Source: a virus
Lineage: Duplodnaviria > Caudoviricetes
Length of the DNA: 64,000 nt
Direction: 5' to 3' (one strand)
IMG/VR virus record: IMGVR_UViG_3300021400_000252
Part shown: positions 1 through 64,000 of the stretch, one piece after another
Position numbering within the stretch: position 1 is the first letter of the stretch
How the letters are laid out: every line of letters starts with the position of its first letter
The notes under the pieces: model-generated
The model's database searches: none
Seen by the model: only the letters and a program-made list of their open reading frames with translations
Told to the model about the DNA's origin: nothing
Translations under genes and position numbers: made by a program

Positions 1-129
1 TTCTGGGCTAGAGGAGAAGAATACCCTTACCCTTATGTAATCTTAATTGGTGGAAAAACAGTTGAGTATCAAGTTGAAAGTATTACAAAAGAATCAGCAA
101 ACAGATTAGGAATATTCTTAAGTAGATAG
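1..129 (+). CDS. 3' end of hypothetical protein (partial)
   Basis: Open frame 1 from the window edge to TAG 127-129. Confidence 0.55.
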   Translation, partial: FWARGEEYPYPYVILIGGKTVEYQVESITKESANRLGIFLSR

Positions 130-142
130 GAGTGAATTAGTT

Positions 143-352
143 ATGAAACAAGTTATTTATGCAGTCCATAGTGATGTAGATGAAAATAACGTAGGTTGTG
201 AATTTACAGGACGTGGATCTAAGCAAAAAGCAATTAAATATGCAAAAGAAAATATAGGAGATAAAACTTGGGTTGAAAAACTGGAGTTTAACACTAACAC
301 TGAACAATATGAGTATTGTGGTGGTGTATTTAGTTATGATGAAGAGAAATAA
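143..352 (+). CDS. hypothetical early protein
   Basis: ORF with GGAG RBS. Confidence 0.75.
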   Translation: MKQVIYAVHSDVDENNVGCEFTGRGSKQKAIKYAKENIGDKTWVEKLEFNTNTEQYEYCGGVFSYDEEK

Positions 353-358
353 GGAGAT

Positions 359-778
359 TTGGAAATTATGATAGTAGAATTTGATTTTAATTTAGAAATG
401 TGGGTTCGCAATCTTCAAATTGAGGCGAATTCAGTAGAAGAAGCAGAAGAAAAATTACATAAGATGACTTTAGAAGAACTAATTTCTGAAGGTGCAATAG
501 TTAAACAGATGGACATAAAAGATTTAACTAGTGAGATTAAAGAGAGAAAGGTTAAAGTTCAAGTTGGAAATATTAGCTTAGACCCTTCATTCTTCGAATA
601 TGATACAGAAGCAGAAAAAGAGGAATTACAACGTAAAGTAGAAAACCAAGTTCTTGAATTTGAACTAAATTTAAAATCTGGAGATCTTATCGACGATGAG
701 ATAGATAGTGCATTAGAGGAATACTTTGAAATCTCTGGAGTTTATAGATATACATATAGAGAATTAGCGAGTGAATAA
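359..778 (+). CDS. acidic hypothetical early protein
   Basis: ORF, GGAG RBS; start may be ATG 368. Confidence 0.75.
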   Translation: MEIMIVEFDFNLEMWVRNLQIEANSVEEAEEKLHKMTLEELISEGAIVKQMDIKDLTSEIKERKVKVQVGNISLDPSFFEYDTEAEKEELQRKVENQVLEFELNLKSGDLIDDEIDSALEEYFEISGVYRYTYRELASE

Positions 779-790
779 CTCGCTTTTTTA
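766..790 (+). terminator. intrinsic terminator
   Basis: AGCGAGT-gaata-ACTCGCT followed by T tract. Confidence 0.7.
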
Positions 791-812
791 TTTTATTTGA
801 CTTTAACTTTTT

Positions 813-878
813 AAAGCATAGACTCCGAGATTCTAGGTTCAGTAATAAGACTAAAAATTTTTAGTCACCTATAAACCT
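813..878. repeat. intergenic A/B repeat cassette copy 1 (box A inverted; box B palindrome)
   Basis: AAAGCATAGACTCCGAGA (813-830) is the reverse complement of box A; GACTAAAAATTTTTAGTC-ACCTA box B starts at 849. Confidence 0.75.
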
Positions 879-947
879 GGTTGGAATATTTAAAAAGTTT
901 AAAAAAGTTAAAAACTTAAAAAAGTTTAAAAAAATATAAAATAAGTA

Positions 948-976
948 TTTACATATTAATCAAACTGTGGTATAAT
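948..976 (+). promoter_or_regulatory. early sigmaA-type promoter (TTTACA-N17-TATAAT), first of 16 copies
   Basis: Same architecture with -35 at 948, 1836, 2803, 3207, 4096, 4890, 7235, 7519, 9556, 10203, 10913, 12161, 12843, 13251, 15133, 17108; most have TGn before the -10. Confidence 0.9.
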
Positions 977-1009
977 TATAGTAGATAAAACAAAGGAGGA
1001 ACATGTTTT

Positions 1010-1237
1010 ATGAAGAAAGAAAAATTATTCTGTTGTATTTGTGGTAATGAGATTAAAAAGGAAGGATGTCCAAATTACTTCGGTAATAACCCTGCGGGTG
1101 CGATGTGGAAAGATGAAAATGGAAATGTTTGTGAACCAACTTTCAATATCGATGCTAGATGCTGCGATGAATGCGATCATCGTTATGTAATTCCAGGAAG
1201 ATTATTTAAGTTAAGACAAATGAGAGGTGGAAACTAA
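1010..1237 (+). CDS. small Cys-rich (CxxC...CxxC) protein
   Basis: CCICG...CCDEC; GGAGG RBS; follows early promoter. Confidence 0.8.
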   Translation: MKKEKLFCCICGNEIKKEGCPNYFGNNPAGAMWKDENGNVCEPTFNIDARCCDECDHRYVIPGRLFKLRQMRGGN

Positions 1238-1238
1238 T

Positions 1239-1817
1239 ATGACTATAGATGAATTAATTAAAAGATTAGAAATTGCTAAGAGTGAATATGGTGGAAGAAC
1301 AAAAATCAGAATTTTCAGTTGTGGTTTAGAAGAAGTAGAAAATGCTTATTTTACTAATGGTTCAGACCCTGATGATAGATCTATGAATGATACTTCAATA
1401 ACTTTAGTAGGTAATTATAATGACCAACATATTACAGAATGTCTAGAGAATTTAGAATTCGGTGATGTTGAAGTTGAAGAGGTGCCTAAGGTTAAAACAA
1501 AAGGTTTAAGAGATGATTATTATCAAGGTTGTTATTATGATTTAGATACTAAAACTTGGACTCTTGGTGAAACAATGCCTTTACGTAAATTACTTGACTG
1601 TTGGTGGAACTCAGTTAATGTTGATGGTAATATTTGTTATAAGAACGCTTATCTTGAAGATGCAGAATATGAATTAGGTGAACTAAAAGAAGAAGACCTA
1701 GATAAGTTAGTAAAAGTTGCCGATGAGTGGGATGAAGATGGAGATGGCTACCCTACAATCAGTGCAGAATTTGTAGAAGAAGAAAAAAAGCATTTCAGCA
1801 TTTCTAAAAAAATTTAA
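1239..1817 (+). CDS. acidic hypothetical early protein
   Basis: ORF; ATG 1239 after GAGGTG. Confidence 0.75.
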   Translation: MTIDELIKRLEIAKSEYGGRTKIRIFSCGLEEVENAYFTNGSDPDDRSMNDTSITLVGNYNDQHITECLENLEFGDVEVEEVPKVKTKGLRDDYYQGCYYDLDTKTWTLGETMPLRKLLDCWWNSVNVDGNICYKNAYLEDAEYELGELKEEDLDKLVKVADEWDEDGDGYPTISAEFVEEEKKHFSISKKI

Positions 1818-1827
1818 AAAAATATCG

Positions 1828-1864
1828 AAAGGCTATTTACAAAGTAGCCTTTTTATGATATAAT
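1828..1864 (+). promoter_or_regulatory. early promoter with -35 embedded in a hairpin
   Basis: AAAGGCTA-TTTACAAAG-TAGCCTTT followed by TGATATAAT. Confidence 0.85.
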
Positions 1865-1897
1865 AATAATGAAGATAGATAAAGGAGGAATATATCT

Positions 1898-2230
1898 ATG
1901 AAAAAAATATTCGTTGTAAAAGAAGTTGAAACAAATTGTGAAGGTGCTCATATCGATGACACTGAAATAAGAACTGAAGTTTATTGTTATGGTTCAAGAG
2001 AAAAAGCCGAGGAATGCCTTAAGGACCTATATAAAGAAAAAATTATGGAAGAGCTTGGTTATGATTTAGATGATGAAGATGATTTAAAAGCTTATGAAGA
2101 TGATAAGGAAAATAATGGTTATCTAGAAACAGATCTAACACCAACTAAAGCCTACTTAAATATGTGGAGCCATCTTGAAGGTTGGAACTCATATACATTA
2201 GAAATTACAGAAGAGAATTTGGAGGATTAG
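1898..2230 (+). CDS. acidic hypothetical protein (paralogue of 2861)
   Basis: GGAGG RBS; similar N- and C-termini to 2861. Confidence 0.8.
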   Translation: MKKIFVVKEVETNCEGAHIDDTEIRTEVYCYGSREKAEECLKDLYKEKIMEELGYDLDDEDDLKAYEDDKENNGYLETDLTPTKAYLNMWSHLEGWNSYTLEITEENLED

Positions 2231-2234
2231 TAAT

Positions 2235-2774
2235 ATGTCAACTTGGAATAATTGTATTAAGAGATTTGATAATAATAAGGTTATAAGACTAGAACATTTG
2301 TTTTATGTTTTAGGACAAGAAGGTTGGGATAATCTTACTAAAGAAATCGAAGATGAAACTGATGGAAGAATAACTACAGTATTTACAGATGAAGTTCGTG
2401 GAATTAAGTCAAGATATAATTCAGAAGATGAATTTAAGACAGATTTAAAATTAGTAAATACTATAATTAAGAAATACGAGAAGATGGTTAAAAGAAGTTT
2501 AGAGATTAATTGTCTATGTAATTATGAAGAGGAAACTGCTCACCACGCAGTAGAGGATCGATATCAAGATAAAGATTGGTATGTGTTAAGATATGATACT
2601 GAAACTACAGAATACTATAATGAAATAGTTTTCCAAACATTTGATGAAGCATTAAAGAAGTTTAATAGAACTAAGCCTACTCATAAGAATGAAAGAGTTG
2701 AATTAATGTTTGCACCAACTGAAGACGACCCTGAATATTTCGATAACATAGTCGTTAAATATAAAACTTTATAA
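2235..2774 (+). CDS. hypothetical early protein
   Basis: ORF with GGAGG RBS. Confidence 0.8.
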   Translation: MSTWNNCIKRFDNNKVIRLEHLFYVLGQEGWDNLTKEIEDETDGRITTVFTDEVRGIKSRYNSEDEFKTDLKLVNTIIKKYEKMVKRSLEINCLCNYEEETAHHAVEDRYQDKDWYVLRYDTETTEYYNEIVFQTFDEALKKFNRTKPTHKNERVELMFAPTEDDPEYFDNIVVKYKTL

Positions 2775-2795
2775 AAAAAATAAAAAATTTATTAA

Positions 2796-2831
2796 AAAGG
2801 TATTTACAAAATACCTTTTTTGTGGTATAAT
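2796..2831 (+). promoter_or_regulatory. early promoter with -35 embedded in a hairpin
   Basis: AAAGGTATTT-ACA-AAATACCTTT followed by TGGTATAAT. Confidence 0.85.
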
Positions 2832-2860
2832 TAATGTAGATAAAGATAAAGAGAGGAAGA

Positions 2861-3187
2861 ATGTTTATGAAGAATGAAATTAAAGTTTATGTAGTTAATG
2901 AAGTTAGTTATGACGGTGAAGAAAGACTTGATGAAGGTTGTTTAGATATTAGTTCAAAGGTATTTACTACTGTTCAAGATGCAAAGAAATATATGGATGA
3001 AAGATTTGATGCATTCATTGAAGAGAATGAAAGTCTTTTAGAAGATGAACATGATTTTATTGATGGTTATACTTATGAAAGTGATAACGGACTAGAAAAG
3101 AGTTTTGAATATTATAATGAAGATGTAGACCAGAAACTTGATATTTATTTAACTATAACGGAACAAACAATCGAAATAGAGATTTAA
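2861..3187 (+). CDS. very acidic hypothetical protein
   Basis: D/E-rich ORF following early promoter. Confidence 0.8.
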   Translation: MFMKNEIKVYVVNEVSYDGEERLDEGCLDISSKVFTTVQDAKKYMDERFDAFIEENESLLEDEHDFIDGYTYESDNGLEKSFEYYNEDVDQKLDIYLTITEQTIEIEI

Positions 3188-3197
3188 AAAAATTATC

Positions 3198-3235
3198 AAA
3201 GAGGTATTTACAAGATACCTCTTTTGTGGTATAAT
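3198..3235 (+). promoter_or_regulatory. early promoter with -35 embedded in a hairpin
   Basis: AAAGAGGTAT-TTACAAG-ATACCTCTTT followed by TGGTATAAT. Confidence 0.85.
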
Positions 3236-3267
3236 ATAATTGTAAATAAGATAGGAGGAACAAACTT

Positions 3268-3504
3268 ATGTATGAAGAAGATTTTTATGGTATGAATGTT
3301 GGAGAAAGATTGGTGTGTATTAAAGGTTATACTCATCCAAACATGGGACTTGTATGTCGTAAAGGACAAAAGTATAAAGTCAATGCTACACGAGTAGAAA
3401 CTGATAGTGATATTGAATATGCTATTGGTAAACTTAGAGAAGATGGTGGAGTATGGATGTGTACTAAATTCATTGCAGAACATTTTATTAAGGAGGAAAA
3501 ATAA
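3268..3504 (+). CDS. hypothetical early protein
   Basis: GGAGG RBS. Confidence 0.75.
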   Translation: MYEEDFYGMNVGERLVCIKGYTHPNMGLVCRKGQKYKVNATRVETDSDIEYAIGKLREDGGVWMCTKFIAEHFIKEEK

Positions 3505-3507
3505 TTT

Positions 3508-3714
3508 ATGTTTAAATATTATGTAGGTAAAAGTGAAATAGATAAAGATGAATATCTTAGTTTCTTAATTGAGGATGCATTAGATAATGGATGTGGAGAA
3601 AAAGAAGCGAAGAAAGTAAAAAGAGAAAATGAACAAGATGCTAAAGTAAATAAGGAAAATACATTTACAACTTGTGGTGGTTTCGAACTAAAAATTAAAT
3701 ATATCAATGTATAA
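3508..3714 (+). CDS. hypothetical early protein
   Basis: GGAGG RBS. Confidence 0.75.
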   Translation: MFKYYVGKSEIDKDEYLSFLIEDALDNGCGEKEAKKVKRENEQDAKVNKENTFTTCGGFELKIKYINV

Positions 3715-3729
3715 TGGAGGTTTATTAAA

Positions 3730-4077
3730 ATGGAGTGTTTTAGAAGATTTGTTAAGAATGTATTAAAAGAAAATTATAATTTTAATTTTGATGGATGTTA
3801 TTTTAAAAGATTAGGAAGTAATAGAGAAGGTAAGTCGATATATTTAGTAATGTCTAATCTTGGCGATGAACTTGGACTGTGTGCGAAGTTGGCTATAAAT
3901 AAGTCTTCATTACAATGTGATTATGAATATGACTGGAGTGATTTAGTCGCCGACGGAGAATACATTGGTTGGAGTGAAGAGAATATTGACAGTATGCATA
4001 AAGCATTTAACCTAGACACATTCTGTAAAAATATAGAGAATGCATTTAAGTATGCAAAACAATTTAATTTAGATTAA
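3730..4077 (+). CDS. hypothetical early protein
   Basis: GGAGG RBS. Confidence 0.75.
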   Translation: MECFRRFVKNVLKENYNFNFDGCYFKRLGSNREGKSIYLVMSNLGDELGLCAKLAINKSSLQCDYEYDWSDLVADGEYIGWSEENIDSMHKAFNLDTFCKNIENAFKYAKQFNLD

Positions 4078-4087
4078 AAAAATTACA

Positions 4088-4124
4088 AAAAGGTATTTAC
4101 AAAAATACCTTTTTTTGATATAAT
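4088..4124 (+). promoter_or_regulatory. early promoter with -35 embedded in a hairpin
   Basis: AAAAGGTATTT-ACAA-AAATACCTTTT followed by TGATATAAT. Confidence 0.85.
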
Positions 4125-4158
4125 AATAGTAGATAAAGATAAGTGGAGGAATATAATT

Positions 4159-4362
4159 ATGAGTAATTTTAGAGTTGATGTATCTTATACAGATAGAAAT
4201 GGAAATCTAGTAGAGCTTCAATTAATTAGAGTTCTAGATAATGATAATAAGAAGGACCAAAATGAAGCGTATAGGAACGGTTTTTCTATCGATAGATATT
4301 CATTCAGGCAAGTAGGAAAATACAAAGATAGAAGCGGTTTTATTTATTATAGATATATTTAA
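4159..4362 (+). CDS. hypothetical early protein
   Basis: GGAGG RBS. Confidence 0.75.
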   Translation: MSNFRVDVSYTDRNGNLVELQLIRVLDNDNKKDQNEAYRNGFSIDRYSFRQVGKYKDRSGFIYYRYI

Positions 4363-4380
4363 TTAAGGAGGAAGAAAGAT

Positions 4381-4620
4381 ATGTTTAATAATATTAATGA
4401 CTGTTGGGAATACTTAACACAATCAAAGACTCTAGATGAACTAAATAGTAGAGTTGAAGAAATGCCTAAGTGGAGTGGAAGCTGGTTAGTAGAATATGTT
4501 AACACAAAGGAGCAAGAACCTTATCAATATGATGAATATGTAATTATCAATTGTGTTGATGATATGAATGAAGATAAGGAAACTATTTACTTTTCTAGTT
4601 TAACTGGAGAACAGATTTAA
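4381..4620 (+). CDS. hypothetical early protein
   Basis: GGAGG RBS. Confidence 0.75.
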   Translation: MFNNINDCWEYLTQSKTLDELNSRVEEMPKWSGSWLVEYVNTKEQEPYQYDEYVIINCVDDMNEDKETIYFSSLTGEQI

Positions 4621-4635
4621 AAGGAGGAATAAATT

Positions 4636-4878
4636 ATGAGTAAATTATATGGTTCATTACAAGGTTGTAGAGGTGAAGCTACAAGATGTGGTTCAAAAGA
4701 CTCTGGTATGAGAGCTAGTATTCAAAGCTGGAATGGTTCATTAGTAAGTTATATGGACTTAGATGAAAATGATAAGCCAATCATTACATTAAAGATTAGT
4801 AAAGGTTCTGCTTGTTATGGAGAAGAAACAATCTTCAGAGGTTCATTAGAAGAATTAAAAAAGAAATTAAAAAAATAA
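4636..4878 (+). CDS. hypothetical early protein
   Basis: GGAGG RBS. Confidence 0.8.
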   Translation: MSKLYGSLQGCRGEATRCGSKDSGMRASIQSWNGSLVSYMDLDENDKPIITLKISKGSACYGEETIFRGSLEELKKKLKK

Positions 4879-4950
4879 TTAAAAAAGTATTTACAAATCA
4901 CTGAAAGTGTAGTATAATATACTTGTAAATAATAAAGGAGGAATATTATT

Positions 4951-5436
4951 ATGAAGCATGTAAATTTAAAGGAGAAAACAATTTATAAGGACTTAGGTTT
5001 ATTTTCAATCGAAGAAGAGAAACAATTAATAAAAGATTATTTCGATGGTTGTGAAGAAGATATGGAAGGTTTAACAGAAGATCAAATCAGAGACAGAATA
5101 AATGATTGGAATATTAGTTGTTATGAAGATGACTTTGGACCTGAAGGAAATTGGTATTACAGTGATTTGAAAAATACTCCAGTCGTAATTACAGGAACTT
5201 TAGGACTTTGGAATGGAAGACACAAAATTGATAATGTTAAGTGTGATAATCTAGAAATAGCTTTAGGTAAAATACTAAACAATGATATCGATTATGTTAA
5301 AATTACAGAAGATAGATTTGGAAACTTAAGAGTGTATGGTTATCATCACGACGGAACTAACGAATTCGTAATTAAGAAGTGGACTCCAAATGGAATGAGA
5401 TGTCTTAACTTCTGTAAAACAGTATTTGGAAATTAA
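4951..5436 (+). CDS. hypothetical phage protein (G-LGLW-G...HHDG motif)
   Basis: GGAGG RBS; follows early promoter at 4890. Confidence 0.8.
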   Translation: MKHVNLKEKTIYKDLGLFSIEEEKQLIKDYFDGCEEDMEGLTEDQIRDRINDWNISCYEDDFGPEGNWYYSDLKNTPVVITGTLGLWNGRHKIDNVKCDNLEIALGKILNNDIDYVKITEDRFGNLRVYGYHHDGTNEFVIKKWTPNGMRCLNFCKTVFGN

Positions 5437-5454
5437 ATAAATCATTAATAAATT

Positions 5455-5483
5455 ATAGAGGTTAGCAATAGCCTCTATTTTTT
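5455..5483 (+). terminator. intrinsic terminator
   Basis: ATAGAGGTTA-gcaa-TAGCCTCTAT followed by T tract. Confidence 0.75.
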
Positions 5484-5579
5484 ACGTTTTAGGAACGTTT
5501 TATTTTAGACTTGATAAAACACTTATGGAAAACTTAAAACGCAATTCTAGATATGATAGACGAATGCTAGGATATATTT

Positions 5580-5643
5580 AACTAATTATTTTTAGTTGCC
5601 TATAAAGATAATTTGGATCTATGGATTTCGGAGTCTATGCTTT
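5580..5643. repeat. intergenic A/B repeat cassette copy 2 (B then A)
   Basis: AACTAATTATTTTTAGTTGCCTA at 5580; TTCGGAGTCTATGCTTT at 5627-5643. Confidence 0.75.
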
Positions 5644-5689
5644 AATCCAGTTTTTACGGGGACTTTAGGGGAGAGTGATTAGACAGAAA

Positions 5690-5860
5690 TATTTTTTTCG
5701 AAAGAAAAGGTTTTTTAAATATTCTCTTTCTCAAAAATAAAATAAAATAAATATAGTATACTTAATAGTATAATACTTAATAGTATACTATAAACTTATA
5801 TAACTCTCTTATATAAAGAAAGAAAAAGAAAAATAATATAAAAAGAAAAAGAAAGAAAGT
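5690..5860. other. AT-rich non-coding region with inverted and direct repeats (candidate replication origin)
   Basis: TATAGTATAC...GTATACTATA inverted repeat, tandem TACTTAATAGTA, purine-rich AAAGAAAA tracts. Confidence 0.35.
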
Positions 5861-5865
5861 TTAAT

Positions 5866-5874
5866 TGCTAAATT
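5866..5874 (+). promoter_or_regulatory. candidate late promoter motif TGCTAAATT, first of 13 copies
   Basis: Copies upstream of genes at 5866, 8437, 15992, 24088 (AGCTAAATT), 24832, 25680, 35116, 43924, 51163, 58984, 59031, 59974, 61338. Confidence 0.75.
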
Positions 5875-5913
5875 AACTGATTTATGTCAAACTACATAAT
5901 AGGAGAATTAATA

Positions 5914-7176
5914 ATGGTAAATTTTGTTTACGAAGTTAGAAATATAAACGATCCAATCTTAGGTGAAACACCTAGATTTGCTTCAGACAAGGAAGCATTT
6001 GAATTAGCAAAAGAGTTTGATGGTGCAGAAGTTTATGCTTTATGTTATGATGAAGATTGGAATTTAGTAAGTGAGGATAAAATTACTGAGGCTGATATGG
6101 AATTACCTGATGGATGTGACTCATGTTCAGGTGATAATCCAGCTAATTACGATGATGAAGGAAATTTTAGACTTCCTGAAACTGACGATGATTTAGATGA
6201 AGAGTTTAAAGAATATTTCTTTCCAAAAGAATTTTATGATAGATTTAAATGATTTAGAGGATCTAAAGCAGATTGCTTAAATTTTAGAAATGAATATTTA
6301 AATGACAGTGATTGGATTGAAATTGTAAAAGATGGAAACACAGAGAATAATGAAATTCCTGAATACACTATTAATTTTACTAAGGACCATCTTATTAAAC
6401 CTGAGCTTTGGGATACTTTAGAACATGAAACTATTGGTGATGAGTTAAAAGCAGCAAGAGCTAAAGATGAAACTTTAGTAAGTGATGAGGCTGCTGAAGA
6501 ACACCCTGTTGATGAATGTGTTAAAGCACCTGAAAAGAAAGAATTAGTAAAAGAATCTCTACCTCCATTTAAAACAGGAGCTCCACTAGATTTTCAACAA
6601 TTAGACTACGATTATGCTAATGATGATGTTTATTATAAAGACAAGAAAGTTATCGCTTTTCAAGAGCCACATGAACTTGCTGTAGAAATTTATAATAGCT
6701 ATATCAATGAAGAAGGTTTAACAGAACAAGACTTAATTAATTATCCAATGTGTGAAAATGGAATATTAACTAAAGAAGCTTGGACAAAATTCTTAGATAC
6801 TGCAGATCCAACTCAATATTGGTTAGGCTGGGCAGATTTAGTACGTGAGGCTGATTTAACAGAAACAGATTTAATTTATGAAGGTGAGGAACCTTCTGTT
6901 AACGAATCATGTGAGTCTTGTAAAGAGTGCGGAAGTTGTGAAACACAAGAAGATGATGATACATTATTTAATGAAAACTTTACTCCAGAAGAAGATGAAG
7001 AATTTAAAAATCTTAGTAAGACTTTAGGATTTAAAGACTTTAAAGATGTATTAGATTTCAGTAAAGACCATGGAAGTGTTTTCGACAGAGAGCTTTTACA
7101 GTCAATGCGTGAGGAAGCAGAAAAGCTTGCTTCAAATTCAGTTGATTTCGAAACTCAATTTAATAATAAGAACTAA
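5914..7176 (+). CDS. acidic late protein, possible internal head protein (420 aa, TGA at 6250 read through)
   Basis: AGGAG RBS with ATG 5914; frame open across TGA 6250 into the track ORF 6748-7176; VKES/VNES/FNEN motifs. Confidence 0.8.
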
Positions 7177-7296
7177 AATAATTTAGTTGCCTACGGACCT
7201 ATCATAGGTCCTTTTATTTTTTATTTAAAAAGTATTTACAAAGTTTCAGAAATGTTGTATAATAAATGTAGAAAAAGAAATAAGGAGATAAAGTAT

Positions 7297-7500
7297 ATGT
7301 ATAAAGTAAATGTTGAGTCAAGTAATATTAATAGTATTGGTTATGAAAATGGAGAACTAGTTGTTGATTTTAAAGGTGGTTCATCTTATAAGTATTTAAA
7401 TGTTCCACAAGAAATGTTTATCAACATGATTAACTCTGAAAGCAAAGGTAAATTCTTAGCAGAGAACTTAAAGAATAAATATGAATTTATAAAACTTTAA
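7297..7500 (+). CDS. KTSC domain protein
   Basis: VESSNINSIGY...FKGGSSYKYLNVP...SKGKF matches the KTSC consensus. Confidence 0.9.
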   Translation: MYKVNVESSNINSIGYENGELVVDFKGGSSYKYLNVPQEMFINMINSESKGKFLAENLKNKYEFIKL

Positions 7501-7578
7501 AAATTTTTCTAAAAGGTATTTACAAAACATCAATTTAATGTTATAATAATAGTGAAGAAAGATAAAGAGGTGTTATGT

Positions 7579-7839
7579 ATGATGAACTTTGATGGTAATA
7601 AAGAAGAAAGACAGAAGTGGTGGAACGTAGTAGTTCTAATGCCAGATAATTCTATAAGATTAAGTTTCGCACGTGGTGAGGACTACGAATCAGCAAAGCG
7701 TTGGTTCGATAGAGCAACTTACACAGTTGAAAGAAGTGACTACAAAGAAATACTAGAGTTCAGTAAAGATTGTAGTTCTACTTATAATGAATTTGTAGAA
7801 AAAGAAAATAAATTAAAAGATAAATATAATATCAAATAA
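7579..7839 (+). CDS. hypothetical early protein
   Basis: GAGGTG RBS; follows promoter at 7519. Confidence 0.75.
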   Translation: MMNFDGNKEERQKWWNVVVLMPDNSIRLSFARGEDYESAKRWFDRATYTVERSDYKEILEFSKDCSSTYNEFVEKENKLKDKYNIK

Positions 7840-7853
7840 GAGGTGAAGATAAA

Positions 7854-8156
7854 ATGAAGTTTGGAGAAATAAAAGGAATTTTAAATAATATAGAAAAGTT
7901 AGATACAACAAAACCTGATTGTACGCAGGAGTTTTCAATCTCATTAGCTGGAAGTCAAGATTATGTGTTAGCAAATCAGATTACAGGTACTGATTTAGAT
8001 GAACTAAGTGATTTTGAAGTAGTAGATATTGAGTCAGGAGATTTTGGATTAGTGGTAACTTTTAAGTATGTACCAACAATCATTCCTGCTTTCGGAGCTT
8101 TAGCAAAGCGCTATAGAGCACCATTACAATCTAAAACTTACTATCATTTAAATTAG
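7854..8156 (+). CDS. hypothetical protein
   Basis: GAGGTG RBS. Confidence 0.75.
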   Translation: MKFGEIKGILNNIEKLDTTKPDCTQEFSISLAGSQDYVLANQITGTDLDELSDFEVVDIESGDFGLVVTFKYVPTIIPAFGALAKRYRAPLQSKTYYHLN

Positions 8157-8198
8157 TAAATAATAAACCAGACTCTAAAAGAAAGGAGATGAAAAGTT

Positions 8199-8414
8199 AT
8201 GAAATTAGAAATTGCTTTTAGAAATGGAAACATGGAGAAGAAACAATTTAAAGATGAAAACGAAGCTAGAGATTACTTAAAATCTATTGGCACCGAAAGT
8301 ATTATCTATTTCGATGTTCTAGACGATAATGATAATTTCAACTTTGACTCTCCATTGCTTAACGAGTCCTACCCAAGACCGGCAGAAGATATAATTGAAT
8401 GACAAATAAACTAG
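8199..8414 (+). CDS. hypothetical protein (ends 8402 if TGA is a stop, 8414 if read through)
   Basis: AGGAG RBS; TGA 8400 followed four codons later by TAG inside the terminator stem. Confidence 0.7.
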
Positions 8415-8473
8415 GTTAATTACCTAGTTTTTTAATTGCTAAATTGGATAAACTGTTTAAAGGAGTTTTGATT

Positions 8474-8623
8474 ATGAAACTGTTTAAAATATTTTTCGCT
8501 GATGGAAATACTGTTCACAGATTTGCAGAAGATAAAGATACTTTAGTGAGTGAACTAAATGAAGAATTTCCAAACAGAGAAATTGTAATGATTACAGTTG
8601 TTGACGAAAAAGAAGAGTTTTAA
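8474..8623 (+). CDS. small hypothetical protein (49 aa), not in ORF track
   Basis: AGGAG RBS, MKLFKIFFADG...EEF; downstream of TGCTAAATT 8437. Confidence 0.7.
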   Translation: MKLFKIFFADGNTVHRFAEDKDTLVSELNEEFPNREIVMITVVDEKEEF

Positions 8624-8656
8624 TTGTATAATAACATATAGGAGATTTAGTCTAAT

Positions 8657-8893
8657 ATGAAGCTTCATGAACTTGTAGATAAGTTAACATCAGGACAATT
8701 TAATATCTATCATGAATATAAAGCTTACTTTAAAGGATCTATCATTAAGAAAGATTATGAAGATAAACCTAGATTTGACTTTGAATTAGAACCATATTCA
8801 GATTTCAGTGATTTAGATGTTGTGAGTTTTAACTTAGCTGTATCTTCAGACGTTTATGACCAAACTCCAGTTCTAGATATTGTTGTTAAGTAA
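8657..8893 (+). CDS. hypothetical protein
   Basis: AGGAG RBS; TTGTATAAT upstream. Confidence 0.75.
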   Translation: MKLHELVDKLTSGQFNIYHEYKAYFKGSIIKKDYEDKPRFDFELEPYSDFSDLDVVSFNLAVSSDVYDQTPVLDIVVK

Positions 8894-8906
8894 AGGAGAC
8901 TAAAAC

Positions 8907-9104
8907 ATGGAACAAGATATTAATGATTTATTAAAGACTTTAATTGTTGAGAAGGATCTAGAGATTAGAAACCTAAACATCACAAATTCAAATTTGGCTA
9001 ATCAAAATGAAGAGTTAAGGAAGAGAGTTCAAGAACTTCAAGACAGATTATTAAAGACTCAAACAACACCTGCACCTGTTGAAGAGATGCAAAGCAAGAA
9101 GTAG
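8907..9104 (+). CDS. coiled-coil hypothetical protein
   Basis: AGGAG RBS; heptad pattern. Confidence 0.75.
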   Translation: MEQDINDLLKTLIVEKDLEIRNLNITNSNLANQNEELRKRVQELQDRLLKTQTTPAPVEEMQSKK

Positions 9105-9115
9105 GAGGACTAAGT

Positions 9116-9409
9116 ATGGGAATAGTATTCGATAACTCTGCACAAAGAGTTCAGATTAAAGATCTATTGAATGATGAAGAGAACAGATTTATTTTAAATA
9201 GATTACAAGCAGGACGTTATAGAACTCCAGATGGATATGATGCACCTTATAGATTAAGTGATGAAGAATTAGTTAAATTACAAGATGAATATATTTATAT
9301 TCAAACAGATGGTGATTGTTGGTATGCTCGTTTCGAAAAACCTACAAGCGAAATCAGAGAGTTGTTAGGACTTCCAATCCAATCAGATAACCCATTTGAT
9401 ATGTTTTAA
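9116..9409 (+). CDS. hypothetical protein
   Basis: GGAGG RBS. Confidence 0.75.
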   Translation: MGIVFDNSAQRVQIKDLLNDEENRFILNRLQAGRYRTPDGYDAPYRLSDEELVKLQDEYIYIQTDGDCWYARFEKPTSEIRELLGLPIQSDNPFDMF

Positions 9410-9453
9410 GATAAAGAGACTAAACAGTCTCTTTTTTATTTTTATAACAGACT

Positions 9454-9520
9454 TCTCGGAGTCTATGTTTTAGGCAGATCGTTATAATTGAACTAAGAGA
9501 ACTTAGTTACCTACAAACCT
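9454..9520. repeat. intergenic A/B repeat cassette copy 3
   Basis: TCTCGGAGTCTATGTTT 9454-9470; AACTAAGAGAACTTAGTTACCTACAAACCT from 9491. Confidence 0.8.
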
Positions 9521-9615
9521 AACCTGAAAATATTTTAAAAAAGTTTTAAAAAGTATTTACATCCGCCATAAAACGTGGTATAATGTAATTGTAAAAAATA
9601 AAGGAGGAACAGAAT

Positions 9616-10053
9616 ATGAATAAATATTCACAATTCAATGCAGAACAAGTTTTAAAGGAAGTTAACAGATTACTTAATTGTTATTCAGGACCTTACCTAA
9701 TTGAGTATGTATGTAAGGAGTTAAGTATATTTGACTGGTGGCCTAGAACGTTATCTAAGTCAAGATTAAATCAAATGAAATCATTCTTAACACAAGCAAT
9801 CAAGAGAGGTTATAAAGGTTATGTATGTTTCAAGGTAGGCGATACTGGATGTGCAAATGGTATGTGGGCACATAAGGAAGAAAGTACTAATGGTTATTCT
9901 CCAGATGGTGATTGCTTATATCACTCATTCACTCCAGAATATACTTACTGGTCAGTTAATCAAAATGGAACTTGGTACCCTACTAATGAACAAAAGTTTG
10001 ACTCAGTTAAAACTTTAAAACAACTAGATGCATTGTATGAAAGTTTAAATTAA
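9616..10053 (+). CDS. hypothetical early protein
   Basis: GGAGG RBS; promoter at 9556. Confidence 0.8.
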   Translation: MNKYSQFNAEQVLKEVNRLLNCYSGPYLIEYVCKELSIFDWWPRTLSKSRLNQMKSFLTQAIKRGYKGYVCFKVGDTGCANGMWAHKEESTNGYSPDGDCLYHSFTPEYTYWSVNQNGTWYPTNEQKFDSVKTLKQLDALYESLN

Positions 10054-10100
10054 GAGGTGGAATATTCCACTTCTTTTTTTTATTCACTCAGGAGTTAGGA

Positions 10101-10166
10101 TTTCGGAGTCTATGTTTTGATTGTGAATTATAATTAAACTAAAAATAATTAGTCACCTACAAACCT
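10101..10166. repeat. intergenic A/B repeat cassette copy 4
   Basis: TTTCGGAGTCTATGTTTT 10101-10118; AACTAAAAATAATTAGTCACCTACAAACCT from 10137. Confidence 0.8.
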
Positions 10167-10261
10167 TGCCTGGATAAAAATAAAAATATTTTATAAAAAG
10201 TATTTACATATTTATTAAAACATGATATAATAATAATGTAGAAAGATAGAGGTGTATACTT

Positions 10262-10411
10262 ATGAAACCTAAAAAGAAAAGAAAGTTAAGAAATCCTATT
10301 CACTTTGCTATCATAACAAGTGGTACACATATGAACTTGACTAAGACAAAGCGAGAGAAAAAGGAACAAGAAGATAAGAAACAAAAGATGAAAGGTTGGA
10401 GTGAAGAATAA
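10262..10411 (+). CDS. small basic peptide (49 aa), not in ORF track
   Basis: GAGGTG RBS; MKPKKKRKLRNPIHF...; TAATG overlap with next gene. Confidence 0.7.
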   Translation: MKPKKKRKLRNPIHFAIITSGTHMNLTKTKREKKEQEDKKQKMKGWSEE

Positions 10412-10884
10412 TGAGTGAGATGGAAAGAATTAAAGCAGTCAGATTAAGATTACCTAAAGAAATTAGTTCTATGAAATTTAGAAATGAGAAGTATGATTGT
10501 GATGATGATATACAAGAATATCTAGATAGACCTGAGTTTAGTGATATCGTAGATTGGAAGAAGCCTGGAAAGTTCATGTCTAGTTATGGTGCAAGCTTAA
10601 TTAAGGTTAATGGAGACTGGCAATCTCTTCATGAATATTACATAGATTTTCTTTTAGATAGAGGATGGGATGAAGCAGGTGAATTTACTAAGTCTAGAGA
10701 ATTAACAGATAATGAATTAGTAAAATATATACCTAAGTTTAAAGCATTCTTCGAAGCCGTCAAATTGCCTTGTCCAGAATTAAGCAAGGAAACAATACGA
10801 GTTGTTGAGTATTGTTATTACAATGGAAGCGACGCACCAGTATGCTTCGATACAACAACAGATCCATTCTATGATGAAGTATAA
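10411..10884 (+). CDS. hypothetical protein
   Basis: Coupled ORF. Confidence 0.8.
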   Translation: MSEMERIKAVRLRLPKEISSMKFRNEKYDCDDDIQEYLDRPEFSDIVDWKKPGKFMSSYGASLIKVNGDWQSLHEYYIDFLLDRGWDEAGEFTKSRELTDNELVKYIPKFKAFFEAVKLPCPELSKETIRVVEYCYYNGSDAPVCFDTTTDPFYDEV

Positions 10885-10949
10885 AATAATTTAAAAAAAT
10901 ATAAAAAAGATATTTACATTTCAATTAATTTGGTGTATAATATAAATGT

Positions 10950-12150
10950 ATCAAGATGAAGCAAGCTTATAAATGTCCACTTCTATGTAGGAAGTCATGA
11001 GCCGAGGTAGTTGAGGAAGTATATAAGTTAGGGCTTGAAACTATCGTAAGAGACTATTCGCATACCGGTCAATACGTACAACTACTCTTATTAGTGGAGT
11101 TAATTCGAATATACAGCCATCTTGATCGTCTCTAAGAATATATAATATTAAATGTGAGAATAAACTATCGGTCCAGCATCTCCGAAAGATTCGGCCGAGT
11201 TTGATATTATATATTGCTAGAGGCGAAAACTATTCTGTGCGCCCTAAGCCGCGGAATAGAATAAACCTCTGGCGGTGGTGAGATTACTAAGAATATCTTA
11301 GTCAGTCTCTAAGAGTATATGAGCATATGCAGTTAAGTCTGCCCAACAAGTTCGTATACTGCTAGAGGCCGAGGACATAGTCGAGTAGGTGGCACGATTT
11401 AGATTTTTTCCTGCCGAGTGGAAAGATAAGTATCAGCTAGCGAAGGCCAAGCGAAAAGTCAGACAAGCGACCTGCTGATGCGATATTACCATATGAAATT
11501 TTAAACTAAATAATATTATAGCGGGTATGACGTAAAAGGTGTAGCACGCACAAGCAAGTATTTATACATGAGATTAATTCTCTAAGGCTAAAGGTTATGT
11601 AATTCCGGAATAAGTAATCAAAGCCTGTACCTTACAATTGTGGTGACAGTAGTCGTAATAAAGTTGCATCGACGCAACAAGCTAGAGTAATCTAGTGGGG
11701 ATGGCCCGACCGAGTCGTACCGGGTATAATGTTATTTAGTAATAGTTAATATCAAGACGAACAACATGTTAGATGCGCAGCTATTTGTTGAGAGGTTCGT
11801 GCTGGAGTGACAGTCTTCGGATAAGGATGAAGAGCAGAATATCCCATCGCTAGATGAATGCCGACATAAGAAATACTGATGGGGTCGGATAGAATCAACC
11901 AAAGATATTAACTTATTAATTAACTAATATTGCACTGAGCCCAGCCGTTAAACAGAAAGCAGGACCGCTGAAAGTAGCAGAACGGTGGTTAGTATAGGAG
12001 GCGCCAAAGCTAAGACCGATTCCACAAGCACACGACTCTGATAGCTACAGAGAGAGCTGGACCTTGTGCAATGTTAGTTAGTATTGAAACATCAATCATT
12101 CTTATACCCTCCTTTCTGAAAAAGCTTTAGATTAATTTCTAAAGTTTTTT
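10950..12150 (+). ncRNA. polycistronic cassette of structured non-coding RNA domains
   Basis: Promoter at 10913-10941 not followed by an RBS/ORF; GC visibly above background; successive closing helices (10950/11126, 11127/11225, 11305/11369, 11505/11740, 11744/11913, 11921/12080); terminator 12119-12150. Confidence 0.8.
12119..12150 (+). terminator. terminator closing the ncRNA cassette (possibly bidirectional)
   Basis: AAAAAGCTTTAGA-ttaatt-TCTAAAGTTTTTT. Confidence 0.75.
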
Positions 12151-12219
12151 CGTTTATATATTTACAAATCAATTGTTTTATGGTATAATATATATGAAGA
12201 TAGAAAGAGGTGTATAAGT

Positions 12220-12834
12220 ATGAAAGATAAATTAACATATGTTATGAGTTTTGTAGGTAAGAGAATTGTATTTGATGTAGGTTGGTTTGATTATTATACT
12301 GGAGTAATTAAATCAGTTGAAGTGACAGGAAACCAATATAAGTATGAAGTTAAATTAGTAGTAGATAATATTTTAAATTATGACAGCACGCATCGTGATG
12401 GTCACAGGCCAGATTTTAGAACTACTGATACAGTATTATTAGATAACTATTTAAACTATCATCGTCAACGCTGGGGCATGTGGGCATTAGCCGATTCTAA
12501 AGCAGGTAAAGATTTAATGTATAGAATTGAAAGAACATGGGATAAGAGAACTAAAGATAAATATCCAGATCCTTACGATCCAAACAGTTTAACAGAACCT
12601 AATAAAATGTTTTATGATATGTTAGTGGAAAGAAAGGAAGCAGGCCTACCAACCTATGTTAGAACTAAGTATCGCGATGATAGCGAAGACTATAGATTAG
12701 AAAAGGTTGAAGCTAAAGATTATAAAGTAGATGTATTTAGAGGTAAGGCTTATGTAGTATTTGCAACCATTGCCTATGCTCATAGAGTTAAAGCTACTAA
12801 CTTTAATAAGAAATATTTCTTTGAGGAAATGTAA
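12220..12834 (+). CDS. hypothetical early protein
   Basis: GAGGTG RBS; promoter at 12161. Confidence 0.8.
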   Translation: MKDKLTYVMSFVGKRIVFDVGWFDYYTGVIKSVEVTGNQYKYEVKLVVDNILNYDSTHRDGHRPDFRTTDTVLLDNYLNYHRQRWGMWALADSKAGKDLMYRIERTWDKRTKDKYPDPYDPNSLTEPNKMFYDMLVERKEAGLPTYVRTKYRDDSEDYRLEKVEAKDYKVDVFRGKAYVVFATIAYAHRVKATNFNKKYFFEEM

Positions 12835-12903
12835 AATAACTATTTACATTCCTTTTCTTTTATGATATAATATAATTGAAAATAAATAAGGAGGACTATA
12901 ATT

Positions 12904-13227
12904 ATGGAAACTAATATTAATAATTATACTTTTGTAGAAGTAGAGGAAAAGATTTGTGAATTTTGTGGTAGTATAAATAGTTATGATAAAACTAATACTT
13001 GTAGAAATTGTGGTGCTAATCAATATAGAATTAATAAGGTTAGAGTAAAAACATTTAAGCCAACTTCAAAGCCTATTATTAAATCTAATCCAGTGCCAAA
13101 GACTAGCTCAAAAAAAGATGAAGATGCAGATACTACTAGAAAAATTGTAGGAGGCGCAATAGCTGCTATTGTTATAGTTTTATTTATATATATACCAATT
13201 ATTACTCTTATAAGTATATATGGATAA
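12904..13227 (+). CDS. zinc-ribbon protein with C-terminal transmembrane anchor
   Basis: CEFCG...CRNCGA plus hydrophobic C-terminus. Confidence 0.8.
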   Translation: METNINNYTFVEVEEKICEFCGSINSYDKTNTCRNCGANQYRINKVRVKTFKPTSKPIIKSNPVPKTSSKKDEDADTTRKIVGGAIAAIVIVLFIYIPIITLISIYG

Positions 13228-13308
13228 ATAAAAAAGTTAGAGGAAAAGTATTTACATTTCCTCTTTTTTGTGGTATAATATAATTGTAATAAGATAGAGG
13301 TGATTAGA

Positions 13309-13542
13309 ATGAGTAGATGGTTATCTATCGCTCCAACATGGTGGGAGTTATTAAGAAGTATTTTAAAACAAGGATATGTATATATTAAATATAATGGTGA
13401 GATTCATCAATGCAAAGTAGAGAATAAAGGTTGGGAAGATTATCCTAGACTTGAATTAGCTTGGCATTATACTTATCCTATTAAACTAATTGAAAGAGAT
13501 TATAAAATTACTTGGTCTAAGAATAGAGAAGACTTAGAATAA
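13309..13542 (+). CDS. hypothetical protein (DYxxTW C-terminal motif)
   Basis: GAGGTG RBS; ends DYKITWSKNREDLE. Confidence 0.75.
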   Translation: MSRWLSIAPTWWELLRSILKQGYVYIKYNGEIHQCKVENKGWEDYPRLELAWHYTYPIKLIERDYKITWSKNREDLE

Positions 13543-13559
13543 GAAGGAGGACTAATTAT

Positions 13560-13871
13560 ATGTTTATAAATACTTATGTAGAGAAGGATGTATATAGTGC
13601 TGGTTCAGGCTGGGAAAGAAAGGTGTGCTTAACAGGTAATAAGATTAATTCTAATATTATTACTGAAGTTCAATCTTTAGATAAAGATAAGGTAAATCAA
13701 TATGAATATAATAATTATGTAAAGGTAATAACTAATCAAAAGAAAGGTAAATCTTCATTTGGTTTTATTGGAGCTTTATTTGTATTAGTGTTTCCAATGT
13801 GGCATTCATATTCATATAAAGAGTATATTGTTTCTAAACAGGATTTAGATAAGGTTATTAATAATAACTAA
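13560..13871 (+). CDS. hypothetical protein with hydrophobic segment
   Basis: GGAGG RBS. Confidence 0.75.
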   Translation: MFINTYVEKDVYSAGSGWERKVCLTGNKINSNIITEVQSLDKDKVNQYEYNNYVKVITNQKKGKSSFGFIGALFVLVFPMWHSYSYKEYIVSKQDLDKVINNN

Positions 13872-13911
13872 TATTATTGTTGTATAAATAATTATAAGAG
13901 GTGAGTAATAT

Positions 13912-14250
13912 ATGGCTGATAAAAGACCGCTTGAAAAGATAGTAACAATAGCAGCAGGACCTATAAGTTTAGTTCCTTTTGAAGATAAAAATAATGTACA
14001 GTATTATAAAATAATAACTCACGCTCATAATGGTAAGGTATTAAAAAGAAAGTATGCTGTATTAGCAACTATCCGTAGAACAACTAGGAACTGTACTATT
14101 ATATTTCAAGGCGGCTATGCTATAACTCCAGAAGATTGTCATGCTATACATATTATGTTCATGCATATCTCTAATTGGGACTATTGGTATAACTTCCAAA
14201 GAAACGGATGGTATGGAACTTGCCTACCTAAACAAGAGGAGAGTGAATAG
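13912..14250 (+). CDS. hypothetical protein
   Basis: GAGGTG RBS. Confidence 0.75.
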   Translation: MADKRPLEKIVTIAAGPISLVPFEDKNNVQYYKIITHAHNGKVLKRKYAVLATIRRTTRNCTIIFQGGYAITPEDCHAIHIMFMHISNWDYWYNFQRNGWYGTCLPKQEESE

Positions 14251-14251
14251 T

Positions 14252-14437
14252 ATGACATTAATAGATTATTTAAATAAAGAAGCTGAGCTTAAATTAAAGC
14301 TACAAATGATAGATGATATATCTCGTAAGTATAATAAAGCAGATACTGAAAGCATGATTATTCATGAAGGCTTAAATGCTTTATTTAAAGAAACAGAAAA
14401 GGAACTAAAAAAGATAGAAAAGAAATTAGGTGTTTAA
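14252..14437 (+). CDS. small helical hypothetical protein
   Basis: ATG 14252 after GGAG. Confidence 0.7.
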   Translation: MTLIDYLNKEAELKLKLQMIDDISRKYNKADTESMIIHEGLNALFKETEKELKKIEKKLGV

Positions 14438-14438
14438 T

Positions 14439-14783
14439 ATGTTAAAGATAACTCATATAAAAAGACATGGTCTACAAGGAGAACATCAAACAAACCTTAA
14501 GACAGGTCGAGTTAACTATATAGGTCTATGTTCTTTTAGTCATTTAGATAGAATAAATTTTGTAAGAGATGGCTTGCACTATTCTATACAGATGGATGAT
14601 ATAGATGGAGATTACCAAGTAGCAGTGAGATGTAAGGAAGATAAGTATTTCTTTAAGCATCTTGGCTATGGCACTCAAACATTTATAGATTTATTATTTG
14701 GTTGGGATTGGCAGACTAAAGGAGCTACATATCAAACATTCCCTACTGATAAATTAGAAGCAGTTATATTTGGAGGTAAGTAA
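14439..14783 (+). CDS. hypothetical protein
   Basis: Coupled ORF. Confidence 0.75.
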   Translation: MLKITHIKRHGLQGEHQTNLKTGRVNYIGLCSFSHLDRINFVRDGLHYSIQMDDIDGDYQVAVRCKEDKYFFKHLGYGTQTFIDLLFGWDWQTKGATYQTFPTDKLEAVIFGGK

Positions 14784-14784
14784 T

Positions 14785-15117
14785 ATGCAAGATTATAATG
14801 AAGCATTAGAAACATTAAAAGATATGTTAATTGGTAATGGTGTAAATGATAATATCAACGATTATGTTGATAACTTGATTTTGCCTATCAAGCAAGCACT
14901 TAACGAAAAGGAAAGTAAACTTCTTATAGCAAAGAAATATGGATTCTTTGATGGATATAGTATGTGGAGAACAGATGAATTTATAGTTGACTATGATAGC
15001 GTAAGAAATGAATTTTGTTTAAGAAGTATTACTAATGGATATACACTTGGTAGAACAAGATTTTATGAGAGTGATTATAAGAAGACCTGGTGGCTTAAGG
15101 AAGACATGAGCAAATAA
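14785..15117 (+). CDS. hypothetical protein (DYxxTW C-terminal motif)
   Basis: GGAGG RBS; ends DYKKTWWLKEDMSK. Confidence 0.75.
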   Translation: MQDYNEALETLKDMLIGNGVNDNINDYVDNLILPIKQALNEKESKLLIAKKYGFFDGYSMWRTDEFIVDYDSVRNEFCLRSITNGYTLGRTRFYESDYKKTWWLKEDMSK

Positions 15118-15194
15118 TATTATAATAAAGTATTTACATTTCAAAATAAATATGGTATAATATACATGTAAGATAAATAAGGAGGTAGTGGATT

Positions 15195-15458
15195 ATGAAG
15201 GATATTAAGAATAGAATTGGCAGATTCAGATTAACCGAAATACATGAAGATACATATACTTATTCTATGGCTGACGAAGATGATAATCCATTTGTACTAA
15301 CTCAGTTTATGATAGATCTAGATGATAATACTTATACTCCTATTGAAAGACAAGAGATTACTTTCTATCCTAAGAGTGATGTAGAGATTAGTAATCTTCC
15401 TTTTACAGAAGAAGAGTTAGCTTACTTAAATGAATTAGGATTAAAGGAGAGAGAATAA
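15195..15458 (+). CDS. acidic hypothetical protein
   Basis: GGAGG RBS; promoter at 15133. Confidence 0.75.
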   Translation: MKDIKNRIGRFRLTEIHEDTYTYSMADEDDNPFVLTQFMIDLDDNTYTPIERQEITFYPKSDVEISNLPFTEEELAYLNELGLKERE

Positions 15459-15459
15459 C

Positions 15460-15663
15460 ATGAAGCAATATTATGTAGTATATGCAAGTAAGGATACTGG
15501 TTATTATCAGACTGCTTATTGGGTAGTGTGCGTTACAGAAGATGAATCTGTAGCAAAGGACTTATGTAAGAAGTTTGATTATGATTATAGTACTGAAACT
15601 GTAGGAGAAGAAAGAACTACTCCTGATGATGTAAGAAGAAGAGAACCACATGAGTTCAGATAA
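15460..15663 (+). CDS. hypothetical protein
   Basis: RBS; coupled ORF. Confidence 0.7.
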   Translation: MKQYYVVYASKDTGYYQTAYWVVCVTEDESVAKDLCKKFDYDYSTETVGEERTTPDDVRRREPHEFR

Positions 15664-15679
15664 TAAAGGAGAATAGTAT

Positions 15680-15958
15680 ATGAAGTGGATAGTTAAACGT
15701 TTTAGATTTTATTGTGTAGGTAAAGGTGATCCTGCTGGTGACTCAAAGGTAATAGGTTATAGTGATAAGACAGAGCAGGAATTGTTCGAGGTATTGGAAA
15801 AGGAATATCCTAACCTACCCATAAGAAAAGAAGTAGTTACTACTAGTAAGAGTGGTTGGGAAAGCTTTGATGGTTTTGATAAGAATGGAAAGAAAGACAA
15901 TAACTTCTTATATGAAGACTGTATATACTTTACCGCAAATACTTTAAAAGAGTTTTAA
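15680..15958 (+). CDS. hypothetical protein
   Basis: AGGAG RBS. Confidence 0.75.
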   Translation: MKWIVKRFRFYCVGKGDPAGDSKVIGYSDKTEQELFEVLEKEYPNLPIRKEVVTTSKSGWESFDGFDKNGKKDNNFLYEDCIYFTANTLKEF

Positions 15959-16049
15959 TGAGACAGAATAATATCTGTCTTTTTTATTATATGCTAAATT
16001 AACTGTAAACTTTATTGTTAATAAATGAACTAAATAGGAGATTAAATAT

Positions 16050-17045
16050 ATGAGAGATTTTTCAGATGCACTATTTGAAGATATAGCTGGCTATGGCTCT
16101 AGTTTAGATTGGGACTTTTGGTATGATCTATTCGATGAGAGTGCACCAGCAGCTATGTACGCAGCTAGAGAGATTGTTTATAGTTTAGTTGGAGATGCTG
16201 AAACAGCTAAGAAGTTATCTGATTGGGGAGCAGATCTAGAACTTGATGAGCAAGATGCATTAGACTCTTTAATTGCTGATGCACTAGAAGCTGCTAATGA
16301 ACATGAAGCTATGATGGATTATTATCATAACCCAGGCTTACGTATTACAATATCTAATAAAGTAGATGCAAAGAATAAAGAGTTAATTGATAAAGAACTT
16401 GCTAATGCTAGTGATGATGATAAGCACCAGATCTTATTCAATGCTATTAACTCATTAGTATTAAATGGTTGTTTATCTGAAGGTGTAAAAGGTAATCCAA
16501 AAGAAGATAAACTTGCTGAAAGCGGAATGCCTAGTTACCCAAAGAGAGATATTAACGAAGTACAAAAAGAAATAAGAGAATATATTAGTAAAGGTATGTA
16601 TCAATCAGCTGCTTCAGATATTTTTGAATATGGAATAATCGATGCTTATGGAAATAAATGGAATAACTTTAGTTGGAATGGTATTACAGCAAATGTTAAA
16701 AATTCTGATATAACATTATTTAAAGTATTTAATGATTATCCAGAATTCAAAGCTCTTGTTGAAGCTAATACTGGTAAACTAATTCTAGAAACTGTTACTG
16801 CTCATAATATGGCTCTAAATAATATTACTATTCATTTACATGTTGCTATCTTTAATACATTAACTACAAAGAGCCAAGCTTTAGAAGAGGTCAATAATAA
16901 ACTTAAAGCTGAAAAAGCACCTGAACAACCTAAACCTACAGCAGAGCCTGAACCTGAAGCAAAGAAAGATAATGATTTAACATCAGATGACCTTAACAAA
17001 GTTATATCTGACTTTAACTCAGCCATTTCAGACTTAGACTTTTAA
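16050..17045 (+). CDS. acidic late protein, possible virion/internal head protein
   Basis: TGCTAAATT at 15992, own terminator; LFE/LAES/ILE motifs. Confidence 0.75.
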   Translation: MRDFSDALFEDIAGYGSSLDWDFWYDLFDESAPAAMYAAREIVYSLVGDAETAKKLSDWGADLELDEQDALDSLIADALEAANEHEAMMDYYHNPGLRITISNKVDAKNKELIDKELANASDDDKHQILFNAINSLVLNGCLSEGVKGNPKEDKLAESGMPSYPKRDINEVQKEIREYISKGMYQSAASDIFEYGIIDAYGNKWNNFSWNGITANVKNSDITLFKVFNDYPEFKALVEANTGKLILETVTAHNMALNNITIHLHVAIFNTLTTKSQALEEVNNKLKAEKAPEQPKPTAEPEPEAKKDNDLTSDDLNKVISDFNSAISDLDF

Positions 17046-17163
17046 ATTATAAATAATTATTAAGAGCTTTTAATTAAGCTCTTTTTTTATTTTCTTTAAA
17101 AAATATATTTACATTCTAATGGTTTTAATGTATAATATAAATATAAAGAAGAGGTGAAAGAAG

Positions 17164-17541
17164 ATGAAGGTAAAGAGTATAGATGATTATGGAATATATT
17201 TTGATAATGGAGATTTTATGGGTTATGAACATTGTCCAGATTGTTGTGAGATTAACTGGCCGGACTTCAGACAATTAAAGGATACTGGAATATTTAATGA
17301 AAAGTTTACTACTCCATTAACATTTGAAAAGTGTAATTATGGTTTTAGATTTGGTAATGAAGGAAAGATGTATTATGTTCCTTGCTATACAGACCAAAAT
17401 GGTTATTATAGTAGTGAAGTAGAGATTCAATACTTTGACCATGTTACTAAGGAATCTTCTTATGTATTAGAGGATGTTGATTGTGAGGATGAAAGCTATT
17501 ATGAATGGGATACAAAGAATGACTTTGTAAAGGTGAACTAA
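17164..17541 (+). CDS. hypothetical phage protein (DCCE...NGYYS motif)
   Basis: GAGGTG RBS; promoter at 17108. Confidence 0.8.
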   Translation: MKVKSIDDYGIYFDNGDFMGYEHCPDCCEINWPDFRQLKDTGIFNEKFTTPLTFEKCNYGFRFGNEGKMYYVPCYTDQNGYYSSEVEIQYFDHVTKESSYVLEDVDCEDESYYEWDTKNDFVKVN

Positions 17542-17542
17542 T

Positions 17543-17728
17543 ATGAAGCAAGTAAAGTTTAAAGGTAAAGTGAATGGTAAGATTGTAAGAGGTTATTGGT
17601 TCTGTGCAGTCAGACCCATGCGAGCTCAGACTATTGCTGAGAGACTTGTAGGAGATAGGATTACTAACTTTATGTTTGTTATTAAAGATATTAAAGAACA
17701 TATAATTAAATGTGAGGTGACTGAATAG
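17543..17728 (+). CDS. hypothetical protein
   Basis: Coupled ORF. Confidence 0.65.
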   Translation: MKQVKFKGKVNGKIVRGYWFCAVRPMRAQTIAERLVGDRITNFMFVIKDIKEHIIKCEVTE

Positions 17729-17970
17729 TGAAAAAGAAAATTAGAGATTTAACTATTAAGGAAATGAAGCGCGAAGTTGCAGTCCTAGATCATTTACAAA
17801 AATATCCTGAAAGATATTATGTTATGAAGTATGCAGTAAAAATTAATAAAGATCATATTTCTAATTTATTTAAATTTAAACTTAGTAAGAAATATCTTAA
17901 TAGCAAGATTGAACAAGACGTATTAAATGTTTTAAATCAAGATATCTTAGATCAAGAAATCGAGGTATAA
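17728..17970 (+). CDS. hypothetical protein
   Basis: GAGGTG RBS, GTG start. Confidence 0.7.
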   Translation: MKKKIRDLTIKEMKREVAVLDHLQKYPERYYVMKYAVKINKDHISNLFKFKLSKKYLNSKIEQDVLNVLNQDILDQEIEV

Positions 17971-17974
17971 GAAA

Positions 17975-18139
17975 ATGAGTAAAGAAGAAATTATAGAAGA
18001 AATTAAAGAAAACCTTGAAGACTATATTCTTCAGTCTGATGTAGACTCTTATATTAAAGGTTATCTAGATGCCCTATGTAAAATTTATGAAATAACTTGG
18101 GATGAAAGATATGAAATTGAAGAGGCACTAAAGTTTTAG
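17975..18139 (+). CDS. small acidic protein (54 aa), not in ORF track
   Basis: GAGG RBS; MSKEEIIEEIKE...ALKF. Confidence 0.7.
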   Translation: MSKEEIIEEIKENLEDYILQSDVDSYIKGYLDALCKIYEITWDERYEIEEALKF

Positions 18140-18152
18140 AGGTGAATTAATA

Positions 18153-18359
18153 ATGAAACAAATGATCGAGACTTATAAAACTATAGATGATCTAGAACGA
18201 AGTTTACCATTTTGGAATGAAAGAGGTTATAGACTATCTAATATATTTTGGAAGTCTATAGAAAATGTAGTTGGTAGCAGATATAGTACTCATACTTATT
18301 CAGATTATTCTATAGTTGTTGTGTATGATAAAATAGAAGAAGGTAAAGGTGATAATTAA
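18153..18359 (+). CDS. hypothetical protein
   Basis: GAGGTG RBS. Confidence 0.7.
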   Translation: MKQMIETYKTIDDLERSLPFWNERGYRLSNIFWKSIENVVGSRYSTHTYSDYSIVVVYDKIEEGKGDN

Positions 18360-18571
18360 TGAAGACTCAATTTATTTTTAGAGATGAAGAAACTGAAAAG
18401 TTATATAAGAAGACTATGAAGATGATTGCAAACAATATTGATCAGTATGGAACAATAGAGTTATCTAATTTGTATAGTATCTATGATGAGGTGTTCACAT
18501 CTTGTAAAGAATTGTATGGTAAGTATCATATCATTCGTGGAGATGGTGTTCATAGAATTGATATTATTTAA
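18359..18571 (+). CDS. hypothetical protein
   Basis: TAATG coupling. Confidence 0.7.
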   Translation: MKTQFIFRDEETEKLYKKTMKMIANNIDQYGTIELSNLYSIYDEVFTSCKELYGKYHIIRGDGVHRIDII

Positions 18572-18590
18572 AGGAAAATGGTGAGTAAAG

Positions 18591-19022
18591 ATGACTAAAT
18601 TATTATATTATAAAAAATTAGAAACTGAAATCTTTAAGATAAAAGAACGCTGTAATGACTTAAAAGCTATTAACGATTTACTTATGAATAACTGTGGTAA
18701 GATGCTTAGAGTATGTGATAACTTAGGTCATTGTGAGGCTACACATTATAGATATTGTGGAACGCTTTTCTTAGATGTATTAAACGAGCATCTTTCTGCT
18801 GTAGAGACTAAGCGTTTTACTTTCGCTGGTAAGATCTTTTCCAGAAAAGAACTTAAGTACCTTTTAGGAAAGAATGGTTGCCTTGTTTATAATAATGTTC
18901 AAGCTAATTCGTATAATGAGTTTATAAATCGTGTATCTAATTATATTGGAAAGACTCTTGATACTTACACAGCAAGATTAAACGTTATATATAAGAAGCT
19001 AGGCATTCAAGAAGTAAAGTAA
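18591..19022 (+). CDS. hypothetical protein
   Basis: ORF in operon. Confidence 0.75.
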   Translation: MTKLLYYKKLETEIFKIKERCNDLKAINDLLMNNCGKMLRVCDNLGHCEATHYRYCGTLFLDVLNEHLSAVETKRFTFAGKIFSRKELKYLLGKNGCLVYNNVQANSYNEFINRVSNYIGKTLDTYTARLNVIYKKLGIQEVK

Positions 19023-19042
19023 TAATGAGATAGAGAAATAAT

Positions 19043-19417
19043 ATGTTTATAAGAACTAATTCAAATATATATGAAATAAATAAGTATGATGATATTATTA
19101 TAGAGAATAAAAAGGTTACTGGTTATTATATTGGCGAGACCGATGTAGTTAAGGAAGAACAAGTAATAGCTAAAACCGAAAATGGTGTTGAAGAGTTAAT
19201 CGATTGCTTTGTATTATATATAGATGGTAAATATCATTTTGCTAGTGAAGACTTATTAGCTATTGAAAGCTATGCTATTAAATATGATTTTGATAAGGTA
19301 GAAATCTATGGTATGATATTTACTAAATCTAGGTTTACAGGTGAAGTAGGATCTAAAGTAATTGTTAAACATACTGTGGATGAGAATGGCCATGGTTATT
19401 ATAGATTAATAAAGTAG
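19043..19417 (+). CDS. hypothetical protein
   Basis: ORF in operon. Confidence 0.75.
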   Translation: MFIRTNSNIYEINKYDDIIIENKKVTGYYIGETDVVKEEQVIAKTENGVEELIDCFVLYIDGKYHFASEDLLAIESYAIKYDFDKVEIYGMIFTKSRFTGEVGSKVIVKHTVDENGHGYYRLIK

Positions 19418-20044
19418 GTGAGTAATGTGACTTATAAGTTATTATTATATTGTAATAAATCAAAACCTTATTTAGTATATCATAGAGAATATTGTGCCTT
19501 ATCACCTTCAGAATATATTAATTATGGATATGAAACTCGTTGGGAAGATAAGAGTATGCTTGAGGACATTTGTAATGGCAATATAGTTGCCGAATGTGAT
19601 TACGAAGTAGAAGATATATTCTATGAATTATACGGCGATTTAGATTGGCAGCATGATTATCTTCCAACTACTAATACTATGAGTATTGTCTCTCTTGAAG
19701 ATGCTGCTTGTATGAGTAGAGAAAAGATTGAAGATCAAATGACTCATGATAAAGCCTATGCAATTCATATAAAGAACTTACATATCTTTGATATTGACGA
19801 TCGTAAAGAGCTTAATGAATTCTTATATGAAGATGATACTGATGGTCATTATGGTGTTTGGATGCTAGAAAGAACTCCTAAGAATGGAACTGTTATTTGC
19901 ACAGACTGTAAAGATATTGGCGGAGTATATTGTTGTAGAGGAACTTATGGTAGATTTTTAGCACTAAGTCCTTATGAGCTTCGTGACATATTAAACGGCA
20001 AGAAGACTGTTGTTATTCGTAAGTCTACTTGGAAGGAATGGTAA
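19418..20044 (+). CDS. circularly permuted ASCH-like protein
   Basis: The ASCH N-terminal motif (LSP...ILNGKKTVVIRK) sits at the C-terminus; LLYC, GNIVAEC and AYAIHI lie upstream. Confidence 0.6.
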   Translation: MSNVTYKLLLYCNKSKPYLVYHREYCALSPSEYINYGYETRWEDKSMLEDICNGNIVAECDYEVEDIFYELYGDLDWQHDYLPTTNTMSIVSLEDAACMSREKIEDQMTHDKAYAIHIKNLHIFDIDDRKELNEFLYEDDTDGHYGVWMLERTPKNGTVICTDCKDIGGVYCCRGTYGRFLALSPYELRDILNGKKTVVIRKSTWKEW

Positions 20045-20121
20045 TTTAAAATAAAAATAAAGGAAGTCACTAATCTGACTTCTTTTTTATTGTATATTAA
20101 ATTGATACATGAGGTGATATT

Positions 20122-20445
20122 ATGCTTAAAGAAATGATAGAGTTTAAAACTAAAGTAGAACATATAGCTAATTATTGTTTACAGCATACTTTTGGTAATA
20201 AGTGGAAATTTGAGTTAAATAATATAGATTTTGATATAGAGTTTGTCGACTCTGATTCAGATTCATTAGAAACTAGAATTGATATCATTTACATTAAAGG
20301 TCGTTTTGGTGATACTGACAGAGAAGAAACTTGGAAATCAATTGATATATCTTTATTTAATGAAGATGAATTTGACTTAGATAATGACCAATTTATTTAT
20401 GGTACATTCTTTGGATATTTTCAATCAATGGAGGATAATGCATAA
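20122..20445 (+). CDS. acidic hypothetical protein
   Basis: GAGGTG RBS; TTGTATATT at 20090. Confidence 0.75.
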   Translation: MLKEMIEFKTKVEHIANYCLQHTFGNKWKFELNNIDFDIEFVDSDSDSLETRIDIIYIKGRFGDTDREETWKSIDISLFNEDEFDLDNDQFIYGTFFGYFQSMEDNA

Positions 20446-20446
20446 T

Positions 20447-20617
20447 ATGAACAAAATTTATTCAGTTTTATTTATTGATAATAATAAACCAATTAAAGGT
20501 TTTTATGTGTTTGCTGAAAATGAAGATGAAGCTAAGTCTTTAGTGTTAGCTCAGATAGCAGATACTCCAGATAGAGTCTTAGCTAATTATGAAATGAATG
20601 TAACGGAGACAAAATAA
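20447..20617 (+). CDS. small hypothetical protein
   Basis: GGAGG RBS; start 20438 or 20447. Confidence 0.65.
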   Translation: MNKIYSVLFIDNNKPIKGFYVFAENEDEAKSLVLAQIADTPDRVLANYEMNVTETK

Positions 20618-20618
20618 T

Positions 20619-20867
20619 ATGTTAGAAATTAGAGAAGGACTTTTAATTAATCCAGAGCTTATCCAATATGCTGAAAAGTTTTATTTAGAAGATAGAACAG
20701 ATGGTCAATATGGGCTTCAATTACATTTTATTAGAGGTTATAATAATTTTTATTTTTCAACTAAGAAAGAAAGAGATGAAGCTTATAGTAAAATTTATAA
20801 TGCTAATAAAAGTGTCCACCTAACAAATACAGTTAAAACTTCTGCAGAAAGGCATTGGGATTTTTAA
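20619..20867 (+). CDS. hypothetical protein, FxTxxxRD family paralogue
   Basis: FSTKKERDEAYSKI. Confidence 0.75.
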   Translation: MLEIREGLLINPELIQYAEKFYLEDRTDGQYGLQLHFIRGYNNFYFSTKKERDEAYSKIYNANKSVHLTNTVKTSAERHWDF

Positions 20868-21262
20868 TGTTATTATATAATGAAGATCAAAATATTCCTA
20901 GTAAATATAAAGGAATTAATATAACTTATTTAAATGAAACACTACAACCAGAATTTGATTTTGATATGGCTTTTGTAAGCTTACATTTACAAGGTGGAAC
21001 TATTTATGCAAAAACTGATGGTATAGCTGCTCAAGAGATTACCAAGCTTATGACTGATATTTGGGACCCTTCAGGTGTAAAAGAACATGCTTCTCCACGT
21101 GAATATAAGGCTGATATTATTATAGGTAATCAGGTTTATCAAGGATGCTGGCCATCTAGCATTGAAATGGATTGGAAAACCGCTACTAAGAAAAAGCAAA
21201 ATGATGTAATGTACAATATAACTTTTGAGTTTGATAACAAAACATTTAGGAGTGATATATAA
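20867..21262 (+). CDS. hypothetical protein
   Basis: TAATG coupling. Confidence 0.75.
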   Translation: MLLYNEDQNIPSKYKGINITYLNETLQPEFDFDMAFVSLHLQGGTIYAKTDGIAAQEITKLMTDIWDPSGVKEHASPREYKADIIIGNQVYQGCWPSSIEMDWKTATKKKQNDVMYNITFEFDNKTFRSDI

Positions 21263-21263
21263 T

Positions 21264-21611
21264 ATGGGATTTTTATATGATTTTGGTGATGGCTGGGTTG
21301 TTAACTTAATGCAATTAGAATATTTTTCACCTTATGAAGACGATAGTGCTAGAGATGGAAAGAAGTATAAATTAGAATTTAATTTTAGTGGTAAGGGTTG
21401 CTTTACTTCTAGTTTTAAAACTAAAGAAGCTCGTGATAAATGCATTGATGAAATTCTAGCATTTGTGCCTACTATTAAAATTCAACATGATTATTCTGTA
21501 GGATGTATTTCTCCAACCGATACTGTTCTTGGTTCAACTTCATTACCAAAAGAAGATTCAAGAGCTGATGCCTACTCTATTCCAGCAGTTCAAAGTTTAT
21601 TTAATAAGTAG
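21264..21611 (+). CDS. hypothetical protein, FxTxxxRD family paralogue
   Basis: AGGAG RBS; FKTKEARDKCIDEI. Confidence 0.75.
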   Translation: MGFLYDFGDGWVVNLMQLEYFSPYEDDSARDGKKYKLEFNFSGKGCFTSSFKTKEARDKCIDEILAFVPTIKIQHDYSVGCISPTDTVLGSTSLPKEDSRADAYSIPAVQSLFNK

Positions 21612-21620
21612 GTGTAATTA

Positions 21621-21944
21621 ATGAAAGATAGATGTTATACAGGTGTTTGGTCTAATGGTAAGAAGACTATAGATTTAGATAATCTTAATACAGCTGCAGA
21701 GTATGCTGGTGTATGTAGTTGCGTAGATGGTAGTACTGACTATGGAGATGAATATTATGTAACTAAATCTGGTACTATTGTACATACATATCATTATGAT
21801 GATTTAGACGACTGGTTTGCAGATTTAGGACCTATTTATAATAGACATAATTGTTATAAAGTTATAGGAAAGAATTTTAAAAAGATTAAAGATAAAGGTG
21901 ACGAAGATCCGAACTGGATTGAATTTAATAGAAGTTTTAAATAA
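21621..21944 (+). CDS. hypothetical protein
   Basis: AGGTG RBS. Confidence 0.75.
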   Translation: MKDRCYTGVWSNGKKTIDLDNLNTAAEYAGVCSCVDGSTDYGDEYYVTKSGTIVHTYHYDDLDDWFADLGPIYNRHNCYKVIGKNFKKIKDKGDEDPNWIEFNRSFK

Positions 21945-21953
21945 ATTAAGGTA

Positions 21954-22223
21954 GTGAGAAATAATATGTATAATGGATATCATTTTTATGAAGGCTTAAA
22001 TAAAAAATATGGTCATTTGAAAGTTATTGTTAAAGCAAGAAGTAAAAGAGCCGCAGATAAAATACTCTTAGATAAATATAATAAAGGTTGGGAAGTTTTA
22101 GTTTATTGTAATTTTAAGGAATTAAATACAGTGGAAGAAGCTGAATTGATAAAAAAGGTAAATTCAGCAAACGAGCATGAAGAGCTTTATGCTAAATATA
22201 TTTATTTAAAACAAGGAGACTAA
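21954..22223 (+). CDS. hypothetical protein
   Basis: ORF in operon. Confidence 0.7.
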   Translation: MRNNMYNGYHFYEGLNKKYGHLKVIVKARSKRAADKILLDKYNKGWEVLVYCNFKELNTVEEAELIKKVNSANEHEELYAKYIYLKQGD

Positions 22224-22224
22224 A

Positions 22225-22581
22225 ATGATTTATACTTCTTATTTTGGAAAATATAGAGGTGATAAAGGAGTCTCTATTGCTAGATGGACTCCAAGTTGGT
22301 TTATCGGTGAATCTATGTTATGTTTTGCACCATCTCAAAATTTGTTAAAGTGGTGGAAGACATTAGATAAGAAAGCTCAAGAGAATCCTGACTATCAAAT
22401 GCAATACTATGAAGCTTATGTTAAGGAAACCTTAGAACCATTAGTTCCACAAGTACATGAACTAGCTAAACAATTAGAAGGTAAAGTATTATTATGTTAT
22501 GAAAAACCAGAAGATTTCTGTCATAGACATATCGTTGCTAATTGGTTCTGTAAATATGGATATCTTTGTGATGAATTATAA
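22225..22581 (+). CDS. DUF488-family protein
   Basis: IYTSYF...SIARWTP...APS...LLCYEKPEDFCHRH. Confidence 0.85.
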   Translation: MIYTSYFGKYRGDKGVSIARWTPSWFIGESMLCFAPSQNLLKWWKTLDKKAQENPDYQMQYYEAYVKETLEPLVPQVHELAKQLEGKVLLCYEKPEDFCHRHIVANWFCKYGYLCDEL

Positions 22582-22645
22582 AATATTAAAGGATCTGGTT
22601 ATTCAGATTCTTTTTCTTTGTATACTTATATATAGAGGTGAGAGT

Positions 22646-23146
22646 ATGTTAAATCTAAAACAAACTAAATGGGTTATTTTTGATAAAGAATTAAAAAATA
22701 TTTGGGATAAAGGTTGGTGGATACCTGTAGAGGAACTCGCTAATCTAAATAAACATATCAAATATTATAGAGGATGGAAAGCTGCTATTAATGGTTATTT
22801 ATCTGGACGTGGATATGGTGAAGATGTTAGATTAGATAATATAAGAGTTTTACCTGTAAATTTAACTATTGCAGTAGATGAGTCTTATGAAGAGGTTCCG
22901 GTTAGTACCTATTTTAGTCCTAAGTATGATATAAATATAAAGCAACTTCATCGATATATTAAGACTGAAAAACTTAATGCTATTATCGATCTATTAGACA
23001 TGGTTAAAATACGATTTGGAACACACTCTGAACATGGTCTAGATACTGTCTACGCTGTGTGGACAGAGCAAGATAAGTATGGAGTAGCAAGAGAGTATTG
23101 TGATACTATTATTGCAACATCAGATAATAAAGAAGATTTAATATAG
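22646..23146 (+). CDS. hypothetical protein
   Basis: GAGGTG RBS with ATG 22646. Confidence 0.75.
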   Translation: MLNLKQTKWVIFDKELKNIWDKGWWIPVEELANLNKHIKYYRGWKAAINGYLSGRGYGEDVRLDNIRVLPVNLTIAVDESYEEVPVSTYFSPKYDINIKQLHRYIKTEKLNAIIDLLDMVKIRFGTHSEHGLDTVYAVWTEQDKYGVAREYCDTIIATSDNKEDLI

Positions 23147-23156
23147 GAGAATTAGT

Positions 23157-23588
23157 ATGATTGAACCTAGTTATATGAGATTTAATTTAGAAGAGCAAAA
23201 GAAAGGCTTACATATTAAATTAATTAATTTTCTGTTAGAATATAATAGAACAAGTGGAGATTCTTTTGTTGAAATTCTTATAAAACCTGCTGGTTATGAA
23301 GATACCATTACTGTAGAGTGGATTCAAAATGATTATAATGATAAAGAATATGAAGACCACTTCAAAGCAGTTGGTGCTGATGAACATATTATGTTTGAAT
23401 ATGAATTTCCAGATAACCATTTTGAGTGGGTTGAATCTATGGAAGAAGGTAAAGAAAGAGTTGAAGAATGGCTTAAAGAAAATCCAGGTTGGATAAAGAC
23501 AGACTATGGTCGTTGGATTAATAAAGAAGAAAATGAAAGATTAAGAAAAGAATTTGGATTAGATGATCCAGACTGGGAGGACAAATAA
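23157..23588 (+). CDS. acidic hypothetical protein
   Basis: AGGAG RBS. Confidence 0.8.
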   Translation: MIEPSYMRFNLEEQKKGLHIKLINFLLEYNRTSGDSFVEILIKPAGYEDTITVEWIQNDYNDKEYEDHFKAVGADEHIMFEYEFPDNHFEWVESMEEGKERVEEWLKENPGWIKTDYGRWINKEENERLRKEFGLDDPDWEDK

Positions 23589-23896
23589 TGAAATATTTTA
23601 AGTTTAATAATAAGATTTTTACTTTAGAAAATATTGTTGGTATGTCAACAAGTGAATATACTTATACAGATGAAGATTTAGAAAATGGAGATTGTTCTGA
23701 AGACGAAGTTAATAAATGTTTTTATTTAATTATGATTTATAGACCGAGTGAAGATCCATCAATATTACAATTTGATACTGAAGAAACTAGAGATTTAGTT
23801 TATAATAAGATAATTGAATTAATTAAACCTTATGATTTTGATAAATTTATTAAAGATAAAATTGAATCAAAATCTAATGAAAAGGAAAGTGATTAA
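23588..23896 (+). CDS. hypothetical protein, FxTxxxRD family paralogue
   Basis: FDTEETRDLVYNKI. Confidence 0.75.
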   Translation: MKYFKFNNKIFTLENIVGMSTSEYTYTDEDLENGDCSEDEVNKCFYLIMIYRPSEDPSILQFDTEETRDLVYNKIIELIKPYDFDKFIKDKIESKSNEKESD

Positions 23897-23897
23897 T

Positions 23898-24089
23898 GTG
23901 GATTTTGAATACTTAGGCAATAAAGACATTATTAATGTCTCAATGACAAAAGAAGAAGCAGAAGTAGTCTCAAGATATTTATTAGATAGAAGAATTAAAT
24001 TAGAAGATTGTGATTTAAAAGATTCATATTGTTATCCAAAAATTACGAAGGTCTATTTTGAAATACTTAAAAACCTAATGAAACAATAG
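23898..24089 (+). CDS. small hypothetical protein
   Basis: Probable GTG start at 23898. Confidence 0.6.
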   Translation: MDFEYLGNKDIINVSMTKEEAEVVSRYLLDRRIKLEDCDLKDSYCYPKITKVYFEILKNLMKQ

Positions 24090-24120
24090 CTAAATTATAT
24101 ACTGAGTTTAGGAGATTAAT

Positions 24121-24825
24121 ATGGCAAAAGAACCACTTCTACATCTAAGCTCTTCTGATTATGTAGAATTACTTTTAAAAAATAAATCATTAGCTTTTAT
24201 TGCAAATCGATATTTTTATAAATGTCCAGTTTTCGCTGGTTCGAATGCTACAAAAGATGGAATTTCTCTTCTTCGTAGTATAAGTACAACTTTACTTACT
24301 AGTCATGAATTTAAAGACAAATTATTAGAATTAATTCCAGAAAATAGTCAAAGTCAGAGTCTTCTTACCATAACTGAAGCTGACGCAAATTTTATTACTT
24401 TATATGCTTATGCTTTATGTTTATGGGTTATTATTGCAATGAGTTCATTAAATAAAGTTCAGAGTAAAAATAAAAATTTTACTATTTATAGTTCTTTTGG
24501 AATAAGTTTTAGCGGATTCTTAATAAATTGTGGTGCGATAAGAAATTCAAATAATCAATATGAAGGTACTCTAGATTCAAGATTTATAATAGACGATATT
24601 ACAAATGGAATTTCAGAACAAAAAATCAACCAATTAAGAGAAGCTTGTAAGAATATTTCAAATTTAGAAACTGATAATCTGACTTGGTATCTTAGAGGTT
24701 GGTTACCAGAATTCTTATCACTATTTAAATGTCAATATAAATCCGTCCAAGCACAAACAAAAATAAGCGAAGTTGATTTAATTGAATTAGTCCAAAGAGC
24801 AAAACAAACACTTATTGAAGAATAA
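24121..24825 (+). CDS. hypothetical protein (late-motif promoter)
   Basis: AGCTAAATT at 24088, AGGAG RBS. Confidence 0.8.
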   Translation: MAKEPLLHLSSSDYVELLLKNKSLAFIANRYFYKCPVFAGSNATKDGISLLRSISTTLLTSHEFKDKLLELIPENSQSQSLLTITEADANFITLYAYALCLWVIIAMSSLNKVQSKNKNFTIYSSFGISFSGFLINCGAIRNSNNQYEGTLDSRFIIDDITNGISEQKINQLREACKNISNLETDNLTWYLRGWLPEFLSLFKCQYKSVQAQTKISEVDLIELVQRAKQTLIEE

Positions 24826-24876
24826 ATTTTTTGCTAAATTACATAAATTATATTAAATTATTTTTAGGAGACATAA

Positions 24877-25560
24877 ATGAATAAGAATAGAAATCAATTC
24901 AGTATAGATTGAGATAATTTATGGACTGCTGATTTACCTCAAAAAAGAAAAGTAAGAGAATCAATTTATTACAAAAGAAAATTAAATGAAAGTTTAAATA
25001 GAGCTGAATATAGACAACTTACAGATGAAGAAATAAAGTATATTTGTTCACAGGTAAATGGTATGATTGGATATGAACCAGAATTAGATGATTTTTCACC
25101 TTATTTTAAGGAAATAGAACAAAATATAGGTATTATTGTTACATCTTTTCAGATTTTTGGCGATGAAGACGAACCAGTAATTATAAATACTCCAGAAGAA
25201 TTATTAAATAAAATTAGAGAACTAGTTGATTTTGGTGGTGAAATAGAAGCTTGGGAAGATTATCTAAATGAATATGAGTCTGGAGATACTAACTCAGAAG
25301 GATATGAGCGTATTAATAATCTAATTAAAGTATGGCCATATGGTGGTCTATGTTCTGTTGAAGAATATACTAGATTAATTTCTGCACTAACAGATATTGA
25401 CCTTTATGGATATGGAGATTTCCCAACTATTTGGGATGGAATAGCTGAACAAATTTCTTATGAAGATGATGAAGAAGGAATTAAAGAAGTTTTTAATGAT
25501 CCATATACAGGATTATTAATCAGAAAGTCATTTACATTTGATCCAAGTAAAGCTGAATAA
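24877..25560 (+). CDS. acidic late protein, possible internal head protein (227 aa, TGA at 24910 read through)
   Basis: TGCTAAATT 24832, AGGAG RBS, ATG 24877 in frame with track ORF 25063; VRES/LNES motifs. Confidence 0.8.
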
Positions 25561-25747
25561 AATTAACTTTAAATTTTAATTATAAAAACTAAGTTTCGTA
25601 CTTAGTTTTTTATTTCCTTACCAGAAATTTTTGTATATTAAATAGAGTTAATATGTAAATATTTTCAAGGGTTTTCTAATGCTAAATTAATTACCTAAGA
25701 TATAAATATATCAACAAAAAATTTTAAAAGAAAGGATAACTTAATAT

Positions 25748-27973
25748 ATGGAAAAAGTTATTAAACGAGACAGGAAGCAAGTGCCATTTGATGAAGATAA
25801 AATCAAAATTGCACTTAGAAAAGCTAATGCTGAAACTAAGAAAGCACATAGATTAACTGAGGAAGAAATAACTAGTATTGCTGAATTTATTAAGAATATC
25901 GATAAAAAGTGTTTAGGTGTAGAAGCCATTCAAGATATTATTGTTAATAAACTTGTAGAATTAAATAAGCCAGAAATTGTATCTTCTTATATTCAATATA
26001 GATATATTCATAAATTAAGAAGAGAAGCTAATACTACTGATGATGCTATTTTTGACTTATTAGGCGGAACATCAGAATATTGGAATGAAGAGAATAGTAA
26101 CAAAGATGCTAAGATTGTAACTGTTCAACGTGACTATATGGCTGGAATTGTTTCCACTGACCTTACTAACCGTCTTTTGTTGCCTAAAGATATCGTAAAA
26201 GCTCACCAAGATGGTATTATTCATTTCCATGATGCAGATTATTTTGGACAAAATGCATTACATAACTGTGATCTAATTAATCTTGATGATATGCTTCAAA
26301 ATGGTACTGTTGTAAATGGATTTAAAATCGATAAACCACATTGGTTAAGTAAAGCAACAACAATTGCAACACAAATTATTACAGCAGTCGCAAGTTCACA
26401 ATATGGTGGATGTTCTATTGATTTAGGAGATCTAGTACCATTTGTAGACTCAAGTAGAAAGAAATACATTGAAATACATTTAAATAGAAGAAACTGGTTT
26501 AAACGTCATTTCTTTAAAAAGTATTTTATCAAAAAGGCTTATAAATATGCTGAAGATGACTTAAAGAGAGAAATTGAGGCTTCTGTACAAACATTTAATT
26601 ATCAAATTAATTCGATGTCCACAACTAATGGACAAGCTCCATTTATTACTGTATTCATGTATTTAAATCAAAGACCTGAATTAAAACATGATCATGCATT
26701 ATTAATTGAAGAATTCTTAAAGCAAAGAATTATCGGAATGAAAAATGAGGAAGGTGTTTATATCACTCAAGCATTCCCTAAATTAATTTATGTCTTAGAA
26801 GAAGATAATATTAATGAAGATTCTGAATATTATTATTTAACAAAACTTGCAGCAAAATGTACAGCAAAACGTTTAGTTCCAGATTATATTTCAGAAAAGA
26901 AGATGAAGGAATTAAAGAAAGGTGACTGTTATTCAGTAATGGGTTGTCGTTCAGCTTTAACTCCAGATAGATTTAGTGAGAAGTATGGTAATATTGCTAA
27001 AGCAAAGAATTATGTTGAAGGTAAACATAAATATTCTGGAAGATTTAATCAAGGTGTTGTAACTATCTCATTACCAGATGTTGCATTCTCTAGTAAAGGA
27101 AATATGGATGCATTCTGGAAAATCTTTGATGAAAGACTTGAACTATGTCATAGAGCATTAAAATGTAGACATGAAAGATTAAAAGGAAAATTATCAGATA
27201 TGGCTCCAATCTTATGGCAATATGGTGCATTAGCTAGATTAGATAAACATGAGAAGATTGATGAACTATTATATCATGGTTATTCAACTATTTCATTAGG
27301 ATATGCTGGATTATATGAATGTGTTAAGTACATGACAGGTCATTCTCATACAGACGGTAATGGTGGTAAAACATTTGGTTTACAAGTAATGCAACATATG
27401 AATGATGCTTGTAATAAGTGGAAAGCTGAAGAAGATATTGATTATTCAATTTATGGAACACCACTTGAATCAACAACTTATAAATTTGCTAAATGTTTAA
27501 AGGCTAGATTTGGAGCTGACGTATTCGAGAAATTAGATGGTCATGATAGAAACTACATTACCAATAGTTATCACGTTCCTGTATTTGAAAATATTGATGC
27601 ATTTGATAAACTTGCACTAGAATCTGAATTCCAAGCATTATCTCCAGGTGGTGCTATTAGTTATATTGAAACACCAAATTTACAAAATAATATTGAAGCA
27701 GTACTTGAAGTTATTAAATTTATTTATAATAATATTATGTATGCTGAATTAAATACTAAATCAGATTATTGTCAAAAATGCGGATATGATGGTGAAATCT
27801 TATTAGACGATGATTTGAATTGGTATTGTCCACAGTGTGGAAATAGAGATAAGGACTTCTTAAATGTTGCTAGACGTACTTGTGGTTACATCGGCCAGCA
27901 TTATTGGAACAAAGGTAGAACACAAGAAATTAAAGATAGAGTTTTACACTTAGATAATAAGGAAGCTGAATAA
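25748..27973 (+). CDS. nrdD: anaerobic (class III) ribonucleoside-triphosphate reductase
   Basis: N-terminal ATP cone (VIKRD), IHFHD, HNC, MGCRS, CxxC..CxxC zinc site, RRTCGY glycyl-radical motif. Confidence 0.97.
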   Translation: MEKVIKRDRKQVPFDEDKIKIALRKANAETKKAHRLTEEEITSIAEFIKNIDKKCLGVEAIQDIIVNKLVELNKPEIVSSYIQYRYIHKLRREANTTDDAIFDLLGGTSEYWNEENSNKDAKIVTVQRDYMAGIVSTDLTNRLLLPKDIVKAHQDGIIHFHDADYFGQNALHNCDLINLDDMLQNGTVVNGFKIDKPHWLSKATTIATQIITAVASSQYGGCSIDLGDLVPFVDSSRKKYIEIHLNRRNWFKRHFFKKYFIKKAYKYAEDDLKREIEASVQTFNYQINSMSTTNGQAPFITVFMYLNQRPELKHDHALLIEEFLKQRIIGMKNEEGVYITQAFPKLIYVLEEDNINEDSEYYYLTKLAAKCTAKRLVPDYISEKKMKELKKGDCYSVMGCRSALTPDRFSEKYGNIAKAKNYVEGKHKYSGRFNQGVVTISLPDVAFSSKGNMDAFWKIFDERLELCHRALKCRHERLKGKLSDMAPILWQYGALARLDKHEKIDELLYHGYSTISLGYAGLYECVKYMTGHSHTDGNGGKTFGLQVMQHMNDACNKWKAEEDIDYSIYGTPLESTTYKFAKCLKARFGADVFEKLDGHDRNYITNSYHVPVFENIDAFDKLALESEFQALSPGGAISYIETPNLQNNIEAVLEVIKFIYNNIMYAELNTKSDYCQKCGYDGEILLDDDLNWYCPQCGNRDKDFLNVARRTCGYIGQHYWNKGRTQEIKDRVLHLDNKEAE

Positions 27974-28002
27974 GCTTCCTATATCTTTCTTGGAGGTTAA
28001 AT

Positions 28003-28500
28003 ATGAATTATTCTCAAATTAGAAAAATGGATATCTCAGATGGTCCAGGATGTAGAGTAGCAATCTACTTTAGCGGTTGTGATTTATATTGTAAAGGTTG
28101 TCATAATTATACTATTTGGGATTTTAATTCTGGAAAAGAATTTACTGAAGAAACAATCTCAAAAATAATTGAATTAGCCAAACCAGATTATATTGTTGGA
28201 TTAAGTATTTTAGGTGGTGAACCATTACATGATAAAAATATAGATGGAACATTAAGATTAATTGAAAAATTCAAAGAAGTTTATCCAAATAAATCTGTTT
28301 GGGTTTGGACAGGATATTTATTAGAAGACGTAATTGATAAAATTAAAGATAGTTCTATTGATGTACTTATAGATGGTAAGTTTGATATTGACTTATTTGA
28401 TCCAAAATTACGTTATAAAGGCTCTTCTAATCAAAGAGTGATTGATTTTAAAGCTACTATAAAAAACAAAAAATTTAAGCCAGTTTTATATACTAAATAG
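28003..28500 (+). CDS. nrdG: anaerobic RNR activating enzyme (radical SAM)
   Basis: DGPGCR...[22 protein letters not shown]. Confidence 0.96.
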
Positions 28501-28510
28501 GAGAATAAAT

Positions 28511-28744
28511 ATGAGCGAAAGAGTAGATAATCTAGTTCAAATGTTAGATACATATGTAGATGATGGTGGATATCACCTAAATGTTAATGTTTTTAATAGA
28601 GAAATGTTATTAGACGCTCAGGCCCATCCTGAGAAATATCCTCAATTAACTATTCGTGTTTCTGGTTACGCTGTTAACTTTATTAAATTAACTAAAGAAC
28701 AACAGGATGATGTTATCTCAAGAACAATTCATGAGAGCATGTAA
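28511..28744 (+). CDS. grcA: autonomous glycyl radical cofactor (GrcA/YfiD-like, PFL C-terminal domain)
   Basis: GGYHLNVNV...[15 protein letters not shown]. Confidence 0.9.
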
Positions 28745-28776
28745 ATTTTAAAAAATCATTGTATAATATAATGATC

Positions 28777-28860
28777 GGCGGGATACTCTACTAGGGATCC
28801 AAAACAGATCTCCACTGGGGATTTGGTGGTGGCATGGCATACATGTCGCCTTTCTTTTTT
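28777..28860 (+). ncRNA. small RNA with two ACU-loop hairpins plus terminator
   Basis: TTGTATAAT promoter at 28759; hairpins 28781-28800 and 28805-28825; terminator 28828-28860. Confidence 0.6.
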
Positions 28861-28887
28861 ATCTAAATTAAGTAGAGGAGTATAATC

Positions 28888-29118
28888 ATGTACACTTTAC
28901 AACTTGGTGATAACTTATTTACTGATTTAGATGTTGGTGATATTTTTATTTATAAATATTCTCAAAATCATTTCGCAATAAAGCATGTAGAAAAAGATTT
29001 TAAACCAGAATTAAATGAATTTACAGTAGAAATCTTATCGTTATCAACGCACAGACATTTTATATTTAAAAGACAAGATTGTTATTACTGATGAGAAGAA
29101 AAATTTAAGGAACTCTAA
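28888..29118 (+). CDS. hypothetical protein (ends 29091 if TGA TGA are stops)
   Basis: GAGGAG RBS; reading through gives xxEEKFKEL then TAA just before the terminator. Confidence 0.7.
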
Positions 29119-29174
29119 AAAAGAGTTTCTTTTTCTTTTACTTTAGTGTATAATATAAATATAGAGGTGATAAA

Positions 29175-30269
29175 ATGTTGTATTTATTAGAATTTATAAA
29201 GTCACATGATAACTGGGAAGAGTTATTAACTCAAGACCCATACAATTTAAAAATATCAAGAGATAATGGCTATATAATGTTTAAGTATAACCAATTATCA
29301 TCAGATTTTAACTTACCATTAGTACAAGAAGCTAGAGGTATAATCTTCAAAGAGGATGATTGGACTTGTGTATGTCATCCATTCAATAAATTTGGTAACT
29401 ATGGTGAATCTTATTGTCCAGAAATAAATTGGGATAATTGTTCAGTACAAGAAAAAGTTGATGGTTCTTTAATGAAAGTTTGGTATAACAAAGGTTGGAA
29501 TATTTCAACTAATGGTTTAATAGATGCTTTTAAAGCACCATTAGACTGTGCTGATACTGAATTAGATTCTTATGGTAAATTATTTTTATACTGTTTAAAT
29601 CATATGGAAATAAATGAGCATGACTTCTTTGGAGAATTAGATACAAACTATTGTTATATGTTTGAAATGGTATCTCCTTATAATAGAGTCGTTATAGAAT
29701 ATAATGAACCAAAATTATATTACTTAGGTTGTAGATATTTAGTTACTGATCAAGAATATTCACCAGAGGAAAGACCTTTAATGATAGCTCCTTCTAAGAG
29801 ATATAACTTACATACATTAGAAGATGTTAAGAATGCTGCAAACGCTTTACCTTGGGATGAGGAAGGTTATGTAGTATGTGATAACAAATTCAACCGTGTA
29901 AAGATAAAGTCTCCAGAATATGTATTGGCTCATAAAGGTAGAACTAATGGTAATATTTCTACTTCAAGATTATTAGAAATAATATTAAGTAACGAAATAG
30001 ATGAGTTCTTAATCTACGCAGCTGAATATACTGAAAAGATAAATAATTTAATTGCAGAGATGGAATTATTTAAAACTCAAGTTAAATTAGAAATTGTTAA
30101 TTTAGCTCCAGCAAATTATTCTTCAAGAAGAGAATATGCAGAAGTAGTAAAGAGATATCCTTCTTATATGCAATATTTCTTATTTAGATATGAAAATGTT
30201 GATGAAGAACTTAAGAAAATAAGTATCTCAGGATGGAAGAAGATTTTAAGTGGAAGAGGTGCTATTTAA
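29175..30269 (+). CDS. T4 Rnl1-like RNA ligase
   Basis: EARGII, PFNKF, EKVDGS (KxDG), FEM, EGYVV, RVKIK motifs. Confidence 0.9.
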   Translation: MLYLLEFIKSHDNWEELLTQDPYNLKISRDNGYIMFKYNQLSSDFNLPLVQEARGIIFKEDDWTCVCHPFNKFGNYGESYCPEINWDNCSVQEKVDGSLMKVWYNKGWNISTNGLIDAFKAPLDCADTELDSYGKLFLYCLNHMEINEHDFFGELDTNYCYMFEMVSPYNRVVIEYNEPKLYYLGCRYLVTDQEYSPEERPLMIAPSKRYNLHTLEDVKNAANALPWDEEGYVVCDNKFNRVKIKSPEYVLAHKGRTNGNISTSRLLEIILSNEIDEFLIYAAEYTEKINNLIAEMELFKTQVKLEIVNLAPANYSSRREYAEVVKRYPSYMQYFLFRYENVDEELKKISISGWKKILSGRGAI

Positions 30270-30271
30270 TT

Positions 30272-30823
30272 ATGAAAGAGCTATATCAAAAAATTAATGA
30301 AGAATTAGAAAGCTCAGGCAGATATATAGTTGCCACAGCTGAATTATTAAATGCACTTCTTTTTAAAGATAAAAGTATTAATTCAATTGAAGAGAATTTT
30401 AAAAAGCTTAGGTCAGATTATAATCATTATTGGGATTTATTGGATGAATTAAATATTGAAGACGATTTACGTGAAATTCTTATTAATCTAATAAGTAAGA
30501 TTAATACTTACAATATTATTGATGCATTACTTGAAGTAACAAAGCATAAAGATAGAGTTCTTTCTCTTCCAAAAAAATATGAAAAATATTTTATGCCTGT
30601 CTTAAAAGCAATTCATGATAACCCAGGTATCACTGATGCTGAGTTAGAAAAAAAGTTACAAACTAAGAAAAATAAATTTGCAAATTTACTTAGAGATTTG
30701 TATAGAGATAACTTAATATCTAAAACTTATAGTTCTTATGATGATACAAATACTAATGTATTTTGTTATTATTATCTTACAGCTACTGGTATAAAATATT
30801 TTAAGTTATTAAACAAGGAGTAA
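30272..30823 (+). CDS. protein with C-terminal MarR-like winged helix
   Basis: LKAIHDNPGITDAEL...YYLTATG. Confidence 0.7.
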   Translation: MKELYQKINEELESSGRYIVATAELLNALLFKDKSINSIEENFKKLRSDYNHYWDLLDELNIEDDLREILINLISKINTYNIIDALLEVTKHKDRVLSLPKKYEKYFMPVLKAIHDNPGITDAELEKKLQTKKNKFANLLRDLYRDNLISKTYSSYDDTNTNVFCYYYLTATGIKYFKLLNKE

Positions 30824-30824
30824 T

Positions 30825-31010
30825 ATGGTTAATTATTTTGATGATGTAATTCCTTACTGTAATAGAGAAATAACTCGAAAATGTGAACGTTATATGAGAA
30901 AGCATAAATGTTCATTTGTTGAGGCTTATAATAAATTATATAACACTAATTATAGATATACTTATTTAGAAAAAATTAAAATGTTATCTAATGATACTAG
31001 ACAACATTAG
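30825..31010 (+). CDS. small hypothetical protein
   Basis: AGGAG RBS. Confidence 0.65.
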   Translation: MVNYFDDVIPYCNREITRKCERYMRKHKCSFVEAYNKLYNTNYRYTYLEKIKMLSNDTRQH

Positions 31011-31061
31011 TTATAATTATTGTATAATATTAAAAATATAAATTAGAAATGAGGCGATACT

Positions 31062-32060
31062 GTGTCAGCTTATATTATGTCAGATTTAAAACCAAAGTTT
31101 ACAATGTTAATTGGACTTCCTGGTTGTGGTAAGTCGACTTTAGCAAATAAATTCAAAGATGATTCAAATAAAGTAATTCTTTCTTCTGATTCTATTAGAG
31201 AAGAGCTTTTTGGTGACGAAAATGAACAAATGGAGCCTGAAAGAGTATTTGCTACAATGTTTTATAGAGCAATTCGAGCACTAGAAAATAACTGTGACGT
31301 TATTTATGATGCAACTAATATAAACAGAAAGTTAAGAATAAATACTTTAGATAGACTAAAGAAAGCTGTTTCTAGACCTTTTAACACTGAGGCAGTTGTG
31401 GTTTATACAGATATTGCTGAGGTTAAAAGAAGAAATGCTTCTAGAGATCGTGTTGTACCAGAGTATGTTATAGATAATATGCTTAAAAATTTTGAGTTAC
31501 CTACTTATAATGAAGGTTGGGATATAATTGTAGTTTATTATTCTACAGAGCCAAATATTGCTTGGGCAGATGCAGTTGATTATTATGCTAAAGATTTAAC
31601 TCATGAAAATCCATGGCACAATATGAATGTAGATGAACATATGCGTGCAGCTTTATATTATTTTAATACTCATTATAATTCAAATGATTATCCTGATTAT
31701 TTAGAGAAAGCTATTTTATTACATGATATCGGTAAGAAATTCTGTAAAACATATGTTAATAGAAAAGGCCAAACAACAGAAGTAGCTCATTATTATCAAC
31801 ATGCAAATCCAGGTGCTTACTTTGCTTTAGGTATTAAGTTTGATTTATCAGCAGAGGATAAATATAAACTTGCTTTATTAATTAATTATCATATGAGACC
31901 TTTAGAAGCTTGGAAAGATTCTAAGAAAGCTGAAGAAAAAGATAAAGCTTTATTAGGAGATGAATTATATAATTGCTTAAAAGTATTACATACTTGTGAC
32001 GAGAATTCAGAGCAAGATATGGAATTTGTAAAAGAATTTTTAAATAGAAATGAGAATTAA
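31062..32060 (+). CDS. polynucleotide kinase (P-loop) fused to HD phosphohydrolase
   Basis: GLPGCGKST, SSDSIR, DATN; H...LLHDIGK...HYYQH...YHM. Confidence 0.9.
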   Translation: MSAYIMSDLKPKFTMLIGLPGCGKSTLANKFKDDSNKVILSSDSIREELFGDENEQMEPERVFATMFYRAIRALENNCDVIYDATNINRKLRINTLDRLKKAVSRPFNTEAVVVYTDIAEVKRRNASRDRVVPEYVIDNMLKNFELPTYNEGWDIIVVYYSTEPNIAWADAVDYYAKDLTHENPWHNMNVDEHMRAALYYFNTHYNSNDYPDYLEKAILLHDIGKKFCKTYVNRKGQTTEVAHYYQHANPGAYFALGIKFDLSAEDKYKLALLINYHMRPLEAWKDSKKAEEKDKALLGDELYNCLKVLHTCDENSEQDMEFVKEFLNRNEN

Positions 32061-32316
32061 AATGAATTACGACTTAAATGATAACACAAAAACAGTAGTA
32101 ATAAAAGAAGGTGGCATTGGATTAGGTACAATAGGATTTTTTGTATTTATTGCTTTCTTAATTGTTAAACTTACTGCTAATCCAGTTTGGTTAACTTGGT
32201 TTTGGGTTTGGTTTCCACTTTGGATTCCATGGGCAATTGCAGGAGCACTTATTATTGTAATACTTATTATTGCATTGATTGTAGGAATAATCGCAGCAAT
32301 TACTGGAAATTTATAA
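32050..32316 (+). CDS. small two-TM membrane protein
   Basis: GGIG..F.I.FLIVKLT...WxWFWVWFPLWI. Confidence 0.8.
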   Translation: MRIKMNYDLNDNTKTVVIKEGGIGLGTIGFFVFIAFLIVKLTANPVWLTWFWVWFPLWIPWAIAGALIIVILIIALIVGIIAAITGNL

Positions 32317-32387
32317 CGTCTTTTAAAAATAGGCAGCTTAGTGCTGCCTATTATTGTATAATATATTAATACAAGAGGTGAACATAT

Positions 32388-32684
32388 GTGAGAAATATAA
32401 TTACTTATAGAGCATATGAAAGAGCTCTAAAAGACATTCGTAAGATTAAAGGAACTAAAATTGATAAGGATCTAGACGGAATTATAGAAAAACTTATTAA
32501 AGGAGAACATCCTGGAAATAAAGTCCATAACTTACAAAAAACTTCTGTTGCTAAGTCTGGATTAACTGGACTTAAAGAATTACATATCACAGGTGAATTA
32601 TTGTTAATTTATAGACATATTAATAATAAACTAGAATTAGTTGATATTTGTAGAAATCATAAAGATTTAATGAAAAGATATTAG
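32388..32684 (+). CDS. YafQ/RelE-family mRNA interferase-like protein (no adjacent antitoxin)
   Basis: HNL...KELHITGELLLIYR...LELVDI..NHKDL. Confidence 0.8.
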   Translation: MRNIITYRAYERALKDIRKIKGTKIDKDLDGIIEKLIKGEHPGNKVHNLQKTSVAKSGLTGLKELHITGELLLIYRHINNKLELVDICRNHKDLMKRY

Positions 32685-32693
32685 GAGTAAAAT

Positions 32694-33224
32694 ATGAAGA
32701 AAACTGTTATTATAAATTTATTTGCTGGACCTGGTGCTGGTAAGTCTACTGGAGCCACATATATTTTTTCTAAACTAAAGATGGCTGGAATTGATGCTGA
32801 ATATATTTCAGAATTTGCCAAAGATAAGGTTTGGGAAGAGAACGATTTAGTATTTAAAAATCAATTTTATATTACTGGAAAACAAGCTTGGAAAATCGCA
32901 AGATGTGATGGTAAAGTTGATGTTGCAGTAACAGATTCTCCAATATTATTAGGTGCAATGTATTGTAGTGATAATCCAGCATTAATTCCTGGAATTATGT
33001 ATGAATTTAATAAACACGAAAATATAAATCTTTTTATTAAAAGACGAAAAGAATATAATCCAAATGGTAGAAATCAAACAGAATCAGAAGCTAAATTAAT
33101 TGATACACAAATTATTAAACTTTTAAATGAAAATAATATTCCATTTACTGTTGTTGAAGGTACTGAAGATGGATATAACGAAATAGTTGAGAAGTTAATA
33201 AAAATGTTTAAAGATAAGGAGTAA
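32694..33224 (+). CDS. P-loop NTPase / nucleoside kinase-like (NadR/AAA_28-like)
   Basis: INLFAGPGAGKST, EFAK, VTDSP, GRNQ. Confidence 0.8.
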   Translation: MKKTVIINLFAGPGAGKSTGATYIFSKLKMAGIDAEYISEFAKDKVWEENDLVFKNQFYITGKQAWKIARCDGKVDVAVTDSPILLGAMYCSDNPALIPGIMYEFNKHENINLFIKRRKEYNPNGRNQTESEAKLIDTQIIKLLNENNIPFTVVEGTEDGYNEIVEKLIKMFKDKE

Positions 33225-33227
33225 CTT

Positions 33228-35108
33228 ATGTGTAGTATATTTGGTTATATTTCACAAGACTCGACTAAAAATCTCTGGAGTAAATTAAAAACAGGTTTAG
33301 TTACTTTAGAATATAAAGGCCACGACATGACTGCCGTAGCTCTTTTTAATTCATCTAAGAAAAGAATTAATATTATTAAAGATAAAGGAACTGTTGCTGA
33401 GTTAGAATCAAAAATAGATTTGAAAGATCAAAATTTAATTGGTAATATTGGATTAGGATATGTAACTTGGGCTGATGATGAAAGTATTAGTGAAGCATCA
33501 AATCATTCAGATGATTATCTAGTAACTGGTATTTATAGTGGAAACATTAATAATTTAATAGATATTAAAGAAAGATTGCTTTCATATAATTATGCTTTTT
33601 ATTCAAAGTCTAATAATGAGATAATTTTAAATCTTATAGATTATTTTTATAAAAAATATAAAGATATAAATACTACTATTAGAAAAACATTATTAAGTAT
33701 TAATGGATCAATTGCATTAAGTGTAGTTTTTAAAGATGATTTAACTAAAATTTGGTTTGCTAAAAAAGAATCTTCATTAATTGTTGCATTAAATGAAAAA
33801 ACAAAAGAGTCTTATATATCTTCAGATACAATAGCATTGACTGATGATAATTTATTAGCATATCCATTAAGAACAAACGAATATGGATATATAAGCGCTA
33901 CAGAGACAAAGATATTTGATTTAAATGCTAATGATATAACTTCTGATAGACAACCATTTAATTTTTGTTCAATAAAGAGTGCTACAGGTCGTGGTAAATT
34001 TAAACATTATCTTATTAAAGAAATAGAAGAGACTCCAAAAGCTATTAAAAATACTCTTAATAAATATATAATAAATAAAGATATTGTTTTAGGAATACCT
34101 AATCAAATTTTAGTTAATACTGATGATGTTTATTTTATTGGAAGTGGTTCATCTTACAATGCAGGTTTAGTTGGTGAATATTTAACAAATAGATATTTTC
34201 ATTATTTTAATACTAAAACAATTTTAGCATCAGAGTTTATTTATAAGGCTGATCAATTAAAAAAAGAAAAATCTATTGCTATTTTCTTATCTCAATCTGG
34301 AGAAACTCAAGATACGTTAACTGCATTAGAATATTGTAAGTTATTAGAAATAAAAACACTCGCAATAACAAATGTTAAGACATCAAGATTAGCTTTTGAA
34401 GCTGATTATGTTTTATATACAGAAGCTTTTCCTGAAGTATCTCTTCCTACAACTAAATCATACTCTTGTCAATTAATTTTATTATACTTGATTGGTGCTA
34501 AAGTTAAGCATTTAAAATTATTACAAAAACGAGAATTAGATAAAAATTTTACAAATAAAATTCTAGATGATTATATTCAAGTTTTTAAAAGTATTCCAGC
34601 ATATATTGAAGATATCTTTAAAAATAGACTAGATGTTCAAAAACTTGCAACAACATTATCTGATAAACATGATATATATTTATTAGGTGGTGTAGATTTT
34701 CCAACATGTTGTGAAGGTGCTTTAAAATTAAAAGAAATTTGTGGAATTCATGCTGAAGCAATTCCAGCAGGAGAATTAAAACACGGTAGTTTATCTTTAA
34801 TTGATAAAAATACTTATTGTATTTTAATTAGTACTGGTGACACAAATGTCCATGAAATTTCTGCAGCCTCTGAAATTAAAGCTAGAGGAGGAAAACTAAT
34901 AGTAATTTCATCTAAAACTGAAAGAAATAAAATATTAAAAGAAACAACTGATCTTAATTTATTAATTCCAGAAATTATAAATGGATCACAATTTTTACAA
35001 TCTTTGACTATTATTTATTTACAATTACTTGCATATTATATCGCAATCCAAAAAGGAATCAATCCTGATAAACCAAGAAATCTAGCCAGAAGTGTTATAA
35101 TTGAATAA
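33228..35108 (+). CDS. glmS: GlmS-like glutamine--fructose-6-phosphate aminotransferase, catalytically degenerate
   Basis: N-terminal Cys, SQSGET, EGALKLKE, GELKHG, PDKPRNLARSV. Confidence 0.85.
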   Translation: MCSIFGYISQDSTKNLWSKLKTGLVTLEYKGHDMTAVALFNSSKKRINIIKDKGTVAELESKIDLKDQNLIGNIGLGYVTWADDESISEASNHSDDYLVTGIYSGNINNLIDIKERLLSYNYAFYSKSNNEIILNLIDYFYKKYKDINTTIRKTLLSINGSIALSVVFKDDLTKIWFAKKESSLIVALNEKTKESYISSDTIALTDDNLLAYPLRTNEYGYISATETKIFDLNANDITSDRQPFNFCSIKSATGRGKFKHYLIKEIEETPKAIKNTLNKYIINKDIVLGIPNQILVNTDDVYFIGSGSSYNAGLVGEYLTNRYFHYFNTKTILASEFIYKADQLKKEKSIAIFLSQSGETQDTLTALEYCKLLEIKTLAITNVKTSRLAFEADYVLYTEAFPEVSLPTTKSYSCQLILLYLIGAKVKHLKLLQKRELDKNFTNKILDDYIQVFKSIPAYIEDIFKNRLDVQKLATTLSDKHDIYLLGGVDFPTCCEGALKLKEICGIHAEAIPAGELKHGSLSLIDKNTYCILISTGDTNVHEISAASEIKARGGKLIVISSKTERNKILKETTDLNLLIPEIINGSQFLQSLTIIYLQLLAYYIAIQKGINPDKPRNLARSVIIE

Positions 35109-35184
35109 TATATTTTGCTAAATTAACTGATATATGTTTATAAAAGTATATATCAGTTTTTTGATGTAGGAGAATTTAATAGTT

Positions 35185-36045
35185 ATGACAAACGAACTTA
35201 TTTACACAGGTTGGAAGAGATGGGTTCCAACATTAGATGAATGGGCAGAGTTTTCAGTTAAGGCCTATTCACCTTATGAGTTGAAAGAAAATGAGTATTT
35301 GTTAGTATTCAATGAAGAAGATGGCAAAGAAAAACTTGCATCTCAATGGTGTTATGAAAACGGTAAATTAAGAAAGTTTGGAAGGGGATCAATCAATTTT
35401 AGAAGTAAAAAGAGCGCGGATAAAAATATATGTATAAAACCGAGAAATTCAGAACAAATCTGCGCAATTGATATGCTAAAAGACAGAGATAAAACTGTTA
35501 AATTATTAACTGGTACTTGAGGTACTGGTAAAACAATGTTATTAGTTACTGCTGCTTTAGAAGCATTAGAACAAAATGTTTTTGATAGAATTGTATGGAT
35601 TAGAAATAATGTTGATGTTAAAGATACTAAAGATTTAGGTGCTTTACCTGGTGAAGTTAATGATAAACTTATGCCATTTTTAGGACCTTTTATTGACCAC
35701 TGTGGTGAAGCAGGAGTTGAATGTATGCTTAGTAATGGAAAGCTTGTTATTGAACCATTACAGAGTCTTAGAGGACGTAATTTAGAAAGAACTTTAATTA
35801 TGTGTTCTGAAGCTGAAAACCTAACTAAAGAACATATTCAATTAATTATTGCAAGAGCAGCTGAAGGATCAGAAGTTTGGTTTGATGCAGATGTTCGACA
35901 AAGAGATAAAGCAATTTTTGAAAAATCAAAAGGTATCGAAACTATGATTGAGCGATTAAGTGGAAATCAACTATTTGGATATGTCCATTTAGTACAATCA
36001 GAAAGATCAAAAACCGCAGCATTAGCTGATTTATTAAATGATTAA
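35185..36045 (+). CDS. phoH: PhoH-family ATPase (286 aa, TGA at 35518 read through)
   Basis: Walker A reads LTGT[TGA]GTGKT; LGALPG, LRGR, EAEN, Q, RS motifs. Confidence 0.93.
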
Positions 36046-36124
36046 AAGAAGGAATAATAACAAAAATTAAACCGCATATTAGCGGTTTTTTTTGTTGTAT
36101 ATTATATTAATAGGAGATGATAGT

Positions 36125-36379
36125 ATGGCTAAAACTTATACAGAAAAAGAATTACAAACAATCTTAGAAAAAAATGGTAGCGATATTACTGTTAGTGAAT
36201 TAAATAAAAATAAAGTCTATATTTTTAGAATTAACAAAGAAGGCATGCCAATTAATAAAAAACACACTTTAGCAATTAATTTAAAAAACATGCTTGATAA
36301 AATCGGATTAAAAAGTATTATTTTATTAGATGATATAATTCAAGTTACTGAATTAGAGAGAGGTAAAGATAATGATTAA
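36125..36379 (+). CDS. hypothetical protein
   Basis: AGGAG RBS; TTGTATATT promoter at 36095. Confidence 0.75.
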   Translation: MAKTYTEKELQTILEKNGSDITVSELNKNKVYIFRINKEGMPINKKHTLAINLKNMLDKIGLKSIILLDDIIQVTELERGKDND

Positions 36380-37337
36380 TATTAGAAGAAATTGTTTTGA
36401 AACAAATTCATCATCAATGCATAGTTTAGTTGTATCTAAGATTATTAAACCTTATACAGAAGATGAATTAGCTTTAGGATATAGCACTTGGGAAAAAGAA
36501 AGAAATAAAGATTTTGATCTATGGCATTGGATAGAACCTAGTGATATGACATATGAGAGAAGTCCATTCCAAGTATTACGAACTCCGTTAGATAAATTAA
36601 GATATTATGCTGCTTATACTTTAGGTACTTATAGAAAACCTAAAAAAGCTGATATAAAGAGAATCCAAGATTTTATTATGAAACAAACTGGAATTACCAA
36701 TAGAAAAAAGATTATTCTTTGTAAGGATGAGCGTGAATTCTATCATTATAAAGGATTTAAAAAGCATATTACTTATGGTGCTGTTTATTCAAATGATTCT
36801 GGCGAGGATCCAATGCATTATGTCGAAGTACACAATATCTCAATGGAAGATTTAATATTAAATCCTAAATACACAATTATTGTAGATGGTGATGAAAGTC
36901 AACTATTTAAATCATTATTTGATGCTGGAATTATTAATGCAGAGGATTTAGAAGATATTTCTTCTGGAACTGATTATTGGAATGATTCTGACATTCATGT
37001 TAGTGAGCATTCTCTTTACAATAGTTCAAAAGAAGAGATTGAAGCTCATATTAAAGAATCTATGCATCCATTAACTAAAACCATAACATTTAGTTTTGAG
37101 TTTTCTGATGATGAAGATAAATCTGGTATTGATAGAGATACTGTGGCAGAGTTTAATAATGATACTAAGTTAATCAAAGAATTAATTGATTATACTAGAA
37201 CATTATGTCCAAATATTAAGTCTGTATTCTGTGCTTACACATATTCAAGAGAAGATAAGATTACTATGAATGATCTAAAGGATTTAGATTTATCTATATT
37301 TGATACAATTAGGATTGATAATCGAGATGAGGAGTAA
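36372..37337 (+). CDS. FETNSSS-motif protein, subtype A
   Basis: MINIRRNCFETNSSSMHSL; DKLRY; IIVDGD. Confidence 0.85.
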   Translation: MINIRRNCFETNSSSMHSLVVSKIIKPYTEDELALGYSTWEKERNKDFDLWHWIEPSDMTYERSPFQVLRTPLDKLRYYAAYTLGTYRKPKKADIKRIQDFIMKQTGITNRKKIILCKDEREFYHYKGFKKHITYGAVYSNDSGEDPMHYVEVHNISMEDLILNPKYTIIVDGDESQLFKSLFDAGIINAEDLEDISSGTDYWNDSDIHVSEHSLYNSSKEEIEAHIKESMHPLTKTITFSFEFSDDEDKSGIDRDTVAEFNNDTKLIKELIDYTRTLCPNIKSVFCAYTYSREDKITMNDLKDLDLSIFDTIRIDNRDEE

Positions 37338-37343
37338 TATTTA

Positions 37344-37715
37344 ATGATAAATATTCGTAAAGGAACTTTTGAAACTAATAGTTCAAGTTCACATTCATTA
37401 GTTGTTTGTAATGAGGAAACTTGGTTAGATTTTGCAAGAGGTAAATTATTTTATAATACTTTACATGAGAGTAATGGTTTACCTGAGTTTTGTACTTTAA
37501 AAGATATTAAACTTCATATTAGAAGAATTTATAATTCTGTAAATAGAACTAAATTTGCAGACTTAGATATTGACGATGAAGCTAGAAAAGATGTATATCA
37601 TGGAATTAATGAGTTGTTATATTTTGAAGAAACATTCTACTCTATTGATGAGTTAGAGGAATATGATTATAATTCTGATAAGCAAGAAGCCTCATTAAGT
37701 TATTATTTTGGCTAG
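37344..37715 (+). CDS. FETNSSS-motif protein, subtype B
   Basis: MINIRKGTFETNSSSSHSLVVC. Confidence 0.85.
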   Translation: MINIRKGTFETNSSSSHSLVVCNEETWLDFARGKLFYNTLHESNGLPEFCTLKDIKLHIRRIYNSVNRTKFADLDIDDEARKDVYHGINELLYFEETFYSIDELEEYDYNSDKQEASLSYYFG

Positions 37716-37723
37716 GAGCTACT

Positions 37724-38158
37724 ATGATCGGAAAGATTTTACCTTATGAAGGAATATGAACAAGAGCAGAGGTTGAAGCAGATCCAGAGAATATTTATGT
37801 TTTTGGAGATAACTTAGCTGATGCTGAAACAGGATATGTTCCTTCTGTTACACAGGCAGTGATTAGGGGCTTACCAAATGCTTTTGGTATAATAACTAAG
37901 ATAGATAGAAAACTCTCACAAGAAAGTTTTTTAAATGATAGAAATTTTGGACAGTATAGATTCTATCTATACAATATACTTTTTAGTTTAAGAAATAAGT
38001 TAAAGGCTGGAAAAAATGTATATGTTCCAATGAAAGATGGACAAATTCTTTTAGGCACTGGAAAGGCACAAATGCCTGAAAAAGCTCCAATGTGTTTTGA
38101 ACTTTTATGTAAAACTTTTAATGAGTTATTTGATGAATTTGGAGATAAAAATGAATAA
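37724..38158 (+). CDS. macro-domain-like protein (144 aa, TGA at 37757 read through)
   Basis: AGGAG RBS; IYVFGDN...QAVIRGLPNAFGIITK...GTGKA, resembling phage macro-like (FxFG[S/D]N) proteins. Confidence 0.7.
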
Positions 38159-39119
38159 AATAGAATTAAGAAAAAAGATCAGAAACAATTTAAATCACAT
38201 TATCGTACTAACAATACATCCTAGAATGGGATATGATTGTGAATTTGTAGATGACAAGCTAAGAGTAAATTATAAAACTATTGATGGTAAATTATATGCT
38301 TCTGATGAATTTACATTAGATGATTTTGGAGAAAAGTGGGATTTCGAGAAACCAGATATAGACGATTCTCTTAATGATGTAGATATAACTGCAGCTGAAT
38401 TAATTGAAATCACTAAGCAAGCTGAAGATGAAAAATATTCTAAACATAAGCAAGCAGTTGATGAATGCGTAAATGATATAAAAAGAGATGTGGCTCAACA
38501 TATTAGATTTGCAGCTATGAGTGGAGCATATTCATATACTCCACAAATTAATATAAAGGTTCGTAAATATATTAGAGAAAGAAGTCTTTGGGAAGAATTT
38601 GAAAAGGATTTTGAAAACACTGTTTACATGAGATTATGTGAATTTTATAATCCAAAAGGATTTACTGTATCACTTAATAAAGGTTATGCAGAAACCACAT
38701 TAGCAGTTTTAAGCTGGGATAGATCAAAAAGTGAAGCAGAAGATGAGTCTATTCAAACACCTACTCCAATTCAAACAAATGAAGATTTAAATAAGATCTT
38801 AAAAGATGCTTGTGGTGGAATTTCAAGAACTCCATTTGATTTACCACGTTATAATTTTCATAAAGCTGAAGGATTACATCCAGATTTAGTTTGTCCATAT
38901 TGTGGTGCTAGACATTATGAAGAAGGTGTAACAATGCAATCATTAGCTTATGTTCCAAGAATTTATAAAGATGGAATTTTACAAGATACTCCAAATCCTA
39001 ATTGGACAATAATACATTATCGTTGTTTAGAATGTGGAAAACAATTTGAAACAAAGAATGGTAAAATTCAAAAGATTGAAAATGTAGTCACAGCACAGGA
39101 TGGTGATATAAATGTATAA
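38151..39119 (+). CDS. multidomain hypothetical protein with C-terminal zinc ribbon
   Basis: CPYCG...CLECGK. Confidence 0.75.
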   Translation: MNKIELRKKIRNNLNHIIVLTIHPRMGYDCEFVDDKLRVNYKTIDGKLYASDEFTLDDFGEKWDFEKPDIDDSLNDVDITAAELIEITKQAEDEKYSKHKQAVDECVNDIKRDVAQHIRFAAMSGAYSYTPQINIKVRKYIRERSLWEEFEKDFENTVYMRLCEFYNPKGFTVSLNKGYAETTLAVLSWDRSKSEAEDESIQTPTPIQTNEDLNKILKDACGGISRTPFDLPRYNFHKAEGLHPDLVCPYCGARHYEEGVTMQSLAYVPRIYKDGILQDTPNPNWTIIHYRCLECGKQFETKNGKIQKIENVVTAQDGDINV

Positions 39120-39408
39120 AAATGAAATCAAAGAAATTAAAGATGATATTAAAGTTACCAAAATTATGTTTGTAATTCTTTGTATAATTATTTTAATTAC
39201 ACTGATAACATTCTTAATTCTAAATAAGTGTGGCGTTGTTAATGATACTACATTAAATTATGTAAGTACCGGTGCATTGTGTGGACTTATTTTTGGCACA
39301 TCAAATGCATATACAGACATCCAAAATGATAATGAAAAGATCGCTGACATACAACAAAAAGAAATTGAAGAGTTAGAGAATAAATTAAGTGAAAAAGAAG
39401 GAGATTAG
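39112..39408 (+). CDS. membrane protein
   Basis: Long hydrophobic segment. Confidence 0.75.
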   Translation: MYKNEIKEIKDDIKVTKIMFVILCIIILITLITFLILNKCGVVNDTTLNYVSTGALCGLIFGTSNAYTDIQNDNEKIADIQQKEIEELENKLSEKEGD

Positions 39409-39409
39409 C

Positions 39410-40054
39410 ATGTTAAAAGTTAGAAATAGTGTATTTGAAACTAATTCAAGTTCATCACATGCTTTAGTTTATTCTCAAACTAACCAGAATAGAATTGAAT
39501 ATAAATTAGAAACTGATAATGGTGTTTTAACTATTCATTTTAGAGATTATGGTTGGTCAGGTCCTGAATCTTTTTATGGATTTGGTACTGATGATATATT
39601 AGCAAGTTCTAATGATAAGTTAGATTATGTCATGACTAGCTTATGTCGTCAGTTGAACTGGGGAGAAGAACACGATACTACTTATGATGAGGCTAAAGTA
39701 ATGATTGCTAATGGTGCTATTTATGAAAATGATGAAGCTAGAGCCTTATTAGAAAAAATTCAAGATTTATGTCCAGAAATTAAAGAAATTAAATTTGAAT
39801 TGAATGTAGATGAGTATGGAGATCCATTTGGAAGTATCGATCATGATAGTCAAGATTTATTAGATGATGAAGATTTAATTAAGGTTATATTTAATAAAGG
39901 ATGTTTGATAGTTATCGATAATGATAATTCAGATTATTATGATGCATTTAATCCAACATTAAAACCAGGACTAAATACTGGAGTGCAAGTATATGTTGGT
40001 AGTGACCATACTTGCTCAAAATATAATATCACAGAAGAGGATTTTGAAGAATAA
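39410..40054 (+). CDS. FETNSSS-motif protein, subtype A
   Basis: MLKVRNSVFETNSSSSHAL; DKLDY; IDHDS; IVIDND. Confidence 0.85.
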   Translation: MLKVRNSVFETNSSSSHALVYSQTNQNRIEYKLETDNGVLTIHFRDYGWSGPESFYGFGTDDILASSNDKLDYVMTSLCRQLNWGEEHDTTYDEAKVMIANGAIYENDEARALLEKIQDLCPEIKEIKFELNVDEYGDPFGSIDHDSQDLLDDEDLIKVIFNKGCLIVIDNDNSDYYDAFNPTLKPGLNTGVQVYVGSDHTCSKYNITEEDFEE

Positions 40055-40560
40055 TGAGTAAACAATATAATGATTATATTATAGAACATGTAGAAAATGT
40101 TAAAAAAGCTTTTAAGTTTTTAAAAGATAATAAGATTATTACAAGCAAAGACTGCAATTTAGCTGCAGCAGAGAAGCAAATAGCACAGCATGATATGTCT
40201 AAGTGGACTGATGCTGAATATGATGCATATGATAAATACTTTTATAGTGAAAAGACTCAAAAAGTTAAAGATGACTTTGATTTAGCTTGGTTGCATCACC
40301 AACATGCAAATCCACATCATTGGCAACATTGGGTCTTAGTTCAAGACGATAATGGTGATAAAGCTTTAGAAATGCCGAGAGAAACAGCAGTAGAAATGCT
40401 TTGTGATTGGATGAGTTTTTCGTTTAAGGTTGATAAGTTAGACGAAGTATTAAGCTGGTATGATAGCCATAAAAAGACTATGATTTTACATAAAGAAACA
40501 AAGAAATTTGTTGAAGAAGTTTTAGACAAGTATAAGAAAGTCATTAAGGAGAAAAAATAA
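40054..40560 (+). CDS. DUF5662-like HD-related metal-binding protein
   Basis: HDMSK...HHQHANPHHWQHW...EMLCDW. Confidence 0.8.
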   Translation: MSKQYNDYIIEHVENVKKAFKFLKDNKIITSKDCNLAAAEKQIAQHDMSKWTDAEYDAYDKYFYSEKTQKVKDDFDLAWLHHQHANPHHWQHWVLVQDDNGDKALEMPRETAVEMLCDWMSFSFKVDKLDEVLSWYDSHKKTMILHKETKKFVEEVLDKYKKVIKEKK

Positions 40561-41009
40561 TGTTACAAGTTAGAAAAAATACTTTTGAAACTAATAGTTC
40601 AAGTACTCATTCATTAATTATGTGTGAAGCTAGTGAATATAAGTTATTAGAAGACGAAGAAGCATTCTTAGTTGATGAGAAAGTAGTCTTAAAGGAAAAC
40701 TTATTTGATGCTTTAATCAATAATAGTGATTGGAATAAAGAAAAATGGGATAAGTATTGTACTGCATTAGGAAAAGATCCTGAAAGTCTTGAAGATCTAG
40801 TCGAGATGATTCAGCTTGATCCTAATGACTATTATGAAGAAGACGAAGATGAAGATGAGGATGCTAAACATAGACCATTTGATCGAAATGAAGTTTGTAC
40901 TTTAGATCAATTTTTAGATAACGAATATTTAGAAAGCTTTTCGCAAGAATACGAAACCAAATCCGGAGAAAAAATAATTGCTTTTGGTAATTATGGAGAA
41001 GAATATTAA
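40560..41009 (+). CDS. FETNSSS-motif protein, subtype B
   Basis: MLQVRKNTFETNSSSTHSLIMC...AFGNYG. Confidence 0.85.
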   Translation: MLQVRKNTFETNSSSTHSLIMCEASEYKLLEDEEAFLVDEKVVLKENLFDALINNSDWNKEKWDKYCTALGKDPESLEDLVEMIQLDPNDYYEEDEDEDEDAKHRPFDRNEVCTLDQFLDNEYLESFSQEYETKSGEKIIAFGNYGEEY

Positions 41010-41013
41010 AATT

Positions 41014-41035
41014 GAGGCTAAATAGCCTCTTTTTT
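41014..41035 (+). terminator. intrinsic terminator
   Basis: GAGGCTA-aa-TAGCCTC followed by T tract. Confidence 0.65.
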
Positions 41036-41067
41036 ATTGTATTTTATATTATAAAGAGGTGAAATAG

Positions 41068-41973
41068 ATGAAACCAATTGGAAAAGTAAAAAATGGTAAC
41101 TATTGGAAGGTGCTATTTGATGATGGAACTTTAATTAAATATAATAAAGAGAATGAACTAATTCCCGAGTATCCAGATTCAATGGATGTTAAGATAACTA
41201 ATAGTTGTGATATGGGCTGTCCAATGTGTCATGAAAATTCAAAACCAAATGATAAGCATGGAGATATAATGAATGCAAAGTTTATTGAAACTTTACTTCC
41301 TTATACAGAATTAGCAATTGGTGGTGGAAATCCACTTGAGCATCCAGATCTAGAAGCTTTCTTAGAAAAGTGCAAATCTTTAAAGTTAATTCCTAATATG
41401 ACAGTTAATCAAAAGCACTTTATGAAAGACTATGATAGGATCACAAAATTGGTCCAAAATAAGCTTATTTATGGTTTAGGTGTATCTTTAACCAACCCTG
41501 AGGAAAAAGGCTTTTTAGAGCGAATTAAAGCTATTCCAAACGCAGTTATTCATGTTATTAATGGTTATCATAAACTTGATGAAATTGAAAAGCTTTATGA
41601 TAATAATTTAAAGATGCTAATCTTAGGTTATAAGACTTTTAGGCGTGGCAAAGATTTATTTGAAGGAACTAATCATGATCTTATTTCTAATAGAATGAAA
41701 GATTGGCATGATGCTTTACCTGAAATTACAAAGCATTTTGCAGTAGTATCTTTTGATAATCTAGCTTTAAATCAATTAGATCCAAAAAGATTACTAACTG
41801 ATGAAGCTTGGAATCAATCATATATGGGCGAAGATGGACAAATGACTATGTTTATTGATTTAGTTAAGAATACTTATTCAACTTCTTCAACGACTCCAGA
41901 AGAAGAGAGAAAACCATTATTAGAGGACATCAAGCCAATGTTTGATGATATTAGAAAGATAAATGGTAATTAA
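41068..41973 (+). CDS. radical SAM enzyme
   Basis: ITNSCDMGCPMCHE (CxxxCxxC), AIGGGNP; no C-terminal SPASM cysteines. Confidence 0.92.
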   Translation: MKPIGKVKNGNYWKVLFDDGTLIKYNKENELIPEYPDSMDVKITNSCDMGCPMCHENSKPNDKHGDIMNAKFIETLLPYTELAIGGGNPLEHPDLEAFLEKCKSLKLIPNMTVNQKHFMKDYDRITKLVQNKLIYGLGVSLTNPEEKGFLERIKAIPNAVIHVINGYHKLDEIEKLYDNNLKMLILGYKTFRRGKDLFEGTNHDLISNRMKDWHDALPEITKHFAVVSFDNLALNQLDPKRLLTDEAWNQSYMGEDGQMTMFIDLVKNTYSTSSTTPEEERKPLLEDIKPMFDDIRKINGN

Positions 41974-41974
41974 T

Positions 41975-42196
41975 ATGAAAAAAGATATCGAAGGAAAAGA
42001 AATTCATGTTGGTGATAAAGTGGTTTTTACACATAATAAATCACAAGGTGTTCAGCTTTTTATCGGAATTGTATTAAAAGAAGATGAAACTAAAATTGGT
42101 AAACCACTAATTATATCATACTATTCTAAGTATGGATCAGAAAATACTGTATATATCACAAGTCCTAGTAAAAGTATTTATGTAATTAAGGAGTAA
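41975..42196 (+). CDS. small SH3-like/YopX-like protein
   Basis: KDIEGKEIHVGDKV. Confidence 0.65.
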   Translation: MKKDIEGKEIHVGDKVVFTHNKSQGVQLFIGIVLKEDETKIGKPLIISYYSKYGSENTVYITSPSKSIYVIKE

Positions 42197-42199
42197 TTT

Positions 42200-42673
42200 A
42201 TGGAAGAAAAAGTAATTGGATTTTGGCAAGAAAGAGAAAAATATGGCTGTTTTAGTAATTTCTATCCATGTGAATTTACTTGGGAAGGTAGAAAATTTAA
42301 TTGTTCTGAACAAGCTTTCATGTGGTCAAAAGCTAGATGCTTTCATGATGATGAAACAGCTAATCAAATAATGTTAGAAACTGATCCTAAAAAGATTAAG
42401 AAATTAGGAAGACAAGTTAAAGGCTTTGATGAAGAATTTTGGGCTGAAGTACGCTATAAAAATATGCTTTCAATTAATCATGAAAAGTATAGACAAAACC
42501 CTGAACTAAGAAAAATATTAATGAGTACAGGTGATACTAAGATAGTAGAAGATTCACCATTTGACTATGTTTGGGGAATTGGTAGAGATGGAAGTGGTCA
42601 AAATTTATTAGGACAAGTTTTAATGAGTGTTAGACAATATTATAAAGATATTATGAAAGAAGCTAGTCAATAA
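42200..42673 (+). CDS. NADAR-family (YbiA-like) protein
   Basis: FSNFY, SEQAFM..KA, KKLGR, VEDSPFDYVWGIG..G.GQNLLG..LM.VR. Confidence 0.93.
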   Translation: MEEKVIGFWQEREKYGCFSNFYPCEFTWEGRKFNCSEQAFMWSKARCFHDDETANQIMLETDPKKIKKLGRQVKGFDEEFWAEVRYKNMLSINHEKYRQNPELRKILMSTGDTKIVEDSPFDYVWGIGRDGSGQNLLGQVLMSVRQYYKDIMKEASQ

Positions 42674-43020
42674 TGAAGTTAATTGTAGCAGGCTCTAGAG
42701 AATTTAATAATTATGATTTATTAAAGAAAAGTATCCAAGAAAACTTTCAAAGATATGAAGTAGAAGAAATAGTTTCCGGAACAGCTAGAGGTGCAGATAC
42801 TTTAGGTGAACAATTTGCGATAGAATATTCTATTCCAATTAAAAAATTTCCAGCTAATTGGGACTTATATGGTAAATCTGCAGGTTATAGGCGTAATGTC
42901 GAAATGGCAGATTACGCAGATGCTTTAATTGCATTTTGGGATGGAAAATCTAAAGGCACTGGACATATGATTAATATCGCAAAAGATAAGAATTTAAGAG
43001 TTATTGTAGTTAATTTTTAG
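42673..43020 (+). CDS. SLOG-family (YspA-like/DUF2493) protein
   Basis: IVAGSREF, VSGTARGAD, AGYRRN, FWDGKSKGT. Confidence 0.92.
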   Translation: MKLIVAGSREFNNYDLLKKSIQENFQRYEVEEIVSGTARGADTLGEQFAIEYSIPIKKFPANWDLYGKSAGYRRNVEMADYADALIAFWDGKSKGTGHMINIAKDKNLRVIVVNF

Positions 43021-43090
43021 CACCAAACATTTTGGTGCTTTTATTGTATATTATATTATATAGTATTTTTAGTTTTAAGGAGATGATATT

Positions 43091-43879
43091 TTGTCACTAG
43101 TAATTGCTATTAAAGATAAAAACAGATTTATTCTAGGAGCTGATAAGCAAGTATCACAATGGAATAATAAAGACCATTCTGCAACAAAAGTATGGTATTC
43201 AGAATATGAAGGTTGTTGTATTGGTTCTGTAGGCTATGCAAGAGCTTCTCAAATAATTCAATATATAAAAGGACTATTAGATGGTGCAGGATTTGGAAAA
43301 GAAAATTTAGATGATGCATTCATCCATTTACAACTTCCTAGAACTCTTTATGAAACATTAAAAGCACATGGTATTATTGTAGATGATCCAACACAACCAT
43401 TTAGTTTACCAAATGAATTCTTTATTGCATATAAAGATAAGTGTTGGAAGATTAGTCAAGATTTAACAGTCACTGAGATTGAAGATTATGATGCTATAGG
43501 TTCAGGTCAAGATGTTGCATTAGGTGTTATTGAAACATCGCATATGTATAATGAAAAGAATCCATATAGAATTATTACAAATGCTATTGATGTAGCAGCA
43601 GAAAAAACTCTATATGTTGACCATGAGATAGAATTTGTTGAAACGATTTCAGATAAAAAAGATGTTATTAATAAGATGACTGCTTTAGGATATGATATTC
43701 CGGATGAAGTAAAGAAATCTAAGAATCCAAACGAAGCATTAGCTAAATGGGCATTAGGTATCAATCAAGAACCTAAAGTTGAAGAAGAACAAAAGGTTGA
43801 AGAACCTAAACCAAAAGAAGAATATAAAAAAGAAAAGACTAAAAACAAAAAAGAAAAACTAGTAGAGAAAAAGGACTAA
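43091..43879 (+). CDS. proteasome beta/HslV-like Ntn hydrolase
   Basis: After Met removal: Ser1, Asp17, Lys32, YDAIGSG. Confidence 0.75.
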   Translation: MSLVIAIKDKNRFILGADKQVSQWNNKDHSATKVWYSEYEGCCIGSVGYARASQIIQYIKGLLDGAGFGKENLDDAFIHLQLPRTLYETLKAHGIIVDDPTQPFSLPNEFFIAYKDKCWKISQDLTVTEIEDYDAIGSGQDVALGVIETSHMYNEKNPYRIITNAIDVAAEKTLYVDHEIEFVETISDKKDVINKMTALGYDIPDEVKKSKNPNEALAKWALGINQEPKVEEEQKVEEPKPKEEYKKEKTKNKKEKLVEKKD

Positions 43880-43969
43880 TTAGTCCTTTTTCTTTTTATT
43901 TTAGTTTTTAATTACTTTTTAATTGCTAAATTACTTGTATTAAAATTTATTAATAGGAGGTTTTTTATC

Positions 43970-45046
43970 GTGTCAAGCACAACAACAAGATTAGGCTTAA
44001 CATTAATCGATAAAGAACATCTTAATTTAGAAAGATTTGTAGATTTTATAATCAATTTAGCCGGTGAAAACGCTGGTAGTTCACTAGATCCATTATCTTC
44101 ACTACAAAAGATAGATGAATTTGCACAGGAAGTGGACGAACGATTCGAAAGTTTTTCAAATCTTCATTTTGAGATCGTTCAATCATTAAGTGATGTTACA
44201 GAACAAAATATAATATATCTAATAGATAAACGAATTATTGACGACCCAAATTACAATCCTCAACAAGTATCTGAATCTGAGGTTGAACAAACTTCAACTA
44301 GTGCTAATGCATTTTATGAATATATAGTAGTAAATGATGCACCAGAGCAAATTGGTTCAACAGAAATTCCTAAAGAACTTTTTGAAGATATCGAACAGAG
44401 ATTAGCAGAAGTAGAAAATTATATCGAGCTTTATGAAAATAAATTAGCTCAATTAGAAACAAAATCACAAAATTTAGATGATATTGTTAGTCTATTAGCT
44501 TCAGATTTAGGACTTAATTCAGAAACAGAAAAAGAATATCCTACAGAAGAGGTACAAGTTCCAACTTATCAAAAGATACAAACACATAATGATTTATTAA
44601 AAATAATTAGTAATGATCTAGGATTAGATGATTTGGCAGACGGATCTTACCCAACAGAAGAAGTTCGAAAAACAACTAGAGAACTTGCTGAGGAAAAAGG
44701 TTCAGGACCTAGTTCTGAAGATGAAACACAAAATCAAGAAATAAATAATTTAAAAGAAACAATAAATGCATTAAAGAATCATTTAAATTATCTATATTCA
44801 TTACATAATTCAGATCCAAATTGGAATGTTTATGTAGAAGATTCTAGTGGAAATAAAGAAACAGTTGGAATCTCAATAGAAGAAAATACTCAAGAAGCAA
44901 TTATTACTGAGGATGAGAATGGAAATCAAGAACAACTTATTTTAGTTGATGAAGATGGCCAAACAAATGAAATTAGTGCTAATATTGAAGAATCATTTAT
45001 TGAAAATTATATTATAGAATATGACCGTGAAGAGGAGAATAAATAA
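43970..45046 (+). CDS. acidic coiled-coil late (probable virion) protein
   Basis: TGCTAAATT at 43924; TTRLGL N-terminus; internal repeat SDLGL..YPTEEV. Confidence 0.75.
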   Translation: MSSTTTRLGLTLIDKEHLNLERFVDFIINLAGENAGSSLDPLSSLQKIDEFAQEVDERFESFSNLHFEIVQSLSDVTEQNIIYLIDKRIIDDPNYNPQQVSESEVEQTSTSANAFYEYIVVNDAPEQIGSTEIPKELFEDIEQRLAEVENYIELYENKLAQLETKSQNLDDIVSLLASDLGLNSETEKEYPTEEVQVPTYQKIQTHNDLLKIISNDLGLDDLADGSYPTEEVRKTTRELAEEKGSGPSSEDETQNQEINNLKETINALKNHLNYLYSLHNSDPNWNVYVEDSSGNKETVGISIEENTQEAIITEDENGNQEQLILVDEDGQTNEISANIEESFIENYIIEYDREEENK

Positions 45047-45047
45047 C

Positions 45048-46358
45048 ATGGCAAAAAATGGTACACTAAAAAATTTAACTGGTGAAATTGTTTATCCAAA
45101 AACAACATCAAATCAAGTTACATACACAAGAAATGGAAAAGAATCAACAGTACAACAAACTCTTAACGAGTTAATTGATGGATCATATGTTCCAGGTGAA
45201 GGTGGAGAACCAATTGGAGTTTTAACATTAGCACAAGAAGCTTATAATCTAGCTAGTGAATCTTATAGTAAAGCAGATGATTCTTATAATAGAGCTGACG
45301 AAGCTTATAATTATGCAGATGAAATTAATAATAGTGTTAATAGTGTTGTAAGCTATACTTGGAATGGGTATGATCATGGTTTAGATCAAAACTATGTTGG
45401 GCTTGAAGGTGCTTACTCTGTAGCTAGTGAAGCATACTCATATGCAAAACAAGCATATAGCATGGGTAGTGAAATGTATCATTATCAGTATTATGATAAA
45501 TTTACTCGAACTTATTACGATGGTCTTAGTGGAGCATATACTCTTGCAACTAACATTTATAATAATATTATTAGATCAAAACTTTATAATGTAGATGAGT
45601 TAATGGAAGCATTTGATGGTTCATATAAAAATGCTACAATTCATACTTATAACAGTTATGCTGATTGTTATAGTGATACAACGACTTTCTATGGTGCAAA
45701 TGATTTATATAGTGCAGTACAAGCATTAGATAGTCTAGCTTATGAGGCTTATTCAAAAGCTCTCACAGCATCAAATGGAATTACAGAGCTTAATGATCCA
45801 TATAATGGTGCAACAGTGGCTATCTATAACCCAGATGAAGAAAGATATAGTGGTAACGAGACTTTCTATGGTACTTCACAAGTTTATTCAGCTATTCAAG
45901 CTACAGCAAACTTAGCTTATGATGCTTATAACCAAGCAGCAACTTACGGTTGGAACAGTGATAATGGTGACTACCCATCACTTGATGGATTCTATTATGG
46001 TGTAAGCGGTGCATACTCTGTAGCTGAAACATCTTATTCTTATGCCGTACAACTAGCTAGAGTACTATTTGGTGATGATGTATCTGGAGATTATTGGTAT
46101 GATAAAGCAAGCGGTACAGATTCAGACGGATACCAAGTTTCAGGTATAGAAGGTGCTTATCGAGTTGCTGAAGGTGCTTTCAATTATGCACAAATCATTA
46201 GAAATGAGGTTAGTGATATTTTCAACGTATCTGGACCTCAATACAACGAACCAACATCTCTAAGTACAAATGGTATCTATGCATTAAGAGCTAGAGTAGA
46301 TCAAGGCAGAGTGACTTTATACTGGGAAAAAGTTGAAGACATTACTAACAATAATTAA
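45048..46358 (+). CDS. Tyr/Ala-repeat fibre-like protein
   Basis: VYPKT N-terminus; repeated GxxGAYxxAxxAYxYA. Confidence 0.7.
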   Translation: MAKNGTLKNLTGEIVYPKTTSNQVTYTRNGKESTVQQTLNELIDGSYVPGEGGEPIGVLTLAQEAYNLASESYSKADDSYNRADEAYNYADEINNSVNSVVSYTWNGYDHGLDQNYVGLEGAYSVASEAYSYAKQAYSMGSEMYHYQYYDKFTRTYYDGLSGAYTLATNIYNNIIRSKLYNVDELMEAFDGSYKNATIHTYNSYADCYSDTTTFYGANDLYSAVQALDSLAYEAYSKALTASNGITELNDPYNGATVAIYNPDEERYSGNETFYGTSQVYSAIQATANLAYDAYNQAATYGWNSDNGDYPSLDGFYYGVSGAYSVAETSYSYAVQLARVLFGDDVSGDYWYDKASGTDSDGYQVSGIEGAYRVAEGAFNYAQIIRNEVSDIFNVSGPQYNEPTSLSTNGIYALRARVDQGRVTLYWEKVEDITNNN

Positions 46359-46467
46359 AAATTTATTATAAGATAAAAATAAAAAGATGAGTTTAAAAGC
46401 TCATCTTTTTATTTTACTGATATTTTGTATATTATATAGATATATACTATAGATTGTGAGAAGATAT

Positions 46468-47466
46468 ATGTTATTACAATTAATCGTAATTCATTATGAC
46501 GAAGATGAGTCATATATTAAAAATTTATTAAATGTTTTAAAATTACAACAATGGTTTGATTTTAGAGATTTAGAAGTTTTAATCGAAAATGATGGAGATA
46601 AAGTTGTTTATGATAAATCACTTTTTGAAAATTATCCATTTAAAATTAGATATCATGTAAATGAGTGGAGTGGACGAAGTGGAGTTAGACAACATGGATT
46701 AAATCGTGCAACAGCTGATTATGTAATGTTTTGTGACTGTGATGATACATTTTTACGTTTTGATGCCTTGGCCACAATTAAACATGCATTAATAAAAGAA
46801 AAACCTGACGTATTATTTACTATATTTAAAACTAACTTTGTAGATGATAATGGATTAACAAAGGGATTTAGAGATTATTATAATGAGAATGTTTGGATCC
46901 ATGGAAAATGTTTTAGAACAAAATTTCTAAAAGATAATGATATTAGTTGGAATAAATCATTAAATAACTTTGAAGATGCTTATTTTGTTCGACTAGTTGA
47001 TGCATTTAGACCGAAGAAATTTGGAATTAATTTAGACCTATATGCATGGAAGTATCGTGCTACAAGTAGTACTCGTGGAGATGGTAAAACTGAAATGTTA
47101 GACTATCTAAATTGTTTAAATTCTCAAAGAGAAGCAATTAAAGCATACATTGAATTAGATAAATTAAAAGATGCTGGCGTTAAATTATTTATAACTATGT
47201 ATGAAGTTTATTTCTTAATAACTTCAATCGATTCAAATATAGATTTAGTTCGAGAATATACTGCACATAGAGAACAAGTTGAAAAAGAGTTTATTGAATT
47301 ATACGAAAAATATAAACAATATTTAGATTATGTTTCTCCAAGACTTGCTTCTACGTTATATACAGCATTAGTAAAGAGATTCTTTGAAGAAAAACAAGTG
47401 TATTTAGTTCCAAAAGATACATTAGAACAATTTATTGAAAATTTAAAACAAAAGTATTTAAAATAA
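46468..47466 (+). CDS. GT2 glycosyltransferase
   Basis: ENDG, YVMFCDCDD, HGK, FED. Confidence 0.9.
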   Translation: MLLQLIVIHYDEDESYIKNLLNVLKLQQWFDFRDLEVLIENDGDKVVYDKSLFENYPFKIRYHVNEWSGRSGVRQHGLNRATADYVMFCDCDDTFLRFDALATIKHALIKEKPDVLFTIFKTNFVDDNGLTKGFRDYYNENVWIHGKCFRTKFLKDNDISWNKSLNNFEDAYFVRLVDAFRPKKFGINLDLYAWKYRATSSTRGDGKTEMLDYLNCLNSQREAIKAYIELDKLKDAGVKLFITMYEVYFLITSIDSNIDLVREYTAHREQVEKEFIELYEKYKQYLDYVSPRLASTLYTALVKRFFEEKQVYLVPKDTLEQFIENLKQKYLK

Positions 47467-47479
47467 TATGGAGTGAGAA

Positions 47480-48460
47480 ATGTTATTACAATTAATAGTT
47501 ACTCATTATAAAGAACATCCTGGATATGTTGAAAGATTTTTAGATAGTGTAAAAGTTCAAGATTATATTGATAAAAACGATTTTGAAGTATTATTAATCA
47601 ACGATGGAAATGAAAAATTAATTAGTGAAAATCTATTATCTAAATATGATTTTAAAATAAAGTATTTAGTTAAAGATTGGTCTGGATTATCAGACTCTAG
47701 ACAATTTGGAATGGATCATGCTACTGCTGATTATATCATGTTCTGCGACTGTGATGATCTGTTCTCAAGGATAGATTCATTATATAAAATCTTAGAATGT
47801 ATTAAGAAAACTAATGCAGATTTTATTATTGGTAGTAGATTTCAAGATGTAAAAGGAAAAGTAGAAATGCTTCAAGCAAAATCTTTGATCGGAAGTTATG
47901 AAATACATGGAAAAGTATATAAACGTGCATTTTTACTTGAAAAGAATATTAAATGGAATAAAGATATTATTATTTGGAATGAAGATTTTTATTTTAATAA
48001 TCTCGTTCTTTGTGAAAAACCGAAGATTAGTTTAATTGATGACGCAATATACATTTATAAATATAGACCTGATTCAATTACAGATTTTAAAAAGAATAAT
48101 TCAATTGAAAAACAATTAGAGATTCGTTTATCACTAATTCAAGCTTATATATTAACATTAAAAGAATTAAAACTTAGAAATAATAAAGAATATTTTAAAA
48201 CAAAGTTAATTGACCTTTTATTTCAATGTTTTGATGTTGAAAAACGATTTAATATTAAAAACCTTGATCAATGGCAAACAATTCGTTCAGAGTTTTCAGA
48301 AGATTTTAAATTAATTAATTATAAAGATCTTATAAATCGTTTAACTTCAACTCCATTAAATCGACCAATTATTAATGATTTAATATTAGTTCAAACGCTT
48401 CCAGATTGGTTAGCTTCAAAACAAATAACTATAAATTTAAAAGAGGTAAAAAATGTTTAA
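47480..48460 (+). CDS. GT2 glycosyltransferase (tandem paralogue)
   Basis: INDG, YIMFCDCDD, HGK, NED. Confidence 0.9.
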   Translation: MLLQLIVTHYKEHPGYVERFLDSVKVQDYIDKNDFEVLLINDGNEKLISENLLSKYDFKIKYLVKDWSGLSDSRQFGMDHATADYIMFCDCDDLFSRIDSLYKILECIKKTNADFIIGSRFQDVKGKVEMLQAKSLIGSYEIHGKVYKRAFLLEKNIKWNKDIIIWNEDFYFNNLVLCEKPKISLIDDAIYIYKYRPDSITDFKKNNSIEKQLEIRLSLIQAYILTLKELKLRNNKEYFKTKLIDLLFQCFDVEKRFNIKNLDQWQTIRSEFSEDFKLINYKDLINRLTSTPLNRPIINDLILVQTLPDWLASKQITINLKEVKNV

Positions 48461-48971
48461 TCAAAATTTGTACACAAATAAACTAGACTTAAGTTTAGCA
48501 TCTAAAAATAAAGAAGTATGTCTTTCTAAAGTTTATAGTAAATTCATGTTTAATAAACCATTAGATAGACTTCAAAATCTAGGGTTATATATTTATCCAG
48601 ATGGAAGAATGGTCGACACATTATCTCATGATGAGATTGATAAATTTTTAATCTCAAGTGGAGATATTAAACTTAATGGAGACTTCCAAGAAGTTAAAGA
48701 AGGAAGTCAATTCATGGATTTATGTAATTGTGTTCGTGTTAGATGTGATATAGGATTAACTATGGGTTGGATTATGCTTCCATGTGAAGAACTAACAAAT
48801 GAACAATATGAAAAGATTAGTATAATAATCGATGTGATGCTTTCATCAAATATAAATTTATATGTTTTCACACTCGACCAAACATGAGATAAAACATATT
48901 CTAAGTCATATTATGACTTTTCAGATGATGTATTAAAAGATATTAAGAGATATTATAAAACGCAAAAATAG
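48453..48971 (+). CDS. hypothetical protein (TGA at 48885 read through)
   Basis: Frame continues 27 codons past TGA to TAG, filling the gap to the next RBS. Confidence 0.7.
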
Positions 48972-49000
48972 ATATATCAGGCGCTTTATAGGAGAATTTT

Positions 49001-49645
49001 ATGATTAAATACTTTGTTAGAACTACTGGAGAACGATCTTTTGATTATTCTCCATTAAATGTTATACCTTTATATGATTATAATCATGATCCAATAAATA
49101 GTTTTATTAGTCAATTAGAGATTATAAGTGAATATGATGCTGTGTTATTAGAAGATGATCTTGTTTTATGTAAAGATTTTCAAAATGAGATTGAAAAAGT
49201 TATAGCTAAATATTCAGATAAAATAATTAACTTTTTCTCACGTCCTAAATATTATTTTCAAACAACTTTAACATTAGAAGATTTTACATATAACCAGTGT
49301 ACTTATTATCCAAAAGGAATCGGAAAAATTTTAGCTGAAGAAATGAAAAAGATTTTAAAGTGGTGGCCATCATCAGCAAGATTGTGGTCTCAAGTTGAAA
49401 GTAGAGCATTAATGAATTTAGGTATACCGCATATAATCTATAGACCTTGCTTAGTTCAACATAGTGATCATTCGTCAATATTACAGCCTGGAAAAGAAGC
49501 AAGAACAACTATTTGGTTTAAAGATTATTTAGATGAGTTAAATCTTGATTATAATAACTTAGATGTTTTAAAATATAGAAAAGAATTAAGTAAACTAAGA
49601 GATAAATACTTTAAAGAAGAGGTAAATAAAGATGTTAATCGATAA
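49001..49645 (+). CDS. GT-A fold glycosyltransferase-like protein
   Basis: VLLEDD...PCLVQH..SS. Confidence 0.75.
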   Translation: MIKYFVRTTGERSFDYSPLNVIPLYDYNHDPINSFISQLEIISEYDAVLLEDDLVLCKDFQNEIEKVIAKYSDKIINFFSRPKYYFQTTLTLEDFTYNQCTYYPKGIGKILAEEMKKILKWWPSSARLWSQVESRALMNLGIPHIIYRPCLVQHSDHSSILQPGKEARTTIWFKDYLDELNLDYNNLDVLKYRKELSKLRDKYFKEEVNKDVNR

Positions 49646-50294
49646 TAAAGCTGTCTTCTGGCAGGATTCGAATTCTATTATAATAAGTAATCATAGTGAT
49701 TTTAAAAAACAAGAAATAATTCAAACTAATGAAATAGTCTTTAATGGTCCACATATTAAATTTGTAGATAAAAAACCTATTTTTATAAATGAGCCAAGAA
49801 CATATACTTATGAACCTAATACTGTTTTTAGTAATATCAATATTAAGCCATCTATAAATAGATATATTAAAGATATAAAAAAGTTTAATAAAATAGCGGA
49901 GATCGGTGGTAGATATGGAAGCTCATCTATTTGGATACTTGATAATATGAACGAAGATGCATATTTAGATATTTATGAAGTAGATAAAGATTATGCAGAT
50001 ATTATAAAAGATAGATTAAAAGACTATAATAATTATGATTTAATTTACGGCGATGCACGAGAAACAATTAAACAAGATATAATTTATGATTTAATCTTTT
50101 TTGATTGTTCGCACATCTTTGACATAGATAAAGTTATTTTTGATAAATTAAAGAATAATATTGATGAAAATACTATTATTATTTTTGATGACTACTTTAT
50201 GCCTGACGTAAGAAAATTAGTTAGATATGCATTAAAAGATTATAAAAGCACAAATATTATTTATAGACAAAAATTCTTAACTGAAGGAGTTTAA
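49632..50294 (+). CDS. class I SAM-dependent methyltransferase
   Basis: AEIGGRYGSS, YDLIFFDCSH, IIFDDY. Confidence 0.85.
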   Translation: MLIDNKAVFWQDSNSIIISNHSDFKKQEIIQTNEIVFNGPHIKFVDKKPIFINEPRTYTYEPNTVFSNINIKPSINRYIKDIKKFNKIAEIGGRYGSSSIWILDNMNEDAYLDIYEVDKDYADIIKDRLKDYNNYDLIYGDARETIKQDIIYDLIFFDCSHIFDIDKVIFDKLKNNIDENTIIIFDDYFMPDVRKLVRYALKDYKSTNIIYRQKFLTEGV

Positions 50295-50295
50295 A

Positions 50296-51138
50296 ATGTT
50301 TGATGTAGACTTAGTCGTTCCATATGTAGATATGAACGATGAAAATTGGATAGAATTAGCTAAACAAAATAATATAAAAATTCAAAAAGAACGTTTTAGA
50401 GGACAAGGAGATTTTTTTAGATATTTCTTTAGATGTATTGATAAAAATCTTCCTTGGATAAATAACTTATTTTTAATCGTTCAAAGCAATTCACAAGTAC
50501 CAGACTTTATTAATATATCAAAAGTAAAGATAATAAAACATGAGGATTTCATTCCAAAAGAATTTCTACCTGTTTATAGTAGTTGTACTATAGAAATGTT
50601 TTTACAAAACATTCCTGGATTATCAGAACACTTTTTATATTTTAATGATGATGTATTTGTAATTAAACCATTATTAAGAACACAATTTTTCATTGAGGAT
50701 AAAGTTTGTCAAAGCTTCACAGATAGATTTCCAATAGGAATATACGGAAATCACGTTAAAAATGGATGTAAGTTAATTTTTGGAGATGATCATGTTGTTT
50801 CAATGAACCACTCTATTAAAACGTTGTTAAAGAGCAAATGCATCGAGTGTTTTAATATTTATAAAAATGAAATATTAAATTCAATCTCAAAAACTCGCAC
50901 TGAATTTAATTTTAATGTTTATCTATTTAGTTTTTATTTAAAAAAGATTGGAAAAACAATTAAATCTCAAATTCATAATACATTATACTTTAGAAATATG
51001 TCTAAATGTTTAGATAGTAAATTCAATCAAGTTTTATGTGTAAATGATGATGGATCAAATTTTAGTGTTTATGATGATGAAAAATTAAATACCTGGTTTA
51101 AAAATAATTTTAAAGATAAATCTAAATATGAAAAATAA
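50296..51138 (+). CDS. Stealth-family hexose-1-phosphoryltransferase
   Basis: DLVVPYVD, ERFR, LPWIN, IPGLSEHFLYFNDD, CVND. Confidence 0.92.
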   Translation: MFDVDLVVPYVDMNDENWIELAKQNNIKIQKERFRGQGDFFRYFFRCIDKNLPWINNLFLIVQSNSQVPDFINISKVKIIKHEDFIPKEFLPVYSSCTIEMFLQNIPGLSEHFLYFNDDVFVIKPLLRTQFFIEDKVCQSFTDRFPIGIYGNHVKNGCKLIFGDDHVVSMNHSIKTLLKSKCIECFNIYKNEILNSISKTRTEFNFNVYLFSFYLKKIGKTIKSQIHNTLYFRNMSKCLDSKFNQVLCVNDDGSNFSVYDDEKLNTWFKNNFKDKSKYEK

Positions 51139-51205
51139 GTCAGATAATGACTTATTTTTATTTGCTAAATTATTTGACTAAAAAATCTGTCTTATAAGGA
51201 GATAA

Positions 51206-51856
51206 ATGATGGCTAAAAATTTAACTACAATTTTTAATGAAGTAGCCGTAGCAATACAAGAAAAAACCGGAAAAACAGCTCCGATTGCAGCTGAAGATTT
51301 TGGAGATCAAATAAGAGCGATCGAAACAAAGAGTAATACTAAAGTAAGAGAAGGCCTTCGTTTTAGCACAAGCAACTTATGTGTACATTTAGATAAACTT
51401 TTAGAATATTTGCCGGATGAGGTTAAAAGCCTACATGTTCGTTCTACAGATTATTCTGGTTCTGCTTTTTCTTTTGGTACTTTAAATATTGCGACTATAA
51501 CTTATTTATGAAATGATGGTACTGATGACCATTCTTCTTCTATGCATGAACCAGACTCATTAAGCATAACAAATCATAGTTGAGGTTCAGGAACTAATGT
51601 TGATATTAATATTAATTGGTATGAAGATGAACTTATTGAAAATTTAAATACAAGCGATTTTAATGCTAATTCAACAGTTGAAGATTTACTTACTGCATTA
51701 ATTCAAAAACACGGTAGTCCAGAAGTAAATATATCTTTTTCGTTTTCAGGTAGAAATATAAGTGAGTATGTTTTTACTGAAACACCTATACATCCTACAT
51801 CTGATAAATGTTTTACTTTAGACGCAATAGCTGAAATTTTAACTGAACAAGAATAA
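51206..51856 (+). CDS. tail-fibre-associated protein (216 aa, TGA at 51509 and 51581 read through)
   Basis: TGCTAAATT 51163; AIQEKTGKTAPI...I..I motif typical of phage fibre N-termini; frame open to TAA 51854. Confidence 0.75.
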
Positions 51857-51870
51857 ACTTTATAAAAATA

Positions 51871-51895
51871 AAAAAGCTAGTAATCTAGCTTTTTT
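51871..51895. terminator. bidirectional terminator
   Basis: AAAAAGCTAG-taat-CTAGCTTTTT between convergent genes. Confidence 0.8.
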
Positions 51896-51899
51896 ATTT

Positions 51900-52538
51900 T
51901 TATATTTTAAGATTTAGTTTTTCATTTCTATATTTTAATAATTCTGTTGTTTTAAAAACAATTTCTGGAGAAAAATACTTCAAATTTAAATCTTCTAAAT
52001 AATCAATAAAATATGGAGTTATTCGTTCAGTTCTAGAACGAGATAATGTGCTGTCTTTATCATTATGTTGAACTAAACATGGTCTATAAATTAGATGAGC
52101 TATTTTAAGTTTTCTTAAAGCTTCTCTTAAAGATAATTCGTAAGATTCGTAGTGTTTATCTGTTTTATATCTAAGTCGATCCTCTCTCATTGTTTTTATA
52201 ATATTCTTGATTAATCCTTTTGGAAAATATGTACATTGATTATAACAGAAACAATTCGAATAAGTTGTATTAAAATATTCTAAAGGTGCACTATAAAAGT
52301 TTATAATAGTATTTGGATAAGTACTAATAACTTGTTCTATCCTATTTTTAAAATCTCTACATAATATAATATCATCTTCTAATAAGACTAAATCAAAGTT
52401 AGAATATTTCTCAAGAGCATCTACAAAAGAATCTCATGCACTGTGTTTTGTATCGATAAATAAATCAAAATCGATTTGTTCAAATGATTTATCTAATGTT
52501 CTACTTGGAATAGTTCTAACAACGTATTTAATATTCAT
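51900..52538 (-). CDS. GT-like protein, paralogue of 49001 (212 aa, TGA at 52436 read through)
   Basis: AAGGAG RBS; MNIKYVVRT...LLEDDIILCRDF...YNQCTY.PKG...IYRPCLVQH colinear with 49001. Confidence 0.85.
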
Positions 52539-52540
52539 TA

Positions 52541-53890
52541 TTAAGTCTCCTTATATACTTTATCAAATGCCCATGATGATAAATCTGCAGGAACTGAATG
52601 ATTTTTAATAAAAATTTCATCAAATAATAAAATATAAATTTGATTAATTAATACTCTGATATTTGGATTATAAATTCCTTCTATTTTCTTATTAAATATA
52701 TCGGTTTTTTGAACAACTTTTTTAAATAGAATTAGAGTATCTTTTGGTAAAAAATTCGATTCATCAACCAACCCACCTTGTTCGACAATATTTGATCCAA
52801 GTGCTTGTGGTAATAAATCTAAAACATATTTTTTATAATCTATCGTTTGATTATTTTTTGAATAATTATAAAATTCAGGAGAAATATATGGAATAACATA
52901 ATTTAGATTTGATTCGTGAGCAATCCACTCAATTTGTTTAGTAACAACTCCAAAGAAAAATGCTCGTGGATTAGTTCTTAATAAATCAAGCCTATTTGAT
53001 TTGAACATGCTTCTTTCTAAATCTGTGATTAGATAAAAGTGTGAATTTCTTAATTGGTTTGCTCCATCTCCAGTTACTAAAGTCCAATCATCTTTTTTTA
53101 ACTCTTTGATTTTATTTAATATTGCAAATCTAACAAATAGACCAGGATCCATTAGTTCACCTTCAAACATTTCGACGATAGTAGGTAAAATATTTATTCA
53201 GTGATCTGGTAAATTAACAATAGAACAAGGATAGTTTAACAATAAAGCTGTTTTTTGTGCGATACCGGTTTCAGTTTTATTATAAGTCTCTTTACCGACA
53301 GTAATTGCTAATTTATTTTGTTTATCTTTTAATAAATAAGCTAATAAAGTTGAATCATATCCACCAGACAAAGATAAAATAATATTAGTTAAATCTTTAA
53401 GAGCTAAATTAAGAGCATCAGAATAATTCTCACTAAGATATATATGATTAAGATATTTACTATCAACAACTTTTCCATCAATAAAAGATTTTAATGGTTG
53501 AAGTTTATTAATTCCATCGACTAATGTCTCTTTACTAGTTAAAAATCCTTGTAAAATAAATTTATTGACGGCTACTTTATTTAAAGTTGGATTTTGTTTA
53601 AATTTTATTAAATTTTTTAAATGAATATCTATATAAAAATTATCACCTGTTGAGAAATAATATAGTGAATGACAGTAGCTTAACTGTCCATATTTTGCTG
53701 TTAAAGTGCCAGATAGCTTATCTATTATAATCATAGCATAAAATCCATTATTAGTTATATCAGTATCAACAATATCTGTCACTAATACATTTTTATTTGA
53801 GTCAATTAAATAAATTTTATTATTAATTTCAAAAATATATTTAGCAGAATAAGTTCATTGATTATTTTCTCTGTATGCATATAATTCCAC
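52541..53890 (-). CDS. asparagine-synthetase-like (PP-loop) amidation enzyme (449 aa, TGA at 53857 and 53200 read through)
   Basis: AGGAG RBS with GTG 53890; LSLSGGYDS, TGDGANQL; joins two track ORFs in one frame. Confidence 0.8.
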
Positions 53891-53908
53891 TATAGTATCT
53901 CCTTTATT

Positions 53909-53946
53909 ATAGATTTATTGTATAATATATTATACAATAAATCTAT
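53909..53946. repeat. perfect 38-bp palindrome containing TTGTATAAT on both strands
   Basis: ATAGATTTATTGTATAATA|TATTATACAATAAATCTAT. Confidence 0.9.
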
Positions 53947-54018
53947 TTAATAATAGAAATAGAATAAGGAAGAATAAGGAGGCTAAAATAAAAAAACTAA
54001 TTTCTTAGTCTTTTTTAT

Positions 54019-54342
54019 TTATTCAAAATATTCACATGACAATCTAAATGATCTAGCTTCACAACCAGTTTTTTCTTTTATATATTTTTTAACAAGTAAT
54101 TCAGTACTTACATTTGTTAAATCATCAACAGAACGTACATCTATAGCCATTAATAATTCATCAGGCAATATCCTGGTTGGTCCAGGTTTGCGTTTTTCTT
54201 CGACCTTGTTATTTCTTCTATACAACCAATCCGCCGCTATTTTATAAGCATTAGAACGACCAGTGGAATCAGTAAAAGTATCTGGAATTTTTATTTTTTC
54301 TTCTTCTTTTATATAATCGATTTTTGAAATTTTAATTATCAT
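54019..54342 (-). CDS. hypothetical protein
   Basis: GAGAGG RBS and TTGTATATT on the minus strand. Confidence 0.75.
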   Translation of the reverse strand: MIIKISKIDYIKEEEKIKIPDTFTDSTGRSNAYKIAADWLYRRNNKVEEKRKPGPTRILPDELLMAIDVRSVDDLTNVSTELLVKKYIKEKTGCEARSFRLSCEYFE

Positions 54343-54474
54343 AAAAATTTAACCTCTCAGTCATATTAAATATACAATGTTTTTTATTATATAATGTTAT
54401 AATTCATTAATAAAATACTTGTAAATAATATTGTATAATAAATTATATATAATAAATAATTAAAGGAAGATTAC

Positions 54475-55812
54475 ATGTCAAAGTTAACCTTTGTTCTACC
54501 AACATGCGAACCGGATACAATTAAAAAATATTTAGTTAAATCATTAAAATACTTATTAAAAATTAAAGATAAAATATCTTTTGGGATTTGTTTTCAACCT
54601 CCATATACTGAACAACAAATTCAAGAGATTATAACTTGGTTTGAACCTTTTGATTTTAAATATATTTTTAAAGATTATAAAATTGAAAAACCTAAAGTAC
54701 CATTAATGAAAATGAGGAATGATTGTGCTATGCTCTATCCAGACTCAGATTATTATGCATTATTAGATGATGACATGGAATTTGAAGAAGGAATAGATAA
54801 ATATTATGATGATGTTATAAAATCTATGGATGAAGATCAAAAATTATGTGTTTGTTCTTTTTCTAAGAGGCCTGTAGCTTTAGAAAATTGTTTTTATACT
54901 AATGCTGGGTTAATTTATAGAGGTGGAAAATATTATGGTTATGAAGGTTTAGTACCACATAGACTACCTAATGAATGTTATACTTTAAAACCTTATGATG
55001 GAGAAGACTTAACAGAATTATTTGGTGGTCATCAAGATGAATTATGTGCAATGATTAGAATTGCTCAAGGTGGTTTAACTAAAAGTTATATAAGTGTTCC
55101 AACAAGACATTGAGAAAATAGAAAAGTTTTTGGATATATTCAACATGGTTGGAAAGGTGCTGAACCAATTGATGGTTCTGTCTGTAGTTTTATTAGAAAA
55201 TATTTTTGTAGCTTATATGATCTAGCTCATCGTAATCCAATTTTTGATGAAAAATTAAAACTAATGTTATCTCATCAAAGACGTGTCTTATTAGTAGAAC
55301 AATTAGCCCATCCAATGAAATTTACTTTAAATTTAAATAAATATACGAAAGTTTATTTCACTAATCACTCGACACCAAGAGATGAAAGATCAGTAAATAG
55401 TAATTCAATTAAGTATTCATTTAAAGTAACTAAAGCAGAAGATTATAAAGAATTTACAGTTTTACAATTACATTCTTTAGATAATGGACATGTTCCAGTA
55501 ATTAGAATTTCTATTATAGATAATAGTATTTATATTACTTATAAAGATAATTGTAATGTAAATCATTATACTAAATTGGATAACTTTGAATTAAATCAAG
55601 ATTATACGATTAGTATTAATATTACATCTGATTCTATTGAAATAAATGATGGTAAATGGAAATACGAAAGATGGTTTAATAAACATGAATTTAGATACGG
55701 AATTTATCCTCAGACTGATTTCGGTAACTATGAATTAGTTGTTCATAAAATTGAAATAGATAAAGTCGTTAATAACTGGGTAATAGATAAATATAGAAAT
55801 GTTAGATTATAA
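54475..55812 (+). CDS. GT-A glycosyltransferase fused to PL7-like lyase/lectin domain (445 aa, TGA at 55111 read through)
   Basis: YYALLDDD; C-terminal PRDE..., VLQLH, FRYGIYPQ. Confidence 0.7.
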
Positions 55813-55877
55813 GACCTGAATTTAATATTAAAAGAAAATACCTAGATTCTATATAAAATTTTAATAAGGAGATACTT

Positions 55878-57038
55878 GTGAAAACGAAATTTAGATTCCA
55901 TGTACTTGGAGTACCACATACTAAAACTAATTTAAATTATACTCAGTGTGCATATACTCAGAAAATATATAAATTTTGTAAAATGATGACTGAACGAGGT
56001 CATGAAGTTATCCATTATGGAGTTGAAGGAAGTAATCCGATTTGTACTGAAAATGTAATAGTAGTTTCAGATGAAATTTATAAAAAAGTATATGGTAATT
56101 ATGATTATAAGTCTAGTTTTTTTAAATATAACGTTAATGATGAATGTTATCAAACTTTTTATAAAAATGCTATTATTGAAATTAATAAACGAAAGAAACC
56201 TCATGATTTTTTATTACCATTTTGGGGTGCTGGAGTTAGACCAGTCTGTGATGCATTTCCAGATCTAATTGTTGTAGAACCTGGTATCGGATACGGTGAA
56301 GGACTTTGGGCTAAATATAAAATTTTTGAATCTTATGCTATTTATCATGCTTATCGCACATTAAATTCAGTAGCATATTGCCATCAAAATCAATATGAGG
56401 TCGTAATTCCAAACTATTTTGATTTAAATGATTTTGAAACAAATTTTGATAAAGAATCTAGATTAAATAATAAAGATAGATATTTCTTATTTGTTGGACG
56501 CGTCTATGATGGAAAAGGTGTAAATATTGCTATTCAAGTTTGTCAAGTATTAGGTATTAAATTAAAAATTGCTGGACAACTTAGTGATAAGTATAAAAAT
56601 TATAAATGGCCAGATAATATAGAATATGTAGGAAGTGTTAATACAAAACAACGAAGTGACTTAATGAAGAATGCTATTGCTTCATTTTTACCTTCTCAAT
56701 ATGTTGAACCATTTGGAGGCGTACAAATTGAAAATCTCCTTTGTGGTACTCCAACAATAACTAGTGATTGGGGTGGATTTGCAGAGAATAATATTAACGG
56801 ATTGACTGGTTATAGGTGTAGAACATTTGACGATTATTTAAATGCAGCGTTAAATTGTCTAGATGGAAAAATTGATTATAAAGAATGTAGAAAGTTCGGA
56901 GAAAATTTTAGTCTTGAAAACGTTGCATTAAAATATGAAAAGTATTTTAATGATGTATTAACTTTATATACTAATAGGGATGGTTGGTATACTATTTCAA
57001 ATGAAACTCGTAAGAGAATTAATCAAATTAAAAATTAA
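55878..57038 (+). CDS. GT4 (GT-B) glycosyltransferase
   Basis: FLFVGR...KGV, EPFGGVQIE..LCGTP. Confidence 0.9.
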   Translation: MKTKFRFHVLGVPHTKTNLNYTQCAYTQKIYKFCKMMTERGHEVIHYGVEGSNPICTENVIVVSDEIYKKVYGNYDYKSSFFKYNVNDECYQTFYKNAIIEINKRKKPHDFLLPFWGAGVRPVCDAFPDLIVVEPGIGYGEGLWAKYKIFESYAIYHAYRTLNSVAYCHQNQYEVVIPNYFDLNDFETNFDKESRLNNKDRYFLFVGRVYDGKGVNIAIQVCQVLGIKLKIAGQLSDKYKNYKWPDNIEYVGSVNTKQRSDLMKNAIASFLPSQYVEPFGGVQIENLLCGTPTITSDWGGFAENNINGLTGYRCRTFDDYLNAALNCLDGKIDYKECRKFGENFSLENVALKYEKYFNDVLTLYTNRDGWYTISNETRKRINQIKN

Positions 57039-57063
57039 AATACTTTATTAATTGGAGCTTAAT

Positions 57064-58056
57064 ATGGAAAATATAAAAAATATTAAAGCAATTATAGATC
57101 TAAAAGGAAAATGTCAATCAGTTATTAAGTGGAGATTAACTGATGCTTGCAATTATAGATGTTCATATTGTTTACGATATGCTTGGAGTAAAAAGCCACA
57201 AGATTTAAAATATTTACAAGAAGATATTAAGTTAATAAATGAGGCAGCTCCTGAAGTTGCTAGAATAATAAATGAAATGCCTGGTAAAGTTAAATTAGAT
57301 TTAATCGGTGGAGAGGTCTCTTTATTAGATTTAACTTCAATATTAACTACTTTATTTAAAATTTGTGGAAATAAATTATTTAGAATAAATATTACAACTA
57401 ATATGTCTAATTCGGCTGAATATTATACTAGTCTATGTAATCTTGTGGATAGCTATGGAGCTGAATTGGGAGTAACTTGTAGTTTTCATTCTGAATTTAC
57501 TACATTAGACAAATTTATTTCAAAAATAAAACAAATAAAACATCCAACTGCACAAAAAGAAATCCGTGCTGAATTAGTCTCTCATTTATATAATCAAGAG
57601 TTAGTAAGACAATTTATAGATATTTGTGAAAAAGAAGGTATAACATATTTTGTCGAAAGAGACTTAAGTGCAGATCCAGAGATTAAATCTCAATTATTAA
57701 TTGGTTCTAGTAAGAAAAAATTAGATCGATATAAAGTTATTTCTGATACAAATGAAGAAAAATTATATAAAACAAGAAATGAAGTAATTAGTGGTAATTT
57801 AAGTGATTATAGACATTATTTAGAATTAAATGGATTGTATTGTACAAGAGATTATGATTACGTCTATATCGAAAAAGATGAACATATTGGTAGAATAGGT
57901 GATTCTGACTGTAAACAACGTGAAAATATCTTCTATTTTCACCCACTGGCCGAACCAAAATTATGTATAAAACCTGGTTGTACTTTATGTGGACATATGA
58001 GTGTGAGTAAAGTAAAAGAATTATTAATGTTAGATAAAGAAGGTCAAGAAAAGTAA
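57064..58056 (+). CDS. radical SAM protein
   Basis: CNYRCSYC, LIGGEV, TTN, SFH; C-terminal Cys cluster. Confidence 0.88.
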   Translation: MENIKNIKAIIDLKGKCQSVIKWRLTDACNYRCSYCLRYAWSKKPQDLKYLQEDIKLINEAAPEVARIINEMPGKVKLDLIGGEVSLLDLTSILTTLFKICGNKLFRINITTNMSNSAEYYTSLCNLVDSYGAELGVTCSFHSEFTTLDKFISKIKQIKHPTAQKEIRAELVSHLYNQELVRQFIDICEKEGITYFVERDLSADPEIKSQLLIGSSKKKLDRYKVISDTNEEKLYKTRNEVISGNLSDYRHYLELNGLYCTRDYDYVYIEKDEHIGRIGDSDCKQRENIFYFHPLAEPKLCIKPGCTLCGHMSVSKVKELLMLDKEGQEK

Positions 58057-58127
58057 TCTTGACCTTCTTTTATTAATATTGTATAATATATTATAATATA
58101 TTATAGTAATAAATTTAGGAGTTAAAT

Positions 58128-58946
58128 ATGTTAGATAAACGTATTGTCGTTGTTGGGTTTGGAGTTGTAGGTAAACTTGAATATGATATATTATTTGAAA
58201 GATATACTCCGGATATTTTAGATTTAAATGGGAGTATGTTATTTTCTACTGGAAGTTCAGAATTATTAAAATTTGAAGATGCTTTAGAAAAAATAAAAGA
58301 TGTAGAATATGATTTAGCAATAGTTGCAGTTCCAACACCTTATGATAAAGAAAGTGGAGTTTTAGATTGTCATTTAGTTTATGATGCTGTAAAAGAAGTA
58401 AATGCTAAAATTTATTTAATTAAATCCACAGTTAATGTTGGTTATTGTGATTATTTAGTTGCACAAACAGGTAAACATATAATTCATAGTCCAGAACATG
58501 CCGGAGCAACACAACATTGTAATAATTTTAATTATGATTTTACAATTTTAGGTGGAGATACAGAGGATTGCCAAGTTGTTCAAGAAATATATCAAGAAAT
58601 ATTCGATGCGAGACATATATTTAAGTATATAACTAGAAGAGAAGCTGAAACAGCTAAACTTGTAGAGAATTGTTATTTACCAACAGTTGTAAGTTTTTGA
58701 ACAAGTATTTGAGAAAGTTGTAATAAATTAGGTATTTGTTTTGAAAATGTAAGAGAAGCTGTTTTATTGGATCCAAGAATACCGAGACCACACTCCGCAG
58801 TATATCCAAGCCACCCATTCTGAGATAGTCATTGTTTTAATAAAGATGAACCAGCATTTGCAAATCAAACTGGAAATGAATTATTAAAAAATGTATATCA
58901 ATTCAATGATCAAATGAAAGATAAATATAAAAATAATAAAAAATAA
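58128..58946 (+). CDS. UDP-glucose/GDP-mannose dehydrogenase family protein, short form (272 aa, three TGAs read through)
   Basis: GFGVVG, AVPTP, IKSTV, SPE, AKLVEN, DPRI, SHCFNKD; the catalytic Cys lies after the TGAs. Confidence 0.88.
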
Positions 58947-59075
58947 AAAGAGTTATTAATAACTCTTTTTTTATATATTTATATGCTAAATTATGTGATA
59001 AGTAATTTAAATAAAAGTTATTAAACGATATGCTAAATTATTTAGTTAATATTTTGTTTTTTGGAGGTGACCAGC

Positions 59076-59576
59076 ATGCCAGTTTGGTTAACAGTATTTT
59101 TAGCTCTGGGCGGATCTGCTCTAATAACTTTAATAGTAAATACAATCTGGCGTCATAGTGCTGCTAAGATTAATAGAATTAAAGAATTAGAAAAGAAAGC
59201 CGAAGACGATGCAAGACATGAAGAAGAAAGACGTCGTCAAGAAGAGTGGGAACAAAAAGTTCTAGATTTAATTCATCCGTTATCAGTAAAATTGGATGAA
59301 ATTCAAGAAGAATTAAAATTAAATAAATCAGCTACCACAACAAGTTTAAGAACAGACTTAATGTTATTAAGAGATAGATATAGAGATTTAGGTTATGCAT
59401 CAAGAAATGATAAAGCAGCTTGGAATCAACTATATAATGACTATAAAGAATTAGGTGGTAATCATTTTAAAGAATATGTTGATCAGTGGAAAGAAGAAGT
59501 TAATAATTTACCAACAATCCCTGATATAGAACATGGTAAAGGCAGAAGAACTGAAGATAAAAAGGAGAACGAATAA
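59076..59576 (+). CDS. membrane-anchored coiled-coil protein (holin-associated type)
   Basis: N-terminal TM; LYNDYKELGGNH; late motif at 59031. Confidence 0.75.
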   Translation: MPVWLTVFLALGGSALITLIVNTIWRHSAAKINRIKELEKKAEDDARHEEERRRQEEWEQKVLDLIHPLSVKLDEIQEELKLNKSATTTSLRTDLMLLRDRYRDLGYASRNDKAAWNQLYNDYKELGGNHFKEYVDQWKEEVNNLPTIPDIEHGKGRRTEDKKENE

Positions 59577-59920
59577 TGGATTTTGTAGAAAATGCTAATG
59601 CAATCGTTGCATTAATTAGTGCAGTTGTAGGTTTACTATCTGCTGCTATTCCTCTAGGAGTTGTAATTTATAATTTATTTAAAGGTAAGAAAGCAAAAGA
59701 AGTATTTGCAGATTTAAAAGATATGGCTATGGCTGCTATTGTAGAAGCTGAAAAGACAGGTAAAACTGGTGCTGAAAAGAAAGAGATTGCTATTGCTGCT
59801 GTTAAAGCTGCAGCTGCTGCAAAGAACATTGATATTACACCATTCATGGATGCTTTATTAGCAGTTATCGATCAAATAGTTGCTAATAATAATGCATTTA
59901 TTGAAGCTAAGAAAAATTAA
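59576..59920 (+). CDS. LL-H-like holin
   Basis: N-terminal TM; EAEK...GAEKK..A. Confidence 0.75.
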   Translation: MDFVENANAIVALISAVVGLLSAAIPLGVVIYNLFKGKKAKEVFADLKDMAMAAIVEAEKTGKTGAEKKEIAIAAVKAAAAAKNIDITPFMDALLAVIDQIVANNNAFIEAKKN

Positions 59921-60013
59921 TTATAAATTTTTAAGGTCTAAATTAATTAGACCTTTTTTATTTTACTTTTAATTGCTAAATTGTATGAGTAATTAATTTA
60001 TAGGAGAAAGACT

Positions 60014-60442
60014 ATGGCAAAAATATTTGATTCATACAATAATGGTGATATTAGCCACGAATTTCCAAAAAAATGTCCTAAAAAAATAAAAAGACCTGAA
60101 TATTTAACTTCAGCTAAATTAGTATATAATCTTTCAAATGAATTTATTGGAGTAGAGGCAAAAGAAGATACCGTATTTTCATTATTTTTCACTCTAGTAA
60201 ATGCCGATGAAGATTTATTAACTAATGGTTATTTTTATTTAGAAATCTATGATAGATATCATAAATTATTAAAAGATATAGATTTAGACGTTTGTCTTAC
60301 AAATAGAACTGTTAGTACTCAAATTTATGCAGATGAAGCCGAATTACCATATGGAAATTATTATATAAATTTAAAAGTAGACTATAATGATGTTTGCTAT
60401 GTATTAATTTCAGAAAATGATATGATTTTAAGTATAAAGTAG
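60014..60442 (+). CDS. late structural protein (Ig/BppU-like)
   Basis: TGCTAAATT at 59974; LPYGNYYINL. Confidence 0.65.
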   Translation: MAKIFDSYNNGDISHEFPKKCPKKIKRPEYLTSAKLVYNLSNEFIGVEAKEDTVFSLFFTLVNADEDLLTNGYFYLEIYDRYHKLLKDIDLDVCLTNRTVSTQIYADEAELPYGNYYINLKVDYNDVCYVLISENDMILSIK

Positions 60443-60451
60443 GAGACGTAT

Positions 60452-60931
60452 ATGGATGAATTAAAAATAAAAACTATTGTTGGTGTCTGCCCACCAGATG
60501 CACCAATTATTCCAAGTGATGAATATGTTAGATATATTTCTCGTGGAGCCACAGTTGTCTTTGAATTCGATTTAGATCAAAAAGCTTATACTTTTAATGA
60601 TATTGAACAACTTTCATTTTTATTTAAACAGTATAATAAATTATTAAAATATGATTTATATACTGAAGGAAAAGTTTTAAATCCATTATTTTGTTTTGAC
60701 TATGATGATTATAATGAAGTAATAATCATTAAATTAAGATTACCAGCTGAAGAAACAGTTAAATTTAAGAAAACAACTAAAGAAAATTTAATTCCGTGCG
60801 AAGTAATGATTCACTTAAATTCAAATGAAGATTATAATCAAGATGAAACAACAATTTTAGAGAATTTACCTCCTCTAAATGTAACCGATACTCTTTATGG
60901 AAAGTTCTTAGAACGAAAAGAGGAGAACTAA
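60452..60931 (+). CDS. BppU-like baseplate protein
   Basis: RGAT...L..EET..F pattern. Confidence 0.65.
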   Translation: MDELKIKTIVGVCPPDAPIIPSDEYVRYISRGATVVFEFDLDQKAYTFNDIEQLSFLFKQYNKLLKYDLYTEGKVLNPLFCFDYDDYNEVIIIKLRLPAEETVKFKKTTKENLIPCEVMIHLNSNEDYNQDETTILENLPPLNVTDTLYGKFLERKEEN

Positions 60932-61291
60932 ATGGAAAATGCAAAACCAATAACAATTATACGTGGTGATTCATTATCATTTTTATATACTATTTATGAT
61001 CAACAATGTAGTATTTGTGCTGAACCATATACACTAACAGATGATGACATTTTATATTTCGGAGTAATGTTACCACATGGAAGATTTGAAGACGCTTTAA
61101 TTAAAAAGAGCTTTACAAAAGAAGATTTAGTTAATGATAAATATATTAGAATTAAATTAACTAGTGATGAAACTGCTCAAATTGTTCCTGGAGTATATTA
61201 TTATGAAGTTAAATTAGCAAAAAATCTAGGAATGGAAAATGAAGAAGTAATTACAACAACTAGAAAAACTAAGTTTATAATTTTAAATTAA
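60932..61291 (+). CDS. BppU-like baseplate protein
   Basis: IIRGDS...LTSDET...PGVYYYEV. Confidence 0.75.
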   Translation: MENAKPITIIRGDSLSFLYTIYDQQCSICAEPYTLTDDDILYFGVMLPHGRFEDALIKKSFTKEDLVNDKYIRIKLTSDETAQIVPGVYYYEVKLAKNLGMENEEVITTTRKTKFIILN

Positions 61292-61386
61292 AAAGTGACA
61301 TTTTTGTCACTTTATTTTTTTAGATAAACTATCCATTTGCTAAATTAGATGATTTATTGAAATACTTATAATGGAGGTTTTTTACA

Positions 61387-63720
61387 ATGGCTCAAACTAA
61401 AAATAAAACCAATTATGTTAGAAATCTTAAAGGTTTAAGTACTGATACTAAACCTATTTATGATATACGTGGAAATGGTTCGACTTTTACAGAAATTGAT
61501 ACAGGAAATATTTATATATATAATGCTAATACTAAAACTTGGGTTCTAGATAAAGAAAATCCAAAATTACCTGAAGAACAAACATATAAAGGTATTAAGG
61601 AAATTGTAAAAGATCCAAATTATCCAACCGAAGACCATCCATTAACAGATAGATATATTATCAAATATACTAACGGTACTGAATATGACTTTTTCGTTAA
61701 TAACGGTGAAAAAGGTGATATTGGTGAACCTGGTAAAGATATGGATAAAGTTGTATTGCGATACAGCGAAAACGGTAAGGCTGACGGTCCATGAGCTGAT
61801 CAAAAGGTAGTTCAATGGAAACATAATTCATTACCAGATACTGACGAAAATTGGAATGATTTATTCCCAATTGCAACAATCTCTCAAGGATATAGTCCAC
61901 AAATCAATCCAACAACAGGACGTTGGATGATTCAAGAAGGTGGTCAAATAGTTGATTCAGATGTTTCAGCTTATCCACATGATTTAGAAATTAGAAAATC
62001 TGAAAATGAATTACAATATAGAGTAGTCGATCATGATGGAATCGCTATTACAGATTGGGTAACTTTTGCAAATACTCAAGATATTAAAGGTGATAGAGGT
62101 GTCGGTATTGTATCTGTAGAAAAAACAGCAACTGACGGATTAGTTGATACTTATACTATTACTTATTCTGATGAACATACTTCAACATTTAGTATAGTAA
62201 ATGGTGCACAAGGTGAACAAGGTCCTCAAGGTCAAAAAGGTGAAGCAGGTAATGGTATTTATGCTATAGATGTAGATTCTTATGATGAAGAAACAAGAAC
62301 TACAACATATAGAATAGTTTATACAAATCAAGATTATACAACATTTACTATTAAAGATGGTGAACCTGGTCCTAAAGGTGATAAAGGAGAAATTGGTCCT
62401 AAAACCATTTTCAGAGTTGAAGGCAATTATTTACAATACAAAGCTGAAAACGCATCTACGTGGGTTAATTTGATATCTATAGATCAAATTAAAGGTCCTA
62501 AAGGCGAAACAGGGGCGGATGGTAAAGACGGTATAAATGGTATTTCTGGTGTTGGAATCGTCAACATCGAAAAAATTAAGACTGTAGGTAAAATAGATAC
62601 TTATCAAATAAATTATACTGATGGTAGCTCAAATACATTTGATGTAGCTAATGGTGCAGATGGAACTAGTTTAGTTGGTATTAGCTGGTCTGAAGATAAA
62701 AAAACATTAATATTTGAATTATCAAATGAAGAAGAAATTAGAGTCGATTTTACAGATATTTCTAAAAATTTAATTAATGTAGATGATGGAGAAATTGGAC
62801 AAGTCTTAACTATTGTTGATGATGGTGATGGAAATAAAGTTATTGGATTCACAAATAAAACCGCTTATACTGGTACAAATGGAGTTACAGTAAATAATCA
62901 AGAGGTTAGTGCCGACTTAGACTATCTAAATGAACATCTTAAATATAATGGACAAGGTCCTATTAGAACTACTGTTGGTGGATTAACTTATGGTACTGAT
63001 ATTAATAATTGGACATTTAAAAAGTTATTAGATAAGATGTTATATCCTTATCAACCACCTCAAGCATTTAGCATTAAACTTCAACAAAACGTTTATGAGA
63101 TTGGTGAAACTCCTTCTCAAACACTTTCATCAATCCAATTTTCAAAAAGAGATGGAACTGATCCAATTAATAAATTGAAAGTTAAATATCGTAAAACACT
63201 TAATGACGCTTACACATATATTTATGGTGCTAAAAATGATGAAGATGAATATATTGATGATTTTGGTCCATACGCTAATTCTATAACAATTGAACCAATA
63301 ACATTTGAACAAAGACGTGTACCTGGAAATTATGATTGGTTCTATTCAACAGTATCTGATGGAACAAATCAGCTTTCTGCTAGTGTAAATGTTAATGCAT
63401 TTACTGTTTATGACTATTATAAAATAGTTGATACTGGTGAAGAATTCACTCCAACTAGTTTAATAAGAATTAGTACTGATGGTGAGACATCTATTAATAT
63501 TGAAGACGGAAAAACAATTTATTATTTATCAAAAACAAATGGTACTTTAAAAACATATGATGAATTTGCTGGTCAATTCTTAGAATTAGAAGATGATGGA
63601 CAATTTTATCACAAAGTTGGTACTAGTGAAATTACCCTTCAAAGTGGATTAACTAACCAAACTTATTATGTACATAAATTCACTCCATTAGTTGGAGATT
63701 CATTTAAATTTAAGATTTAA
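61387..63720 (+). CDS. collagen-repeat tail fibre protein (777 aa, TGA at 61792 read through)
   Basis: TGCTAAATT 61338, GGAGG RBS; Gly-X-Y runs alternating with GI..I...DTY.I.Y repeats; the two track ORFs share one frame. Confidence 0.85.
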
Positions 63721-63745
63721 GATTAATGTAAAGGAGTAAAGCAAT

Positions 63746-64000
63746 ATGGCTATTAAAATAACTCAAAATCTTACAAATAACTCTACAGGTTATGTAGCTG
63801 ACGCAAGAGAAATAAAAGGAACATATGTCGTAGTTGAAAAAAAGACCAACTTAAAGACTCTTTCAAGTAAGGTTTTAGTTGACGGCGTTCTTGCTTATGT
63901 TAGTGAAGAAAAGAAAACTTATAGATATAGCTATAGTAAACAAGATTGGTTTGAAGAACACAATACAGGTGTTAAATCTCTTGAGATTATAACTGAAAAT
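63746..64000 (+). CDS. 5' part of a probable tail/fibre protein (partial)
   Basis: AAGGAG RBS; MAIKITQNL...; open to the window end. Confidence 0.7.
   Translation, partial: MAIKITQNLTNNSTGYVADAREIKGTYVVVEKKTNLKTLSSKVLVDGVLAYVSEEKKTYRYSYSKQDWFEEHNTGVKSLEIITEN

Follow-up and report, generated by a model that had tools for sequence, protein, structure and literature searches.

The window, that is, the whole stretch of 64,000 nucleotides that was analysed, carries two promoter-type motifs by which its genes can be classed. A scan of the window for the first, of sigma70 type (TTTACA-N16-18-TATAAT), gave 17 matches against 0.5 expected, 16 of the 17 being intergenic, at 948-17108; the second, TGCTAAATT, has 12 exact matches against 2.35 expected, all 12 on the + strand and all 12 intergenic, and is devoid of a -35 element; genes for nucleotide metabolism, the holin and the tail fibre follow it. 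Two classes were formed: an early one of the 51 genes that follow the 16 consensus sigma70-type promoters (0.9-24.8 kb), and, for comparison, the genes that follow the 12 TGCTAAATT motifs together with the glycan genes of the minus strand; "early" and "post-early" are here presumptive labels, read from the sequence. The promoters and the strong Shine-Dalgarno sites resemble those of ordinary low-GC Gram-positive bacteria. The motifs and the principal genes without TGA are the following:

948-17136, + strand: 16 consensus sigma70-type promoters (gTATTTACA-N14-TGnTATAAT), motif matches that define the early class, starting at 948, 1836, 2803, 3207, 4096, 4890, 7235, 7519, 9556, 10203, 10913, 12161, 12843, 13251, 15133 and 17108
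1010-24825, + strand: early region, with the 51 early-class genes, mostly small and without family matches; 0 sense TGA, 97 TGG
5866-5874, + strand: TGCTAAATT motif upstream of the TGA-bearing gene 5884/5914-7176
8437-8445, + strand: TGCTAAATT motif; small downstream genes without TGA
15992-16000, + strand: TGCTAAATT motif upstream of 16050-17045 (5 TGG, 0 TGA)
24832-24840, + strand: TGCTAAATT motif
25680-25688, + strand: TGCTAAATT motif directly upstream of nrdD
25748-27973, + strand: nrdD, directly behind TGCTAAATT
29175-30269: RNA ligase
35116-35124, + strand: TGCTAAATT motif upstream of phoH
43924-43932, + strand: TGCTAAATT motif at the head of the glycan cluster
51163-51171, + strand: TGCTAAATT motif
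58984-59039, + strand: two TGCTAAATT motifs upstream of 59076-59576 and the holin 59576-59920, both genes without TGA
59974-59982, + strand: TGCTAAATT motif
61338-61346, + strand: TGCTAAATT motif upstream of the tail-fibre-like gene

A strictly late role for TGCTAAATT has to be given up, because nrdD and phoH also follow it.

Over the window there are 17 sense TGA codons in 12 genes against 245 TGG (18 TGA if a terminal one at 8400 is counted), which amounts to 6.5% of Trp codons. The read-through genes named in the initial annotation were all found again (10 of 10), and 28888-29118 was added to them. The genes concerned, with the ambiguous one, are:

5884-7176, + strand: 430-aa gene (420 aa from 5914), TGA 6250, followed by about 165 open codons; the only TGA gene within the early region
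8199-8414, + strand: early-class gene with an ambiguous terminal TGA at 8400; TAG 4 codons later, inside the terminator stem
24877-25560, + strand: 227-aa gene of unknown function with TGA 24910 (codon 12); 24877 is preceded by a ribosome-binding site
28888-29118, + strand: 76-aa gene with tandem TGA-TGA (29089, 29092), read as Trp-Trp; TGG-TGA or TGA-TGA in relatives
35185-36045, + strand: PhoH-like ATPase, TGA 35518 inside Walker A (GT-W-GTGKT)
37724-38158, + strand: DUF7831 protein, TGA 37757 (codon 12), aligned with Tyr or Phe in distant homologues
48453-48971, + strand: gene in which TGA 48885 is probably sense, with a 28-codon open extension after it
51206-51856, + strand: 216-aa gene, TGA 51509 and 51581; 1 TGG
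51900-52538, - strand: 212-aa gene with a weak glucosyltransferase-like match, TGA 52436
52541-53890, - strand: asparagine-synthase-like protein, TGA 53857 and 53200
54475-55812, + strand: alginate-lyase-like protein, TGA 55111
58128-58946, + strand: truncated Ugd-like protein, TGA 58698, 58710 and 58821; no TGG
61387-63720, + strand: 777-aa tail-fibre-like protein, TGA 61792; Trp there in the 786-aa homologue P0002

Triplets at 10402, 17155, 17713, 17722, 18582 and 47474, which might be taken for N-terminal TGA codons, lie in ribosome-binding sites or leaders, outside genes.

Comparison with homologues supports the reading of TGA as tryptophan in these genes, where it is spanned in frame by the PhoH, Ugd, Asn_synthase and DUF7831 matches. 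When codons were compared with those of relatives, a window TGA corresponded to TGG 16 times, a window TGG to TGA 36 times, and TGA was shared 12 times, TGA being otherwise aligned mostly with Phe or Tyr. At single sites, the PhoH column of 35518 holds TGG in 6 relatives and TGA in 6; TGA 53200 falls on residue 231 of the asparagine-synthase-like protein, where Trp is invariant in 5 homologues; site 55111 is spanned without interruption by a 46%-identical paralogue in the sister strain L001; the three Ugd-like sites are all TGG in L007, L008 and L010; and TGATGA at 29089/29092 stands for Trp-Trp, since the relative L002 has TGG-TGA and the alignment runs on past the site. A reading of TGA as glycine (code 25) found no support. 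No tRNA was found within the window.

The genes behind the TTTACA promoters had been described as using TGG only, apart from the ambiguous 8400, and this is confirmed: the early class has 0 TGA to 97 TGG, against 16-17 to 146 in the rest (Fisher p=0.0004-0.0007), so that the split by promoter class is significant; p becomes 0.006-0.03 if the minus-strand genes and the 54475-58946 operon are dropped, or if 8400 is counted. Early-class genes end in 41 TAA, 10 TAG and at most 1 TGA, 8400 being the sole possible TGA terminator among about 110 genes. The exclusive use of TGG in nrdD (8:0 TGG:TGA) and the RNA ligase (7:0) was likewise borne out.

The same division is present in two related IMG/VR phages, G001 and G002, in which TGA accounts for 38% and 21% of Trp codons. 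G002 has both promoter motifs, with early genes at 4:80 TGA:TGG against 95:316 (p=4e-5), or 0:36 against 59:234 once ends are trimmed and only genes of 150 aa or more are counted; in G001 the promoter classes stand at 96:266 and 105:62 (p=2e-15), with A-ending fractions equal at 0.85. The order in G001 is a ATTGTATAAT promoter at 38131, then a tRNA(UCA) at 38184-38259, and then a class-I Trp/Tyr synthetase with 0 TGA. This tRNA(UCA)-synthetase unit thus lies behind an early-type promoter, and the tRNA arrays of G002 lie behind sigma70-type promoters.

It is very improbable that the TGA:TGG ratio merely tracks local A+T pressure, codon bias or expression level, unrelated to timing. Composition does contribute a little: A-ending codons are rarer in early genes (0.75 vs 0.85), the TGA hot spot has the highest A+T content in the window (25% GC, A fraction 0.90), and the TGA share in the non-early class is weakly correlated with the A fraction (rho 0.37, p=0.025). 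As to expression, genes expressed at a high level, among them that of the G001 tail sheath, contain TGG only. However, once TGA odds are set by the A:G ratio of the other purine-ending codon pairs, 5.7 TGA would be expected in the early class and none is found, with a chance of 0.003, and GC3 alone, a possibility that the initial annotation had allowed for, does not explain the absence; regions adjacent to the hot spot and of equal A fraction have only 0:25 and 1:15 TGA:TGG; and in G001 and G002 the TGA share is uncorrelated with the A fraction (rho about 0), the A fractions being equal between classes.

Still harder to credit is a host that itself uses code 4, with TGA as a rare Trp codon mirrored by the phage, even though TGA is nearly absent as a terminator in every class and the window itself is devoid of tRNA genes. 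Known A+T-rich code-4 bacteria favour TGA over TGG, and early genes would in such a host have no reason to avoid TGA, whereas it occupies none of the 97 early Trp codons; moreover, the relatives encode their own tRNA(UCA) and Trp/Tyr-type synthetase, and the promoters and Shine-Dalgarno sites are of the ordinary type described above. Standard-code hosts are also what Borges et al. (bioRxiv 10.1101/2021.08.26.457843) predict for such clades.

Promoter class is not the sole determinant of TGA, since within a single class TGA is strongly over-dispersed from gene to gene (permutation p<=2e-4 in each of the three phages). TGA genes directly behind TGCTAAATT, to which attention had been drawn, do exist, although the position itself has no significant effect, because nrdD also lies behind the motif and 6 of the 11 first genes, nrdD among them, are without TGA: first genes alone give 0:28 against 6:45 TGA:TGG (p=0.08), and first against downstream genes within the TGCTAAATT class p=0.39. 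The glycan cluster, for its part, is TGA-rich in a 7.8-kb sub-cluster at 51.2-59.0 kb, where the excess is concentrated (9 TGA to 17 TGG), and not in its first half at 43.9-51.1 kb (0:25). The Ugd-like gene, as had been noted, has TGA at all of its putative Trp codons (3:0), and the 54475-58946 operon, with 4 TGA, lacks a separate TGCTAAATT and is preceded by TATAAT-like boxes.

In the relatives, core enzymes and tail sheath use TGG only, and the TGA-rich genes include a homing endonuclease (8:1 TGA:TGG in G002), a helicase and exonucleases. The replication and recombination genes of G001 (helicase, exonucleases, UvsX-like) carry TGA, its tail sheath does not, and its homologues of the window holin and neighbours 59076-61291 do; parts of this genome reach 80-94% TGA, which equals the A-ending share of other codon pairs. 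Together with the graded TGA shares of 6.5% in the window, 21% in G002 and 38% in G001, this speaks for drift.

From this distribution it could be supposed that TGA is kept in certain late, glycan and lysis genes to delay their products until suppressor tRNA accumulates, so ordering events. Such a timer, as a selected property, seems unlikely. The standard-code stubs would be non-functional (PhoH stops short of its P-loop, the tail fibre ends at 135 of 777 residues and the asparagine-synthase-like protein at residue 11), and the region richest in TGA is, here as in G001, the tail-fibre/lysis/glycan end. G001 also has a weak bias for TGA at the first Trp codon (22 cases after trimming, where 16.5 would be expected; position p about 0.05), which hints at some selected placement, and in G002 the first gene behind a motif is enriched (36:47 vs 59:269), while its homing endonuclease echoes Borges et al. 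Nevertheless, TGA sites are unconserved between relatives, with 52 TGA/TGG swaps against 12 shared TGA, and the Ugd-like gene is all TGA here and all TGG in three relatives; the window has no 5′ bias (median relative position 0.50 for TGA, 0.51 for TGG, p=0.88); and the majority of genes behind TGCTAAATT are free of TGA. The lysis genes are not preferentially recoded, as a scan of the holin 59576-59920 and its neighbours 59076-61291 gave no TGA, and indeed Trp is altogether absent from the holin and the next three genes. Finally, a translational block would add little if such genes were already transcribed late. Passive tolerance fits at least as well as selected placement, and is judged somewhat more likely.

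Of the proposal in the initial annotation, the code-11 host with a phage-driven switch is supported, with TGA as Trp, sigma70-promoter genes free of it and the split found in two relatives, and the selected timer is not. The findings support the model of Borges et al. (bioRxiv 10.1101/2021.08.26.457843), "standard code early, alternative code late", in which the early regulon keeps the standard code and the phage switches the code afterwards. Our main reading, to which we give a probability of roughly 0.7, is that the window comes from a rumen jumbo phage in which a phage-driven code switch makes TGA a Trp codon, with later drift by tolerance. The sigma70-promoter genes would be kept free of TGA by selection, because the unmodified host, in which TGA is a stop, must translate them; a UGA-reading tRNA-Trp of the phage, such as is seen only in the relative G001, would then be made and render TGA readable. 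In the later genes (TGCTAAATT regulon, glycan module) A+T-biased mutation would cause TGG to drift to TGA, to an extent set by the tolerance of each gene to imperfect suppression, as well as by mosaic exchange of modules among relatives with different levels of recoding. Given that TGA would be unreadable before the switch, the genes bearing it would give no full-length protein until then, which would act as a lock.

A wider proposal, for and against which we see the odds as even, is that the genetic code of this clade of rumen jumbo phages is split by promoter regulon, the host-sigma70 regulon, including tRNA(UCA) and synthetase, following the standard code and the CTAAATT-type phage-specific regulon code 4. 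The three relatives with 6%, 21% and 38% TGA would then form a natural series, in which the reassigned codon, starting from accessory and mobile genes, advances towards neutral equilibrium without ever reaching the early regulon.

Large lytic phages such as T4 use host sigma70-type early promoters and then phage-specific later ones. The window resembles such a cascade in its two sharp motifs, and in that the matches to the host-type motif gather at one end, in front of small genes without family matches; it differs in that separate middle and late motifs cannot be distinguished in it. The TAG-to-Gln crAss-like and Lak phages (code 15) differ in codon, amino acid, phage lineages and hosts. The closer likeness is to the TGA-to-Trp gut and rumen phages of the Jade, Sapphire and Agate clades: large, low-GC and gut-type, with in-frame TGA as Trp, TGA nearly abandoned as a stop, and recoded codons missing from the genes presumed to be expressed first. 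The TGA-free tRNA(UCA) and Trp/Tyr-type synthetase unit of G001 resembles the "code change operon" of Jade, and the TGA-rich homing endonuclease of G002 has its counterpart in Agate. Unlike in those clades, recoding in the window is sparse (the 6.5% given above), the lysis cassette is free of recoding, the excess being in a glycan-synthesis sub-cluster; and, in contrast to the systems of Borges et al., TGA is found in the helicase, exonucleases and UvsX-like gene of G001 rather than in its tail sheath. The split is resolved here by promoter motif, "promoter" being a word absent from the text of bioRxiv 10.1101/2021.08.26.457843. In summary, the window adds a further clear-cut case to a kind of phage code switch that is already known, and its TGA split corresponds to the standard-code early genes expected of a standard-code host together with a phage-driven switch.

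The window has 28% G+C and a strong purine skew, almost all of its genes lie on the plus strand, and its contents are laid out as follows:

0.9-24.8 kb: small genes without family matches
24.8-43.9 kb: nrdD, nrdG, RNA ligase, kinase/HD protein, GlmS-like protein, PhoH, NADAR and radical-SAM genes
43.9-59.0 kb: glycan cluster, with two GT2 genes, a methyltransferase, a Stealth protein, an asparagine-synthase-like, an alginate-lyase-like, a GT1, a radical-SAM and a truncated Ugd-like gene
59576-59920: holin
61387-63720: tail-fibre-like protein of 777 aa

No tRNA genes and no Rfam family matches were found in the window, nor any close relatives of it among the GenBank phages searched, and viral contigs scanned for exact matches to it gave none. 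A metagenome scan recovered a 16-kb contig of a sister strain, L001 (ODAJ014735075.1), which is 97.6% identical to the window, diverges from it completely beyond phoH, and carries a 1.3-kb insertion (L001:351-1662, between window positions 28743 and 28860) coding for a paralogue 46% identical to the alginate-lyase-like gene at 54475-55812. Within the glycan module, the asparagine-synthase-like gene (52541-53890, minus strand) is identical to a homologous protein, P0064, over approximately its first 50 residues and about 59% identical to it over the rest, a mosaic which suggests recombination inside the module; searches of viral contigs returned no relatives of this gene, nor of the gene at 5884-7176. 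The Ugd-like protein (58128-58946, 272 aa) is missing its UDP-binding domain at the C terminus as well as part of the domain that binds NAD, and since its relatives share the short form it is a phage-specific truncated family and not a broken gene.

When genes are called with code 4, about a dozen frames of the window are fused or lengthened, and 17 sense TGA codons are obtained across 12 genes as against 245 TGG (6.5% of the Trp codons), the TGA at 8400 being ambiguous; six apparent N-terminal TGA, which are leader or ribosome-binding-site sequence, were not counted. Family matches run across TGA in the PhoH, Ugd-like, asparagine-synthase-like and DUF7831 proteins. At the codon level, and over all the relatives fetched, a TGA of the window corresponds to TGG 16 times, a TGG of the window to TGA 36 times, and both carry TGA 12 times, the remaining TGA of the relatives standing mostly opposite Phe or Tyr. 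All three TGA of the Ugd-like gene are TGG in three relatives, the second TGA of the asparagine-synthase-like gene falls on a Trp that is invariant in five of five homologues, that of the tail fibre is Trp in a full-length homologue of 786 aa, and that of DUF7831 is aligned to Tyr or Phe. By comparison with the relatives, the TGATGA at 29089 is Trp-Trp and not a double stop. Annotation of the window needs code 4, without which 12 genes would be broken up or cut short. As a separate observation, the holin and the three genes of unknown function that come right after it (59576-61291, 534 aa in total) contain no Trp codon, either TGA or TGG (Poisson ~6e-4, post hoc).

The TGA of PhoH lies inside the Walker A motif (35509-35532), which reads GT-W-GTGKT, at a position where the solved PhoH 3b85 has Ala, and it was this codon that prompted the consideration of code 25, in which TGA is Gly. 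That column is TGG in 6 and TGA in 6 of 12 related IMG/VR phages, and Phe in more distant ones, and code 25 is ruled out because relatives carry TGG there. A Trp inside the PhoH Walker A motif is a trait of the phage clade of the window.

Two promoter motifs divide the genes. TTTACA-N16-18-TATAAT has 17 matches in the window where 0.5 would be expected, and 16 of these are intergenic, have the full form gTATTTACA...TGnTATAAT, and lie within 948-17108. TGCTAAATT has 12 copies against 2.35 expected, all on the plus strand, intergenic and without a -35 element, situated 20-70 nt ahead of a start codon and often just after a terminator. It precedes the holin cassette, the tail fibre, nrdD, phoH and three genes within the early region, and as the last five are among its targets it would be a "post-early" motif, not a strictly late one; no flank sub-variants separating middle from late promoters were evident in the window. 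The timing of both motifs, early and post-early, is what we infer from the sequence. Immediately downstream of the early promoter at 10913 there are 1.2 kb without genes (10941-12160), of higher G+C (33%), in which short motifs recur and there is no Rfam match; the predicted RNA fold of 10948-11900 is far stabler than shuffles (z=-4.5), and this segment may encode an early long non-coding RNA.

Each gene was assigned to the class of the nearest motif upstream, and the bias of TGA toward late and glycan genes, which the initial annotation had proposed, is borne out as a split by promoter class: the 51 early genes have 0:97 (sense TGA:TGG, as in all ratios below) and all other genes 16-17:146 (Fisher p=0.0004-0.0007). 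The p value becomes 0.006-0.03 if 8400 is counted as an early TGA, or if the minus-strand genes are dropped together with the 54475-58946 operon, whose promoter is unassigned. The fraction of A-ending codons is 0.75 in the early genes and 0.85 in the others, and when the TGA odds are scaled by this ratio 5.7 early TGA would be expected, with a chance of 0.003 of finding zero. Among the non-early genes TGA is strongly clumped (permutation p=2e-4), with 9:17 in 51.2-59.0 kb and 0:25 and 1:15 in adjoining regions of equal composition. Lying directly behind TGCTAAATT has no extra effect in the window, where first genes have 6:45 as against 8:97 (p=0.39), and such an effect is likewise absent in G001, one of two related IMG/VR phages. 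The base that follows TGA does not differ consistently from the one that follows TGG: p is 0.14 in the window and 0.22 in G001, and is low (0.003) only in G002, the second relative.

These two relatives, recovered whole, were subjected to the class test at genome scale, with genes called by a simple filter of ORF, ribosome-binding site and purine content, and in both the split holds. In G002 (146.5 kb, 64% complete), where both motifs of the window are present, the early class has 4:80 and the TGCTAAATT class 95:316 (p=4e-5), or 0:36 and 59:234 in genes of at least 150 aa with trimmed ends. Its tRNA arrays lie downstream of sigma70-type promoters, and a homing endonuclease with 8:1 (contig L056:1018-1623) stands directly behind TGCTAAATT, with a DNA polymerase of 0:12 (L056:2586-5798) following close after it. 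In G001 (166.5 kb, 93% complete), where the enriched upstream motifs are ATTGTATAAT and ACTAAATT, the classes have 96:266 and 105:62 (p=2e-15), and their A-ending fractions do not differ. The TGA share of G001 ranges by region from 4% to 94%, whereas the other purine-ending codon pairs are 81-89% A throughout, and therefore TGA behaves as a neutral synonym in some regions and is strongly avoided in others. Its TGA-rich genes include a tail fibre (5:0), a helicase (6:0), an exonuclease (5:0) and a UvsX-like protein (2:0), and its TGG-rich genes the tail sheath (0:5), DNA polymerase (2:8), RNA ligases and a Ro-like protein.

The initial annotation went on to propose a possible translational timer, in which the TGA-bearing genes are translated fully only after a phage-driven code switch. 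The depletion of TGA in the early class agrees with such a switch; as to a timer kept by selection, however, individual TGA sites are not kept between relatives, a 5′ bias is absent in the window and G002 and marginal in G001, the holin cassette of the window is without TGA, the genes of the relatives do not follow a division between structure and replication, and the Ugd-like gene uses only TGA in the window and only TGG in three relatives. A selected timer is thus unlikely. Taken together, the gene-level and site-level patterns fit, rather, purifying selection combined with drift and mosaicism. Genes read before the code switch, along with highly expressed core genes, would be under purifying selection against TGA, in the remaining genes A+T pressure would drive the drift from TGG to TGA, and the exchange of modules between phages would increase the variation. 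A lock on early translation follows with or without selection for timing, and "late-gene enrichment" may be tolerance and not design.

The genome of G001 also contains the following unit:

L059:17814-19315 (= IMGVR_UViG_3300021399_000106, 37814-39315): code-change unit with an early-type promoter

Here a ATTGTATAAT promoter at 38131 is followed by a tRNA(UCA) (38184-38259), a hairpin and a class-I Trp/Tyr synthetase without TGA. Just 5′ of the tRNA there is a 103-aa ORF with 2 TGA and 0 TGG, a possible feedback sensor.

In the window, 16 host-type promoters delimit a block of 51 genes without TGA, and the pattern recurs in two relatives that are far more heavily recoded, so that the published model of two codes in sequence in recoded phages becomes directly testable once the host is known, and the window provides a clean, promoter-resolved case for it. 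Borges et al. (bioRxiv 10.1101/2021.08.26.457843) describe TGA recoding in phages and its proposed regulatory role; they also deal with a homing endonuclease that is recoded, with suppressor tRNAs, TrpRS and RF1 in Jade phages, and with the disappearance of TGA as a terminator. Recoding is reported to be frequent in rumen jumbo phages (PMC13037316). To this are added the resolution by promoter motif over three relatives, an example, in the window phage, of recoding at its sparse stage, and cases that speak against a simple tie to late or lysis genes. The tRNA(UCA) and synthetase unit of G001 matches the "code change operon" of the Jade phages (Borges et al., bioRxiv 10.1101/2021.08.26.457843).

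Follow-up and report, generated by a model that had tools for sequence, protein, structure and literature searches.

Reassignment of the opal codon from stop to tryptophan has been described in the Jade and Agate gut phages, together with a module of tRNA(UCA), tryptophanyl-tRNA synthetase (TrpRS) and RF1 (Borges et al., 10.1101/2021.08.26.457843; later Nat Microbiol 2022), and mass spectrometry has established that phage TrpRS:tRNA(UCA) pairs with either G73 or A73 insert tryptophan at UGA (PMC12636597). A different stop codon, TAG, is recoded to glutamine in crAss-like and Lak phages (genetic code 15; PMC9523058, PMC7886860). UGA also means tryptophan in genetic code 4 of Mycoplasma and Spiroplasma and in their phages.

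The DNA analyzed here, a 64,000-nt stretch of phage genome to which we refer as the window, shares several features with the Jade and Agate phages: it comes from a large gut-metagenome phage with in-frame TGA at tryptophan positions and little or no use of TGA as a stop, the recoded codon is scarce in early and replication genes, the lineage has a tRNA(UCA) with or without TrpRS, and the predicted host is a standard-code member of the Firmicutes. In contrast to those phages, TGA is very sparse (~7% of tryptophan codons) and lies in PhoH, in a glycan-biosynthesis island and in proteins of unknown function, structural and lysis genes being absent from the window. With crAss-like and Lak phages it shares the strategy of reassigning a stop codon mainly in later genes, with a suppressor tRNA that is predicted here to come from the phage, whereas their codon is TAG, their amino acid glutamine and their hosts Bacteroidota. 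The UGA meaning is that of Mycoplasma and Spiroplasma, but their hosts read UGA as tryptophan natively, whereas here TGG outnumbers TGA ~14:1 and early genes avoid TGA. Judged by its recoding features, the phage is best read as TGA-to-tryptophan recoded in the manner reported by Borges et al. We consider it likely, with a probability of roughly 0.8, that TGA specifies tryptophan in this phage as the result of phage-driven recoding, most likely in a host with the standard code.

The original prediction listed 15 in-frame TGAs with clean continuation of the frame. Checked codon by codon, the window has TGA in the expected frame and strand at all 15 coordinates, homology also runs across them, and we add two further sense TGAs, at 29089 and 29092. 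The genes concerned, and one small gene with a candidate TGA stop, are the following:

5884..7176, plus strand: 430-aa acidic protein, sense TGA at 6250-6252 (codon 123)
8199..8414, plus strand: small gene, TGA at 8400-8402, the sole candidate TGA stop
24877..25560, plus strand: 227-aa protein, TGA at 24910-24912 (codon 12)
28888..29118, plus strand: 76-aa protein ending in ...YY-TGA-TGA-EEKFKEL, TGAs at 29089-29094
35185..36045, plus strand: PhoH-like ATPase, TGA at 35518-35520 (codon 112) within Walker A G-T-x-G-T-G-K-T
37724..38158, plus strand: DUF7831 protein, TGA at 37757-37759 (codon 12)
48453..48971, plus strand: 172-aa protein, TGA at 48885-48887 (codon 145)
51206..51856, plus strand: 216-aa protein, TGAs at 51509-51511 and 51581-51583
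51900..52538, minus strand: 212-aa protein, paralogue of 49001-49645, TGA at 52434-52436 (codon 35)
52541..53890, minus strand: asparagine-synthase-like (PP-loop) protein, TGAs at 53855-53857 (codon 12) and 53198-53200 (codon 231)
54475..55812, plus strand: 445-aa protein, TGA at 55111-55113 (codon 213) within a conserved H-x-E-N-R motif
58128..58946, plus strand: short Ugd-like dehydrogenase, 272 aa, TGAs at 58698, 58710 and 58821 (codons 191, 195 and 232)
61387..63720, plus strand: 777-aa protein, TGA at 61792-61794 (codon 136)

TGA is a sense codon in this phage, since reading frames and homology run through it. Under table 11 the plus strand has 90 ORFs of 80 aa or more; seven terminate at TGA, and all seven stay open in frame beyond it; the median open frame past TGA is 174 codons compared to 4-7.5 past TAA or TAG, a comparison that is noisy because adjacent genes at times share a frame by chance, yet still significant (Mann–Whitney p = 0.001). 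Four Pfam domains cross TGA residues: PhoH (E = 7e-34, residues 84-273), UDPG_MGDP_dh (residues 171-253, across all three TGAs of the Ugd-like enzyme), DUF7831 (residues 8-130) and Asn_synthase (residues 158-319, across residue 231). Identical TGAs recur in independent assemblies (loci L085, L095, L001-L003, L007, L010-L014 and L256-L261) and homology persists downstream, so these codons are not assembly errors. An exact 36-mer had no match in IMG/VR, look-ups of identical proteins led to contigs of 13-42 kb, and an NrdD with 100% identity sits on a contig of 28 kb. The code-4 ORF list has five more TGAs near N termini (10396, 17119, 17710, 18483 and 47468), which are probably artefacts of upstream extension, a reading directly supported for two of them: 17119 lies within a promoter (17108-17136), and a likely ribosome-binding site precedes the ATG at 18591.

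The Walker A TGA of PhoH had been singled out as decisive, and this was upheld: in 48 relatives the column holds TTY 36 times, TGG six times and TGA six times. It had also been claimed that a TGA upstream of the catalytic cysteine of the Ugd-like enzyme aligns with an aromatic position, and among 34 homologues that column (58821) is W in 25 and Y in 8, with TGG in loci that translate by table 11; the other two columns are C17/W12/F4 (58698) and W22/Y7/F3 (58710). Loci L001-L003, 88% identical to the Ugd-like gene, have TGA/TGG/TGG at the three sites, and the table-11 loci L004-L006 have TGT/TTT/TGG. The proposed colinearity of the 51900..52538 gene with its uninterrupted paralogue holds over 205 aa at 43% identity, the alignment crossing the TGA, and two orthologues (L087 and L088) have TGG there. 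In the asparagine-synthase-like gene, three relatives, among them the table-11 locus L086, have TGG at codon 231; at codon 12 two relatives have TGA and one has TTA. Relatives of the 777-aa protein (L001 and L002, 56% identical) have TGG at 61792; those of the 216-aa protein have TGG or GAA at 51509 and TTT at 51581; and in standard-code phage homologues of the DUF7831 protein the column is TAY four times and TGG once. The column at 6250 is W in three homologues that are 82-91% identical; in one of them (P0047/L094) the codon is TGG, given that the locus translates by table 11. The 445-aa protein, glycosyltransferase-like in its N-terminal part and alginate-lyase-like in its C-terminal part, aligns with 33 homologues on both sides of its TGA, where the column is Y11, V4, W3, H3 and others. 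No relatives emerged when IMG/VR was scanned with the 777-aa, asparagine-synthase-like and 430-aa proteins.

Informative homologues are lacking for two of the 17 sites, 24910 and 48885. Past the TGA at 24910 the frame stays open for 50 codons with no ATG, GTG or TTG ahead of 25063, an RBS-like GGAG and the motif TGCTAAATT (at 24832) lie upstream, and the TGA is identical in an independent contig (L085); no divergent homologue of this protein was found. At 48885 the sense reading comes from a 27-codon in-frame extension, and IMG/VR and metagenome scans found no homologues of the 172-aa protein. The tandem TGAs at 29089 and 29092 are probably sense codons as well, judging from a relative of the 76-aa protein (L007, 59% identical) that has TGG-TGA followed in frame by EETKF and bears another in-frame TGA at its codon 10. 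Of the two candidate TGA stops named in the original prediction, 29089 is probably sense and 8400 stays ambiguous: a TAG follows four codons later within a terminator stem, and the TGA is kept in six independent assemblies with a varying short tail (QIN or QMN). All convincing genes, 8400 alone being ambiguous, end in TAA or TAG, and TGA seems to serve hardly at all as a stop.

The amino acid assignment of the original prediction was borne out by the homologue columns, where Trp prevails, followed by Phe and Tyr, and neither Gly nor a stop occurs. Trp is present in one or more relatives at 12 of the 14 informative sites, and the codon is confirmed as TGG at 11 of them (35518, 58698, 58710, 58821, 61792, 29089, 53200, 52436, 51509, 6250 and 37757); at 55111 the Trp comes from protein predictions only. 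Several of the TGG-bearing relatives translate by table 11 (L004-L006, L086 and L094). Scored with BLOSUM62 over the 14 sites, W ranks first (78.9), ahead of Y (29.2), F (22.7), C (-21.5) and G (-34.7). The exchange also runs in the opposite direction: relatives have TGA opposite a TGG of the window in 27 instances, and a strain 94% identical adds one further instance, so that TGA and TGG swap both ways between relatives, and they flip even between strains more than 90% identical.

TGA is rare, at about 17 codons against about 236 TGG, mostly one per gene, and its placement is uneven. One region carries the host-type promoters:

948..17136, plus strand: early region with motif matches to 16 host-type promoters, TTTACA-N17-TATAAT

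This motif has 17 matches where 0.5 are expected, and the 34 genes assigned to early promoters contain 60 TGG and no TGA. Genes behind host-type promoters are depleted in TGA (0/60 tryptophan codons, versus 17/188 behind two other promoter-like motifs, p = 0.015), the promoter classes, and with them the temporal reading, being based on sequence motifs. By region, the TGA share is 1.5% in the early, 4.2% in the middle and 16% in the glycan genes (p = 7e-4), and TGA is densest within the glycan-gene island. The motif TGCTAAATT lies upstream of the 216-aa (51163) and 777-aa (61338) genes and, at 5866, just 5' of the 430-aa gene, though that gene is located within the early-promoter region.

Candidate decoding machinery was found in relatives. 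In the window we found no tRNA genes. Two related phage contigs (G003 and G004), whose PhoH is 65-67% identical and has the same Walker A TGA, each encode a tRNA of 76 nt that has an A1-U72 pair and whose anticodon loop reads CU-UCA-AA; the G003 tRNA is followed, 80 nt downstream, by a full-length TrpRS gene (TIGR00233, 321 bits; cut-off 177). The discriminator base is G73 in G004 and A73 in G003, so the two contigs match both variants of the AP1 and HF2 'code change' pairs (PMC12636597), although the pair is known here from the sequences of relatives, outside the window. The A1-U72 pair, the anticodon loop, G73 in one contig and the adjacent TrpRS point to a tryptophan identity for these tRNAs; in nearest-neighbour comparison with other phage tRNAs they did not group with tRNA-Trp(CCA), which is uninformative as phage tRNAs are divergent. 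A search of five related contigs for a release factor (Pfam RF-1) gave no hit, unlike in the Jade and Agate module, a weak negative given that four are less than 65% complete. We propose that UGA would be decoded by a phage opal-suppressor tRNA-Trp(UCA), seen only in relatives, possibly with its own TrpRS.

The phage is described as a large phage of gut or rumen. Among bacteria, the closest NrdD genes (65-68% identity) come from Bacillota MAGs of rumen and gut with 26-30% GC, which hints at a low-GC Bacillota host, one that would use the standard code. It is conceivable, though unlikely, that genetic code 4 is the host's own, the host being a Mycoplasma- or Spiroplasma-like member of the Bacillota, and that the phage follows it without recoding machinery of its own. 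The 28% GC of the genome would suit such a host, as would the labels of the closest-NrdD MAGs, small and very AT-rich, and in part assigned to Bacilli, Erysipelotrichaceae or 'uncultured Mycoplasma sp.'. AT-rich code-4 bacteria, however, favour TGA as the tryptophan codon, and here it is far from predominant and missing from the 34 early genes. NrdD in 35 low-GC MAGs, one labelled Mycoplasma included, has TGG at every conserved tryptophan, with some ORFs ending in TGA, and the related phages own a tRNA(UCA), one of them also a TrpRS. The appeal to 'known genetic code 4' in the original prediction thus holds for the meaning of the codon but not for a Mycoplasma-style code: because TGA is only ~7% of tryptophan codons and absent from early genes, the recoding is phage-type and partial, and the codon counts speak against native Mycoplasmatales-type code 4.

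Less probable still is that TGA remains mainly a stop and is read through inefficiently by a near-cognate tRNA-Trp, with mostly truncated products and no true reassignment. In Bacillota, tRNA-Trp is known to read through UGA at a low level, and rare TGAs, mostly single in a gene, in a window lacking tRNA genes would fit it. TGAs within essential motifs, in the Walker A of PhoH and three in the Ugd-like core, would nevertheless leave useless truncated products; readthrough alone does not explain why convincing genes lack TGA stops, and relatives have a dedicated tRNA(UCA), beside TrpRS in one. We give almost no credence to another residue (glycine as in code 25, cysteine or selenocysteine), to pseudogene lesions or to assembly errors: code 25 phages exist and 17 distant homologues have Cys at 58698, but no TGA column holds Gly, both residues score negatively in the BLOSUM62 ranking, close relatives carry TGG at 58698, the UCA tRNAs with their short variable region are unlike tRNA-Sec, and the same TGAs recur between assemblies with homology beyond them. 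Code 25 as used by Gracilibacteria, Absconditabacteria and their phages was rejected with Gly at 0/14 sites, and selenocysteine with W/F/Y columns and Cys at one site only; an Rfam search of the window found no SECIS family.

Under the preferred reading of TGA as tryptophan through phage-driven recoding, a suppressor tRNA made during infection would allow TGA genes to be completed only once the tRNA is present, and uneven TGA placement could act as a timing device. The promoter-class split is in keeping with a published proposal in which recoding divides early expression from later. We suggest tentatively, at somewhat less than even odds, that the sparse recoding is still in flux and may form a translational timer whose scope is not confined to virion and lysis genes. 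If so, the glycan-modification enzymes would be completed only after the phage tRNA-Trp(UCA) has appeared. TGA genes lie behind two phage-specific promoter-like motifs, including the 5884 gene embedded in the early region, and TGA accumulates in a variable island of glycan-modification genes.

The phenomenon, its machinery and the insertion of tryptophan are already published and no new question is opened; the window adds a further well-documented stop-codon reassignment in a phage, with very low codon usage and a clear promoter-class split. Annotation by table 11 breaks at least 12 genes of this phage, and gene calling on its genome must set TGA to W. Public gene calls for relatives contain such fragments, among them a 190-aa Ugd piece, pieces of 165 and 142 aa, and a 408-aa AsnB piece.

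All 15 in-frame TGA codons of the original prediction, which had proposed that they are sense codons and probably encode tryptophan, proved to be TGA in the expected frames when the window was checked codon by codon. Under the standard code (table 11), the plus strand contains 90 ORFs of at least 80 amino acids, with 70 TAA, 13 TAG, and 7 TGA stops. All seven of the TGA-ended ORFs run on in frame into the ORF that follows, and the median open stretch past TGA is 174 codons, compared to 4–7.5 past TAA or TAG (Mann–Whitney P = 0.001). Pfam domains span the TGA positions in the following genes:

35185–36045 (+), PhoH: PhoH domain at residues 84–273, spanning TGA residue 112
37724–38158 (+), DUF7831 protein: DUF7831 at residues 8–130, spanning TGA residue 12
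52541–53890 (−), AsnB-like: Asn_synthase at residues 158–319, spanning TGA residue 231
58128–58946 (+), Ugd-like: UDP-glucose dehydrogenase central domain at residues 171–253, spanning TGA residues 191, 195, and 232

The proposed colinearity of another interrupted gene (51900–52538, −) with its uninterrupted paralog at 49001–49645 also held, with 43% identity over 205 residues across the TGA. Assembly error as the source of these codons is ruled out because contigs assembled independently from other samples have the same TGAs.

We compared codons using the DNA of relatives. Orthologous codons in relatives were TGG at 61792, 29089, 53200, 52436, 51509, 6250, and 37757, and several of the relatives with TGG at such sites were checked as table-11 translations. 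The reverse exchange, TGA in relatives opposite TGG in the window, was found 27 times, with one further such pair in a strain 94% identical. In the Ugd-like gene, the three TGAs of the window correspond to TGA/TGG/TGG in three 88%-identical contigs and to TGT/TTT/TGG in a 42%-identical homolog translated with table 11; the corresponding columns of 34 protein homologs were C17/W12/F4, W22/Y7/F3, and W25/Y8. The PhoH Walker-A site in 48 relatives was TTY in 36, TGG in six, and TGA in six. At 55111, which is surrounded by a conserved H-x-E-N-R motif, the homologs had Y11/V4/W3/H3, and no informative homologs were found for sites 24910 and 48885. When residues were ranked by BLOSUM62 over 14 sites of the homolog alignments, tryptophan came first (78.9), followed by tyrosine (29.2) and phenylalanine (22.7), and all other residues scored negative. 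Because this ranking favors tryptophan, glycine (the code 25 reading; −34.7), cysteine (−21.5), and selenocysteine are excluded for practical purposes. The predicted finding is correct, and the assignment to tryptophan is supported about as far as sequence comparison permits.

Relatives of the phage encode candidate machinery for this reading. No tRNA and no Rfam match were found in the window. Related IMG/VR contigs with PhoH 60–80% identical carry arrays of 27–39 tRNAs. Two of these contigs, G003 (166 kb, 93% complete) and G004, retain the Walker-A TGA, and each encodes a 76-nt tRNA with anticodon UCA, a CU-UCA-AA loop, and an A1-U72 pair, the discriminator being A73 in G003 and G73 in G004. 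In G003, a full-length TrpRS follows the tRNA after 80 nt; it matches TIGR00233 with 321 bits (cut-off 177), and its best solved relatives are bacterial TrpRS (E = 6 × 10−91). The pair is located at:

L175:1350–2478 (IMGVR_UViG_3300021399_000106, 38184–39315), tRNA(UCA, A73) and complete TrpRS

This pair, which stands apart from a main array of >30 tRNAs, is of the code-change type of Jade, a published group of TGA-recoded gut phages, and HF2; the tRNA(UCA) and TrpRS of the relatives likewise agree with the 'code change module' of Jade phages. Mass spectrometry has demonstrated tryptophan insertion at UGA for phage TrpRS:tRNA(UCA) pairs carrying either G73 or A73 (PMC12636597). No release factor was found in the five relatives searched. 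Elsewhere among the related phages, G005 has a tmRNA within its tRNA array (L077:177–539), and ARAGORN assigned a 2-nt anticodon to a tRNA-like gene of G002 (L079:1249–1322).

The nearest bacterial homologs of the phage NrdD (65–68% identical) occur in Bacillota MAGs of 26–30% GC (L176–L210) from sheep, goat, and deer rumen and the human gut. In all 35 of these loci, NrdD has TGG at every conserved tryptophan, and TGA terminates some ORFs. This is only a hint of a standard-code host of matching composition, for which the AT-rich Bacillota of these MAGs are a plausible group.

The finding is a case of the TGA-to-Trp recoding already known from large gut phages with standard-code Firmicutes hosts (Borges et al., 10.1101/2021.08.26.457843), which it resembles in the suppressor tRNA and TrpRS of relatives and in early genes depleted of the recoded codon. 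What the window adds is modest: a very sparse use of TGA, its clean split by promoter motif, and the placement of TGA in auxiliary genes (glycan and PhoH) instead of genes for the virion or lysis.

The window, in a genome of 28% GC, contains about 17 sense TGAs and about 236 TGGs, and TGA therefore makes up roughly 7% of Trp codons. Its share rises from 1.5% (1–17 kb) to 4.2% (17–44 kb) and 16% (44–64 kb; P = 7 × 10−4). The window opens with 16 host-type promoters, TTTACA-N17-TATAAT; exact copies number 17 in the window (0.5 expected), located at 948–17136 and at 38623, all on the plus strand and many with TG ahead of the −10 element. These promoters mark a predicted early region transcribed by the host polymerase. 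The 34 genes assigned to them contain 60 TGG and no TGA, compared with 17 TGA and 171 TGG in the genes that follow two other promoter-like motifs (Fisher P = 0.015):

TGCTAAATT (+): 5866, 8437, 15992, 24832, 25680, 35116, 43924, 51163, 58984, 59031, 59974, 61338
TATTGTATAAT: 53916–53939 (both strands), 54429, 58077, 20088, 31018, 32352, 43042

The first motif, which may serve as a phage-specific promoter (middle or late), has 12 copies (2.4 expected), all intergenic and 30–70 nt ahead of an RBS, often just past a terminator. Of the 11 genes that come first after a copy, five contain TGA, and gene 5884, the sole TGA gene within the early region, has its own copy. The second, a TG-extended −10 with no clear −35, stands ahead of three TGA genes (AsnB-like, 54475, and Ugd-like) and forms a divergent palindromic pair at 53916/53939.

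Two TGAs, at 8400 and 29089, had been named as possible stops. The tandem TGATGA at 29089–29094 is probably read as sense: in a relative 59% identical, the codons are TGG-TGA, with a similar in-frame tail behind them, and another in-frame TGA lies earlier in the gene. The TGA at 8400, conserved in six assemblies and followed four codons later by a TAG within a terminator stem, stays as the sole candidate TGA stop in the window. Another five TGAs, at the N-termini of ORFs listed under code 4, appear to be artifacts of upstream ORF extension, with direct support for two of the five (17119 sits within a promoter, and ATG 18591 has a likely RBS ahead of it). A 70-codon gene at 18359–18571 (+), whose start overlaps the preceding gene's stop as TAATG, is easily overlooked once the neighboring ORF is extended under code 4.

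Within the early region, 10945–12150 (+) may encode a large early non-coding RNA: this stretch of about 1.2 kb is bounded by an early promoter and a terminator and has no ORF >59 aa, 38–43% GC against 28% for the genome, and an RNA fold z-score of −5.3. Rfam gave no family for it, and a 19-mer taken from the stretch was absent from IMG/VR. The 44–64 kb region, which has the highest TGA share, is a variable glycan-gene island with two GT2 genes, a methyltransferase, a Stealth protein, a GT1, a radical SAM protein, and the Ugd-like and AsnB-like genes. When 43970–58946 is compared with L001, the relative 88% identical in the Ugd-like gene, roughly 10 kb (43970 to 53890) is absent from L001, and the Ugd-like gene lies ahead of GT1 and radical SAM in L001 but behind both in the window.

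Follow-up and report, generated by a model that had tools for sequence, protein, structure and literature searches.

A probable new family of structured noncoding RNAs in gut phages, built from a conserved leader and exchangeable cargo

The cassette described here occupies positions 10945-12158 of a 64,000-nucleotide stretch of phage DNA (the window). Its transcription can be predicted from a promoter with a score of 11/12, which the initial annotation had taken for a consensus early promoter and which keeps its position in all relatives. The motif TTTACA-17-TATAAT occurs perfectly 16 times, this promoter included; every copy lies on the + strand, within 948-17136, and 4.5 copies would be expected by chance. 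This marks the surroundings of the cassette as the early, host-polymerase region of the phage. The terminator proposed for the other end is likewise present, as a 15-bp stem (12117-12152) followed by a T run; relatives carry a hairpin with a U run at this place, with a different sequence. Besides the terminator, a separate promoter (12161-12189) lies between the cassette and the next gene. The region had been described as free of + strand reading frames, and there is indeed none of 30 aa or more under translation table 11; with table 4 and with TAG read as glutamine, frames reach at most 60 aa on the + strand and 83 aa on the - strand, none of them convincing. Its GC content, too, is raised as claimed, at 0.38-0.44 over 11000-12050 versus 0.23-0.35 in the flanks (about 29% around the cassette). 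The stretch 10945-12158 is therefore best read as a single early transcription unit that encodes RNA only. Elsewhere in the window, phage genes include nrdD, an RNA ligase gene and a GlmS-like gene. The features of the unit are as follows, in 5' to 3' order.

10913-10941, + strand: sigma-70-type early promoter (TTTACA, 17 nt, TATAAT), predicted start near 10948
10945-11127, + strand: leader, the family-defining 5' element, with the closing helix P1 (10950-10958/11118-11126), stacked P2-P4 and a central hairpin
11127-11225, + strand: S stem 1, with the invariant lower stem CGUCUCUA/UAGAGGCG, a 2x2 internal loop, an upper stem that covaries and, as cargo, an insert of 47 nt
11230-11259, + strand: hairpin A, a 12-bp GC-rich stem
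11260-11369, + strand: linker hairpin (11280-11303) and S stem 2 (11305-11369), with repeats D6 and D7
11370-11500, + strand: branched region with a hairpin at 11430-11481, confined to the lineage of the window, L052 and L051
11505-11740, + strand: module B, a 24-pair clamp around a multi-hairpin core
11744-11913, + strand: module D, a 10-bp clamp with a weakly folded interior
11920-12080, + strand: module C, a 15-bp clamp plus further pairs, with repeats D2 and D3
12106-12118, + strand: CU-rich single-stranded tail with the core CCUCCUUUC at 12108-12116, directly before the terminator
12117-12158, + strand: intrinsic terminator, a 15-bp stem and a U run

All helices that the initial annotation had listed are found at their places, namely 10950-10958/11118-11126, 11127-11225, 11230-11259, 11305-11369 and 11430-11437/11474-11481 in the first part of the unit, and 11505/11740, 11744-11753/11904-11913 and 11921/12080 further on. 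When fold stability was computed part by part as z against dinucleotide shuffles, values of -5.4 were obtained for 11127-11500, -5.05 for module B (11505-11740) and -3.08 for module C (11920-12080), while the leader (10945-11128, z = -0.03) and module D (11744-11913, z = -0.87) showed no unusual stability. The + strand is predicted to fold better than the - strand (-343 versus -291 kcal/mol), and the leader and module B contain invariant G.U pairs and the S stem an invariant U.G pair; together these observations point to an RNA on the + strand. Between modules, no conserved long-range pairing was seen. The domains themselves had been proposed to be self-contained, and comparison with relatives bears this out: they are real units because they appear and vanish at their closing stems. 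Covariation, suggested as a check on homologues, is seen in the leader, in module B and in the S stem.

About 15 related loci were collected, from animal-gut metagenomes (sheep, bovine and other) and from IMG/VR contigs, by way of the contigs that encode homologues of the flanking proteins (44 and 23 metagenome homologues) and by word scans with the leader sequence. The IMG/VR contigs with related loci measure 166-237 kb, and one homologue lies on a contig of 245 kb; the carriers are jumbo phages of animal guts. The RNA probably belongs to an undescribed family, which occurs in AT-rich large phages of animal guts. In the relatives, the early region also carries Tad3-like and Lar-like genes. 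Some contigs related by their flanking genes (L006, L007/L008, L015 and L059) have no cassette adjoining these genes. Among GenBank phages, neither the cassette nor the first 20 kb of the window has a DNA match, and the downstream protein has no tblastn match. A scan of GTDB genomes with the leader word returned two chance matches, both in coding DNA of 52% GC.

Comparison of the loci reveals a mosaic of cargo behind the leader, in which gain, loss and replacement of modules have their break points precisely at the clamps. The cargo zone holds from zero to at least seven self-contained clamped modules, or else tRNA or tRNA-like genes. L052 matches the window at 97-99% identity but carries one additional module, of ~190 nt, ahead of module B. 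L002 keeps 10885-11143, 11502-11744 and 11906-12216 at 95-97% identity, carries 412 unrelated nucleotides in place of 11144-11501 and lacks 11745-11905, and in L039 the replacement is limited to 11260-11501. The cassette is extended to 1.6 kb in L038; L009 and L061 have minimal forms of ~300 nt, made up of the leader, one or two hairpins, the tail and the terminator. In L049/L043 the leader is followed by four tRNAs (class II Ser-like, Gln, Trp and Met; 50-63 bits in Rfam), and in L062 and L064 by the stem CGUCGUAGU/ACUACGGCG, which encloses a tRNA-like RNA (46-47 bits). As it stands before tRNAs, before a tRNA-like RNA or before modules, the leader appears to head stable-RNA operons whose cargo is interchangeable.

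Sequence comparison identifies the first 180 nt as the leader that defines the family and that stands ahead of tRNA genes in relatives; the initial annotation had missed this, as it had missed that the remainder is exchangeable cargo. The element measures ~180 nt; its 3' strand is invariant and carries the palindrome UUCGAA, and its central hairpin (about 11040-11100) is hypervariable, with at least four unrelated versions. A covariance model, R1, was built from nine variants and found full-length copies of the leader in 13 distinct loci, including L062 and L064, in which P1, P3 and P4 differ strongly in sequence. In the alignment of the 13 sequences, 98.8% of the cells are paired and 16 of 34 pairs are changed on both sides, with the proviso that the alignment was fitted to the structure of the model, which favours that structure. 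None of 500 shuffles reached any of five measures, and slid controls paired at 29-47%. It is covariation that supports the leader, while its fold lacks unusual stability; the comparative sets, here and below, are small (6-13 sequences).

The S stem recurs within the cassettes. S stem 1 consists of 8 and 14 bp around the 2x2 loop, in which AG (11135-11136) lies opposite GC (11216-11217), and S stem 2 has the same lower stem and internal loop with a different insert. Across 14 distinct instances, positions 3-11 are invariant, including the A.C/G.G internal loop, positions 12-21 are paired every time with two to four pair types each, and the tops carry six unrelated inserts. By motif scans, S stems are confined to these cassettes and to the transcribed strand. 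A scan of IMG/VR with the S stem pattern gave 20 matches, which is within the number estimated by hand for a pattern of that size; none has a continuing helix and most lie in coding sequence. Hairpin A is 92-97% conserved in L009, L047 and L050, and in L047 it is placed differently relative to the next S unit than in the window. The block 11260-11369, with the linker hairpin and S stem 2, is swapped for unrelated RNA in L002 and L039.

The clamp of module B comprises 16 bp, then two isolated pairs and then a 7-bp stack. In an alignment of six sequences, 93.5% of the cells are paired and 14 of 65 pairs are changed on both sides, which none of 500 shuffles reached. The core of module B is diverged yet homologous in L038 and L047, and in L009 the clamp occurs alone, as a bare hairpin. 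Of the 24 IMG/VR matches to the core pattern, L072 alone represents a genuine relative; one other, L066, resembles the pattern for no apparent reason. Module D is an all-or-nothing element, present in the window and L052 and missing from L002, L039, L010 and L038; contigs from RNA runs cover it. Module C has an outer clamp helix that resembles that of module B. It is absent from L010, which lacks 11921-12080 and where the junction falls within AAUGUUA, a sequence common to the B and C clamps. Copies of module C are 96-97% identical, too little variation for a covariation count.

The unit closes with the CU-rich tail. Its core CCUCCUUUC is kept in the window, L052, L002, L010, L039, L038 and L009 and occurs as CUCCUUUC in L061, which makes eight lineages in all; L049 and L063 have no such tail. 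The complement of CCUCCUUUC is the usual ribosome-binding site of this phage: matches of at least 6 nt to the tail complement are found at -22 to -4 of 31 of 110 ORFs versus 2% of random places. We take CCUCCUUUC to equal the 3' end of Bacillota 16S rRNA, and the likeness spans 9-10 nt; the tail offers a direct, testable link to translation. Bacillota sRNAs of the RoxS/RsaE type act by base-pairing through C/U-rich seeds next to the terminator. The cassette resembles them in its unpaired CU-rich stretch right before an intrinsic terminator, complementary to Shine-Dalgarno sequences, and differs from them in that the putative seed lies at the end of a transcript of 0.3-1.6 kb that also comprises cargo and a conserved 5' domain.

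A search of the whole window against Rfam, as had been proposed, gave no family at gathering score, ROOL, GOLLD and tRNA included. At E values up to 10, the interval 10850-12250 likewise gave no row for ROOL, GOLLD or tRNA and sub-threshold chance rows only; the relatives L002, L009, L038 and L039 have no Rfam match, again including ROOL and GOLLD, and ARAGORN finds 0 tRNAs in the window. An int-alpA look-alike in 11370-11500 was rejected at 21.9 bits against a cut-off of 35.8, and the weak rows for MIR7994, PK-HAV and DLEU1 are below cut-off and were judged to be chance. In the literature, nothing relevant to such a cassette was found. The family is new relative to Rfam and to this literature; the 8,495 candidate models of structured virus RNAs (29-151 nt) of Fremin et al. 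2023 (PMC10690425) lie outside Rfam and outside this comparison.

Hints about expression come from public sequencing runs, twenty of which contain the stretch, six of them RNA libraries. The RNA-labelled runs with the cassette stem from several studies, and X8 and X18 among them are ruminant metatranscriptomes. Four RNA runs were compared over 8000-15000. In run X18 a cassette contig of 866 nt, reaching from S1 to C, has a depth of 384, and flank contigs have depths of 9-24; in run X8 the corresponding figures are 852 nt, 92 and 3-11, all to be read with the reservation that genes cannot be ranked by the depth of assembled contigs, that such contigs do not reveal RNA ends and that RNA runs may contain DNA. 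Runs X7 and X6 show a smaller contrast or none, with near-equal depths that permit no conclusion. The contigs of 852-866 nt bridge the junctions of S1, A, B, D and C. As a weak hint, this points to a cassette RNA that is abundant and includes long, junction-spanning forms. Parts of the stretch have no cover from RNA runs.

Taken as a whole, we consider it highly probable that the unit is a transcribed, structured, noncoding RNA of a new family, composed of a leader and exchangeable cargo. How this RNA works can be explained in different ways. The reading that we tentatively prefer, by analogy with tRNA and rRNA operons, is that of a stable-RNA operon headed by the leader, whose cargo is exchangeable and whose precursor would be processed at stems of at least 20 bp. 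The transcript would be handled like that of a tRNA or rRNA operon. A double-strand-specific host enzyme of the RNase III type may cut the clamps of at least 20 bp, which are formed by the S stems, with the invariant A.C/G.G loop, and by the AU-rich helices that close B and C, and cutting would free stable module RNAs, which could then build up. The repeated clamp sequences could serve as recombination homology through which phages gain, lose and swap cargo. For the operon, the leader may act on the processivity of RNA polymerase through the many hairpins or protect the 5' end, and the tail could pair with ribosome-binding sites. The cargo itself, from its early-region context, likely has a role in host take-over or counter-defence. 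The four tRNAs of L049 call for excision, since tRNAs must be cut out to work. Other observations speak against a processed operon: RNA-run contigs of ~860 nt cross several module junctions, the clamp of D has only 10 bp, the folds of D and of the leader are ordinary, and L049 and L063 lack the tail.

Two known arrangements come close to such an operon. The tRNA region of T4 is transcribed from one promoter into a precursor that yields several stable RNAs, among them some that are not tRNAs and have no known role (species 1 and 2 RNAs). The cassette shares with it the single promoter and the several stable structured RNAs, processing being assumed here by analogy, and differs in that the window has no tRNA and tRNA genes occur only in the relatives L049, L062 and L064. 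The T4 cluster is not known to have a conserved folded leader or recurring clamp stems. Stalks cut by RNase III, as in rRNA operons and in the early RNA of T7 and SP82, are stems of about two turns, in some cases with a conserved internal loop, that bracket or separate the units of a polycistronic RNA. Here, too, units are bracketed by helices of ~20 bp or longer (S1, B and C), as far as can be read from sequence alone; the clamp of module D, with only 10 bp, departs from this arrangement, and none of the processing signals checked corresponds to the invariant A.C/G.G loop of S.

Rather less likely, in our estimate, though a serious rival, is one giant RNA that works intact in the manner of GOLLD or ROOL, with the leader and the tail as the ends of the molecule and the modules as peripheral expansions, like rRNA expansion segments, perhaps driving self-assembly or ribosome binding. 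Such an RNA would account for a 5' leader and a 3' tail with terminator that are kept around a middle part ranging from ~60 nt (L061, L009) to 1.3 kb (L038), as well as for the RNA-run contigs of 852-866 nt from S1 to C, and the invariant palindrome UUCGAA of the leader could pair between molecules. GOLLD, in addition, combines a conserved part with a variable one, in which tRNAs occur in some cases, and its binding to ribosomes was seen in pull-downs (bioRxiv 10.1101/2024.12.08.627333). The initial annotation had drawn the analogy to ROOL and GOLLD, and what stands of it is that the cassette is phage-borne, linked to tRNAs and divided into a conserved domain and a variable region; membership falls, as neither covariance model matches. 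That same result weighs against a giant RNA of this kind, as do cargo that is unrelated among close relatives and hard to reconcile with one conserved three-dimensional machine, ordinary tRNAs in L049 that need excision, the tail missing from L049 and L063, and the lack of conserved long-range pairing between modules.

The likeness to GOLLD (RF01998) thus lies in a large structured phage RNA, in the link to tRNAs, which or whose mimics lie in the variable region of L049, L062 and L064 (the window has none), and in a link to ribosomes, by pull-down there and by an anti-SD-like tail here. The polarity is reversed: in GOLLD the 3' region is universally conserved and the 5' region less so (bioRxiv 10.1101/2024.12.08.627333), while the conserved part of the cassette is the 5' 180 nt and the rest varies, in the form of clamped, exchangeable modules. 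ROOL, a large and ornate RNA of rumen origin with a phage and tRNA neighbourhood, has no known function (PMC5737381). The cassette shares with ROOL (RF03087) the rumen origin, the phage/tRNA neighbourhood and the large, ornate RNA, and differs in that it has no match to the model and, as whole modules turn over, varies in length between ~300 nt and 1.6 kb in closely related loci.

It is unlikely, in our view, that the cassette is a platform for RNA cargo, in which the leader and the invariant clamps would form a chassis for expression and processing and unrelated structured RNAs (tRNAs, tRNA mimics and folds of other kinds) would be mounted and exchanged by recombination at the clamps, much as in an integron, in the service of host take-over or counter-defence.

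An improbable reading is that the modules are small selfish elements with terminal inverted repeats, MITE-like or hairpin-inserting, which accumulate in a permissive noncoding unit, while the short RNA of leader and tail alone would be of use to the phage. Inverted repeats delimit every module, modules are present or absent with precise borders, hairpin A and the linker-S unit come in a different order in L047 than in the window, minimal leader-tail forms occur, and module D folds no better than chance. Mobile elements would be expected to leave other traces, though: nhmmer and motif scans located the leader, module B and the S stem inside cassettes only, neither the window (64 kb) nor ~190 kb of related loci has a further copy of any module or S stem outside the cassette, the D insertion has no clear target-site duplication, and no transposase lies nearby. 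Invariant G.U pairs and compensatory changes within B and in the upper stems of S furthermore indicate selection on RNA pairing and not on DNA repeats alone. Very improbable is that the stretch is no RNA gene at all but a DNA element for replication or packaging, a long 5' UTR belonging to the gene that follows, or the site of a small antisense peptide gene near 12099, to which the many inverted repeats and a - strand AGGAGG, 8 nt and ATG at 12099 might point, because the terminator and the separate promoter (12161-12189) precede the next gene, G.U pairing works on the + strand only and the leader heads tRNA genes in relatives. The putative antisense peptide from 12099 would lack its start codon in L061, and in L010 a deletion removes most of the frame.

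GOLLD and ROOL are abundant, tRNA-linked large phage RNAs without known function, to which the cassette would add a third, unrelated solution. Its natural variants, from a core of 300 nt to 1.6 kb with modules swapped at defined stems, amount to a ready-made series of deletions and replacements. One leader before tRNAs, tRNA mimics or RNAs of other kinds suggests that these types of cargo are interchangeable for the phage, which bears on the question of why phages carry tRNAs beside giant RNAs.

The proteins encoded on either side of the cassette belong to no Pfam or PHROG family. For the upstream protein of 157 aa a confident structure model was obtained (pLDDT 85), which has no match in the PDB at E values up to 0.001. 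The predicted structure of the product of the downstream gene (12220-12834; pLDDT 78.7) contains a small beta-barrel formed by residues 1-95, which aligns with Sm/LSm chains at Z 6.7 (rmsd 3.1 A over 70 residues), with chromo-barrel and Tudor chains nearly as close (Z 6.4-5.4); on the strength of this model, we regard the protein as a lead for a possible RNA-binding partner.

The RNA modules that follow the leader, the family-defining 5' domain of the cassette, include tRNAs and tRNA-like RNAs in some related loci and a further structured module, designated X2 (about 190 nt), in others:

L049:2589-3211, minus strand, leader plus four-tRNA early operon on a 52-kb phage contig that also carries locus L043
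L062:4630-4745, tRNA-like RNA immediately 3' of the leader
L064:5245-5345, minus strand, tRNA-like RNA immediately 3' of the leader
L002:3200-3400, module X2
L039:5940-6125, module X2
L052:3414-3606, minus strand, module X2
L063:1187-1395, module X2
L072:258-450, module X2

The four tRNAs behind the L049 leader are a Ser-like class II tRNA, Gln, Trp and Met, with an unassigned stretch of about 118 nt separating Gln from Trp. The first tRNA of this operon was missed by ARAGORN and scored 49.8 bits with Rfam. Each of the tRNA-like RNAs in L062 and L064 is surrounded by an extra outer stem (CGUCGUAGU/ACUACGGCG); for the L062 RNA, whose anticodon loop is abnormal, ARAGORN returns 'tRNA-???'. Module X2, closed by the stem UGGGGC/GCCCCA, is common to many relatives and absent from the window; it exhibits compensatory changes, e.g., from GCAAG/CUUGC to GUAAG/CUUAC. 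At L066:403-442, an unrelated viral contig with 49% GC carries a sequence resembling the core of module B (UAAGGCUAAAG, hairpin, UAAAGCCUGUA), flanked by a terminator-like hairpin on one side and a gene start on the other. The resemblance may reflect chance or a small shared motif.

Within the cassette RNA, CCUCUGGC at 11266-11273 offers the 3' strand of S stem 2 (11362-11369) an alternative pairing partner to that stem's own 5' strand. The minimum-energy fold adopts this pairing, which may represent an alternative conformation of the region. Module C contains the Shine-Dalgarno-like CAGAAAGCAGG (11953-11963), which is 91% complementary to the CU-rich tail preceding the terminator (12108-12118) and could mask the tail in cis. 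A similar GAAAGGU/ACCUUUAC hairpin is present close to the 3' end in L062.

Perfect TTTACA-N17-TATAAT promoters occur 16 times between positions 948 and 17136, all on the plus strand and each preceding a small gene or module; the sole further perfect copy within the window is located at 38623. Genes of the early region include:

window 12220-12834, gene directly 3' of the cassette, encoding a 204-aa protein
L006:234-866 and L002:6853-7095, Tad3-family gene (PF25185) and Lar restriction-alleviation gene (PF14354), same early region in relatives

For residues 1-95 of the 204-aa protein, the predicted fold is a small Sm-like beta-barrel (Z 6.7 versus Sm/LSm, 6.4 versus chromo-barrels). The protein may be an RNA-binding partner, but this signal is weak. 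The Tad3-family and Lar genes that relatives carry in this region are consistent with an anti-defence neighbourhood.

What the first reader, a model, noticed from the sequence alone, without database searches (positions are those of the whole stretch)
36372..41973. Four FETNSSS-motif paralogues next to a radical SAM enzyme: candidate undescribed protein-modification system
Seen: four otherwise divergent proteins start with the same motif M-x-x-[IV]-R-x-x-x-F-E-T-N-S-S-S-x-H-[SA]-L (36372, 37344, 39410, 40560). They form two subtypes in the order A-B...A-(HD-like)-B. Subtype A also shares DKLxY and I[IV][VI]D[GN]D; subtype B shares HSL..C and a C-terminal FG. This looks like a duplicated two-gene unit. 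The next gene (41068) is a CxxxCxxC radical SAM enzyme without SPASM cysteines, and an Ntn protease lies about 1 kb further on. Known: radical SAM maturases (anaerobic sulfatase maturases, RiPP enzymes) recognise short conserved N-terminal motifs and modify Ser or Cys. Inference: the NSSS segment is a modification or cleavage site (e.g. Ser oxidation or cross-linking, or Asn|Ser autoprocessing) that generates a cofactor in an A/B heteromeric enzyme. I cannot assign this system to a characterised pathway.
Basis: partly seen in the sequence, partly recalled or inferred. Interest (0 to 1): 0.88.

Follow-up and report, generated by a model that had tools for sequence, protein, structure and literature searches.

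The report
Phage radical-SAM enzyme with tagged clients
Four acidic phage proteins start with the same near-invariant 17-residue serine-rich tag and sit beside a small radical-SAM enzyme that, across thousands of phages and some bacteria, almost always travels with such tagged proteins and is predicted to thread the tag into its active site, so this is probably an undescribed protein-modification system whose chemistry is still unknown.

Summary
Four co-oriented genes (36372, 37344, 39410, 40560) begin M-x-x-[IV]-R-x-x-x-F-E-T-N-S-S-S-x-H, and a single-cluster CX3CX2C radical SAM (rSAM) gene follows at 41068.

The tag and this rSAM clade are linked in both directions:
- 68 of 76 viral loci fetched by the tag alone carry the rSAM.
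- 78 of 80 loci fetched by the rSAM alone carry a tag.
- All are on the same strand, and the genes often overlap.

The tag profile hits 6,444 protein clusters, nearly always at residue 1. It sits on at least three non-homologous families of acidic bodies (A, B and a third), none with a known domain or fold. Nine fusion clusters join tag, body and rSAM in one chain.

A controlled complex prediction scores 0.84 against a best control of 0.00. It places tag residues 1-23 on the enzyme's invariant N-terminal hairpin and inside its barrel.

My best reading (about 0.55) is that the rSAM modifies the tag. The chemistry, the "cofactor" idea and an A/B heteromer remain untested. The HD-like gene and the Ntn protease are not part of the system.

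This scan has already found the same module on other DNA, and I found no paper or family library that describes it.

The parts
36372..37337 (+). Tag protein, A-type body, 321 aa, pI 5.0. The tag is residues 1-19. The body has diverged at the family's G.IDH / DNDN positions (GAVYSND / VDGDE).
37344..37715 (+). Tag protein, B-like, 123 aa, pI 4.7. It has the tag, Cys22 and ends ...YYFG.
39410..40054 (+). Tag protein, A-type body, 214 aa, pI 4.2. It has W49, K70-L-x-Y73, G141-x-I-D-H145 and D172-N173. The modelled alpha/beta fold has no PDB match.
40560..41009 (+). Tag protein, B-type, 149 aa, pI 4.1. It has the tag, Cys22, an acidic variable middle and a conserved C-terminal TKSGE..AFG.YG. This was the partner used in the complex prediction.
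41068..41973 (+). Radical SAM enzyme, 301 aa, with a single CX3CX2C cluster (C47, C51, C54). It has an invariant N-terminal NGN...DGT hairpin (residues 9-21) and the motifs K.LILGYK and SFDNLA. It has no SPASM/twitch cysteines.
36069..36088 (+). Terminator-like hairpin just upstream of the block of tag genes (consensus match only).
41014..41029 (+). Terminator-like hairpin between the last tag gene and the rSAM gene (consensus match only).

Best explanation
The 301-aa radical SAM enzyme is a dedicated protein-modifying enzyme. Its substrates are the co-encoded acidic proteins that carry the N-terminal tag M-x-x-[IV]-R-x-x-[VTI]-F-E-T-N-S-S-S-x-H.

Inferred mechanism: tag residues 1-7, with Met1 retained, add as a beta-strand to the enzyme's invariant NGN...DGT hairpin. 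Residues 9-23 then lie in the partial TIM barrel against the clade's invariant residues, next to SAM and the [4Fe-4S] cluster. There a 5'-deoxyadenosyl radical would abstract a hydrogen from the E-T-N-S-S-S stretch.

In A-type proteins residues 15-21 form a core strand of the folded body. Modification would therefore have to happen before or during folding, as anaerobic sulfatase-maturating enzymes do with sulfatases.

Shown here: the tag, its portability across unrelated bodies, two-way genomic linkage, fusions, and a predicted interface that passed its controls. Inferred: that binding leads to covalent modification, which residue is hit, and what the mature proteins do. They may be counter-defence effectors, given their acidity and occasional Tad2-like fusions.
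For: (1) Linkage. 68/76 viral loci fetched by the tag alone hold this rSAM clade on the same strand, mostly 0-800 bp away; at least 4 of the 8 exceptions are cut by contig ends. 78/80 loci fetched by the rSAM profile alone hold a strict tag, 141/141 on the rSAM's strand, at a median of 425 nt. 60/79 genome/MAG loci hold the rSAM, and most of the rest are short contigs. The pair spans 48 rSAM lineages at 60% identity. It is seen in Lak megaphages, Microcystis phage Ma-LMM01 and an unrelated JGI contig.

(2) Portability. The tag profile hits 6,444 representative clusters at E <= 1e-3, with the tag at residue 1 in about 140 of the best 150. Profile-profile comparison of A and B aligns only columns 1-41. 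Of 350 unique tag proteins, 178 are A-like, 77 are B-like and 95 are neither. In the broad A alignment the tag has 10 invariant positions, while the body has only 3 near-invariant ones.

(3) Fusions. L149:2310-3992 is canonical tag + body + rSAM in one chain. Eight further clusters of 566-596 aa have a relaxed tag (R, E-T and the Ser run kept; F9, N12 and H17 variable), a ~240-aa body and the rSAM, with the NGN...DGT hairpin retained.

(4) Complex prediction of rSAM + full-length 149-aa B protein + SAM + 4Fe-4S. ipSAE was 0.84 (three runs 0.83-0.85) against a best of 0.00 in 3 controls. In the tool's calibration, 58 of 80 solved complexes and 2 of 110 mismatched pairs reached the mark; these counts hold only roughly here because I used my own alignments and ligands rode along. 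The runs agree in at least 85% of contacts and the partner pLDDT is at least 71. The interface is partner residues 1-23 and 25-27, rSAM residues 19-26 (hairpin), and 40, 81, 108-112, 135-138, 158-162, 182-186, 224-232, 250-256 and 273-274. These are the clade's invariant residues.

(5) Position 2 of the tag is a large residue in 188/191 cases. By the known rule for Met aminopeptidase this keeps Met1, and the model has Met1 touching the enzyme.

(6) Inteins sit in many homologues of the rSAM. That is typical of enzymes with constrained active sites.
Against: There is no chemical evidence. A predicted interface is not a demonstrated one, and the calibration did not cover custom alignments or ligands. 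Fusion of an enzyme to its substrate is unusual; fusions fit stable subunits better. The enzyme has no auxiliary Fe-S cluster and no conserved non-cluster Cys, so well-known Ser/Cys oxidation (anSME) or epimerisation mechanisms do not transfer directly. In the A-type model, tag residues 15-21 are a core strand, so the tag is not freely available in the folded protein. The tag has no Gly, Cys, Lys, Trp or Tyr, which are the residues used by most characterised protein or peptide rSAM chemistries.
Confidence: 0.55

Rival explanations
1. Adaptor or subunit model. The tag proteins are not substrates. They are interchangeable, stably bound subunits of the rSAM: the tag plugs into or completes the active site, and the variable acidic bodies recruit different third-party targets (host proteins, nucleic acids or nucleotides) that the enzyme then modifies.
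For: Nine fusion clusters, one in an ordinary bacterial chromosomal context where the fused gene is the only tag carrier. There are 1-10 paralogous tag proteins per single rSAM. The B gene usually lies directly upstream of the rSAM or overlaps it, which suggests 1:1 production. The extreme invariance of the tag fits a part of an active site. All bodies are acidic.
Against: In the predicted complex the tag fills the barrel and touches the invariant residues, which leaves little room for another substrate. No body contacts with the enzyme were predicted apart from residues 40, 42 and 119. No candidate third substrate or further conserved gene was found in the neighbourhoods.
Confidence: 0.22
2. 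Intrinsic-motif model. FETNSSSxH is a catalytic or ligand-binding loop of the tagged proteins themselves, for example a metal or phosphate site that works with G.IDH and DNDN in A-type proteins. The rSAM is only a pathway neighbour and does not bind the tag directly.
For: Half of the tag proteins share one body family with further conserved polar motifs: W49, KLxY, D144-H145 and D172-N173. Tag residues 15-21 are modelled as a core strand.
Against: The same tag sits on bodies with no detectable homology. The window's 321-aa A copy has lost H145 and N173 yet keeps a perfect tag. Residues 1-10 have low model confidence (pLDDT 36, and 56 with the deeper alignment). The tag is always at a fixed distance from Met1. 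The complex prediction and the fusions point to direct contact with the rSAM.
Confidence: 0.1
3. Targeting-signal model. The tag is an N-terminal sorting or cleavage signal unrelated to the rSAM, comparable to the T4 capsid-targeting sequence that is cut after h-x-E.
For: Several divergent proteins share an N-terminal peptide containing V-F-E. From memory this recalls T4 internal-protein loci. An HslV-like protease lies nearby in this window.
Against: It does not explain the two-way linkage with the rSAM, the fusions, or the bacterial chromosomal copy. The protease recurs in 0/238 loci.
Confidence: 0.03

Closest known systems
Anaerobic sulfatase-maturating enzymes (anSME/AtsB) and their sulfatase clients
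   Same: An rSAM acts on a Ser (or Cys) in a short conserved motif near the N-terminus of whole proteins, before they fold. One enzyme serves many paralogous clients. The system occurs in anaerobes.
   Different: anSMEs carry a SPASM domain with two auxiliary clusters, whereas this enzyme has only the three cluster cysteines conserved. The motif here is R-x3-F-E-T-N-S-S-S-x-H at residue 5-17, not (C/S)-x-(P/A)-x-R. The clients are not sulfatases and match no known fold. No NCBIfam maturase model reaches its cut-off: the best is 26.6 bits against a cut-off of 380.
RiPP radical SAM maturases that bind a leader by strand addition (SuiB/SuiA, PDB 5V1Q-5V1T; PqqE/PqqD, 6C8V; CteB)
   Same: A conserved N-terminal recognition peptide is shared by several precursors. 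Binding is predicted to be by beta-strand addition, with the adjacent residues in the barrel. SuiB and PqqE are among the nearest solved sequences.
   Different: The sequence similarity is marginal (E 6e-4 and 7e-3, cluster region only). There is no RRE/PqqD domain: only ~40 residues lie before the cluster motif. There is no SPASM domain. The 'core' lies at the extreme N-terminus of 100-320-aa folded proteins and is followed by the body, instead of being a short C-terminal core peptide. Nothing indicates that a peptide is released.
Glycyl-radical-enzyme activases (PflA, NrdG) with their protein substrates
   Same: A small single-cluster rSAM takes a loop of a whole protein into its barrel. Enzyme-substrate fusions and 1:1 gene pairs are known for this class (from memory). 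Both occur in phages.
   Different: The tag has no conserved Gly. It is N-terminal, not in a C-terminal Gly-radical domain. The NrdG models score only 14-18 bits, against cut-offs of 126-152.

Membership tests
Radical SAM superfamily (PF04055) | CX3CX2C motif binding a [4Fe-4S] cluster, within a partial TIM barrel | tested here: met
   C47-x3-C51-x2-C54 is invariant in 40 homologues. The Pfam Radical_SAM score is 27.6 bits, just below the gathering score of 29.5. Most homologues carry a precomputed PF04055 hit. phrog_16999 'Fe-S oxidoreductase' matches at 2.8e-44.
SPASM/twitch radical SAM enzymes (includes anSME, PqqE, SuiB, CteB) | C-terminal Cys-rich domain binding one or two auxiliary Fe-S clusters | tested here: not met
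   No Cys outside the CX3CX2C motif is conserved in alignment A5. The protein ends ~45 residues after the last barrel motif.
Anaerobic sulfatase-maturating enzyme | Match to the curated maturase models; the substrate motif (C/S)-x-(P/A)-x-R in a sulfatase | tested here: not met
   No NCBIfam model comes near its cut-off. The tag lacks the sulfatase motif. The clients show no sulfatase or any other Pfam domain.
RiPP maturase with RiPP recognition element | PqqD-like RRE domain (~85 aa wHTH) in the enzyme or a partner; a short precursor peptide | tested here: not met
   Only ~40 residues precede the cluster motif, and they form the NGN...DGT hairpin. There is no PqqD hit in Pfam. No conserved third gene was found. 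The substrates are 100-320-aa proteins.
Glycyl radical enzyme activase | Match to the PflA/NrdG models; the substrate carries a conserved Gly in a radical domain | tested here: not met
   The NrdG models score 14-18 bits against cut-offs of 126-152. No position of the tag is a conserved Gly.
Tad2-like (PF11195) anti-Thoeris sponges | DUF2829/Tad2-like domain | tested here: not met
   The domain is absent from all four window proteins. It is present only as a C-terminal add-on in one cluster of A-type relatives (P0023; L014:9998-10786 at 3.6e-7; 1 of 128 representatives).
Any solved fold for the A-type body | Structural match to a PDB chain | tested here: inconclusive
   Two models were made (pLDDT 78 and 81, pTM 0.75 and 0.82). 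Foldseek against the PDB gave a best E of 2.5. VIA-align wide gave a best Z of 2.3 and then none at Z >= 2. BFVD returned only an uncharacterised phage protein.

The most novel reading that the evidence does not exclude
The enzyme installs a previously unseen modification in the invariant E-T-N-S-S-S stretch, for example a Ser-derived aldehyde, a cross-link or a stored radical. This modification acts as a built-in cofactor or switch for a large, fast-diversifying arsenal of acidic phage effectors, some of them fused to Tad2-like anti-Thoeris domains. That would be a radical-SAM-gated class of counter-defence proteins found in phages of bacteria and archaea, with a fused stand-alone form in bacteria.
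Probability: 0.15. Interest if true: 0.92.

Novelty: new variant of a known kind. Interest (0 to 1): 0.8.

Why it matters
If the reading holds, this is one of the most widespread uncharacterised radical SAM systems in viruses. The tag defines 6,444 protein clusters at 50% identity, and the enzyme has more than 6,000 relatives. The system spans Lak megaphages, cyanophages, gut and rumen phages, archaeal-virus-like contigs and some bacterial chromosomes.

It would add a new substrate class to radical SAM protein chemistry: the extreme N-terminus of whole folded proteins, a Ser/Asn/His-rich site, and no auxiliary cluster. It would also give a single handle, the tag, for finding and studying thousands of phage proteins of unknown function.

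The system is directly testable. The tag is short, the enzyme is small, and cultured hosts exist: Microcystis phages Ma-LMM01/MaMV, and a prophage-like locus in Eubacterium plexicaudatum ASF492 (L082).

Tried and rejected
- Family libraries. Pfam, PHROGs and NCBIfam gave nothing significant for the four tag proteins. A weak Peptidase_C25 hit (E 0.028) and a DUF6273 hit (E 0.068) were discarded as noise. Pfam on 128 diverse tag proteins found only one Tad2-like cluster and the rSAM fusion.
- Fold searches. Two A-type models were searched against the PDB (Foldseek, and VIA-align wide twice) and BFVD. No known fold was found. A profile search of PDB sequences with the A family gave nothing below E 0.05.
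- A single-sequence scan of viral contigs with the rSAM found nothing; the profile scan worked.
- Literature. Searches for 'ETNSSS', 'phage-encoded radical SAM', radical SAM + Ma-LMM01, radical SAM + jumbo phage, and radical SAM + bacteriophage + maturase terms returned nothing relevant.
- 'Long rSAM = fusion' was rejected for about 48 of 61 long homologues. These hold inteins (Hint + LAGLIDADG) at two insertion sites.
- 'Internal tags' (P0145, P0158, P0273, P0252) were rejected. Each has a Met at the canonical position 8 residues before the Phe, so they are merged or mis-started gene calls.
- A third conserved component was looked for and not found. The best neighbour family, a P-loop kinase-like ORF, occurs in 11 of 48 lineages. 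DUF5662 and HslV-like genes occur in 0/238 loci and NADAR in 9/238.


Full report
**What is in the window.** The region lies in a low-GC (about 28%) stretch in which every gene is on the + strand, which is typical of a large phage.
- Four ORFs start with the same peptide: 36372-37337 (321 aa), 37344-37715 (123 aa), 39410-40054 (214 aa) and 40560-41009 (149 aa). All begin M-x-x-[IV]-R-x-x-x-F-E-T-N-S-S-S-x-H-[SA]-L.
- FETNSSS occurs four times in the six-frame translation and never in 200 shuffles.
- The next gene (41068-41973, 301 aa) has C47-x3-C51-x2-C54. It scores 27.6 bits on Pfam Radical_SAM (gathering score 29.5) and 2.8e-44 on phrog_16999 'Fe-S oxidoreductase'.
- Pfam, PHROGs and NCBIfam give nothing significant for the four tag proteins.

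**The tag.** I collected 191 unique tag ORFs from related loci.
- R5, E10, N12, S13, S14 and S15 are invariant. F9 and T11 are each 190/191, and H17 is 189/191.
- R5 and H17 were not part of any pattern used to fetch or pick these ORFs.
- Every one of the six Ser codons is used at each invariant Ser, and all six Arg codons at R5. Selection therefore acts on the peptide.
- Position 2 is a large residue in 188/191 cases. By the established Met-aminopeptidase rule, Met1 should stay on.
- A profile of the first 40 residues hits 6,444 representatives of 50%-identity clusters at E <= 1e-3 (624 at 1e-10). In about 140 of the best 150 the tag starts at residue 1.
- The few 'internal' tags have a Met exactly 8 residues before the Phe. 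They look like merged or mis-started gene calls.

**The bodies.** They are neither all alike nor all unrelated.
- In 350 unique tag proteins, body-only HMMs classify 178 as A-like, 77 as B-like and 95 as neither. The last group includes a third recurrent family whose C-terminus reads FLSD.YKFV..E.W.G..GEIY.
- A-type bodies share W49, K70-L-x-Y73, G141-x-I-D-H145 and a strand ending in D172-N173.
- B-type proteins have Cys22, a variable acidic middle and a conserved C-terminal TTPSG(D/E)..AFG.YGYDG.
- Profile-profile comparison of A and B aligns only columns 1-41 (probability 99.1).
- All three classes are acidic: pI is below 5 in 94-97%, against 32% of other + strand ORFs of the same loci.
- Two AlphaFold models of the 214-aa A protein (pLDDT 78 and 81, pTM 0.75 and 0.82) give an alpha/beta fold with no PDB match: Foldseek best E 2.5, and VIA-align best Z 2.3 and then none.
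- In these models residues 15-21 are the first core strand. Residues 1-10 have low confidence (36, and 56 with the deeper alignment).
- The window's 321-aa A copy has lost H145 and N173 but keeps a perfect tag. In the broad A alignment the tag has ten invariant positions against three near-invariant ones in the body. The tag is therefore under its own, stronger constraint.

**Linkage with the radical SAM clade.**
- The rSAM has 43-47% identical homologues in 15 Lak megaphage records and about 40% identical ones in Microcystis phages.
- In Lak-B7 the rSAM is followed at once by four tag ORFs. In Ma-LMM01 gp130 carries the tag two genes upstream of the rSAM, gp128. In an unrelated JGI contig two tag ORFs precede the rSAM and the second overlaps its start.
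- Of 76 viral loci fetched by the tag alone, 68 hold this clade on the same strand, mostly 0-800 bp away. At least four of the eight exceptions are cut by a contig end.
- Of 80 loci fetched by the rSAM profile alone, 78 hold a strict tag. All 141 tags are on the rSAM's strand, at a median distance of 425 nt. One of the two exceptions is a 1.9-kb fragment.
- Of 79 loci from cellular genomes and MAGs, 60 hold the rSAM. These include Clostridia, Bacilli, Bacteroidales, Methanobrevibacter and Methanomassiliicoccaceae, and isolates such as Eubacterium plexicaudatum ASF492.
- Many of these loci are close relatives of one another. Even so, the rSAM-bearing loci fall into 48 lineages at 60% identity.
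- Common gene orders are A-B-R, A-A-B-R, R-A-A and A-R, and B sits almost always directly before R.
- No third gene family is conserved. The best is a P-loop kinase-like ORF in 11 of 48 lineages.
- The window's DUF5662 ('HD-like') and HslV-like genes recur in 0 of 238 loci, and NADAR in 9.

**The enzyme.** Forty homologues share only the three cluster cysteines.
- Beyond these, an N-terminal N9-G-N11...G20-T21 hairpin, D40, E81, T112, G136/G138/S140, H162, K182...K189 (K.LILGYK), S228-F-D-N-L232, G254 and S274 are invariant or nearly so.
- There is no SPASM or twitch Cys cluster and no room for an RRE domain.
- The nearest solved sequences are GDGT/MAS synthase (7TOL, E 3e-4), SuiB (5V1Q, 6e-4) and PqqE (6C8V, 7e-3). 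These matches cover the cluster-binding region only.
- The clade has more than 6,300 homologues at E <= 1e-5.
- Many homologues carry inteins at two sites.

**Fusions.**
- L149:2310-3992 encodes canonical tag + body + rSAM in one 560-aa chain.
- Eight further clusters (566-596 aa) have a ~240-aa N-terminal part followed by the rSAM. They begin with a relaxed tag, M.YQIRRxIxETSSSSAS. R5, E10, T11 and the Ser run are kept, while F9, N12 and H17 vary. The NGN...DGT hairpin is kept.
- One of these lies in an ordinary bacterial chromosomal neighbourhood (two-component system, TrkA, RecR-YbaB-DnaX) and is the only tag carrier there.
- My inference is that what survives fusion (R, E-T and the Ser run) is what the chemistry needs, and that F9, N12 and H17 mainly provide affinity when the partners are separate.

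**Complex prediction.** I used the one job on rSAM (40-row alignment) + the full-length 149-aa B protein (28 rows) + SAM + a 4Fe-4S cluster.
- ipSAE was 0.85, 0.83 and 0.84 in three runs, against 0.00 for the best of three controls.
- The runs agree in at least 85% of contacts, and the partner pLDDT is at least 71.
- In the tool's calibration, 58 of 80 solved complexes and 2 of 110 mismatched pairs reached this mark. Those counts hold only roughly here, because I used my own alignments and ligands rode along.
- The interface is almost only the tag (partner residues 1-23 and 25-27), although the whole protein was offered.
- Tag residues 1-7 pair with rSAM residues 19-26 with the least expected error. 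The rest of the tag touches residues 40, 81, 108-112, 135-138, 158-162, 182-186, 224-232, 250-256 and 273-274, which are the clade's invariant residues.
- This supports binding and does not show it. The tool gives no ligand distances, so the residue nearest SAM is unknown.

**Reading.**
- Most likely (0.55): the enzyme modifies the tag of its co-encoded clients. Residues 1-7 serve as a mini-leader bound by strand addition, and E-T-N-S-S-S lies in the active site. For A-type clients this would have to happen before folding.
- Main rival (0.22): the tag proteins are exchangeable, stably bound adaptor subunits that aim the enzyme at other targets. The fusions and the many-to-one gene ratio fit this.
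- An intrinsic catalytic loop unrelated to the rSAM (0.10) and a sorting signal (0.03) fit the data poorly.
- The chemistry, the 'cofactor' idea and an A/B heteromer are untested.
- A counter-defence role is suggested only weakly: by the acidity of all bodies, by Tad2-like C-terminal domains on one cluster of A-type relatives, and by NADAR/SLOG neighbours in this window.

**Relation to earlier work.** Other agents in this scan reported the same tag-plus-rSAM module on other DNA. My linkage, fusion and docking results were obtained independently on this window and agree with theirs. I found no paper or curated family that describes the system.

Noticed in passing
window 35185-36045 and 37724-38158: TGA appears to be read as a sense codon. 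PhoH is split by TGA at 35518-35520. Read through, it is one 286-aa protein with the Walker A loop spanning the junction, and Pfam PhoH rises from 87.7 to 117.5 bits with profile coverage 2-190. DUF7831 has an ATG at 37724 and an in-frame TGA at 37757-37759. Read through, it rises from 51.8 to 81.4 bits with profile coverage 3-117. Fourteen + strand ORFs of 80 aa or more would contain in-frame TGA. The host may use code 4 or 25. None of the five module genes is affected.
   Followed up: partly
window 41963-43020: Downstream of the rSAM, before the next terminator-like hairpin (43019-43039), lie a 77-aa ORF, a NADAR domain protein (42200-42673, 2e-49) and a SLOG/YAcAr protein (42673-43020, 6e-12). 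This is an ADP-ribose/nucleotide-processing pair, possibly co-transcribed with the rSAM. NADAR recurs near the module in only 9 of 238 loci.
   Followed up: partly
window 40054-40560: The 'HD-like' gene between the second A and B genes is DUF5662 (4e-35), with a His-rich HHQHANPHHWQHW stretch. It recurs in none of the 238 related loci, so it is an insertion in the module and not a component of it.
   Followed up: yes
L006:3650-5662, L073:12611-14710; P0295-P0355: Many homologues of the rSAM are interrupted by inteins (Hint + LAGLIDADG) at two different insertion points, at about profile positions 59 and 88-94.
   Followed up: partly
L102 and L111 (Fibrobacter and Prevotella MAG contigs): Arrays of ten tag-bearing ORFs accompany a single rSAM. 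This is the largest array seen here.
   Followed up: no
L014:9998-10786, P0023: In loci of the R-A-A type, the first A-type tag protein carries a C-terminal Tad2-like (PF11195) domain. The rSAMs of this clade have an expanded CX12CX2C cluster motif.
   Followed up: partly
L239:8001-9749 (GCA_019973035.1 contig): A bacterial chromosomal copy of the system exists as a single fused gene (relaxed tag + body + rSAM). It is flanked by a DUF7005 gene, two unknown genes and an LRR_5 protein, with no phage genes in 17 kb.
   Followed up: partly
window 33228-35108 and 32694-33224: A GlmS-like protein (two SIS domains plus a weak amidotransferase domain) and an AAA_28 P-loop protein lie upstream of the module.
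   Followed up: no
L001:15130-15963 (Lak-B7, - strand): About 2 kb downstream of the tag array in Lak-B7 there is an ORF that, from memory, resembles the TIGR02452/macro-like (PARG-like) family. I did not test this.
   Followed up: no
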